This document shows, piece after piece, positions 1-46,725 of a stretch of 46,725 nucleotides of DNA (positions within the stretch are counted from its first letter, which is position 1; each line of letters starts with the position of its first letter). Origin of the DNA: Octopus sinensis (lineage: Eukaryota); assembly GCF_006345805.1 (NCBI RefSeq), contig NW_021834846.1, forward strand, positions 1 to 46,725, given 5' to 3'. Made by a program: the position numbers and the translations under genes. Under the pieces are notes generated by a model. The model was given only the letters and a program-made list of their open reading frames with translations, was not told where the DNA came from and did not search any database.

Positions 1-436
1 TTCGTATGAAAAACGAAACAATTTTGAGTGTGGTGGGCTGTTATTTCTAGCAAGATAACTGACCACCAATACGTTTTATAGACGCTTCTTCACTTGGTTT
101 CTCCTTCGAGGAAGAAGTCTGACCAGATCCGGGAAAAAGTTTTAAATATGCTTCTTAAATTGTCTTTCAATTTCGTATGAAAATCCAAGCAACTTTGAGT
201 GTAGTGGGCTGTTATTTCTAGCAAGATAACAGACCACCAATACGTTTTATAGACGCTTCTTCACTTGGTTTCTCCTTCGAGGAAGAAGTCTGACCAGATC
301 CGGGAAAAAGTTTTATAAATGCTTCTTAAATTGTCTTTCAATTTCGTATGAAAAACAAAGCAACTTTGAGTGTAATGGGCTGTTATTTCTAGCAAGATAA
401 TAGACCACCAATACGTTTTATAGACGCTTCCTCACT
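1..436. repeat. 171-bp tandem repeat, about 2.5 copies visible, cut by the window edge
   Basis: TTCGTATGAAAA restarts at 1, 172 and 343 with near-identical units. The third copy stops at ~436 (GACGCTTCCTCACT). Confidence 0.95.
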
Positions 437-3400
437 GAGAGAAAGAATGAGAGTGGGAGAGAGAGAGAGACAGAATGCGTGAGAGAGAGAGAGAGAGGGA
501 AAGAAAGGAAGAAAGAGTGAGACAGAGAAAGCCTAGGGAAGAGGAGGGATATATTAATGTATGAGGAAGCAGAGAAAGAATGAGAGTGGGAGAGAGAGAG
601 AGACAGAATGCGTGAGAGAGAGAGAGAGGGAAAGAAAGGAAGAAAGAGTGAGAGAGAGAAAGCCTAGGGAAGAGGAGGGATATATTAACGTATGAGGAAG
701 CAGAGAAAGAATGAGAGTGGGAGAGAGAGAGAGAGAGAGACCGAATGCGTGAGAGAGAGAGTGAGAAAGAAAGGAAGAAAGAGTGAGAGAGAGAAGGCCT
801 AGGGAAGGGGAGGGATATATTAATGTATGAGGAAGCAGAGAAAGAATGAGAGTGGGAGAGAGAGAGAGAGAGAATGCGTGAGAGAGAGAGAGAGAGAGAA
901 AGAAAGGAAGAAAGAGTGAGAGAGAGAAACCCTAGGGAAGGGGAGGGATATATTAATGTATGAGGAAGCAGAGAAAGAATGAGAGTGGGAGAGAGAGAGA
1001 GAGACAGAATGCGTGAGAGAGAGAGAGAGAGAAAAAGAGAGAGAAAGAAAGAGTGAGAGAGGGAAGCCCTAGGGAAGGGGAGGGGTATATTAATGTATGA
1101 GGAAGCAGAGAGGGGGAGAGAGAGTGGGAGAGAGAGAGAGACAGAATACGTGAGAGAGAGAGAGAGAAACCCTACGGAAGGGGAGGGATATATTAATGTA
1201 TGAGGAAGCAGAGAGTGGGAGTGAGAGTGGGAGAGAGAGAGAGACAGAATGCGGGAGAGAGAGAGAGAGAGAAAGAAAGGAAGAAAGAGTAAGAGAGAGA
1301 AACCCTAGGGAAGGGGAGGGATATATTAATGTATGAGGAAGCAGAGAGTGGGAGTGAGAGTGGGAGAGAGAGAGAGACAGAATGCGTGAGAGAGAGAGAG
1401 AGAGAGAGAAGAAAGGAAGAAAGAGTGAGAGAGAGAGAAACCCTAGGGAAGGGGAGGGATATATTAATGTATGAGGAAGCAGAGAAAGAATGAGAGTGGG
1501 AGAGAGAGAGAGAGAGAATGCGTGAGAGAGAGAGAGAGAAAGAAAGGAAGAAAGAGTGAGAGAGAGAAACCCTAGGGAAGGGGAGGGATATATTAATGTA
1601 TGAGGAAACAGAGAGTGGGAGTGATAGTGGGAGAGAGAGAGACAGAATGCATGAGAGAGAGAGAGAGAAAGAAAGGAAGAAAGAGTGAGAGAGAGAGAAA
1701 CCCTAGGGAAGGGGAGGGATATATTAATGTATGAGGAAGCAGAGAAAGAATGAGAGTGGGAGAGAGAGAGAGAGAGAAAGAAAGGAAGAAAGAGTGAGAG
1801 AGAGAAAGCCTAGGGAAGGGGAGGGATATATTAATGTATGAGGAAGCAGAGAAAGAATGAGAGTGGGAGAGAGAGAGAGAATGCGTGAGAGAGAGAGAGA
1901 GAGAAAGAAAGGAAGAAAGAGTGAGAGAGAGAAACCCTAGGGAAGGGGAGGGATATATTAATGAGGAAACAGAGAGTGGGGAGTAGAGTGGAGAGAGAGA
2001 GAGACAGAATGCGTGAGAGAGAGAGAGAGAAGAGAAAGAAGGAAGAAAGAGTGAGAGAGAGAAACCCTAGGGAAGGTGAGGATATATTAATGTATGAGGA
2101 AGCAGAGAAAGAATGAGAGTGGGAGAGAGAGAGAGAGAACGCGTGAGAGAGAGAGAGAGAGAGAAAGAAGAAGAAAGAGTGAGAGAGAGAAACCCTAGGG
2201 AAGGGGAGGGATATATTAATGTATGAGGAAGCAGAGAGTGGGAGTGAGAGTTGGAGAGAGAGAGAGAGACAGAATGCGTGAGAGAGAGAGAGAGAAAGAA
2301 AGGAAGAAAGAGTGAGAGAGAGAGAAACCCTAGGGAAGGGCAGGGATATATTAATGTATGAGGAAGCAGAGAAAGAATGAGAGTGGGAGAGAGAGAGAGA
2401 GAATGCGTGAGAGAGAGAGAGAGAAAGAAAGGAAGAAAGAGTGAGAGAGAGAAACCCTAGGGAAGGGGAGGGTTATATTAATGTATGAGGAAGCAGAGAA
2501 AGAATGAGAGTGGAAGAGAGAGAGAGAGAGAGAATGCGTGACAGAGAAAGAGAGAGAGATAGAAAGGAAGAAAGAGTGAGAGAGAGAAACTCTTGGGAAG
2601 GGGAGGGATATATGAATGTATGAAGAAGCAGAGAGGGGGAGTGAGAGTGGGAGAGAGAGGGAGACAGACTGCGTGAGAGAGAGAGAGAGAAAGGAAGAAA
2701 GGGAACGAGAGAGAGAAAGCCTAGGGAAGCGGAGGCATATATTAATGTACGAGGAAGCAGAGAAAGAATGAGAGTGGGCGAGAGAGAGAGACAGAATGCG
2801 TGAGAGAGAGAGAGAGATAGAAAGGAAGAAAGAGTGAGAGAGAGAAAGCCTAGGGAAGGGGAGGGATATATTAATGTATGAGGAAGTAGAGAAAGAATGA
2901 GAGTGGGAGAGAGAGAGAGACAGAATGCGTGAGAGAGAGATAGAGAGAGAAAGAAAGGAAGAAAGAGTGAGAGAGAGAAACCCCAGGGAAGGGGAGGGAT
3001 ATATTAATGTATGAGGAAGCAGAGAGTGGGAGAGAGAGAGAGACAGAATGCGTGAGAGAGGGAGAGAGAGAGAGAAGGAAGAAAGAGTGAGAGAGAGAAA
3101 CCCTAGGGAAGGGGAGGGATATATTAATGTATGAGGAAGCAGAGAAAGAATGAGAGTGGAGAGAGAGAGAGAATGCGTGAGAGAGAGAGAGAGAAAGAAA
3201 GGAAGAAAGAGTGAGAGAGAGAAACCCTAGGGAAGGGGAGGGATATATTAATGTATGAGGAAGCAGAGAAAGAATGAGAGTGGGAGAGAGAGAGAGAGAC
3301 AGAATGCGTGAGAGAGAGAGAGAGAGAGATAGAAAGGATGAAAGAGTGAGAGAGAGAAAGCCTAGGGAAGGGGAGGGATATATTAATGTATGAGGAAGCA

Positions 3401-5060
3401 GAGAGGGGGAGTGAGTGTGGGAGATAGAGAGAGACAGAATGCGTGAGAGAGAGAGAGAGAGAGAAAGAAAGGAAGAGAGAGTGAGAGAGAGAAACCCTAG
3501 GGAAGGGGAGGGATATATTAATGTATGAGGAAGCAGAGAAAGAATGAGAGTGGGAGAGAGAGAGAGAGAGAGAGAGAGAATGCGTGAGAGAGATAGAGAG
3601 AGAGATAGAAAGGAAGAAAGAGTGAGAGAGAGAAACTCTTGGGAAGGGGAGGGATATATGAATGTATGAAGAAGCAGAGAGGGGGAGTGAGAGTGGGAGA
3701 GAGAGGGAGACAGACTGCGTGAGAGAGAGGGAGAGAGAGAGAGAAAGGAAGAAAGGGAACGAGAGAGAGAAAGCCTAGGGAAGGGGAGGCATATATTAAT
3801 GTATGAGGAAGCAGAGAAAGAATGAGAGTGGGCTAGAGAGAGAGACAGAATGCGTGAGAGAGAGAGAGAGATAGAAAGGAAGAAAGAGTGAGAGAGAGAA
3901 AGCCTAGGGAAGGGGAGGGATATATTAATGTATGAGGAAGTAGAGAAAGAATGAGAGTGGGAGAGAGAGAGAGAACAGAATGCGTGAGAGAGAGATAGAA
4001 TAGAAAAAAGGAAGAAAGAAGTGAGTGAGAGAAAACCCAGGGAGGGGAGGGATATATTAATGTATGAGGAAGCAAGAGTGGGAGAGGAGAGAGGACAGAG
4101 CGATCGTGAGAGAGGGAGAGAGAGAGAGAAAGGAGAAAAGAGTGAGAGAGAGAACCCCTAGGGAAGGGGAGGTATATATTAATGTATGAGGAAGCAGAGA
4201 GTGGGAGAGAGAGAGAGACAGAATGCGAGAGAGAGGAGAGAGAAAGAGAAAGGAAGAAGATTGAGAGAGAGAACCAAACCCAGGGAAGGGGAGGGATATA
4301 TTAATGTATGAGGAAGCAGAGAAAAGAATGAGAGTGGGAGGAGAGAGAGAGAGACAGAATGAGTGAGAGTGAGAGAGAGAGAGAGTGAGAAAGAAAGGAA
4401 GAAAGAGTGAGAGAGAGAAAGCCTAGGGAAGGGGAGGGATATATTAATGTATGAGGAAGGAGAGAAAGAATGAGAGTAGGAGAGAGAGAAGAGAGAGAAA
4501 GAAAGGAAGAAAGAGTGAGAGAGAGAAAGCCTAGGGAAGGGGAGGGATATATTAATGTATGAGGAAGCAGAGAAAGAATGAGAGAGTGGGGAGAGAGAGA
4601 GAGACAGAATGCGTGAGAGAGAGAGAAGAGAGAGAAAGAAAGGAAGAAAGAGTGAGAGAGAGAAAGCCTAGGGAAGGGGAGGGATATATTAATGTATGAG
4701 GAAGGAGAGAAAGAATGAGAGTGGAGAGAGAGAGAGAGAGAGAAAGAAAGGAAGAAAGAGTGAGAGAGAGAAAGCCTAGGGAAGGGGAGGGATATATTAA
4801 TGTATGAGGAAGGAGAGAAAGAATGAGAGTGGGAGAGAGAGAGAGAGACAGAATGCGTGAGAGAGAGAGAGAAAGAGAAAGAGAGAAGGAATGGAAAAAG
4901 AGAGATAGAGAAATCTAGGGGAGAGGAGGGATACAATAATGTGTGGGGTGCTGAGAGGGAAAGAAAAAGGAGAGAAAACCTAAGGAAGGGGAGGGATATA
5001 TTAATATATGAAGTAGCAGAGAGAGTGTGAGAGTGAGTGAGTGCGTGAGAGAGAGACAGA
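437..5060. repeat. GA-rich compound minisatellite, unit ~120 bp, roughly 35-40 copies, degenerating to ~5360
   Basis: Recurring core AAACCCTAGGGAAGGGGAGGGATATATTAATGTATGAGGAAGCAGAG plus variable (GA)n and ACAGAATGCGTG. The minus-strand ORFs here are low-complexity artefacts. Confidence 0.95.
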
Positions 5061-5595
5061 GAGAGGGGGGACTGATATATATACGTTTAGGAAGTGAGGG
5101 AGAGGATGAGGTGAACGATAGAGTAAGGCAGGCGGGGTGGTTAAACATGAATATATAATGAGGTGCTGAGAGAAAGGAGAGAAAGAGGGAGAAGTGGGAG
5201 GATATGTTTTGAGGGAGGGAGAACGAAAATGCTATTTGTGTTTAATAAGAAAGAGAGAAGGGGAGGGGGGAAGCATTGGGTAATTTATGATGAGGTGAAA
5301 GCGGAGGAGAGAAAGAAGAGAGAGAGAGAGACATAGAAAGAGGGAGAGAGCGCGAGAGAATAATAAATGTATTTACCAATAGAGGAAGAGTATGAGTTAA
5401 TAAAGGAAGCAAAAATGGGCGGAGTCACGTATACGATGTAGTGGGAGGAGTCAACGTTGAATCGGTAAGAATAATAACTCTTATTACATCCCTTTTACTT
5501 TAAATTCTATTGTTTTCTTTTATGCGAAATAAAATCTGTTTTTCTGCGCAGTTTGTGAAGATTTCCAAATATGATTTCATGCAAATAATAGATCG

Positions 5596-6083
5596 AAGTG
5601 TTAGACATACAGCATCTCGAAAGAGTCCAGAAGCTGGCTACCCGCATGGTTCATGGTCTCAAAAATTTGTCCTACGAAGAAAGGCTGAGGACGCTCGACC
5701 TTTATTCTCTTGAAAAACGCCGCGGCCGTGGTGATCTCATTCTCGCCCACAACATCATAAGCGGAAAGTGTAACCTCTCGAAAGAGCTGTTCTTCACTCC
5801 TGCTCCAGAGCGTCGGCTGCGGGGTCATTCCGAAAAGCTCTACCTGCGACGATTTCATCTCAATCGAAGGATAGGAGCTTTCTCCGTCCGGATTGCGGAT
5901 CCGTGGAACAAGCTGCCAGACGAGATGGTGAAGATGCTGACGACCGCTTTGTTCAAAGCCTCCCTGGACCTCAAGTGGCCTGAACTCTTTACATGAACAC
6001 CACCCTGTACTTAACTCCATGTCTCCCTACATGGCCTTGCTATTTGCTTTTGAGCCAAATTAACTAACTAACTAACTAACTAA
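5596..6083 (+). mobile_element. 5'-truncated CR1/L2-group LINE (ORF2 C-terminus, 3' UTR, (TAAC)n tail)
   Basis: ORF 5598-5996 LERVQKLATRMVHGLKNLSYEERL...RRGRGDLI...RGHSEKL...FSVRIADPWNKLP is the typical CR1-group ORF2 end. (TAAC)5 tail at 6061-6083. Confidence 0.9.
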
Positions 6084-6889
6084 TATATTATCAATAAATA
6101 TCGAACACTTCTCCTCATCACTAATTCGTTTTTCGTTTGACATCTAAAAATTTCGCATTTTTTAATATTACGATTCTTACCCCTTAGCTTCACACCTCCC
6201 TGCAATCGTCACACAGCCTCGATTGTGGTTGCACCTGCTAGAAGCAACAGCCAAATCTCACATGATAAAGTATGAAACGTTTTTATCATTTTTTTTTCTT
6301 AATTTCTTGAAAATAAATTTATTTTTTATTTTCTGATTGGCATTTGGTCAGAAAACTCCAAAGATAAGCCAGTGCCTGAGCAATACAAAGAGGGGAGAGC
6401 AAGAATATGCAAGGCTAGTACAGTTTAGTGCAGCCGTGCACCGGTTGTCGTCCTATTTTAAGCTGCAAAAATGTGAGAGTCAAATACGAGAGGAAAGGGA
6501 TCAGACCGGAAGGGATGTGAATGGAACAGGAAAGAAGTGAATGCCATGGAATAGAAAAAATGTGGACGAAATCCTAAAATTTGCGAATATATTTAGGTAA
6601 TAGGGAAAAAAAGTATGTTTAATTTAAAATGTAATTTCCATTTTTAAAAGAAAGAACATTCTCGAATACATGTTTCTTATAGTTGAACGACCGCGTGTAT
6701 TTATGGAGAGAAGAGGTCGGTTTGTTCCTGCTGTGGGCGAGAGTTTGTTTATTTTAATTTGGCTGACATCCATCTCGATAATGTGTTGCTTTAAGTAGCC
6801 TAGGGTCGAAAGCACGAATCCCGATAAAACCGCTGACAAAATAAAATAAAATCGATTTTCTGTCCCAATTGGAATATGCATGTCAGGTG

Positions 6890-8437
6890 ATCGTCCTGTT
6901 TTCTGGAAGAATTATGTTGCTGAAGAAAATATGCACCAGAACAATGAAGAAATCGTCTCTAAACGGAAAGTGAAGATTTTTCTTATAAATATCCAAAGGA
7001 AGCTTGAAGTTGACAGCTTCGATATCTACAGCCACAATGGTCTTCCTTGACCAGATACAAGAATTGTTGAAGTAGCTAATATTCCAATTGGGCTTAGAGA
7101 AGAAACCATTTTTAAGGTGAAAAAATGTATTAATAAACTTCTGCCAACTTTAGACATTAAACAACGACTAGATTTTGATAAAGCTATCAGGTCCTTAAAT
7201 AGTAAAAGAAGGAAGAATTCTGTTCTTAAATGCAAATGGTGGCACAGGGAAAACCTATGTGATCAACATCATACTTGATAGTTGCTACTGCCACGTCTGC
7301 TATTGCAACCACTTTGCTTCTGAAAGGGAGAGTTCTTCATTCTATGTCCAGGATTTCTCTCAGTGAGACTACAAAATCAACATTAAGACTCACAAAGAGA
7401 GATGCCACAAGAGAATTTGTGCCTCAATCTGGTCTCTTAGTTATCGATGGGACCAGGATGGGGCCTAAGCATCTCTGTGAGTGCCTTGAAAGGAGATTGC
7501 ATGATGTGTGAGACTGTAACAAACCTGTTTGTGAATTTACTATATTACTGTCTGGTGATAGAAAACAAATTCTTGCAGATTATAATTTGTTGATGCAGAT
7601 CCTTTCTTGAGGATTGAGTAGAAATAGTGAAGATAGGAACCAATCTAAGACTTCTTACAAAAGGTCATTCTGATGAAAAAGAGTCTGTTAATCACCATTT
7701 TGATGCTGGAAATGGTGATATTTCTGTCGAACAAAGTCTAGGTGCATCCAAAATCAACCTGCTTTACAACTTTGGCCTGTCAAGTTTATGTGATGTCTTG
7801 CAAATAATTTCAGAGACCCCATGTGGCTTGCAAACAGACCCATTATTACTCCAACAAATGAAATATCACAATTTGTAAATGAATTCATGTTGACCAGGAT
7901 CCCCGGTGAGGTAAAGATATACAGAAGCTCAGATACAGTTGATAATGAAGCTCTGTACCTAATCAAATTCATCAACAAACTCCTACCATCAGCGTTTCCA
8001 TGGACATATCCTCACACGAGAGACAAGAGGCTGCATTAGGTTTTTGAAGAATTTAGATGCTAAACAAGACCATTGCAATGACACAGGCTACGTTATTATC
8101 TGCTTCCAAGATCTTATTATTGCTGCCGGGGTTGCTTGTGATTCTTTTGCAGGATCAATCTCAGGGATTCCAAATGGGTCTCAAGGAATGGAGTTCCCAT
8201 TCATAGTTACCATACAAACAATTTCCTGTGGAACCACTCTTTGCCTTGACATGCAACAAAGCACAGGAACAGACATTTAAACAAACTGGAATATATCTTC
8301 CAACACAATTCTTCTCCCGTGGTCAGCTGTAAGTTTCACTTTCTAGAGTTTGGATGAAGCCTAATGTAAAACTATTGGCTGAGAGAAATAGAAACTGTAT
8401 ATTTACTAACAATCGTGTCTATAAGGAGGTTCTATTT
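6890..8437 (+). pseudogene. Decayed Helitron RepHel, PIF1-like helicase domain
   Basis: Collinear fragments across frames: FLNANGGTGKT (Walker A, 7238-7255), ATSAIATTLL, LLVIDG...CLERRLHD, SGDRKQIL, IPGEVKIYRSSD...FINKL, KNLD..CN.T, FFSRGQL*VSLSRV and terminal VYKEVL. Many stops and frameshifts. Confidence 0.88.
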
Positions 8438-8601
8438 GACAGCAAAATATACATTTTAAGTAAGTTTCACAAAATGGAATTACACTTTCCTTTTTTGGGA
8501 AAATTTCACAGGATATTTAAACTGTTTATATAACAATGGAAGTATTTAGGGAGATGCCGGGGCTTACAACAACAACACCAATAACAAATGAAATTTCAAT
8601 C

Positions 8602-8607
8602 TTTATT
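8602..8607 (-). terminator. Candidate polyadenylation signal AATAAA of the ANK-RING-DD gene
   Basis: Plus-strand TTTATT ~235 bp beyond the stop codon. Position is the only support. Confidence 0.45.
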
Positions 8608-8841
8608 TCCAAAGTTAATCTCCAACAAAAAGGGAGCTAAACAAATAAAGAGATCTCCATGTGGTAATTAGATCTTCTAGAATTAGTAGCCGAATCCTAC
8701 TCCATTCATCACTTATCATCTTAAAGAATGACACATTAGACAAGGAAAACATGATGGTCCTGGATGGAAGGCATTTAATCATATGCCTGTGTGTGGTGAT
8801 GGTAAACTTGGGGTTAAACAACAGCAATATTTACAAGAAAT

Positions 8842-9047
8842 TCAACTGAAGTCTGATAATAAACATTCAGCTGCCGTGTAACATTCGGTTTCGTCAAGAG
8901 CTTCTTTTAATGTTTGAGGTGTACGTTTCGCTGGATCGCAACCTCGAAACCATTTGAGAAGCATCTGAAAGCCTTGTTCCATAACACTGTACGAATGGTC
9001 AATCTTGATGATTTCCAGGTCATCTTGTGTAATATCTAATTCCCTTC
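8842..9047 (-). CDS. ANK-RING-DD gene, last coding exon (death domain, C-terminal part)
   Basis: Acceptor ttttgcag, phase 1. (G)RELDITQDDLEIIKIDHSYSVMEQGFQMLLKWFRGCDPAKRTPQTLKEALDETECYTAAECLLSDFS*, a death-domain pattern (EQxxxMLxxW...TxxxLxxAL). Confidence 0.88.
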
Positions 9048-11904
9048 CTGCAAAAGATACAATAAGAAATAATTGCAAAAGCATTAACGATAATATAAAA
9101 CCTGTGAACAGTAAATTATAGATCTGACAAAGAAATTATGTGAATAGACGAATGAGAAATACTGAAGAAAGACGGAAAATAGAAGACATTGTTATCTGTT
9201 TCTAAAGATTTTGAGAAAAATAAGAAACAAGTTGAAATAAAAGCTGGAATTGGAGAAAACATTTAAAGATCGAATAAAATTGAAAGTTATACATGACAAA
9301 TCTTCTGGTAAACAACTGGCAGGGGAAGTGTTTGTGTGGGCAGCAGTATACGAAAAGCTCAAGAATCAACAAAGACTACCAATAGTTACACCATTTCATC
9401 TATCCATTCAAATGCTTTGCCCTCTCTTCATAGGAGGGTTATAAGGGTAGAGTCCTCAGGCACCTCCTTCATACGATTCTATCTAAAGTAACCTTGATTA
9501 GAAATTCTGAGAGAATTTCCAAGCACAACCAATTGAAACTATGGTTTTTATGCAAAAATTTATTCTTGGTTTAGCCCCAGGTCTTCTGTCAGTTGGCTCA
9601 GCTCGATGAATCCCTCTTTTGATTCTTTCCTGAGACATTTTAATCACATGCCGGTAGTATTGGAGCAGCTGTGACCTCTCAATGCAGAGAAGCAGTCGTT
9701 TGACCTGGAGAGATACCCAAATTTCGAAGCTGCACGCGTTACTCCAGAGACTCCTCAGAGGAACTCAATTTCAGTCGTTTTAATAACATCCCATATTCAA
9801 AGACTGAAATAGTCATCTGTGATGTGGTCCCTCCTATGATTAGTAAATAATTAAAGATTATCAAAATTCAGAAATATCTCGAAAGTGGGGAATGACTTCA
9901 ACGGCACAAAGTAAAAATATAACACTGTTAGGTACATATCACATATTATAGAAGATACCAGCTGAAAAGTTAGTCTTGGAATACTGACTCCTAAAAAGGA
10001 ATTCCTTCACTGGCTGAAGGCCACAATTTCAAAAGAATCTCCTACAGGAGAGGCCCAAGAGTAAGCAAAGCAATGGGAAGAGTTTTAGTTTGTAGGCAAT
10101 AACAGAACATCTACACCATACACCTACAACACTTGGGTCCTGAAAGAATCCCTGCATCCTCAAACATCTACATCATCTGGAAAGTTATCACAATTTATAT
10201 GCAGGGGAGAGAAAAGGGGTTAATAGGAATTCTATATAGTATATCTAATGTACGCAATAGGTGCAGTGGTATCACAGGCAAGTTTACAGGGAGGACGGGT
10301 TAGGGTTGGGGAAGGACTTTTCAAGTAGCAGATACACGGGATTAGTTTGTAGTAAGAACAAGTATGAAAGACATATAGTTTCTCTAACCTAAGAGACATA
10401 ATTAGAAGTGGGTGGGTGGGGGTCTATTCTCAAAGTGCAGTACTTTGAGGAAAAATGGGATGGAAAATGTACAGGGAACTGTTATGTCTACTGGCAACTA
10501 AGGGATTCTGTCTCCAAATGAAGGAGAGATTGCATGAGGTGTATTTGTAAAGTGCAATGTTGCATTTAATGTAGAGGATGCAGGAAAACTGGCAAGAAAT
10601 GAGGTGAGCATACATCACTAGAAGTGTAATGTTAATGTGTTGAAAACCTGGGGTTAGGGAAAACTGGGTCTCAGAAGAATCTGTGATAGTGCACAATATA
10701 GTATAGATTTAGAAGGGATATGGTAAATGAAATTTGGATAAAGAAGTGCCTGGAATTCAAGTGGAAGAAAACAAGCGATTAAACCTGACAAACAACCACA
10801 ACGACTGTGGGAGAAGTCGTCTGACACATACAAACTTGGAGAAATGAACGTAAGATGTTGATTATATTGGACTGGTGTTAATGGATTGATTTTTACCCCA
10901 GTATATGACTGGTACATTTTGTATGACTGCCAGAGAAATAACAAATTAGCAATGTCACAAATGATGTCCTCTCTTAATTTAGATAAATCATTTCTATCAG
11001 CTGACTGAGGGGATAATGTTACGACCTCTTGAGTCAGGGGTGAAAGGTTCAAATCTAGTCCCCCCACACAGCTCAATGTTCTGGTAAAGACATCTCTCTT
11101 CTGGTTCAGTCTACGAACCACGATAGGGATATTGCTGTAAAAAATAGGAATATTGTATAAATGATATTTTATGTTGTTAAACTTTCAGACAAGAGGAAAT
11201 GGGATACTGTGATGTTCATGCCTTTCCAGTAAAGAAGAGTGAAATGATTTCAATTGATAAACAAAATCAAGTTGAGTTTGAAATTTCGGATGAGATTCTT
11301 TTTTTTAACGTGAGTTTCATTAATTTACAATACTGAGTTCAATCCAGCCATGGACACAGTCAACCATGGGGGACTGTTTTCTATAGAGACTGGCACTATA
11401 TATTGACCAGGGACTAAAGAACTACAATCAAAGAGAACACAGCATGTCACACATAATGCAAACTCTCGTGTTTAAAAAGGTTGCATTCGATAATGTGGTC
11501 CTCTTCATCCAAGAGAAAGAATGATGTCACATCTGGAAACCTTCCCTCTTAACTCTGCCAGATTAAAACAGATATCTGCCTCAGCAACAACAACAATAAC
11601 AACCAATCTGTGAACTTTCCAAAAACGTAAACAAACTAAAACATTGTCATTAACTCACCTGTTTAGTCTTTAACACCATTATTCTTGAGTCCCCTTTTAC
11701 AAACGACAATATTAACTCGTCTGTATCTTCTAATTCAAATATTTTACACCTGTGCTGACCTCGGTGGATATTTTATGAAATTTCAGTGATATCTTTACTT
11801 TATAGCTAAACTTTCAATTGGAAACTAGGAATGGAATCTGTTCTCAGTCAAAAGTTTAACTGAAAGCAAAATTTATAGAAATCAATTAGGTATTTTATAC
11901 TCAC

Positions 11905-11976
11905 CAAGTTGCTGCCATTTACCGGCCAACTTTTTGGACACCCGATGTAGATGCTTCACCTCTAGCGTTAGTATAT
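11905..11976 (-). CDS. ANK-RING-DD gene, 72-bp exon (death domain, N-terminal part)
   Basis: atttatttcag / GTGAGT, phase 1-1. (D)ILTLEVKHLHRVSKKLAGKWQQL(G) joins the last exon into a contiguous death domain. Confidence 0.87.
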
Positions 11977-14172
11977 CTGAAATAAATGTTTCCACATTTT
12001 ACACTTCATAGTATAATTTCCCTATCTCTGTTAATGGTTTATATCTTATTATTGTAAGACATTCCTATCATCAATGGCCAACTGCTGACCACTATAGGTT
12101 TCGTCGACAGTTTTATACTTTCTACAGTGGTCTTATAAAATGGCTCAATGTTTAGGTCCATAACAAAATAGACTGATCTTCCTAAACTTCCTTTTTCTAT
12201 TAAGACAACCTTCTTGATCTATCAATGTTGCATTCATCTCATTTAATTATCACATGTTAACACCTTTTATTTCTTTTCTTTTTTTATAGCTGGGCTAAAC
12301 CTATGAGATAGCATTGTTCCCTCATCAGTAGACTTCACTAATCCAGTGTTAACCATGCTGGTCATAAATGCTCTTGACACAAACTCATGTCATACCACTT
12401 GAAGTAGGATCAACACACACCTGTTTTCTTTGTTTTAACCTTTAATTTTATCTATGCAACTCACAGTTCACCAGAATTTCATCTGATTCATAAAATATTT
12501 TGAGACTCCTTAATGAAACCGCTTTCATTCCAGGTGAGCAATGATTAGTTTTACAGAGGTGAAACAGAAAGTGATAACAAGGGTCCTAAAACACTGTATA
12601 CTTGCACAAAACACCTTTAAAAACATGCAAATGTTTATACACAGATTATTGCAAAAGAAAAATATTTGAAAAGGTACAAAAGAAGTGATATTCAAGAATA
12701 TATAAACAAGATGGTGATATAGATCAAACTTCAAGCACCAAATCTTGTTTTTGCCCAGAAGTTTTGACTTGGCAAATGCTTATTGCCCATCCTCGGTTTC
12801 TGCAATGACATCAATGCCTCTACTCTTATTAGACAATGTGGGATTGTAGCATCGTCCTCAAGTTAATGTTTTAACTTTTGGCATAGTTTCTCCTATTATT
12901 TTGAACCTTACCTGTTTCTGTTGACCTTTGACATATGTCAGACTGCATCAAGTATTTGCTTTAGACAGCATTCTAGACCGAGTAATTAGTCCATCCAGTC
13001 TATCCAGAACTAATTGTATAAACATTTGATCTCTTCTTCTTATTTTTATGTCATCCATAAATGCCTTCTTAAGTGATTTCCCTTGAGTAATTTCTTCTGA
13101 TAAATCTGCCGATCCCCATAAAAGCATCCCCATAACAAGCGCAAACCAAGTAACGGATATTGTGCAATCTGCAGTTGTTCTAGTTCCAATGTTGGGCACA
13201 CGAAAATCTTTTTCTAGTGCTTTTGCCACATTAAAATGTACTCAGGACCCTTTATAAAGTGGTTGGTGTTAAGAAAGGCATACTACCATAGGAAAGGTGG
13301 AATGTTTAAGGGAGATGTGTTTCTCAAGCAATCGAGGTGGACAGTAATTCTGAATAAGGACATGGATAGTGACCACCCAGCCAATTCGATGATGAAGACA
13401 CTATAATCGATTGCATTGTATCTTGCACCCAATCTTGAGGAGAGAGAAAGAGAGCAATTGTCTCAGCAGAAGACCAAAGTCTCCTACTGGGATAAACACA
13501 ACGTTTAGGGGATGTAATGATAGATTTAATATCAGTGAAAAAAAGAGAGTGTGTTCACACTTGTAACAATTTTCAACTTAGTCACCTTGTTAAAAATGAC
13601 CGACAACAACAACAACAATTAGGAAACTTATTAAAATGTACAACAAACAAGCTCTCTCATTATCTCATCTGTTTTTGCCTTTAAACGACAAATTGCTTTC
13701 CTTTATTCCAAAGACAATATGAAGTCTGTTGTGTTTTCTAATTTAGCCATTTTACCAACAGCGCCAACACTGCTGGTCATTTTATTAAATTTCAAATCAG
13801 TAATATCAATGGGCTTGTAGATGCATCCATAGTAAGAGAGAGAGAGAGAGAGAAATGACAATATGGCAACGAGATGATAGAAAGTGAGAATATTCCCCTT
13901 AAGGGGAGCGAACCGCTTCAGGTTTTATATTTTATCTCTTGTATTTTTCCTTATCGTATGAGATCTTTTTCCTGTGTCTCATGTTTCCCTATTTCTGTAA
14001 AATCCATTTATTGGATATTCCTGCATTTGTAGTAGAACAGAATTACTTTGTAGCTAACCATTCGAATGAAATATAGCAATAGAACCGCTTCTCAGTGATT
14101 CACACAAATTATGTAGTTCAGGTGGAGGTAAAATTTGTAGAAGTCAATTAGATACAGTTATTTTATACTCAC

Positions 14173-14223
14173 CAAGTGGCTGAGCCTCTGTCTGGGATGC
14201 CTTGTCTTCAACCTTTGGACGCA
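14173..14223 (-). CDS. ANK-RING-DD gene, 51-bp linker micro-exon
   Basis: gtttatttcag / GTGAGT, phase 1-1, open: RPKVEDKASQTEAQPL. Confidence 0.75.
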
Positions 14224-14366
14224 CTGAAATAAACATTTCCAAGTTTTATACTTCATAGTAAAATTTCTTTATCTTTATGAATAATTCTGTATTTTATTAT
14301 TGTGAGACATTCATGTAATCAATGGTCAACTGGTGAGTAATATGGCTTTGGTCAGCATTTTTACAC

Positions 14367-14477
14367 TCTCTACCATGGGACCATGTAATATACCCAATAT
14401 ATAGGTCTGACCTTCCTCAATCTCTACCATGGGACCATGTAATATACCCAATATATAGACTGACCTTCCTCAATCTC
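14367..14477. repeat. 54-bp tandem duplication within module copy 2
   Basis: TCTCTACCATGGGACCATGTAATATACCCAATATATAG(GT)CTGACCTTCCTCAA at 14367 and 14421. Confidence 0.9.
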
Positions 14478-16075
14478 CTCTCACTATTAAGACATCCTAC
14501 ATAATCTAACAACATTGCACTTATCTCATTTAATAATCCCTTGTTAACACTGCTAATCTCTTTCTTATATTTAATCTAATCTATGACATGATTGTCCTCT
14601 CATCTCTAGACTTCACTAATCAACATTCTTCTCGTTTTCTACTTAATTCCATGACAACCAAATTGGTCCTCAAAAATCGGACCACAAAACCATGACACAT
14701 CATTTCAGGTAGGATAAACATAACCACGCTCTCTTTTTTAAAGGTCACTGTTGGCAATCTTTAATTTTAACTGACCACATCACACTTCATCAGAATATCA
14801 TCTGATTAAGGAAATGTCAATCATCCTCCTTAATAAGCGACTTTTTTCAGGTGAACAATGATTAGTTCTACACAGGTGGAGAGGTAAGCGATAACAGGTA
14901 TCCTGAAACACTGTACATTTGTACAAAACCTCCTTAACAACAAAATCACTGTTCATGTACAACACATTATTACAAAGAGGTTATATCCAAATTGAGAATT
15001 AACAATTTATTCTGAAGAATATATAAACAAAATCGAACTGGAAACATGAAATTTTGCATTGTTTTTAGTAGTTTTGAATTATCAGTTGTTTTCTGTCCAT
15101 CTTCAGCTTTGCCATGGTCTCACTGCCCCACCATATATCAGTCAACAAGATAGCGTACCACCATATTTAACTTTTGGTTTGTCTTTAACTTTTGGCATGA
15201 GTTCTCCTGCCGTTCGTAACTTCCCTTGCTCTAGCTGACCTCTCACAAATTATAGACTGCATTACTTATTTGTTTGAAACCACATTCTTGACTAAGTACT
15301 TACTCTATCGAGTCTACTAACCAGAACTATTTGCATATCCTTTTAGTCTCTTGTTAGTATTGTTATGTCAGCCATGAATATCTTTCCGTTGAGCAATTTC
15401 TTCTGGACATTCTGTTAATCTAATTAGCAAAACTATAAAGATCACCAACCAACTGATATTGTGCAACCTACAGTTATTCCAGATCCAGAACCTGGCAGTC
15501 TTTTGTGAAGTTTTATCCTATGAAACACATTTTGAAACTGTTATAGCATCTCCTCATCAGATCCTTAATCTCCTCCCATTTATGAAAGAAATTCCTTGTT
15601 TCCATCAACAATGTGTGTAGTACAGAACAATAAGCATTAGCCAGATCAAGCCATACTACATCCGAATCCCTTTTATTCTTCTTTGCTTTTTATATGGTAT
15701 CCCAGATTTAAAATACATGTTCTACACACACAGACATTCTCCGGATTCTAGTCTTCTGGATATTTTCAGTCATATAACTATCCTTTCTTCTTTCAACCCG
15801 TCCGATGTCTCTTTGAATGTATTTGATTGTATTGTATCATACAGCCTCTATGAAGTTTGAAGAAAAGGAAAGAGACAACGGTTTTCTGAGCAGCAAACCA
15901 ACGTCTTCCACTTGAATAAAGACAATGTTTACTGGATGCAATGATAGATTTATTATCAGTGAAAAATATGAGGGTGGTCATATTTGGAACCCGTTTCATT
16001 GCAAGTCTGCCAGATTATGAGAGACATCAGGTAAAATAACAAGAATATCTTGTCAGTAAACATTTAAAAAATACA

Positions 16076-16460
16076 GGCGTAGGAGTGGCTGTGTGGTAAG
16101 TATCTTGCTTACGAATTAGATGGTTCTGGGTTCAGTCCCACTGTGTGGCACCTTGGGCAAGTGTCTTCTACTATAGCCTCGAGCCAACCAAAGCCCGTCG
16201 TATGCATGTTGTATGTATGTATGTATATATGTATGTATGTATATATGTATGTATGTGTGTATGTGTTTGTCCTCCCAACATTGCTTGACAACCGGTGCTG
16301 GTGTGTTTCCGTCCCCGTACCATAGCAGTTTGGCTAAAGAGACAGATGGAATAAGTACTAGGCTTACAAAGAATAAATCCTAGGGTCAATTTGGTCGACT
16401 AAAAAGGTGGGGCTCCAGCATGGTGACAGTCAAATGACTGAACCGAGTAAAAGAGTATAA
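16076..16460 (+). mobile_element. tRNA-derived SINE, family 1
   Basis: Head GGAGTGGCTGTGTGGTAAG...GGTTCAGTCCC (A- and B-box-like), internal (TATG)n, tail CCAGCATGG..CAGTCAAATGACTGAA. Homologous copies lie at 34.4, 36.6 and 37.2 kb. Confidence 0.85.
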
Positions 16461-16763
16461 AACAAACAAAACCTTTGTCATTACTTCACCTGTTAAACCA
16501 CAACATATATTATTTGACTGTTCCAAAAGAGAACCTGAAATCTATTTTGCTTCTAATTTATCCATTTCACCAACCGTGCTAACCTGATTGGATACTTTAT
16601 GAAATGTCAATAGTATCGATATGTTTAATATGATTAGTTTAATGCTAAAACTTCCCATTGACAGGTAAGAATGGAAGCTGATCTTTATCATTCTGATATC
16701 AAAATAGTTCAGCAGAGAATAAACCTTACAGAAATCAATCAAGTGCTGTTATTTTATACTCAC

Positions 16764-16814
16764 CAACAGGTTCAGCCAGTGTCTGCATTTCCTTGTCTTC
16801 AAATGTTCGATTCA
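16764..16814 (-). CDS. ANK-RING-DD gene, 51-bp linker micro-exon
   Basis: attcatttcag / GTGAGT, phase 1-1, open: NRTFEDKEMQTLAEPV. Confidence 0.75.
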
Positions 16815-18515
16815 CTGAAATGAATATTTCCAAGTTTCAAACATTTAAAAAAAATTTCTCTATCTTTATTAATAATCTATATTTTATATCAGGGATTCCT
16901 TTCATAGATAATCAACTGTTGAAGACAATGGTTTTGGTTAGAATGTTTATAGTTTGAACAGGATTACCATGTAATAGTTTAATATTTACACTGCCTTCCA
17001 AAATTTCCTTTATCTTTTGAGACATTCGACATAATCTAACAACTGTGTCATTATTTCATTTAATTATCACTTGATAACACCAATCTTTGATTAGGTTTGT
17101 CTTTCCTTTCTTATATCTGCACTAAACATATGACGTGAAATTGTGCCCTCACTTCTGCCCTTCTCTAACCAACATTATTCTCAGCTTTGCTTAATTCCAA
17201 TGGCAACCAGTCTGGTTATCCATGATCTAACCATTAACACATTGCACACACCACTTTAAGTTGTATAAACACTCAAACCTGATCTCCTTCTTAAACATTA
17301 CTGCATGTAATGATTAGTTTTCAACTTCCTGCATCGCTGTTCACCAGAATGTCAGCTGATGCATGAAATGCTTTAAAACACCTTAATAGAGCAGTGTTTA
17401 TAAAGGTGAGTGAAGATTACTTCTACACAGGTGGAACAGAAAATGATAACAGGTGTCCTCAAAGAGGATACACTTGCACAAACTTCACTCTACTACAGGT
17501 AACTCTTCATCCTTACATTATAGCAGTGAAAAGATCTGAAATGGTAGAATGGAAGTGATTCTGAAAACTCTAGGATATCTCTGACAACCTTCTTCTATAT
17601 ATCAACCAAACTTTCGTCTCTCCTTTGATGTCCCCTTAATCAATGCGGTGCCTCTGAATGGGCTGAGAACTCAGTTCAATCAAATCTGAGGGGACGAAAT
17701 GGACACCTCTGTAGAAATATTTACCTGACAGAAACCATCTTCCTGATGTCGTAGGTAACAACATTACAAGAAATATGAAACCCTGCTCACACCCCATTCC
17801 ACCATCACTGTTTTACCACATTTGTCACTAATGATCATTGACGTCAACTAATTGAAAATGTTTCTAAAATGTTTTATAAAATGCATCTAATTAGTGTCAA
17901 ATACGTATACAGAAATGTTCCACAACATAGTGTTTCCTATGAAATGAAGCAAAAACACAATACCATCAAAACATACTGAAACATAGGGACGATAATCACA
18001 GTTCGTATGGATGTGGTCATGTAACCAAGGAAAATTGTAAAACTACAGAGAGTAATAAGGTGTAGGATGTTACTCGAAGATGCTAAGTTCTGTGGAGGTT
18101 CTACAGTTTGAGAAATGATCTACCTATGATAAGAATATTCACAATATACAATATGATATTTAGAGGCCTCTGAAACTCGTTCTGAGTGTAAAAATCGCGT
18201 TTTTGACAATTTTCAACTTGCCAGTTCACCATGTGTCCTATTCAACAATGGATCGAAACTTATTCTCCAAGATTGTATACATCTACACTTTATTCGTTCA
18301 AAATCTCAAAGTCTCTTCTTAACTTCTTCATAGTTAATTTTATTTTTCCAATATGTGCTTTTTAACAAAATTGCACAGTTCTCTGACAGAAATTTTATCA
18401 CACAAGGTCAATAAAAGTGACAGGACCAGCAATAGAACCTAAAGACGGACGAAATGCAGTTAAGTACGTTAACGATTCTGCCAGGGGTCACCTTATCTAT
18501 TATTTAATAATATTA

Positions 18516-18700
18516 AAGCGGCGAACTAGCAGAATCGGTGGCGCGCCGAACAAAATGCCGAGTGGCGTTTCGTCCGTCTTCACGTTCTGAGTTTAAAATT
18601 CCACCGAGGTTGTCTTTGCCTTTCATTTTTTCAGGGTAAATAAAATAAGTACCAGTTTTGTACTGGCGTCGATATACTCGCCTCATTTCCTCCCCTGAAA
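18516..18700 (+). mobile_element. tRNA-derived SINE, family 2
   Basis: GCGGCGAACTAGCAGAATCG...GTTCTGAGTTTAAAATTCCACCGAGGT...AATAAGTACCAG, matching a mollusc SINE layout from memory. Confidence 0.7.
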
Positions 18701-18969
18701 ATGATAACACAATATCAACAAAAGGGCAGATATAAACCTATTTGGTAAAAGGATCTTATTTTACATATAAAAATTTATATTTTAAATCATATTATTTTCA
18801 TACTGAAATGCTTATGGTATTAAAGTAAAACTCCTAATTACAATTTGAGATGTTATTGATTTACAATTCATTGATTACATATTAACAGACAATTATCTAA
18901 TTAGATCATAATTATACGTTTTTGTATTTTTGATTGTAAAAATAACATATTGTAAAAATAACATATTTT

Positions 18970-20600
18970 CAGGACCTTAACTTTGAAATATCTTGCTCAG
19001 ATGCTGGCCTCTCCTCACCTAAAAGAGTGAAATTGTCATCAGCTGATATCTTCTTCGTTAGAAGATCAGATCTTGAAGAAGGGACGAAGCGGTGATGGGA
19101 TCGTGTGCCAACTAATTTCACTGAGCTGCTGAATCGTGAAAGTAAGTCGAAGCTGTTTTCATTTCGGATGACATCGGCTGCCGACATGTCAAAGAACATT
19201 ACCTCTGGAATGCTTGCACATGCTCAGCCATACCCTTGCACCTTTGAGTGAAATGTATTTCCGTGGCTGTTAGACTTGCTTTTCAGCATTTCTTCATTAC
19301 TACACTTCCTACACTTTCATCCACTGATTCCCTCATATGTCCTTTTTTTCCACATGACATGGCAAGAAAAACTACACTCGCTTCAAGTCCTTGATCATTC
19401 TGATGATGACAGAGATTTGTTTGGCGTCTCTAGTTCTTGTATTGGTCGGTTGCACCGACACTGAAGTACAGGAGATGGTTTATGAATGGAAGTTCTGTCT
19501 TTATATGCGATATCACCCTCGTAATAAAAGCATGCACTATGGTGCTGTCTTGTTTCAAACAGGAATTACAACCGTGTTCCGTGGTCTGCTACCGCAACTG
19601 CTCCTTTATAGGATCCAGTTAGCTCAAGACATCATTAGGAGGAACCACGTCCTGTTTCGGCCCCTACTCCTCTACCGTTTTGACGTGGCGCCCCCCCCTT
19701 TCGGAGGTGTCTTCAGCTCTGGTGTTGGGTGCATGTCTTTCTTCTTCTTCTTTCTTCTGTTCCCTGACCTCTTCGATGTATCGTCAGCGAGTGTCAGCCG
19801 GTGACTGACTGTCTTGTCAAATCTTACACCCCAAATACCTGCCGGCAGGCTCCAGCGGGCAGCCCCAGCAAGTTGTCACGTGACACTATCTCACTTTAAC
19901 TGACTAGTGAAGGCGCGTAGTTTTAGCCCGCGCTTTTTCTAAACGACCGTCGCCGGTCAGTCAGCTTGTCTCACCTAATGATGTTATTTCCCGTCGGCGT
20001 GTTTATGACTTTCAAGCCATTTTCGGTCTTCCCGCTTCAGCCATATATAGAAGCTGGCTGTTTCGACCGCTTCCTGTACTCTCCTTATTAGTTTACGCAG
20101 CTCGGGGCTAGAAAAAAACAAATCTTCTTTTGAAAAGCGTTGTCATTTTCTTTTCAATGTAGCCTCTAGCCCCCACTGCCAGGTGATAATATTCGATATT
20201 CCATCCCTGTTCTCTGCATTCTTCAATTAGCTTTTCATACCTCTTCTCCTATGACACAGATTGAAGTGCATTGTGGGTTTGAACCTGTCTGATAACAGAT
20301 CGCGAATGGATGAATATATTGGCCTGGGAGTTGTTCCAATGAAACCCTTGCACCGAATCCTTCACTACAAAACTATAATTTTCTGCCAAGTCTGACAATA
20401 CTGTTGCTTGATTTGATGTCAGATCATCTTTCTGATGAATAAGGAGACTAGTTTGAGTCTTTGCTATGAAATGGGGTTGATGCAGAGTATCAAACACATT
20501 TTCAGCGGTTTGAAGGAAATCATTCACTGGGGAAGTTAGGCACATCAGGGCTGCCCAGTCCACATAAATCCTCGTTACTAAATCCTCTGAGTCAAAATCA
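18970..20600 (-). mobile_element. Decayed DNA-transposon transposase (tentatively Sola2-like), split by an insertion at ~19571-20250
   Basis: Collinear motifs: HFIAKTQ...VLSDLAENYSFVVKDSVQGFHWNNSQA (20.3-20.5 kb), LKQDSTIVHAF...YFSVGATDQYKN*...NLCHH..D...FLAMSCGK (19.36-19.56 kb), VGTRSHHRFVP (19.1 kb). The superfamily name is from recall. Confidence 0.72.
19571..20250 (-). mobile_element. 3' fragment of an RLE-type (R2/HERO-like) non-LTR element plus a GC-rich downstream segment
   Basis: RRYEKLIEECREQGWNIEYYHLAVGARGYIEKKM...LRKLIRRVQEAVETASFYIWLKREDRKW is the typical RLE C-terminus. Confidence 0.72.
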
Positions 20601-20639
20601 CGTGATTAAAATATGTCCAACACTTCAGTCCACTCAGCT

Positions 20640-21108
20640 GGCGAAAATATGTAATTTTACAGCGAAATAAATCAAAATCAAAATCGATCAACATCAATGG
20701 AAATTGTAGCTGTGATACCAGTGCCGGTGGTACGTACAAGAACCATCCGAACGTGGCCGTTGCCAGCCTCACCTGGCCCCCCGTGCCGGTGGTACGTAAA
20801 AGAGCCATCTGGACGTGGCCGTTGCCAGTGCCGCCCGTCTGACCTCTGTGCCGATGGAACGTAAAAAAGCACGATCCGATCGTGGCCGTTTGCCAGCCTC
20901 GTCTGACACCTGTGCCGGTAGCACGTAAAAAGCACCCACTACACTCACGGAGTGGTTGGCGTTAGGAAGGGCATCCCGCCGTATAAGCTTCGCCAGATCA
21001 GACTGGGCCTGGTGCAGCCTTCTGGCTTCCCAGACCCCAGTTGAACCGTCCAACCCATGCTAGCAGGGAAAGTGGACGCTAAATAATGATGATGATGAAT
21101 GATGATGA
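20640..21108 (+). mobile_element. RTE-type LINE 3' UTR fragment with internal ~50-60 bp repeats and a (GAT)n tail
   Basis: Four GTGCCGGTGG(T/C)ACGTAAAA-type units, GGTTGGCGTTAGGAAGGGCATCC, then ATGATGATG. A homologous 3' end follows the RTE ORF at 32.0-32.45 kb. Confidence 0.75.
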
Positions 21109-21222
21109 CTAGCGTCCTGTTCATGGAAGAATATATAAGCCGGGGGAACCGGGAAGCCAACCCTATGCTTCATATGGAGTAATATGGTCTAACATAATTA
21201 GGTACAGTTATTTTCTACTCAC

Positions 21223-21273
21223 CAGGTGGTTCTGCCAACATCTGGACTTCCGGCTTTGACGACTTTGGACCCT
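21223..21273 (-). CDS. ANK-RING-DD gene, 51-bp linker micro-exon
   Basis: gtttatttcag / GTGAGT, phase 1-1, open: (E)GPKSSKPEVQMLAEPP. Confidence 0.75.
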
Positions 21274-21736
21274 CTGAAATAAACAATTTCATGTTTTAAA
21301 CACTGTAGAAAAAAAGTCTTTATCATTATTAATAATCGATGTTTTATTATTGTTAGACAATCCTATCATCATTGATCAACTGGTGACCATCATGCTTTTG
21401 GAGAGCATTTGTATAATTTCTACAGTATTACAATGTAATTATTCAAAATTTAGGTCCACAACAGCATAAACTACACTTAACAACCCTTCTCTGTCTCTTA
21501 AGGCATCCAACAATTTTAACAATTCTGAAATTATCTCGTTTAATTATCCCCTAATAACAACAGATTTTCTCTTAGTTTCGTTTTGGTTTTCTTATGTTTG
21601 TTCCAGATCTTTGACAAGACATCGTCATTTCACCTCCAGAGATCTCTAATCAATATTCGTCTCATCTTCTGCTAAATTCAAATGTCAACCAAGTTGCGCA
21701 TCGAAGATCCAACCCCAAGCACGAAACACCACTTCA

Positions 21737-21791
<55 letters not shown>

Positions 21792-22613
21792 ATATACCTG
21801 TTCTCTTTGTTATTGGTTACTACTATTAATCTTTAATTTTAATTACCCACATCACAGTTCTCCAGAATGTAATCAGATGTGGGGAAATATCTGAAGATAT
21901 TTCAACGTCATTCATCCTCCTGAATAAAGCAGGTCGAACAGAAAGTGACATCAGGTCTAACAGGAAGTGATATCTCGTGTCCTAAATTAACACACTACAT
22001 TCACACAAAACCTCATTAACGACATAAAACTTGTCGTCCACACATTATTGCTGTGAAAATATTTGAAACGGTTCAGAAGAACTGATACTCGGGAATACTA
22101 ATCTATACATCAATCAAAGTTTCCCCACCCTTTTGATGTCCCCTCTCTAATGTTGGCCCCTAAACCCTCAGTTGAGATTTTATTATTGAGTCTCCTATTT
22201 TATAAAGGCTCACTCTGATATTCATATAAATGCAGTTGTTTTTAATTATCAGCTTCCGAAGATATTGATAAATCATTAATCACTCTAATCACACACAAGA
22301 TGTCGGTGTTTACTGATAGAACCTTGGTGATTTATTGGTATTTAGTCACCATTTATAATTCAGTATTCTTTATTATTTTTATGTTGCAGAAAGTAACCAT
22401 CTTGAAGTGTGACAAAGTCTTCTAATTGGACAAGAACAATGTTTAGTGGGAGTAGTGAGAGACATAATATGACAGAGAAAAAGACACCTGGAACATCTTT
22501 TATCAAAAGTGTGCTTGATTAAGGCAGAACTGGATTTACACAACAACATGAAATACAATATTCCACACCATAAAGCCCATGAGACAAACAGACAGATCAT
22601 AGAGTATTCTTAC

Positions 22614-22756
22614 CCAAACTAATTTTGTTCGTTATATTCTGTCCACACTTGAGGCATTGTTTAGGTATCTTTTGGGGACAGCATTTCTTACACAGCGAAA
22701 GATGTTTACATGGAAAGAACGTCTCTGTGGCCACTTCGTCTTCACAAAACACACAT
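22614..22756 (-). CDS. ANK-RING-DD gene, RING-HC (C3HC4) exon
   Basis: gttcctcag / GTAAGA, phase 2-1. CVFC-x11-CKH-x3-CKKC-x8-CLKC (the extra Cys in CKKCC leaves the register slightly ambiguous). Confidence 0.9.
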
Positions 22757-23047
22757 CTGAGGAACAAAAACATGAACACATCCCATTAATAACATTCATT
22801 TATACAAATTTACATTGTGTGCATATTTACAGTAGAGAATATTATGCGAGACCACAATTAACAATTACATATGGGCGAATTTGTGAGTATATAAATGCAG
22901 ACACAGACACACAGACACAGACACAGATACACATATATATATATATAAATGGACACAAATATTAATAAGTATATGTCATGACATTGATACATCACAAAAA
23001 CTGATTTACGCAAAGTGAACAACATATATTCCAGAAATATAATTCAC

Positions 23048-23048
23048 T

Positions 23049-23101
<53 letters not shown>

Positions 23102-23321
23102 CCGAGTCAGTCGCCATGATAGATTGTTAGCCGCTACACACATTTTTTACTCTCCTTGTTTTTTTTTCCGTGTCCCTTTCTGTAGAAGAGCGAAGGCTCG
23201 AAATGTAAAAGACTTTTTCTATTCCTTCAACACCACCTGTCATCGTCTTTTGTTTTTTTCGTAAACTCTCCCTATATATATAATATATATATGTATGTAT
23301 ATATATATGTATGTGTGTGTG

Positions 23322-23353
<32 letters not shown>

Positions 23354-23363
23354 CGTATGATAT

Positions 23364-23418
<55 letters not shown>

Positions 23419-23443
23419 ATATATATATAATATACTACATATA

Positions 23444-23485
<42 letters not shown>

Positions 23486-23504
23486 ATACGCACACACACA
23501 CTAC

Positions 23505-23543
<39 letters not shown>
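23048..23543. repeat. Compound (TA)n/(TG)n microsatellites; similar tracts at ~21739-21796, 32640-32919, 33510-33850, 34580-34670, 37850-38175
   Basis: Visible directly in the sequence. Confidence 0.95.
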
Positions 23544-23546
<3 letters not shown>

Positions 23547-25038
23547 GGGGGAAATAAATATTCGTATGTCAAAACCTTTATTATTCTAATGACATAAATG
23601 GGATATACCACTATTATATATTTGCATACAGATGCATAAACTAAGAATATGCAAAAGAAACTAATAAATTATAGTAACTAAGGAATTTATATACAATTAT
23701 AAATATTTAGGGGTGAAAAAAGTATTCGTACAGAATATAAATAACTGATAATTTTGATTTGATACTTCGTAGCATAACCATTATTCAGTTCCACTTCAAC
23801 CAATATCTTCTTGTAGTTCTTCACCAATGACTCGCATGTTTCTTTAGGAATTTTTTCCTATTCTTCTTGACAAATTTTCTTCAAATCTGTAATGCATGTT
23901 GGGGCTCTTGAATTTCAGTTTTCAAATAACGCCACAAATTTTCAATGGGGTTCAAGTCAGGTGACAGGCTTGGCCATTACAATAATTTTATATTGTGATT
24001 GACAATCCATATTTGGTAGACTTCACCGTGTGCTTAGGGCCGTTACCCTATTGTAAAACCCACCCTTCACAAAGCTGGAGCTTTTCAACAGAGTCCCATA
24101 AATTATTTTTGCAAAATATTTTGGTACATCTCTGCATTCATTCTACCATCTATCACATGTAAATTGCCAGTACCATTTGCAGAGAAACACCCCCACACCT
24201 CCAATCTTTACGGTAGGAATTGTGTTTTTACTCCAAACATGGGTAAGCGAATTTCGTCCAAACAATTCAATTTTCGTCTCGTCTGTCCATAGAACATTTT
24301 CCCAGAATGTATCAGATTTATCTTTATGTTCATAACAAATTTTAAACGGGCATCTCTATGCCTTTTAGTCAACAGAGGAGTTTTTCTAGGAGAGCGTGAC
24401 TTCAGTTCATTCCTATGAAAACTCCTTTCTGGTGATTATTGCGTTTTTTTTCCGATTCTTCGCTTCATTTTTCTTAAAGATCTTGGGGAAATCTTGCGTG
24501 GTGCTCCGGATCCTATTCTGTTTTCAACAGTTCCCGACTCCTTATATCTTTGAATAAATGAAGATATGGTAGTAAGCGGAATACAAAGTGTCTCTGATAT
24601 TTTCCTGTAACTTTTACCTACTTTCTACAGTTCAATAATTAAGTTTTTCTCTGAATTTGTGAGTTCTTTACTTTTCGCCATTATTGCGATATTACTTTAT
24701 GTTGTCTCAGTGCTGAATGAAGAAGCTAGTGTTTTGACACTCAAAAATGAAAACTGATAAGATTATTGGAATAAACAAGAAATTTCTAGTAAAAAAATAT
24801 TTTAACAGTATTTTGTGGCATAGAAAATCATACATTTATTCTATACGAATACTTTTTTCACCCCTAAATATTTATGATTGTATATAAATTCATTAGTTAC
24901 TATAATTTATTAGTTTCTTTTGCATATTCTTAGTTTATGCATCTGTATGCAAATATATAATAGTGGTATATCCCATTTATGTTCATTAGAAATTAAATAA
25001 AGAATTTTGACAGACGAATATTTATTTCCTCCCCACAG
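23544..25038 (-). mobile_element. Tc1-family DNA transposon, IR/DR type, ~200-bp TIRs, dead transposase (ATG at 24681)
   Basis: TA-flanked TIRs (23544-~23745 and ~24835-25038). Frameshifted MAKSKEL...GKSYRKISETL...SGAPRK and WPSLSPDLNPIENLW. Confidence 0.92.
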
Positions 25039-25039
25039 T

Positions 25040-25073
<34 letters not shown>

Positions 25074-25609
25074 ATCTATGTATGCATGTATAAATACGTA
25101 TGTATGTATGTATCCATGTATGTATCTATGTATGCATGTATAAATACGTATGTATGTATGTATTCGTGTATGTACACTCATTGTATGTGTTTGTAGTGAT
25201 TTTCTCAGGATAGCTCACATGGACATGACTGGGTGGGACAGAGAAGACAGAGGAACAATCTATTGGTAGAGAGATAAATTCCATCACTTCACTATTTACT
25301 TCTACATTTTCTCATTGGTCCCAAATCTTTAAAATAGGGAACTGAGAGAGGTGGGTGGGATTTTAGGAGAGGTATAACAGTCAACACAACCAATCATTTG
25401 AATGTAATCAAAATAGTGTTCTTTCTTTAATTAGCTTAACAACTGCATATTGTTTATTGTTCTTCTTACTGTTGTTGTGTAACCTTTCCTTAAGCCACTA
25501 AGACAGTATAATGTATCAGTAGAATGAAAACAATATAAACATATAAACACGGTTATATACAAAACAGAAAATGTAATGGTTTATCTTGTCATTGCCAGTG
25601 AATACTTAC

Positions 25610-25788
25610 TGCGTTGGTCGGAATAACGTCTTTAACGTCTTTTTTAAATTTTCCTTTTCTATTAGGTCCAATGGTGTTCTGCCACTTTTGTTTTTACAGT
25701 AAAAGTTGGCCCCGTGGTGGGCTAGGTAACTGGCAACCACCACGCCAGAGTACCTTTCTTCGTTTCCCAGTTTCAGCTCTTCGCAGAA
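25610..25788 (-). CDS. ANK-RING-DD gene, last ankyrin exon (not in the ORF track)
   Basis: catttgtag / GTAAGT, phase 0-2. FCEELKLGNEERYSGVVVASYLAHHGANFYCKNKSGRTPLDLIEKENLKKTLKTLFRPT resembles the final Mind bomb ankyrin segment. Confidence 0.9.
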
Positions 25789-26309
25789 CTACAAATGATG
25801 AAATATAAAATGATGAGTTAAAGATTACACAAACATATACTAAAGATGCCCCAAATTACACAACAGTTGCCCCAAATTACACAACAGTTCAACTACATTT
25901 TCACATAGTTTGTTTCCCCAGTGATTAAACTATTCACACAGCGTTGATTTCTTACATCATCTCTTAGTTGAGTCCAATTTTCATTATCATTTGTTTTTAC
26001 TTTACATTAAGAAAAAAATTATGATCATTATGTTGAACAAAACACACATTAGTGGTTAACGTTATTGCTTAACAATGATATTTAATGAGTAAATATTTAC
26101 TTGCCAATCACAAATGTCACAAACTATTCAATAAAAACACAATATAAAGTTATTATAACATCAAGTCAAATATACAAAATATAAGGAAAGAAATGTCTCA
26201 ATAATGAAAGACAACAAACCAACAAGAACCTATCTCTGCAACTGGTTTGATAGAGCCAAATGGCCATAGCAAGAGAAATACTTACGGAAGAGTATTGTAC
26301 ATATAAGTA

Positions 26310-26809
26310 CTAGCTTAAGGTGACCCGCTCTACGCGTGGGTGAGGGTGTGATTGTTACTTTCTATTGCTTCCTTTGTTTCTTATCGCCATATTCACCCTC
26401 TTTGTTCCTCTCACCTTTCTCTCTCACTTCCTCACTCTCTTACTCTTCCTTTATCTCGGACTCTCCCTCACATTCTCTTGCTTTTTATCCTTCTCTATCT
26501 ATCTATCTCCCATTTATAAAAAATTAGATTTCCGTGCTTAAATTACAAATCTTCTACTTTACCATGTTGAAAATTTGATTGAAATCGGGCAAAAGGTGTC
26601 CAATCTAAACCCCCAATTGTCCCCCAAAATCAATAAAATCCTCATTTTCACACCAAAACGACCACAGTAGCGCCCCAAAAGTCTCTCAAACAATTTCTCA
26701 CTGCAAGTTACCCCCTCTTTTAAATTGTAATCCCCTTCCAGGCCCAATTACACATCTTTTTACATAAAAATCCAATTTGTATCAACGTTCGCCTTCTTCA
26801 TTTGATAGA
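26310..26809 (-). mobile_element. Non-autonomous Helitron-like element A
   Basis: Minus-strand hairpin (26323-26341), ~10 nt, CTAG, then T. Candidate 5' TCTATC at 26809. Confidence 0.6.
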
Positions 26810-27429
26810 TTAGACATACATACCCGGCCTTGTTCGGAATTAAAATAGTTTATTATTGTTTTAATCGTTTTGGTATTATAACCCGATTTCATTCGGGTCT
26901 AAGCGGGCCACATTTTAAAAGATGAGGAATTTTGCCCTAGAGTCCATGCCTTTCAATTGAGCAAATTCGAAGTTCCAATACAAACTCGCTAGCACTTTTA
27001 ACATAGGTGTGCATATTTTTAGCACAATCCAACCACATATGCACACAGTATATATATAAATTAACACAATATATCTGTTTAATAATATCTGTTATGACTG
27101 TGCGATGGAGGTGGGCGATATTAATTCACCGTTCTAAAAGACCTGTGGCGAGAATATTTAAACTTTTGCGGTTGTCATCGCTTTCTGTCTATAGATACAG
27201 ACAGATGTACAGTGAGAGAGGGGTGCAAGAAAGAGTGACAGAGAGACATCGTTATAGAGGGATCAAAAAATCACTCTTTTTGCCATAGCAACCATCTTAT
27301 AGCTTGCGAATTTTAACCATCGCGGGTCTCATTCTCACCACGCATTTAGTATCCTTGCCTCGGTTTGGCTGCCATTAACCTCCAAAGCAAAATGTGCATA
27401 AAATTTTCGTCAAAGGACTGTCTTATAGA
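26810..27429 (-). mobile_element. Non-autonomous Helitron-like element B
   Basis: Minus-strand CCGAACAAGGCCGGG hairpin followed by CTAA (CTRR). Candidate 5' A|TCTATAAG at 27429. Confidence 0.5.
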
Positions 27430-27569
27430 TATGAATAACACCACAAATAATATAAGTTATACCAGAAAAGAGAACAGCAACAACATAGCAAGGCCTTCAG
27501 ACATAACAACTAAATCAACACCACATAGACATATCCACGCAGATCAATAATGTTTCTATAATTAAGTGG

Positions 27570-28170
27570 ATTGGAGAGAAAAACAGGGTATATAAGGCAT
27601 CGGATTTTGTGCGCAAGAGAGAAGTCTACCATGGTATGGTTATGTGATGCATATGGATGAAGATAGCTTCATCAAGAAGGGGTGATCTCTCATTGTGGAG
27701 GGAATGTGTGGAGGGGGTAGACCCAGAAAGACGTGCAATAATGTGGTGAGAAAGGACCGTCAGACGTTGGGCCTCACAGAGGGGATGAAATGGGAGCGAT
27801 ACTTTTGGCAGTCTGCTGTACTTGAGATGATATGCCAAGCTAAGTCGTCGTTGTCCTTGCATACTGTCATGACCCCTGTATCATTCTTCGTCTGAGATAT
27901 CCTAATCTTGTGGGATCATGGGTGCTGATGCTTCGGAAAAATCACCCATGCTGGTGTCACATACAAATATCCGTGTCGGTGCTGCAGAAAAGCACGCAGT
28001 ACATTATGTAAATTGGGTGGCATTAGGGAGAACGTCCAACTGTCGAAACCATGCGTAAAGAGATATGGAGCCCAGGTAGCTTTTCAGCTGACAAGCTTCT
28101 GTCAAAGCGTCGAACCCATGCCAGCTTTGAAAACAGTCAATACATTATCATGATGATGATGATGATGAAT
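27570..28170 (+). mobile_element. RTE LINE 3' fragment
   Basis: Decayed QER.L.WYG.VM.MDEDS...VEG.CG.GRPRKT...DRQTLGLTE, then a 3' UTR and a (GAT)n tail at ~28150. Confidence 0.85.
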
Positions 28171-28399
28171 TAATAAGGAAACATCTTTTGATGAAGAAAG
28201 TGAAGTAAGGGAAGTAAGAATCGGTGTCACAGTTGAGGCAGAACACCAACGCATAGTTGATAAATTGTTCAGTGTTAGTCTGATGGACTATTCCAGTGGG
28301 TGGGGAGGTCGCTGGCTGTCAGAGTAGGTTCCTCTCACCAAAGTAGACATTACAACAATACACATATGACCATCAACTGCCTGAATAGTAGTCAGCCAT

Positions 28400-28752
28400 C
28401 TGTAGTGAGCTTTATTCATATGGGAATAGCCCAATGTCATATTTCAAAACTAACGCAGCGAAAATTTTGAAAAGTTCCCCCAGTTCTGAAAAAAATCGAT
28501 AAATTCGACATGGAGTCGAGAATCTAAACTTTTTATATGCAACACATCTTCTGTCTAGAGGACGCAACTCGACCTTTTTATCGCCCAAAGGGACAGCTAG
28601 GAACATCGTATACACAGAAGTATTCGAGTGAAGAGAAGATATTGCAACCTACACACGCACCTTCGTTCCCTAGAGGGAAAGGACTAGATTGGGACTAGTC
28701 GTTGCCTACTAGGGGCTCTTACATACCGGGCAATGCCGGGCTATGCTGCTAG
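28400..28752 (+). mobile_element. Helitron 3' terminal fragment
   Basis: ...PKGTARNIVYTEVFE* (stop at 28631), hairpin CCGGGCAATGCCGGG (28726-28740), CTAG (28749-28752), then T. The left boundary is uncertain. Confidence 0.78.
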
Positions 28753-29277
28753 TATTATATAAAAGAAATGTGACAGAGAGCTGTTTCAGGCAGAATTCTT
28801 CATGGAATGGACAAGATGTATTTATTATCATGGCACCAGCACTATAAATGTTACTGTCTATCATATGAACCTCTCTTCTACCCAGTATCATTGTTAATTC
28901 AGAATAATATCTCCTGTCTTGAATAGATCATTTCTCCTTCAAATTTTGATGACCGTGTTTGTATGGCCAACATTCGAGATGGATCACCTTCTCTACCATG
29001 GAGAGGTCATGCCTTTGAGGACGGAAGGGGACGGAATAGAGAATAGTGTTTGTTACATAATAATATAACTAAGGGTTTCCATTGTGACTGGATCAGGAAA
29101 TGGTAATGGAGGATGGGGTTGGTAGGTGAGAATTGCGATACAAACAATGTCTGTTTCTGTCTGTCTTTCTCTGTCTGTTTGTCTATTTTACACACACACA
29201 GACGCACAAATGCACACACACACACACACACAACACACACACACACACACATAGTCACAAACAATGTGAAAACTTAC

Positions 29278-29487
29278 CTGATCTAACATGGTCATGTGCT
29301 CCACCTCAGAATTAAATTCTTTGGTTGCTAACGCCAGGTGCAGGCAATTATTTCCTCCATGGTTGAGAGCATTTACATTCGCACCCCTGGCTATCAGCCT
29401 CTGAATTATTCCGAGGTGACCGTTCGAAACAGCTTCAAGCAATGGTGTCCTATATTCTTTGTTCACAATTTCTAAATTCACCGAATC
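29278..29487 (-). CDS. ANK-RING-DD gene, ankyrin exon
   Basis: cctccacaaag / GTAAGT, phase 0-0, 70 codons: DSVNLEIVNKEYRTPLLEAVSNGHLGIIQRLIARGANVNALNHGGNNCLHLALATKEF... Confidence 0.9.
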
Positions 29488-29919
29488 CTTTGTGGAGGTA
29501 AAAATGGAAAATGAAAATTTACATGAAAATCAGGTTTGATATCAATGTCATTATAGTTTTCTACTGGGTACTAGATCAAACTGATCAAATACATTTGATG
29601 TTTGTCAGTGAAATAAATCTTCCATAAGGACCTTCTATAACCTGATACATGTGTGTGTTAGAGACATGATAAACATATTAAGATGTCCTACATTTGCCCC
29701 TCACTATAGTAAGTTGTAGGGCAACAGAACTAGAGTAAACACATGATTAGCAGATCAAGTCAAGTAAAGAAGAATTATGATTTCTAATGTTTACTTTTAA
29801 CGTTGCTACATTAATAAGGGGTTCATAAAACTGCTGAGCCGGTTAGCGTCCACATGCATAAAACTAATGTGCACGCAGGCACACACACATAAACATCAGT
29901 GTTACATATATAAATACAT

Positions 29920-30373
29920 ATAATGAATTGGGGAAACGGAGTTCACGAGAATATGCATCACAACGACCGTTTCGACCCATCTTGCATCGGTCGCTTGCGG
30001 GTGGGCTACTATACATGTTGTGTTGCATCCTCCAGTGCAGATGCATCTCATCGGGTGCCTTGTTTTAATGTAAAGATACCTCACTAAATATATTCAGTTT
30101 CACTTGACATGTTGTTGCTAGGAGCTTCTTGGATAACAACATGAGAGACAACAGCCTTCTGGCAACAACAACATTCCAAGCGAACCCGAATATATTTACA
30201 GAGGTATCTTCTTTAAAAGAAGACACCCGATGACATGCATCTGCACCGGAGGATGTACCACAACCAGTTATACAATATCCTACCTGCAAGGGACCGATAC
30301 AAGATGGATTGAAACAATCGTTGCGATGAATAAAATTCTCATTAACTCCATTTTCTGCTTCCTCATTCATTAT
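29920..30373. repeat. Diverged fold-back: arms 29920-30100 and 30183-30373
   Basis: The reverse complement of the left arm aligns with the right arm (CACCCGATGA(G/C)ATGCATCTGCAC(T/C)GGAGGATG...ACCGAT(G/A)CAAGATGG). The ORF track shows mirrored CICTGGC peptides on opposite strands. Confidence 0.88.
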
Positions 30374-30556
30374 AAACTGAACGAACACTGCAGAATACAT
30401 GAGGTAGATCCAGTGTCACTTATAGCTCAACTGTGGATGACATGAGGTAACCGAATCAGCGAAAGAGCTTTAAGGGGTATACTTCTAAATGTATACCCAA
30501 ATTCCAAATAATTACAAATACATACACACGCACACACACTCACACACACACACACA

Positions 30557-32450
30557 TACAGGGAAGATGATGCCTTGGACGGGAAGAATTACAGAAGTAT
30601 CAAACTATTAGATGAAGCAATGAAAATTACTGAGAGGGTCACAGACAAAATAATTAGGATGTGTGTTAGACTAGAAGAGATGCAATTTGGTTTTGTGCCA
30701 CAGCGAAGAACCTCTGATGCTATATTCCTGGTAAGGCAGCTGCAGGAGAAGTACAAAGCCAAAGATAAACTCTTGTACTGGGCCTTTGTTAAACACGGAG
30801 AAAGGCTTTGACAGGATCCCTTGATCCCTTATTTGGCGGTCACTGCAAAAACTAGGGATGGACAAATGGTTGGTGAGAGCGTTACAAGTCATGTACAGGG
30901 ATGCTGTCAGTAAGGTGAGGTTTGGCATCGTGTGTAGCAATGAATTAGGGTACAAGTAGGGGTTCACCATGGATTAGTCCTTAGCTCCTTCCTGTTTCAG
31001 AGTCCAGGTCCTCCAGGCAATAGAGGGAATTTAAGATGAACTGCTTCTAGGAGATCCCCAATGCTGATGACCTTGTTATCATAGCCGAATAACTTTCAGA
31101 ACTAGGTAAATTTTAGGTATATCAGTAAGGACTAGAACCAAAGGACCCTAAACTTAGTCTAACAAAAACCAGTCTTGGTAAGTAGGAAAGCGGACAATTC
31201 ACAAATCCCCTTAGGAAGATGGCACTGTTCGATCTGTAGAAAAAGCGTAGGTAGGAAGTTCATAAGATGTGCCCAGTGTAAGGTATGGACACATAAGTGT
31301 TGCAGCAATATCAGAGGAAGGTTAACAGGGATAATAGTTTTTTCTGTTTGGAAGGTGCACAGGTACAATAAACAGCACAAATGTAGAGAAAATAGAGCCC
31401 ATCAATTGCCAGGTAAGTAAGCTACTGGGAGTTGATAGTTTCCGCTATCTAGGTGGCCAAGTCAGGAGTGTGGTTTGTTCTTCCTTGAGTGTAGCTGCAA
31501 GAATAAGAATAAGACGTGCAAAGTTCAGAGTGATCTTAACTCTAATGGTAACAAAGAGCGTCTCCCTGAGATTGAAAGGCAGACGTTATGATGCATGTGT
31601 GTAAACAACTATGTTACATGTCAGTGAAACATGGGATGTGACCTCTCTGAGGACTTCCATAGGCTTGAAAGAAATGAAGCCAGTATGCCTCGCTGGATGT
31701 ACAATCTCAGTGTGCATGTACGACAGAGTATAGGAATCTTGAGAGAAAAGCTGAGCATTGAAGACATCAAATAGGGTGTGCAAGAGAGACGTCTGCGTTG
31801 GTATGGTCTTGCGATGTGTATGGACATGGACAGCTGTGTCAAAAAGTGCCGATCTCTAACTGTGGAAGGATCCTTTGGAAGACGGAGACCCAAGAAGACT
31901 TTCGATGAGTTGATGAAGAATGATCTCCAACCGTTGGACATCATAGAGGAGATGACAAGTGACCGAGAGCCCTGGTGATATTCTCTGCGGGAGAGGACAT
32001 GTCAGGCCAAGTGACGATAAGGATGTGGTCGTGCCAGTGTCCTATAAGTGGCAGCCGTGCATCATAGCCGTGGCTGTTCGCTTCCGGTGCCATGTCAATG
32101 AAACCTGGGTATCATAGTTGTGGTCACCGATGGTGCCATGTAAATTGGCACCTGGGAATTATCGTCGTTGGTGGTGCCATTTAAATGGCAACCATCCGTG
32201 AATCGTAGTCGTGGCCATTGTCGGTGTCATGCAAGTGGCACCCGTGCCGGTGGCATGTGAAACGCCAATTACACACCAGGGGTGGTTGGCATTAGGAAGG
32301 ACATCAAGCTGTAGAAACTATGCCAAATCAGACAGGAACGTGGGGCAGCTCACCGACTCATAATCTCCTGTCAAACCAGCCGACACATGCCAGTATGGTG
32401 AGTGGATGTTAAATGATGATAATGATGACGATGATGGTGATGACGATGAT
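30557..32450 (+). mobile_element. 5'-truncated decayed RTE LINE (RT domain, PHD-like Cys/His motif, 3' UTR, (GAT)n tail)
   Basis: NYRSIKLL...EMQFGFVP...DAIFLVRQLQEK, VGVHHGLVLS, ADDL, CSICRK..CAQCKVWTHKCC, QERRLRWYG...GRRRPKKT. Confidence 0.9.
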
Positions 32451-32517
32451 GGCTATAACGCACAAATAGAGACATAGACATACACAAATATGAAAATAAC
32501 AATCAAAATTATCATTG

Positions 32518-32553
<36 letters not shown>

Positions 32554-32713
32554 TATACATGTGTATATTTAGGGCTAAAAACCACTATGTGGACAGCCAT
32601 GTGCTAGAAGAAGATCACATACGATCTAACCATAAATCCATGCATCTCCAGTACATATATATATATGTATGTATATGTCTCTCTCTATACAAATATATAG
32701 ACATATACATATA

Positions 32714-32761
<48 letters not shown>

Positions 32762-32766
32762 ATAAC

Positions 32767-32797
<31 letters not shown>

Positions 32798-32919
32798 CAT
32801 ATATATAATGTATATATATATACATATATATATATATACATATATATATATGTATATATATATAATATTATATATACATATATTATATGTATATATATAT
32901 ACATATATATATATACATA

Positions 32920-33359
32920 ATTGGTGAATTGAGAATGGAGCTGAACGCAGATGAAAGAAATCGTTTTATTCATTCTACACGTGTTTCGAAAGCACAAATT
33001 ACCAAAATCCGATTGAATAATGGGACCTATGTGTATTTCTTCAGGAAGAAAAAAGGAAATCCGTTGGAAAAACAAAAAACAGAACAGAGGCAGAGCAAAA
33101 AACAAATCGAACTGTGCTCCTAAGAGCCCATGGCGAAACTCCGTTTCGCCATGGGTCTTAGGAGCACAGTTCGATTTGTTTTTGCTCTGCCTCTGTTCTG
33201 TTTTGTTTTTCCAAGGATTTCCTTTTTTCTTCCTGAAGAGAAAGACACAATATGGTCCCATTATTCAATCGGATTTGGTATTTGTGCCTTTCGAAACATG
33301 TAGAATGAATAAAACGATTCGTTCAATCTGCGTTCAGCCCATTTCTTCAATTCACCAAT
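32920..33359. repeat. ~440-bp near-perfect palindrome (220/217-bp arms, 3-nt loop at 33140-33142)
   Basis: Centre CCCATGGCGAAAC-TCC-GTTTCGCCATGGG. The arms pair out to ATTGGTGAA / TTCACCAAT. Confidence 0.95.
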
Positions 33360-33571
33360 AATGTTTTAATTTCAATTATCCGCACCAACGCACGGTTGCA
33401 ACGCCAGATGGTTGTACCCCAACCGTGCTGTTCACTGCTGTGATTTTGCTACTAAGGTATCGGTTAAACTTTTGATTAATCTACTACAAGATTATTCATC
33501 TTTCTATTTCACATATATATATACATATATATATATGTATATATATATACATATATATATATATACATATA

Positions 33572-33606
<35 letters not shown>

Positions 33607-33854
33607 CATACATAATTATATATATATACATATTATATATATATACATATATATATATGTAGATATATATACATATATATATGTATATATATATACATAT
33701 AATATATATAATATATATATATAGGTATATATATATATACATATATATATACTTATATATTATATATATATATATACTTATATATATAATATATATATAT
33801 ATAGATATGTATCTATGTCTATAATATATACATAGTGTATGTATGTATGTATGT

Positions 33855-34355
33855 ATGGATGTCAGACCTTGACTACTGGGGTAGACTAGAGAAGTTGAAA
33901 TTCTATTCACTCCAACGATGCCGTGAACGCTACATTATCTGTATGATGTGGAAAATATTCCATCAGCACTGTCCGAATGATGTTGGCATCACCTTCAAAA
34001 TACATCCAAGGCTTGGACCACGTGCCATCCGTCACACAAAAATCTAAATCGCATCACATAACGACAATACGGCACAAACTATTTCACCTCAATTGGACCC
34101 GCTCTCTTCAACATTACACCAGGACACGTCAAAAAAGAAACTGACCACACAAAATCAAGAAGTCTTTGGACAAATTCCTTCAAACAGTCCCGGACAAACC
34201 ACCCACACTCGGATATGTCTCCGCAAACAATAACTCTCTGCTCGAATGGGCCTTGGTGCCCAAATCCTGAACTGAAAGACTTCGCCAGGTGGTGCTATTA
34301 AGTTAGACATGGCTTGGGCCAATACTGGCCAAAACCTTTCTAAGTTATTCTAAGT
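33855..34355 (+). mobile_element. CR1/L2-group LINE 3' fragment (a different family from 5596-6083)
   Basis: [28 protein letters not shown], then GPALFN...KKSLDKFL..VPDKP..GYVSANNNSLLEW. Confidence 0.8.
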
Positions 34356-34399
34356 ATGTATGTATATTATTTACACAGAAATGAGTACAACACACCCAT

Positions 34400-34602
34400 A
34401 CATATATACATGGTTGTAGAATAAGAAGCTTTTTTCCCAACCATACACGGTTCTACGTTGAATCCCTCTGCATGCAAACTCAGGCAAGTATATTCCACTC
34501 TTACCTAGAGCTGAACAAAATCTTGTTAGTGGATTTGGTAAATGAAAACTGAAAGAAGCTTCATAATAGCTGTGTGCCTATGTATGTGTGTGTGTGAGTG
34601 TT

Positions 34603-34673
<71 letters not shown>

Positions 34674-34800
34674 TAGTTCAGCAAAGAGGCTGAAAGGATA
34701 AGTGGTATGCTTAAAATAATAAAAGTACTGGGATCGATACAGTAGACCAAAAATTCAAGGTGATGCCCCAGCATGACCGCAGTCAAATGCCTGAAACAAT
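34400..34800 (+). mobile_element. Degenerate SINE, family 1
   Basis: GTGGATTTGGTAAATGAAAACTGAAAGAAGC, (TG)n, CCCCAGCATGACCGCAGTCAAATG. Confidence 0.7.
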
Positions 34801-34810
34801 TAATATATAT

Positions 34811-34863
<53 letters not shown>

Positions 34864-35131
34864 TCTGTTATATTTTGGTTCATCTCATAATAACCTTGTT
34901 TTATTTCACTATTAAAGATATTATTATCAGTGGTGGTGGTCAGTTGGACAGTCAACACCGCTAATATCAACATCAACATGATCAATATACAATTCCTCCA
35001 CAAACACAAGGCTTTTGTAGTACATGTGATTAAATCTATTCCCATTATTTTACTGGTACCTTGATGATATTTATATTATACAGATCAATATAATACTGGA
35101 GAGTGTATATAATATGTATTTATTAACTAAC

Positions 35132-35168
35132 CTGCTTCAGCATCGCACACACCACTTTATATTTTCGC
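35132..35168 (-). CDS. ANK-RING-DD gene, 37-bp micro-exon
   Basis: tactttcag / GTTAGT, phase 2-0. (E)RKYKVVCAMLKQ is exactly the phase bridge needed between the flanking ankyrin exons. Confidence 0.82.
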
Positions 35169-35419
35169 CTGAAAGTAATGGATGAGGAAAGAAAAACATG
35201 AAAAAAAAGCAAACATCACACATCTTGAGATAATAGTTATTAGGTCATTAAAGAAAACAAATGTAATTAGATCACAATAACTTAATTACAGCAATTATTA
35301 CACACATACTCACACACACATATATATTTATTCAATACACACTCTACACAGTAGAACAATGATATATACACACCTGAGTAAACCCAGAAATGTAAAGACA
35401 GGAAAAATACTGCTAAGAA

Positions 35420-35590
35420 TTCTGACAGCTTATATAAACATGAAATTTAGGAAGGAAAGAAGGGCTACAGGTAATCATATGAACCCCAGTACATGACTGG
35501 TATTGTATTTTATCAACCTTGCAAAGATGGAAGGAGAAGTTGACATTGGCAGGATTTGAACTCTGAACGTAAAGAGTCGTAAATAAAATA
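35420..35590 (-). mobile_element. Degenerate SINE, family 2
   Basis: CCCAGTACATGACTGGTA...TTTTATCAACC...GGATTTGAACTCTGAACGTAAAG is the reverse complement of the 18516 element type. Confidence 0.6.
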
Positions 35591-36147
35591 ACACAATTTA
35601 TTTTCTTCAAAAGTAATAAGAAACAAGAACTGGAGAAAAGAAGGAAGACAGTTTATTAAAGGAACCCCTGGGTATTACTGGTACAGATTATATTGACCCC
35701 AGAGTGATAGTAAATATTCTGGTAGGATTTGAACATGGAACATAAAAGAGACAAATGTAAATACTGTAAGGGGATGATTCTGTATTTAGCCCAGGGTCGG
35801 AATAAATAGGGAAACTACAAGGAGAGAGAGTGAGGAAGAAAGAGAGAAAGAGAGAGAAAGTAGTTATAGATGGGATGAAAGGAAGAAGAGAGAGGATTTG
35901 AACCTGTGACGTTGAGGAAATGGAGAACGAGATGAAGTAAAGTGTCCAGTCAGGCAACAACAATAACAATTATGGTGATGATTAATTAATAAAGTAGATT
36001 ACAGTGTTATTTCAGTGCGAAAGAGAGAAGAAAGACAATGACCCCATGGTGGGATTATGACATAAATGACTGAATGAAAAAGAAACAAACATTATTGAAA
36101 ACATAAAAGAAACAGATTTGGATATTCCAGATCCAATGGGGACTTAC

Positions 36148-36302
36148 TCCCGAACTGCCTCATGCAGTGGTGTGTCTCCATTGTTGTCCACAACATTGGC
36201 ATCGATGCCATTGTGACCCAACAAAATGTCGACAATGTGCAAGTATCCCCGTGAACAGGCCACGTGCAGCGGTGTGCGACCATCTTCATTTCGAGGATTA
36301 AC
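36148..36302 (-). CDS. ANK-RING-DD gene, ankyrin exon (the ORF track shows the wrong frame)
   Basis: ctttatcag / GTAAGT, phase 0-2. VNPRNEDGRTPLHVACSRGYLHIVDILLGHNGIDANVVDNNGDTPLHEAVR. Confidence 0.92.
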
Positions 36303-36636
36303 CTGATAAAGAAAAGAATAAAAACATTAAAAATGGTGTCTGAAAGGGGAGTCGGGTGGTGAAGAATTAAAAGAAAAACTCACAGAAAAAGAGAAGAGAA
36401 GGAATGAAATTAATTAAACAGGTGGAATGATTGGGGTGGGGAGTAGGTAATGGAGATTTCTATTGTATATACACACACGTGTATACACACATACATATGT
36501 ACATATAAATATATTTATATACGCACACACAAACACACGCATATAGGATGAATGACTCAATAAATAAACACATAGAGCAGCAAAATGTGTGTGTGTATAT
36601 GTGTGTGTTCGCGTGTGTATGTTCATAGTTACATTT

Positions 36637-37120
36637 ATTCTTTTATTCTTTCATTTGTTTCAGTCATGTGACTGTGGCCATGCTGGGGCACTGTCGTTAG
36701 TCGAGCAAATCGACCCCAGTAAGCCTAGTACTTATTTTATTCATTTCTTTTGCAGAAACGCTAGTTTACGGGGACGTAAACACACCAGCATCGGTTGTCA
36801 AGCGATGTTGGGGGACAAACACAGACACACAAACACACGCACGTACACACAGACACACATAACACACACACACATACACAAACTCATATGTATATATATA
36901 TATATGTACACACACACACACATATATAGATTTATACATATTTATATATATATACATACGACGAGCTTCTTTCAGTCTCCATCTACCAAATCCACTCACA
37001 AGGTTTGCCCAGCCTGGGGCTATAGCAGAAGACACTTGCTCATTGTGCCATGCAAAGAAAATGAACCGGGAACCATGTGGTTGGTAAGCAAGTTACTTAC
37101 CACACAGCCACACCTGCGCC
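36637..37120 (-). mobile_element. SINE, family 1
   Basis: Reverse-complement copy: CAGTCATGTGACTGTGGCCATGCTGG ... GAACCATGTGGTTGGTAAGCAAG..CTTACCACACAGCCAC. Confidence 0.85.
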
Positions 37121-37125
37121 TCTCT

Positions 37126-37168
<43 letters not shown>

Positions 37169-37186
37169 GTGTGTGTGTGTAAATAG

Positions 37187-37590
37187 ATCTTTTTTACTCT
37201 TTTGCTTGTTTCCATCATTTGACTGTGGCCATGATGGAGCACCACATTTAGTTGAGGAAATTGCCACCAGGACTTATTCTTTGTAAGTCTAGTACTTATT
37301 CTATCGATCTCTTTGCCGAACCGCTAAGTTACGAGAGCGTAAGCACACCAGCATCGGTTGTCAAGCGATGGTGAGTAACAGACACGCACACTCAAACACA
37401 CAAATATATATATAAAAAAATATATATATATACATATATAGGACGGGCTTCTTCCAGTTTCCGTCTACCAAATCCACTCACAAGGCTTTGGTCGGCCCGA
37501 GGCTAAAGTACAAGACACTTGCCCAAGTGGGACTGAACCCGGAACCATGTGGTTTGTAAGCAAGCGACTTACCACACAGCCATTATTGTG

Positions 37591-37593
<3 letters not shown>
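37187..37593 (-). mobile_element. SINE, family 1
   Basis: Second reverse-complement copy: ACCAAATCCACTCACAAGGCTTTGGTCGGCCCGAGGCT ... GGGACTGAACCCGGAACCATGTGG. Confidence 0.85.
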
Positions 37594-37629
<36 letters not shown>

Positions 37630-37847
37630 ATGTTCCTCATGAAGCTTTTTAATATAAACATTTCTTAAATAAATCTTCTGAAAATCCATCCCTTTCAATG
37701 TCTTAATCAACAATTATCTCTGGAGTTGTGATTGGTTCAACTAATCAATGCTTCCGTTTTCTCAACGTAATCGTCATCGAAATCAATGATTATCATAAAA
37801 AGTAGGAAACACCAGAAAGATATGGGGGAAAATACGGGGCTCAAGAA

Positions 37848-37886
<39 letters not shown>

Positions 37887-37992
37887 GTGTATGTGTGTGT
37901 ATGTGTGTGTGGGGGGTGTGTGTGTGGGTGTGTGTGTAGGTGTGTGTACATACTCATATATACGTGTGCATACATATTATATATATAATATG

Positions 37993-38042
<50 letters not shown>

Positions 38043-38519
38043 CTAATATATATATATAATATACTTTATTTAAAGCAGCAGAAAATTCAACAAAATCTGT
38101 TACTCTGAGTTTCTCATTGCCTTCATCAGACAGTTTTTGCTATATATATATATTATATATATATATATACATACTAATATAGGATGAAGTTTTTTTTACA
38201 GAAAAATATTCCATCAAAAGATGTGGCAGCATATTAAAATAACTTTACAGTTAAATTATAAACAACTTATAAATAAGGGCTAAAGAAAAGTATTTCAATG
38301 ACAATTTGCTGATAAGAGACTTTTAAATCGTCAATTTCCACATATTATTTACTCGCTACAGAAAAAAAACACGAAGAACTGAAATCGGGAGAAGCCGGAC
38401 GATAGAATGTTTTTTAAAAAGTTCGTTATTTCTATATTGAATCAATTTCGAAATTAATCTCATAATAGATTCTTTCGTCTTCAGTAGAACATACGAAAGG
38501 ATATAAATAAGATACTTAC

Positions 38520-38565
38520 CTCACTGCCCCGAGATAGTAAGATCTCCACAGGATGAGGTTCATCA
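38520..38565 (-). CDS. ANK-RING-DD gene, 46-bp micro-exon
   Basis: ttttactctcag / GTAAGT, phase 2-0. (C)DEPHPVEILLSRGSE completes the ankyrin repeat begun in the upstream exon. Confidence 0.87.
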
Positions 38566-38631
38566 CTGAGAGTAAAAGATAGAAACATTGATTAATTTAC
38601 ATTAAATATGAAAATATTTTGGCTTTGAGAC

Positions 38632-39081
38632 GAAACATTATCGTCATCATCATCATCATCATTATCACCTGCACTATTATCATCCATATCATGCTCATCA
38701 ACATCATTACCATCATCATCATTGCCACCACCTCCATCATTGACAAAATCATCATCATCATCATCGCCATCATCATCATCGCCATCATCGCCATCATCAT
38801 CATCGCCATCATCATCATCACCATCTTCATCACCTGCACTATTATCATCAATATCATGTTCATCAACATCATTACCATCATCATCATTGCCACCACCTCC
38901 ATCATTGACATAATCATCATCATCATCATCATCAGAGCCTTCATCATCATCACCCTCATTGCCAACACCATCATCATCATTATCATCTTCGACATCTCCA
39001 ATATCATCATAATCAATATCATCATCATCATCATCATCATTATCATCATCATCATCATCATCATCATCACCATCATCATCG

Positions 39082-39117
<36 letters not shown>

Positions 39118-40005
39118 ACACCATCATCAACAGCAAGATCAACCTCATCAATATCATCATCATCATAATCATTATCATCATCATCATCATAATAATAACA
39201 TCATAATCATCATCATCATCATCGTCATCATCACGATATCATCATAATCATCGTCGTCATCATCATCTCATCAAACATCATCGACATCATCATCATCATC
39301 ATTATCATCACCATCATCATCATCATCATTATTATCAACATCTTCATCATCTTCATCATCGTCGTTATCATCATCATCATCATCATGGTCGTCATCATCA
39401 TCATTATCGTCATCATCATCATAATCATCATCATCACCATCACCATCATCATCTTCATTATCGTCGTTATCATGATCATCATCATCATAATCATCATCAT
39501 CATCAACACCATCACCTTCATCAGCTTCATCATCGTGGTTATCATCGTCATCATCATAATCATCATCATCATCGTCGTTATCATCATCATCATCATTATC
39601 ATTATCATCATCATCATCAACATCATCATAATCATCATTGTTGTTATCCTCATCATCGTCGTTATCATTATCATCAGTATAATCATAATCATCATCATCA
39701 TCGTCATCATCCCCCTCATTGCCACCACCATCGTCTTCATCATCATTCGTCGCCACTATAATCATAATCAACATCATCAGCGACATCATATAATCATCAT
39801 CATCATCATCATCACCATCATCGCCTCCATCATCAACAACATCAACAACACCATCATCATGATCGACATCATCATCATCACCACCTCCATCATTATCATC
39901 AACATCATCAACAACATCATCATGATGGTCGACATCATCAATACCGTCATCGTCATCATCATCGCCGTTATCATCATCATCATCGGGATTGTTATGATTG
40001 AATAA
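38632..40005. repeat. ~1.4-kb degenerate (ATC)n microsatellite
   Basis: Continuous ATC/CAT triplets, which generate the poly-Ile, poly-Met and poly-Asp ORFs. Confidence 0.95.
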
Positions 40006-40193
40006 TGACTAATGAATTGGATCGATGACTAAAGAGAAGCTTGTTGTTGTTGTTGTTGTTTGCTAGTCTGCTGTTGTGCTGTTGTCCCACTGCCCTTTTC
40101 TATGGCATCTTTGGATATTGAACCTGTGTCTGCAATTGCAACAAATTTACAAACAAAAACACATCTGCAGATTTTACTTGATTCTCAACTTAC

Positions 40194-40351
40194 CAAATCA
40201 CAGCCAAATGCAAAGCTGTCTCACCCCATCGGTCTTTCGCTCCGACCTGGCCTCCTGCGTCTATCAAAATGTCGATGATTCTTCTATCGGCGCCCACTTC
40301 AGAGGCCAACATTAAAGGAGTTCGTCCCAACCAATCACTAGGTTTATTAAT
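40194..40351 (-). CDS. ANK-RING-DD gene, most 5' exon found (gene incomplete at the 5' end)
   Basis: ttcattacag / GTAAGT, phase 0-2. INKPSDWLGRTPLMLASEVGADRRIIDILIDAGGQVGAKDRWGETALHLAVI. No upstream exon was found within the window. Confidence 0.9.
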
Positions 40352-40389
40352 CTGTAATGAAGAAAGTGAGGACATGTGAAATAGAGAAA

Positions 40390-43300
40390 TTCCATTTTCT
40401 CCCTCTCTCTCTCTCTTTTCTCTCTTTGTCTCTCACTCTCTTTCTCGTTTTCTTTCCTCTTTCTCTCCTTCTTTCTCTCTCTATCTCCCTCTTTCATTCC
40501 TATACTTCTCTTTCTCTCTCTCTTTCTTTCTCCTCTCTCCGTGTCTCTTTTACTCTATCTCTCTTTTCTCTCTTTGTCTCTCACTCTCTTTCTCGTTTTC
40601 TTTCCTCTTTCTCTCCTTCTTACACTCTCTATCTCCCTCTTTCATTCCTATACTTCTCTTTCTTTTCTCACTTTCTCTCTCTCTCTCTTTCTTTATCGTC
40701 TCTCCGTGTCTCTTTTACTCTCTCTCTCTCTCTCTGTTTTCTCTCTTTGTCTCTCACTCTCTTTCTCGTTTTTTCCTCCTTTCTCTCATTCTTTCTCTCT
40801 CTATCTCCCTCTTTCATTTCTATCCTTCTCTTTCTTTTCTCACTTTCTCTCTCTTTCCCCTTTTTCTCTCTCTCTTTCTTTCTCCTCTCTCCGTATCTCT
40901 TTTACTCTCTCTCTCTCTCTGTTTTCTCTTTGTCTCTCACTCTCTTTCTCGTTTTCTTTCCTCTTTCTCTCATTCTTTCTTTCTCTATCTCCCTCTTTCA
41001 TTTCTTTCCTTCTCTTTCTTTTCTCACTTTCTCTCTCTTTCTTTCTCTCTCCGTGTCTCTTTTACTCTCTCTCTCTCTTTCATTTCTCTCTTTTCCCATT
41101 TTCCTTTCCTCTCTTTCTCTCTCTCTCATTTCCTTCCCCTTTCTCTTTTTCTTTTTTCTCTTATCTTTCTCTTTATCTATTTTTCAATTTCTCTCTTTCT
41201 CTCTCCGTATCTCTCTCTCTTTCATTTCTTTCCCTTTCTATTCTTACATTCTTTCTCTCTTTTTCTTTCTCTCTTTTTCTTTCTCTTTCTCTCTTTTTCC
41301 ACTTCTCTTTCTTTATCTCTCTCTCTATTACCTTTTTTTCTTTCTTTCTCTCTCTGTCTCCTTCACTATTCCTTTTCTCTCTTTCACCCAACCTTTTTCT
41401 TTTTCGTCTCTCTTTCTCTTTAACTTTTATCTCTTTCTCTCTCTTTCTCTCTGTTCTTCTCTTTGCCTTTTCTATCTTTCTTCCTTTTTCTCTTTTACTT
41501 GTCTCTCTGTTTTTGATGTCTTTTCTCTTTTCTTTTCTCTCTCTCTCCCTTTCTTCTCTCTTTCTTCTTCTCTCACTCTCTCACAATTTCTTTTCTATTT
41601 TTCTCTCTCTGTCTCTTACTCTTTGTTCTCTCTTTCTCTCTCTTTCCTTCCGCTTTTCTCTCTCTCTTTCCTATCTTTCTTTCTCTCTCTCTATTTCCCA
41701 ATCTCTTTTCTCTCCTATATTCCCCTCTTTCCCTTTTCTCTTTCTCTCCCTCTCCTATTCTTATCTCTCACTTTCTTTTTCCCCCTTTCCCTCTTTCTTT
41801 CTCCCGCTTTCTTTTTCTCTTCTCTCCTTCTACCCCACTCTTTTACCTTTCTCTCCTGCTTTACTTTTCGCTCTTTTTCTATTCTCTCTTCATTATCTCT
41901 CCCTTTTCTTTTACCTCTTTCTCTCTTTCTATCACCCTTTTTCTCTTTCGTTCTAACTCTCTCTTTCTTTCCTATCTTCCTCTTTCTCTCTGTTATCTCT
42001 TTTCACTGGTAATTTTTCTCTTCTCTCTTCCTCTCGCTCTCTCACTTTCCTTTTCTCTATTCCTCCCTCTCCCTCTCATTCTTTCAGTCTCTTTGTCCTT
42101 TCCTTTCCCTTTTCTTTCCCTCTTTTCCTTTTCTCCCTTTAAGGGACTTACATTTTTCTTTTCTCTCCTCTCTTGCCTTCTCCTTTCTTTTCTCTCTTTC
42201 TCCCTCTTTCTTTTCTCTCATTCTCTTTATTCCTTTTACGTCTCTTTTAACCCTCTCTTTCTCATTTCTCTCTCTTTCAGTGTTTCTTTTTCCTCTTTCT
42301 TCCTCTCTCTCTCTCCCATTTTCTCTCTTTATTTCTCTCAGTACCTTTTTCTTCTCTCATCTTCCATCTTTCTCTCTTCCTCTCCCTCTTTCTCTTTTTC
42401 TATTCTCGCTCTCTTCCTCTCTGCTTCTTTTCTCTCTCTTTTTATTTCCTGGCTTTCCTTCTCTCTCATTTCCTCATTGTCTTTCTCTCTTTCTTTTTCT
42501 TTATCTCTCTACCTTTCGTCTTCTCATTCTTCCTCTCGTTTCTTTTTATCCTTCTTCCTCTCTCTCACTCTTTCATTTCTCTCCTTTTTCTCTTGTTTCT
42601 TTCTCTCTCTCTCTTTCCTTTCTCGCTCTCTCACTTTTTCCTCCTTCTTTCTCCCTCTTGTTTTCTTTTTATCCTTCTTCCTCTCTCTCACTCTTTCATT
42701 TCTCTCTTTTTAATATCGTTTCTTTTTTCTCTCTCTTTTTTTCTCGCTCTCTCGCTTTTTTCTCCTTCTTTCTCCCTCTCGTTTTCTTTTTATCCTTCTT
42801 CCTTTCACTCACTCTTTCATTTCTTTCTTTGTTCTCTTGTTTCTTTTTCTCTCTCTCTTTCCTTTCTCCTACTTTCGCCCTCTCGTTTTCTTTTTATCCA
42901 TCTTTGTCACTCTCATTCTTTCATTTCTCTCTTGCTTCCCCTAGTTTCTTTTTTCTCTCTTTCTTTTCTCGGTCTCTCACTTTTTTCTCCTTTCTTCCTC
43001 TTGTTTTCTTTTTATCCTTGTTCCTCTCTCTCACTCTTTCATTTCTCTCATTCTTCCTCTCGTTTCTGTTTCTCTCTCTTTCTTTTCTCGCTCTCTCACT
43101 TTTTTCTCCTTCTTTCTTCCTCTCGTTTTCTTTTTATTCTTCTTCCTCTCTCTCACTCTTTCATTTCTCTCTTCTTCACGTTTCTTTTTCTCTCTCTTTC
43201 TTTTCTCGCTCTCTCGCTTTTTTCTCCTTTCTTACTCTCGTTTTCTTTTTATCATTCTTTCTCTCTCTCACTCTTTCATTTCTCTCATTCTTCCTCTCGT

Positions 43301-44890
43301 TTCTTTTTCTCTCTCTTTCTTTTCTCGCTCTCTCTAATTTTTTTTCTCCTTCTTTCTCCCTCTCGTTTTTTTTATCCTTCTTCCTCTCTCTCACTCTTTC
43401 ATTTCTCTCTGTCTTCCTCTCGTTTCTTTTTCTCTCTCTTTCTTTTCTCGCTTTTATCTCCTTCTTTCTCCCTCTCGTTTTCTTTCTTTCCTTCTTCCTG
43501 TCTCTCACTCTTTCATTTCTCTCTTTCTTCCTCTCGATTCTTTTTCTCTCTCTTTCTTTTCTCGCTCTCTCTAATTTTTTTTCTCCTTCTTTCTCCCTCT
43601 CGTTTTCTTTTTATCCTTCTTCCTCTCTCTCACTCTTTCATTTCTCTTCTTCTTCCTCTCGTTTCTTTTTCTCTCTATTTCTTTTCTCGCTCTCTCGCTT
43701 TTTTCTCATTTCTCAGTTTCTTTTTCTTTTTATCCTTCTTCCTCTCTCCATTCTTTCATTTCTCTCTTTCTTCCTCTCGTTTTTATTCTCTCTCTTCCTT
43801 TTCTCACTCTCTCACATTTTTCTCCTTCCTTCTCCCTCTCGTTTTCTTTTTATCCTTCTTTTTTTCTCTCACTCTTTCATTTCTCTCTTTCTTCATCTCG
43901 TTTCTTTTTCTCTCTCTTTCTTTTCTCGCTTTTATCTCCTTTCTCCCTCTCGTTTTCTTTTTATCCTTCTTCCTCTCTCTCACTCTTTCATTTCTCTCTT
44001 TCTTCCTGTTCGTTTCCTTTTTCATTCTCTTTCTTTTCTCACTCTCAGTCTTTTTTCTCCTTCTTTCTCCCACTCCTTTTCTTTTTATCCTTCTTCCTCT
44101 CTCTCACTCTTTCATTTCTCTTTTTCTTCCTCTTGTTTCTTTTTCTCTCTCTTTCTTTTCTCGCTCTCTCGCTTTTCTCTCTTCTTTCTCCCTCTCGTTT
44201 TCTTTTTATCCTTCTTCCTCTCTCTCACCCTTTCATTTCTCTCTTTCTTCCTGTCGTTTCCTTTTTCATTCTCTTTCTTTTTTCACTCTCAGTATTTTTT
44301 CTCCTTCTTTCTCCCACTCCTTTTCTTTTTATCCTTCTTCCTCTCTCTCACTCTTTCATTTCTCTTTTTCTTCCTCTTGTTTCTTTTTCTCTCTCTTTCT
44401 TTTCTCGCTTTCTCGCTTTTCTCTCCTTCTTTCTCCCTCTCGTTTTCTTTTTATCCTTCTTCCTCTCTCTTACTCTTTCATTTCTTTCTTTCTTCCTCTC
44501 ATTTCTTTTTCTCTCTCTCTTTCTTTTCTTGCTCTCTCGCTTTTTTCTCCTTCTTCCTCCCTCTCGTTTTCTGTTGATCATTCTTCTTCTCACTCTTTCA
44601 TTTCTTTCTTTTTCTCTATCTCTTTCTTTTCTCGCTCTAGCGCTTTTTTCTCCTTCTTTTTCCCTGTCGTTTTCTTTTGATCTTTCTTCCTCTCTCTCAC
44701 TCTTTCTTTTCTCTATTTCTTCCTCTCGTTTTCTTTTTCAATCTCCTTCTCTTTATCTTTTCTCTCGTTTTTTCTCTCTCTCTTTCTCTGTTTCGTTTCT
44801 TTTTGTCTTCTCTATAGTTCTCTCTCAATTTTCCTTTCCTTTCCTCTATTCCTCTCTTCTTTTTTCTCTTTCTTTTTCTTTCTCTCTTCT
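40390..44890. repeat. ~4.5-kb CT-rich satellite with ~150-bp units (40.4-41.1 kb) and ~120-bp units (42.5-44.75 kb)
   Basis: Recurring CTCACTCTCTTTCTCGTTTTCTTTCC, then CCCTCTCGTTTTCTTTTTATCCTTCTTCCTCTCTCTCACTCTTTCATTTCTC. Confidence 0.93.
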
Positions 44891-45169
44891 ACTTGTTTCA
44901 GTCATGAGACTGCGGCCAGGCTCGGGCTCCTATCGATTTTGTCTTTTATGTGTGGTACCTTTTCTGTCTAATTAGCATAACCTACAGCTCTCTTTTGCTC
45001 CAGGGCTATGTAACAGGGATACAAATACACCAACACCGGTTTTCAATTAGCAGTTAGGGACACACACTTGCATAGATACACATGCATACACACACACACA
45101 CACACACCACATATACGAGTTCATAACACCTGTAAGGATGTGTTTTATTTATTCACCAAAGTGAATGGA

Positions 45170-46475
45170 GCCTGCAGGAAGCTCTTATATCTGTCACACT
45201 TCCGTTCATGGGCCTCGTTACAACCCGCTCCCCACGTGACTGTTCGTTCAATTATGATAATTTTCTGGGCCTTTTTAGACATCAGAACTTCATCAGGCCT
45301 CAGGGTTGTATGGATAACCTGGGGAAACTGCAATCTCTTCCCTAAGTCTACCTTCATATCCCATGGTTGAGACCCTTGCAGCAAGCTATGTATTGCTTTT
45401 GCTGGCTTTACTGGTTTCTCTCCCTCTTCAACGAACTTAATTGCGGCAGTTATCTTCCCTTGGTGATGATGTTTCTTACACCTTTACTGCTCCAGGGTGT
45501 GAGTAAGTATTTGTATCTTCCTTGAGAAAGAGTTATTCTGCACCCTGCCAGGATGTGTGCCAGAGTGCCCCTTTCCCACAAAGTCTACACAGCTGGTCTT
45601 CCCTCAAACCCTATTTGTACAGGTTTGTTGGCGTCGGGAGTGTGTCATACACAGCTCCATGCAGGAAGGAGATCTGCAAAGGTTCCAGCCTCCACAGGTC
45701 AGTCCATGTGAGCTTCCTCTTAGGGAGATCCCATTTAGTCCATGCACTCAGAGATACCAACTCCACAGCTCTTGATTTCCTTTTATCTTCCTCCTGGTAC
45801 CGCACCGCTTTCTCGGTCATATCCCGCCTCTCCTTGGTGTCTACTTTCTTCTATTGTTGGAAATAGGAAGAGCCAAGTCCCTGGTGACCCCAACATGTAG
45901 CTCCAATTATGACGCGTGGCTCCAGCATGCCTTCAGCCTGAGCGACAGCGGTGCTAGTTACCCACACCTTGTGGTAATACCTGCATGTCTGACAAGCTCG
46001 TCCTTAGAGACTCTGTACATCATTACATTACATTTTGCTACTTTAAATTCCTCCATTAAATACGACAGGGGAAGTTATAGCCTTCCAGTTCTTATGGACA
46101 GGCCTACTGAAGTGAAGCTTGGGAAACTCCTAGCAATCTTCGGAGGTATTTAGTTATCTTTCTGTCCACCCTTTCCACACTTGTCATTGGAGCATCATAC
46201 AGCGTCAGCAACCATATGAGTCTTGGGACCAGTCTGTGTTGGTAGAGCCATGCCCTGAACTTTCCTGGAAGCCCTGATCTATCAATCCTCATCAGCCACT
46301 CCTCTGCTTGCTTCACAATTTTGGTGACATTGCTTCTCTCTGACAGCGACTTGTCAAACATCTTTTCAAGGCATTTACTAGGATTTACCTCTATTGATGG
46401 AATGCTCCTTGCACTTGGAGCCTGATTTTGTTGGTTACCTTACTGCCCTCCCTGATTACCATGCTCTCCGAAATG
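45170..46475 (-). mobile_element. RLE-type non-LTR retrotransposon fragment (R2/HERO-like), truncated at both ends
   Basis: IDRSGLPGKFRAWLYQH..PRL.W.L.LY, SAWTKW.LP.RK.TW.DLWRLEP..ISFL..VYDTLPTP.NL, LRPD.V...IIIIE.TV.W...C.EAHERK (PD..D/ExK endonuclease). Confidence 0.88.
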
Positions 46476-46725
46476 CTTAGGAAGATGGTTCAATTCATGC
46501 ATAAGCTCAATGAAGAGAAAGAAAACCACTTTATGTTTGTCACTGAATCTAATACAAAGTAATTATTTGAGACTAGATATCTGTGGGAACTTCTGGATGA
46601 CACCAACTTCTGTTGAATATGTTCAAAATGTGAAAAAGTGGATACAAATGAAAGGAAACGATGGGGGAATAAAAACATAAATAAGGCAGTGCTTCGTTTT
46701 AAATTAAGTGCTTCGTTAGTACTTT

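What the first reader, a model, noticed from the sequence alone, without database searches (positions are those of the whole stretch)
8842..40351. Mind bomb-derived ANK-RING protein whose C-terminal RINGs are replaced by a death domain
Seen: 12 GT-AG exons splice in frame into 452 aa (ankyrin repeats, one RING, a 3-exon linker, a death domain), and several exons are missed or mis-framed by the ORF track. Knowledge (from memory): ...SYLAHHGANFYCKNKSGRTPLDL...NLKKTL followed by CVFC..FFPCKH..C..C....CLKC tracks the MIB1 segment CFLAANGADL..RNKKGQSPLDL...NLCKAL and RING1 CMVC..LFGPCGH..C..C...CLIC, including the insertion before the last ankyrin repeat. MIB1/2 end in further RINGs, not a death domain, although mammalian MIB2 acts on the death-fold proteins RIPK1 and cFLIP. 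Inference: this is a lineage-specific fusion that links a MIB-type scaffold to death-domain (Toll/IMD/TNFR/PIDDosome-type) signalling, possibly one member of an expanded cephalopod immune family. I do not know this architecture from characterised proteins.
Basis: partly seen in the sequence, partly recalled or inferred. Interest (0 to 1): 0.85.

Follow-up and report, generated by a model that had tools for sequence, protein, structure and literature searches.

The report
Octopus Mind-bomb-2 offshoot carrying a death domain
This is a real, already auto-annotated octopus gene whose protein keeps the middle of the Mind bomb 2 ubiquitin ligase (ankyrin repeats and the first RING finger) and ends in a death domain; it belongs to a large family found so far only in Octopus, and its function is untested.

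Summary
Twelve GT-AG exons on the minus strand (40351/40375 to 8842) splice in frame. From the ATG at 40375 they give 460 aa, identical to RefSeq XP_029656974.1 ('MIB2-like isoform X2', Octopus sinensis). The window is a whole unplaced scaffold of that genome.

Pfam and AlphaFold/Foldseek confirm ankyrin repeats, one C3HC4_3 RING, a disordered linker and a six-helix death domain.

The Mind bomb origin is well supported, and points to MIB2 rather than MIB1:
- family sub-profiles score far higher on cephalopod and mollusc MIB2 than on generic ankyrin proteins;
- the insertion in the last repeat and a 2-aa RING1 insertion are shared;
- three intron positions and phases are shared.

Intermediate architectures exist in Octopus.

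Every RING+DD relative whose source I looked up was from Octopus sinensis, O. vulgaris or O. bimaculoides. I found no paper on the family.

The main caveat is functional. The protein lacks Mind bomb's substrate-binding MZM/REP region and its terminal RING, the only catalytic RING in MIB1. E3 activity is therefore uncertain, and an immune role is untested.

Verdict: a new variant built from known domains, of moderate interest.

The parts
40194..40375 (-). Coding exon 1 (ankyrin repeat 1). RefSeq starts at the ATG at 40375.
   Evidence: In paralogue P0011 the homologous exon is exon 2, preceded by a 28-aa first exon. No such exon is found upstream in the window.
38520..38565 (-). Exon 2 (46 nt, second helix of ankyrin repeat 2)
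   Evidence: AG/GT flanks; phase 2 in.
36148..36302 (-). Exon 3 (ankyrin repeats 3-4)
35132..35168 (-). Exon 4 (37 nt, 'RKYKVVCAMLKQ')
29278..29487 (-). Exon 5 (210 nt, phase 0-0): an ankyrin repeat plus the start of the MIB-type insertion ('KEFNSEVEHMTMLDQ')
   Evidence: Same length, position and phases as an exon of the Octopus MIB2-like gene P0237 (L006 45829-46038).
25610..25788 (-). Exon 6 (179 nt, phase 0 to 2): rest of the insertion and the last, split ankyrin repeat ('VVVASYLAHHGANFYCKNKSGRTPLDL...')
   Evidence: The family sub-profile of this region scores 63.7 bits on full-length Octopus MIB2, against 30 bits or less on generic ankyrin proteins. The homologous exon in L006 has the same phases.
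22614..22756 (-). Exon 7: the RING finger (C3HC4_3; homologue of Mind bomb RING1)
   Evidence: Pfam PF13920, 28.3 bits. All Zn ligands are invariant or nearly so in the paralogue alignments. A 2-aa insertion between Cys6 and Cys7 is shared with cephalopod MIB2.
21223..21273 (-). Exon 8, linker unit 1 (51 nt, phase 1-1)
   Evidence: Disordered in the AF2 model, pLDDT 33-48.
16764..16814 (-). Exon 9, linker unit 2 (51 nt, phase 1-1). Cassette exon: present in RefSeq isoforms X1 and X2, skipped in X3.
14173..14223 (-). Exon 10, linker unit 3 (51 nt, phase 1-1)
11905..11976 (-). Exon 11: first death-domain exon (helix 1). It lies in the same tandem genomic repeat unit as linker exons 8-10.
   Evidence: exon plus intron flanks about 73% identical among the four units.
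8842..9047 (-). Exon 12: rest of the death domain (helices 2-6) and the stop codon
   Evidence: Pfam Death 27.7 bits. AF2 gives six helices at pLDDT 89.5. The best 41 Foldseek PDB matches are all death domains.

Best explanation
WHAT IT IS (about 0.9 confidence). This is an intact Octopus sinensis gene, one member of a large family seen only in Octopus. The family descends from the cephalopod Mind bomb 2 (MIB2) gene. It has lost the N-terminal MZM/REP substrate-binding region and the C-terminal RING. It kept the ankyrin array and RING1, and gained a two-exon death domain at the C-terminus. The death domain is joined by a disordered linker built from tandemly duplicated 51-nt phase-1 exons, one of which is alternatively spliced.

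HOW IT MOST LIKELY WORKS (inferred; about 0.45).
- The death domain docks the protein into homotypic death-domain oligomers. The likeliest partners are other members of the Octopus-expanded DD subtype that it most resembles: small DD proteins that RefSeq names 'RIPK1', and an adhesion GPCR with a cytoplasmic DD.
- The concave face of the ankyrin array binds a client protein.
- The RING recruits an E2 to ubiquitinate components of that assembly. The flexible, splice-variable linker sets the reach.

Shown here: gene structure, domains, folds, descent from MIB2, family expansion. Inferred: DD-DD docking (general property of death domains), client binding by the ankyrin array, and E3 activity.
For: GENE MODEL
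- The model equals RefSeq XP_029656974.1.
- The same exon plan (RING exon, 51-nt linker exons, a 75-nt and a 204-nt DD exon) occurs in paralogue P0011.

DOMAINS
- Pfam.
- AF2 full-length model, pLDDT 86, with ANK above 90, RING 76-82, linker below 50, DD 92-96.
- The DD-only model matches AnkG, RIPK1, TRADD, RAIDD and FADD death domains at TM 0.74-0.79. Sequence hits agree.

MIB2 DESCENT
- The best non-family matches to the last-ANK+RING profile are Mind bomb proteins carrying the MIB SH3-repeat domain.
- Sub-profile scores fall in a gradient: Octopus MIB2 63.7/52.6 bits, probable other cephalopod 54.0/49.8, bivalve and gastropod MIB2 46-58/23-26, generic ankyrin proteins 30 or less/about 0.
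- The helical insertion in the last repeat and the 2-aa RING1 insertion are shared.
- Three introns share position and phase, and one exon has the identical 210-nt length.
- NJ tree: the family plus Octopus ANK-RING proteins group at 97% bootstrap, next to the Octopus MIB2 clade.
- Intermediate architectures exist: REP-ANK-RING1-RING2 (P0237), ANK-RING1-RING2 (P0150), ANK-RING1 (P0145).

CONSTRAINT
- Zn ligands and DD core residues are invariant or nearly so across 13-32 paralogues whose mean column identity is 34-52%.
- A hydrophobic residue precedes Cys2 in 89 of 91 family RINGs. Some paralogues carry the canonical CP[IM]CR E2-contact motif.
Against: - In MIB1, ubiquitin transfer relies solely on RING3. 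Purified ANK-RING1-2 does not autoubiquitinate with UbcH5B, and ANK, RING1 and RING2 are dispensable in the Notch assay (PMC10925295). The octopus family keeps the part without demonstrated activity.
- The window's own RING reads CLKCG where active RINGs have CP[IVM]CR. The RING Pfam score is only just above the cut-off.
- No expression, interaction or activity data are available.
- The true 5' end is uncertain.
- No transcript-derived contig for this gene was found in the collections.
Confidence: 0.5

Rival explanations
1. The gene and its origin are as above, but the protein is a non-catalytic adaptor or decoy. The RING is only a structural zinc module, or a regulatory element as proposed for MIB1 RING1/2. 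The protein would act by occupying or bridging death-domain assemblies through its DD and ankyrin array, for example as a dominant-negative regulator.
For: - MIB1 ANK-RING1-2 has no autoubiquitination activity, and deleting RING1 and RING2 together slightly raises MIB1 signalling output.
- The window protein lacks the Pro/Ile/Arg E2-contact triad: CLKCG.
- The 2-aa insertion lies in the segment before Cys7 that contributes to the E2 groove.
Against: - All eight Zn ligands, the Pro before Cys3 and a hydrophobic residue before Cys2 are kept across a family that is otherwise only 34-52% identical per column.
- A subset of paralogues has the full CPICR/CPMCR motif typical of active RINGs.
Confidence: 0.35
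2. The gene model is an annotation chimera. ANK-RING and linker-DD would be two neighbouring genes, or alternative transcripts, joined by the predictor and by the first reader.
For: - ANK-RING-only and linker-DD-only predicted proteins exist in the family. P0141 (132 aa) starts inside a linker-type exon. In my local set, 45 family entries score as ANK+RING without a DD.
- I could not retrieve direct transcript evidence for this locus.
Against: - The fusion is predicted independently in three Octopus genome annotations and in dozens of paralogues.
- All phases fit, and no in-frame start codon is needed.
- Paralogue P0011 has the same exon order at its own locus.
- Many of the short forms lie on small scaffolds or are flagged partial.
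Confidence: 0.05
3. This copy is a young, decaying duplicate: 5'-truncated and without function of its own.
For: - The exon homologous to the first coding exon of paralogue P0011 is absent from the window. The annotated ATG lies in what looks like a polypyrimidine tract plus CAG acceptor.
- The gene sits on a 46.7-kb unplaced scaffold flanked by simple repeats.
- Introns carry transposon debris.
Against: - All 12 exons are open, and all splice sites are canonical.
- Every family-invariant residue is retained.
- Paralogue P0002 has the same MSSLSSLQINKP start.
- The missing exon may simply lie beyond the scaffold end.
Confidence: 0.08

Closest known systems
Mind bomb 2 (MIB2; and more distantly MIB1) RING E3 ligases
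   Same: - The ankyrin array ends in a split last repeat with a helical insertion, followed by a TPLD(L/I) motif and RING1 (zf-C3HC4_3).
- It shares the cephalopod-specific 2-aa RING1 insertion.
- It shares three intron positions and phases with an Octopus MIB2-like gene.
   Different: - No MIB/HERC2-ZZ (MZM) domain and no SH3-repeat (REP) domain.
- No 20-30 aa spacer before RING1.
- No terminal RING, which in MIB1 carries all the ubiquitin-transfer activity.
- Ends in a death domain instead.
cIAP1/2 (BIR-CARD-RING) and mollusc BIR-DD-RING IAPs (BIRC2/3-like, 'BIRC11'; PMC8917759)
   Same: One polypeptide combines a death-fold domain with an IAP/MIB-type C3HC4_3 RING. The best PDB sequence matches of the RING are cIAP2, CGRRF1, cIAP1 and XIAP. 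DD+RING IAPs are described in oysters.
   Different: There is no BIR domain. The domain order is reversed (RING then DD, instead of DD/CARD then a C-terminal RING). The RING is not at the C-terminus, so the tail-mediated dimerisation of IAP RINGs is not expected.
Ankyrin-repeat plus death-domain proteins (ankyrins R/B/G, ANKDD1, DAPK1, NF-kB p100/p105/Relish)
   Same: Ankyrin repeats lie N-terminal to a C-terminal death domain. The ankyrin-G DD is the top sequence and fold match of this DD.
   Different: There are no ZU5-UPA, kinase/ROC or Rel-homology domains. A RING lies between the ANK and DD regions. The ankyrin array is of MIB2 origin, not ankyrin origin.
RIPK1 / TRADD / RAIDD death domains
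   Same: The DD matches these at TM 0.74-0.79 and 18-27% identity, with sequence E about 2e-4 to 2e-2. RefSeq names small Octopus proteins with the same DD subtype 'RIPK1'.
   Different: Identity is low and no orthology is implied. No kinase, RHIM or TRADD-N domain is present. Matches to the MyD88/IRAK/Pelle/Tube DDs are clearly weaker.

Membership tests
Mind bomb E3 ligases (MIB1/MIB2) | N-terminal MZM (MIB/HERC2-ZZ-MIB/HERC2) and REP (Mind bomb SH3 repeat) substrate-binding region | tested here: not met
   Pfam scan of the 460-aa product finds no PF06701, PF00569 or PF18346. These domains are found in Octopus MIB2 P0285 and in P0237/P0201.
Mind bomb E3 ligases (MIB1/MIB2) | Ankyrin array ending in an atypical repeat with a helical insertion, followed by RING1 | tested here: met
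   Collinear alignments. The sub-profile scores 46-64 bits on mollusc MIB2 against 30 or less on generic ankyrin proteins. Introns are shared. The MIB1 ANK structure 8v0e is among the best natural fold matches, TMq 0.49.
Mind bomb E3 ligases (MIB1/MIB2) | C-terminal catalytic RING (ccRING3 in MIB1, last RING in MIB2) | tested here: not met
   Only one RING is present. The C-terminus is a death domain. In MIB1 the terminal RING is solely responsible for ubiquitin transfer.
Death domain (DD subfamily of the death-fold superfamily) | Six-helix antiparallel bundle matching PF00531 above the curated threshold | tested here: met
   PF00531 27.7 bits against a cut-off of 22.6. AF2 gives six helices at pLDDT 89.5. 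The best 41 Foldseek PDB matches are all death domains; the few CARD matches appear only far down the list.
Death domain (DD subfamily of the death-fold superfamily) | Homotypic oligomerisation through type I/II/III interfaces | not testable with these tools
   No multimer prediction or binding assay was available.
RING-type E3 ubiquitin ligases (C3HC4_3 / IAP-MIB type) | Eight Zn ligands with cross-brace spacing | tested here: met
   The pattern is CxxC-x12-CxH-x3-CxxC-x8-CxxC in exon 7. PF13920 scores 28.3 bits against a cut-off of 27. The ligands are invariant or nearly so in the paralogue alignments.
RING-type E3 ubiquitin ligases (C3HC4_3 / IAP-MIB type) | E2-contact residues (hydrophobic residue before Cys2; Pro and Ile/Val/Met between Cys7 and Cys8; Arg/Lys after Cys8) and ubiquitin-transfer activity | tested here: inconclusive
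   The window protein has F before Cys2 but CLKCG at Cys7-Cys8. Paralogues vary from CLKCG to CPICR/CPMCR. Activity cannot be tested here. The homologous RING1 of MIB1 is inactive with UbcH5B.
Inhibitor-of-apoptosis proteins (BIR-DD/CARD-RING) | At least one BIR domain | tested here: not met
   No BIR domain in the Pfam scan.
Canonical ankyrins (ANK-ZU5-UPA-DD) | ZU5-UPA supramodule between the ANK and DD regions | tested here: not met
   No ZU5 or UPA domain in the Pfam scan. The region between RING and DD is a disordered linker of about 50 aa.

The most novel reading that the evidence does not exclude
The family could be the cytoplasmic arm of an Octopus-specific receptor-adaptor system. Dozens of ANK-RING-DD paralogues with variable ankyrin arrays and splice-variable linkers would be recruited, through a private DD subtype, to DD-bearing receptors such as the LRR-GPS-7TM-DD adhesion GPCR (P0179) or to small 'RIPK1-like' DD proteins. 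There they would ubiquitinate or sequester clients. That would be a lineage-specific death-domain signalling network, possibly in innate immunity, built from the functionally obscure middle part of Mind bomb. It would also assign a function to the ANK-RING1 module.
Probability: 0.15. Interest if true: 0.7.

Novelty: new variant of a known kind. Interest (0 to 1): 0.45.

Why it matters
If the protein is functional, it shows how a conserved Notch/TNF-pathway ligase can be taken apart and re-used. Octopus kept the ANK-RING1 segment, which is dispensable in MIB1 assays, multiplied it into dozens of genes, and wired it to death-domain assemblies by exon shuffling.

This offers a natural experiment on what ANK-RING1 does. 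It also adds a candidate lineage-specific signalling family to cephalopods, whose innate immune repertoire is poorly known.

The significance is limited for three reasons:
- Lineage-specific death-domain architectures are common in invertebrate genomes.
- The gene is already auto-annotated.
- Nothing is known about its expression or activity.

Tried and rejected
- Joining the five obvious ORF-derived exons directly: exon 1 to exon 3 is out of frame, which led me to the short exons 2 and 4.
- Exon 3 ending at 36147: the donor is one base earlier, at 36148|GT.
- Full-length PDB sequence and fold searches: swamped by generic ankyrin and DARPin hits, with MIB1 ANK 8v0e only among them, so not decisive alone. 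I replaced them with sub-profiles and controls.
- The 2-aa RING1 insertion as a unique marker: other lineages (Gigantopelta, one Logan cluster) have independent 3-aa insertions at the same loop. It is supportive, not conclusive.
- dN/dS against the closest paralogue: P0002's locus is not on record. P0285's locus was also unavailable.
P0193 comes from assembly GCA_054771915.1 and P0286 from run SRR29271461, and I could not identify either species.
I used isoform X3 (P0001) instead.
- Literature searches for the architecture, or for octopus MIB2-like genes, found nothing relevant.
- Rfam and tRNA scans of the window were empty.
Full report
WHAT THE WINDOW IS. A protein search with a draft of the obvious exons returned, as best hit, a 448-aa RefSeq protein. 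It is named 'E3 ubiquitin-protein ligase MIB2-like isoform X3 [Octopus sinensis]', and its only contig is 46,725 bp long, the length of the window. The window is therefore a whole unplaced scaffold of the O. sinensis assembly. Both ends are strongly strand-skewed simple repeats.

THE OBSERVATION. I rebuilt the gene from the raw sequence. The twelve minus-strand exons are:
- 40375 (or 40351)-40194
- 38565-38520
- 36302-36148
- 35168-35132
- 29487-29278
- 25788-25610
- 22756-22614
- 21273-21223
- 16814-16764
- 14223-14173
- 11976-11905
- 9047-8842

All introns are GT-AG and all phases fit. The 460-aa product is identical to XP_029656974.1, isoform X2. Isoform X1 (465 aa) and X3 (448 aa) add 'FLFLR' before the RING, through an acceptor that is not AG in the genome. 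X3 also skips exon 9.

DOMAINS AND FOLDS.
- Pfam finds ankyrin repeats (E about 1e-35), one zf-C3HC4_3 RING (28.3 bits, cut-off 27; aa 269-312) and a Death domain (27.7 bits, cut-off 22.6; aa 376-454).
- An AlphaFold2 model of isoform X3, built with 31 paralogues as alignment, has mean pLDDT 86. The ankyrin array is above 90, the RING 76-82, the linker 33-48 (disordered) and the C-terminal six-helix bundle 92-96.
- A separate model of the DD alone (pLDDT 89.5) matches only death domains through rank 41 in the PDB. These include ankyrin-G, RIPK1, TRADD, RAIDD, FADD and TNFR1 at TM 0.72-0.79. MyD88, IRAK4 and Pelle/Tube match clearly worse, and the few CARD matches sit far down the list.
- Sequence search agrees: ankyrin-3 DD, RIPK1 DD and TRADD DD at E about 1e-4 to 1e-3.

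The death domain is genuine. It belongs to the DD subfamily proper, without close orthology to any characterised DD.

IS THE ANK-RING PART MIND BOMB-DERIVED? Yes, and specifically from MIB2. The evidence is as follows.

1. Profile search. I searched a profile of the last ankyrin repeat + RING + linker + DD, built from 13 paralogues, against 1.84 billion representative proteins. Outside the family, the proteins matching both the last-repeat and the RING parts are Mind bomb proteins. P0201, P0237 and P0234 carry the Mind bomb SH3-repeat domain. P0239 is annotated mib1-like; P0229 carries only a generic ankyrin-repeat name but aligns as MIB1-like.
2. Score gradient. With sub-profiles, the 'insertion + last repeat' model scores:
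   - 63.7 bits on full-length Octopus MIB2 (P0285, which has MIB_HERC2, ZZ, SH3_15, ANK and RINGs);
   - 54.0 on P0286, a transcript contig 77% identical to Octopus MIB2 and 68% to a bivalve MIB2, so probably from another cephalopod;
   - 46-58 on bivalve and gastropod MIB2;
   - at most 30 on generic ankyrin proteins, which match only one repeat's worth of columns.
   
   The RING model scores 52.6 and 49.8 on the two cephalopod MIB2s, 22-26 on other MIB2s, and about 0 on generic ankyrin proteins.
3. Alignments. They are collinear through the penultimate repeat, a roughly 25-aa insertion (family 'FHSEvEh..LD', Octopus MIB2 'VGSESEHSQVLD'), the split last repeat, a TPLD(L/I) motif and RING1. 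The MIB1 structure paper describes this atypical repeat with an extended helix (PMC10925295).
4. RING1 insertion. A 2-aa insertion between Cys6 and Cys7 is shared by the family, all Octopus MIB2-clade proteins and P0286. It is absent from MIB2 of other molluscs, a brachiopod, arthropods, amphioxus, fishes and echinoderms, and from MIB1-like proteins. Two other lineages have independent 3-aa insertions there, so this is supportive rather than unique.
5. Shared introns. Three consecutive introns have the same position and phase in the window gene and in the O. bimaculoides MIB2-like gene P0237. One pair of exons has the identical length of 210 nt.
6. Tree. A neighbour-joining tree of this region groups the family with Octopus ANK-RING proteins (97% bootstrap) beside the Octopus MIB2 clade. 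The all-Octopus clade has 52% support.

A SERIES OF ARCHITECTURES. Octopus contains a graded series:
- MZM-REP-ANK-RING1-RING2 (P0285)
- REP-ANK-RING1-RING2 (P0237)
- ANK-RING1-RING2 (P0150)
- ANK-RING1 (P0145)
- ANK-RING1-linker-DD (this family)

HOW THE DD WAS ATTACHED. Exons 8, 9 and 10 (51 nt each, phase 1-1) and exon 11 (72 nt, DD helix 1) sit in tandem genomic repeat units spaced 2.2-4.5 kb apart. In these units the exon and its intron flanks are about 73% identical. The linker therefore grew by tandem duplication of a unit that also contains the first DD exon. Paralogues carry different numbers of these units, and one has a second copy resembling DD exon 1.

The same DD subtype occurs in Octopus on other scaffolds:
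- an LRR-GPS-7TM adhesion GPCR (P0179; 99 bits with the family DD model). A DD on one O. bimaculoides adhesion GPCR was noted in PMC6408891;
- small DD-only proteins that RefSeq names 'RIPK1'.

DISTRIBUTION.
- A word-indexed search with the RING-DD half found 43 proteins, all from O. sinensis, O. vulgaris or O. bimaculoides.
- In the exhaustive profile search, 55 cluster representatives score below 1e-30. Every protein combining the family RING with a DD whose name or source I could look up is from those three species.
- In my local set, 67 protein entries (isoforms included) have last-ANK + RING + DD.
- Many O. vulgaris members have consecutive accession numbers on one 12-Mb scaffold. Many O. 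sinensis members lie on small unplaced scaffolds like this one. Both fit a tandem cluster that is hard to assemble.
- The collection does hold at least one probable non-Octopus cephalopod MIB2 (P0286) but no non-Octopus ANK-RING-DD protein among the best 150. Coverage of other cephalopods is unknown, so 'Octopus-only' is provisional.
- Four literature searches found no paper on this family.

WHAT IT PROBABLY DOES. Two published results limit inference from Mind bomb.
- In MIB1, ubiquitin transfer relies solely on the terminal RING3. Purified ANK-RING1-2 does not autoubiquitinate, and ANK, RING1 and RING2 are dispensable for Notch-ligand activation (PMC10925295).
- Mammalian MIB2 binds oligomeric RIPK1 through its N-terminal MZM region (PMC5912950).

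The octopus protein has neither MZM/REP nor the terminal RING. It keeps the least understood middle of Mind bomb.

Signs of constraint on the RING:
- The Zn ligands, the Pro before Cys3 and a hydrophobic residue before Cys2 (89 of 91 family RINGs) are conserved in a family that is otherwise divergent.
- Some paralogues have the canonical CPICR/CPMCR E2-contact motif.

Signs against an active RING in this copy: the window's RING reads CLKCG.

My best guess is a protein docked by its DD into death-domain oligomers, with the ankyrin array holding a client and the RING recruiting an E2 (about 0.45). The main rival is the same protein acting without catalysis, as an adaptor or decoy (about 0.35). 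An annotation chimera (0.05) and a decaying 5'-truncated duplicate (0.08) are less likely, for the reasons given under rivals. An immune role is plausible by analogy with other expanded invertebrate DD families, but it is untested.

THE 5' END. Paralogue P0011 has a 28-aa first exon ('MDINEIMKKIFSGDIEAVKIFITEHPDE') followed by an exon beginning 'INQ...'. That second exon is homologous to the window exon beginning at 40351, 'INK...'. The RefSeq ATG at 40375 lies in 'TCCTCACTTTCTTCATTACAG', which looks like a 3' splice site. No homologue of the first exon is present in the 6.3 kb of simple repeats upstream. The real N-terminus needs transcript data.

VERDICT.
- The evolutionary interpretation is correct, and is sharpened to MIB2.
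- The gene is already annotated automatically but uncharacterised.
- I rate it a new variant of a known kind, with moderate interest (0.45).

Noticed in passing
window 11830-21440 (minus strand): Linker exons 8, 9 and 10 and the first death-domain exon (11) lie in four tandem genomic repeat units spaced 2.2-4.5 kb apart. Exon plus intron flanks are about 73% identical, so the disordered linker appears to have grown by duplicating the unit that also holds DD exon 1.
   Followed up: partly
window 22757-22771 and 25609-25610: RefSeq isoforms X1 and X3 insert 'FLFLR' before the RING. The join needs an intron ending in AT or TG, not AG, so these isoforms look like prediction artefacts. Isoform X2 uses the canonical AG at 22758-22757.
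   Followed up: partly
window 40352-40375 and upstream to 46725: The annotated start codon sits inside a polypyrimidine tract plus CAG that looks like a 3' splice site. Paralogue P0011 (L001 10001-10084) has an extra 28-aa first exon, which is absent from this scaffold.
   Followed up: partly
window 1-6000, 38600-40000 and 40400-46725: Long, strongly strand-skewed simple-repeat arrays (GC skew +0.6 to +0.8 at the left end, -0.7 to -0.8 at the right end). They produce long spurious ORFs of poly-S/L, or of poly-M, poly-I and poly-D in different frames of the 38600-40000 trinucleotide repeat array. They probably explain why the scaffold is unplaced.
   Followed up: no
window 23884-24624 (minus) and 30575-30811 (plus): Transposon debris inside introns: a stop-interrupted Tc1/mariner-type transposase remnant (Sleeping Beauty-type HTH, below the Pfam cut-off) and a short reverse-transcriptase fragment (RVT_1, below the cut-off).
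   Followed up: partly
P0179 (Octopus bimaculoides XP_014788728.1), residues 1203-1277: An LRR-GPS-7TM adhesion GPCR carries a C-terminal death domain of the same Octopus-specific subtype as this family (99 bits with the family DD model). It is a candidate DD partner or donor.
   Followed up: partly
P0285, P0286 and the family RINGs (alignments): Cephalopod MIB2 RING1 has a 2-aa insertion between Cys6 and Cys7 ('LKIMIKKC') that MIB2 of the other sampled phyla lacks. Gigantopelta and one unnamed cluster have independent 3-aa insertions at the same loop.
   Followed up: yes
L004 (GCA_054771915.1, BAAFZT010000022.1), protein P0193: A 267-aa protein with a death domain scoring 87 bits on the family DD model comes from a different genome assembly, whose species I could not identify. 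It may show that the DD subtype exists outside the three named Octopus species.
   Followed up: no
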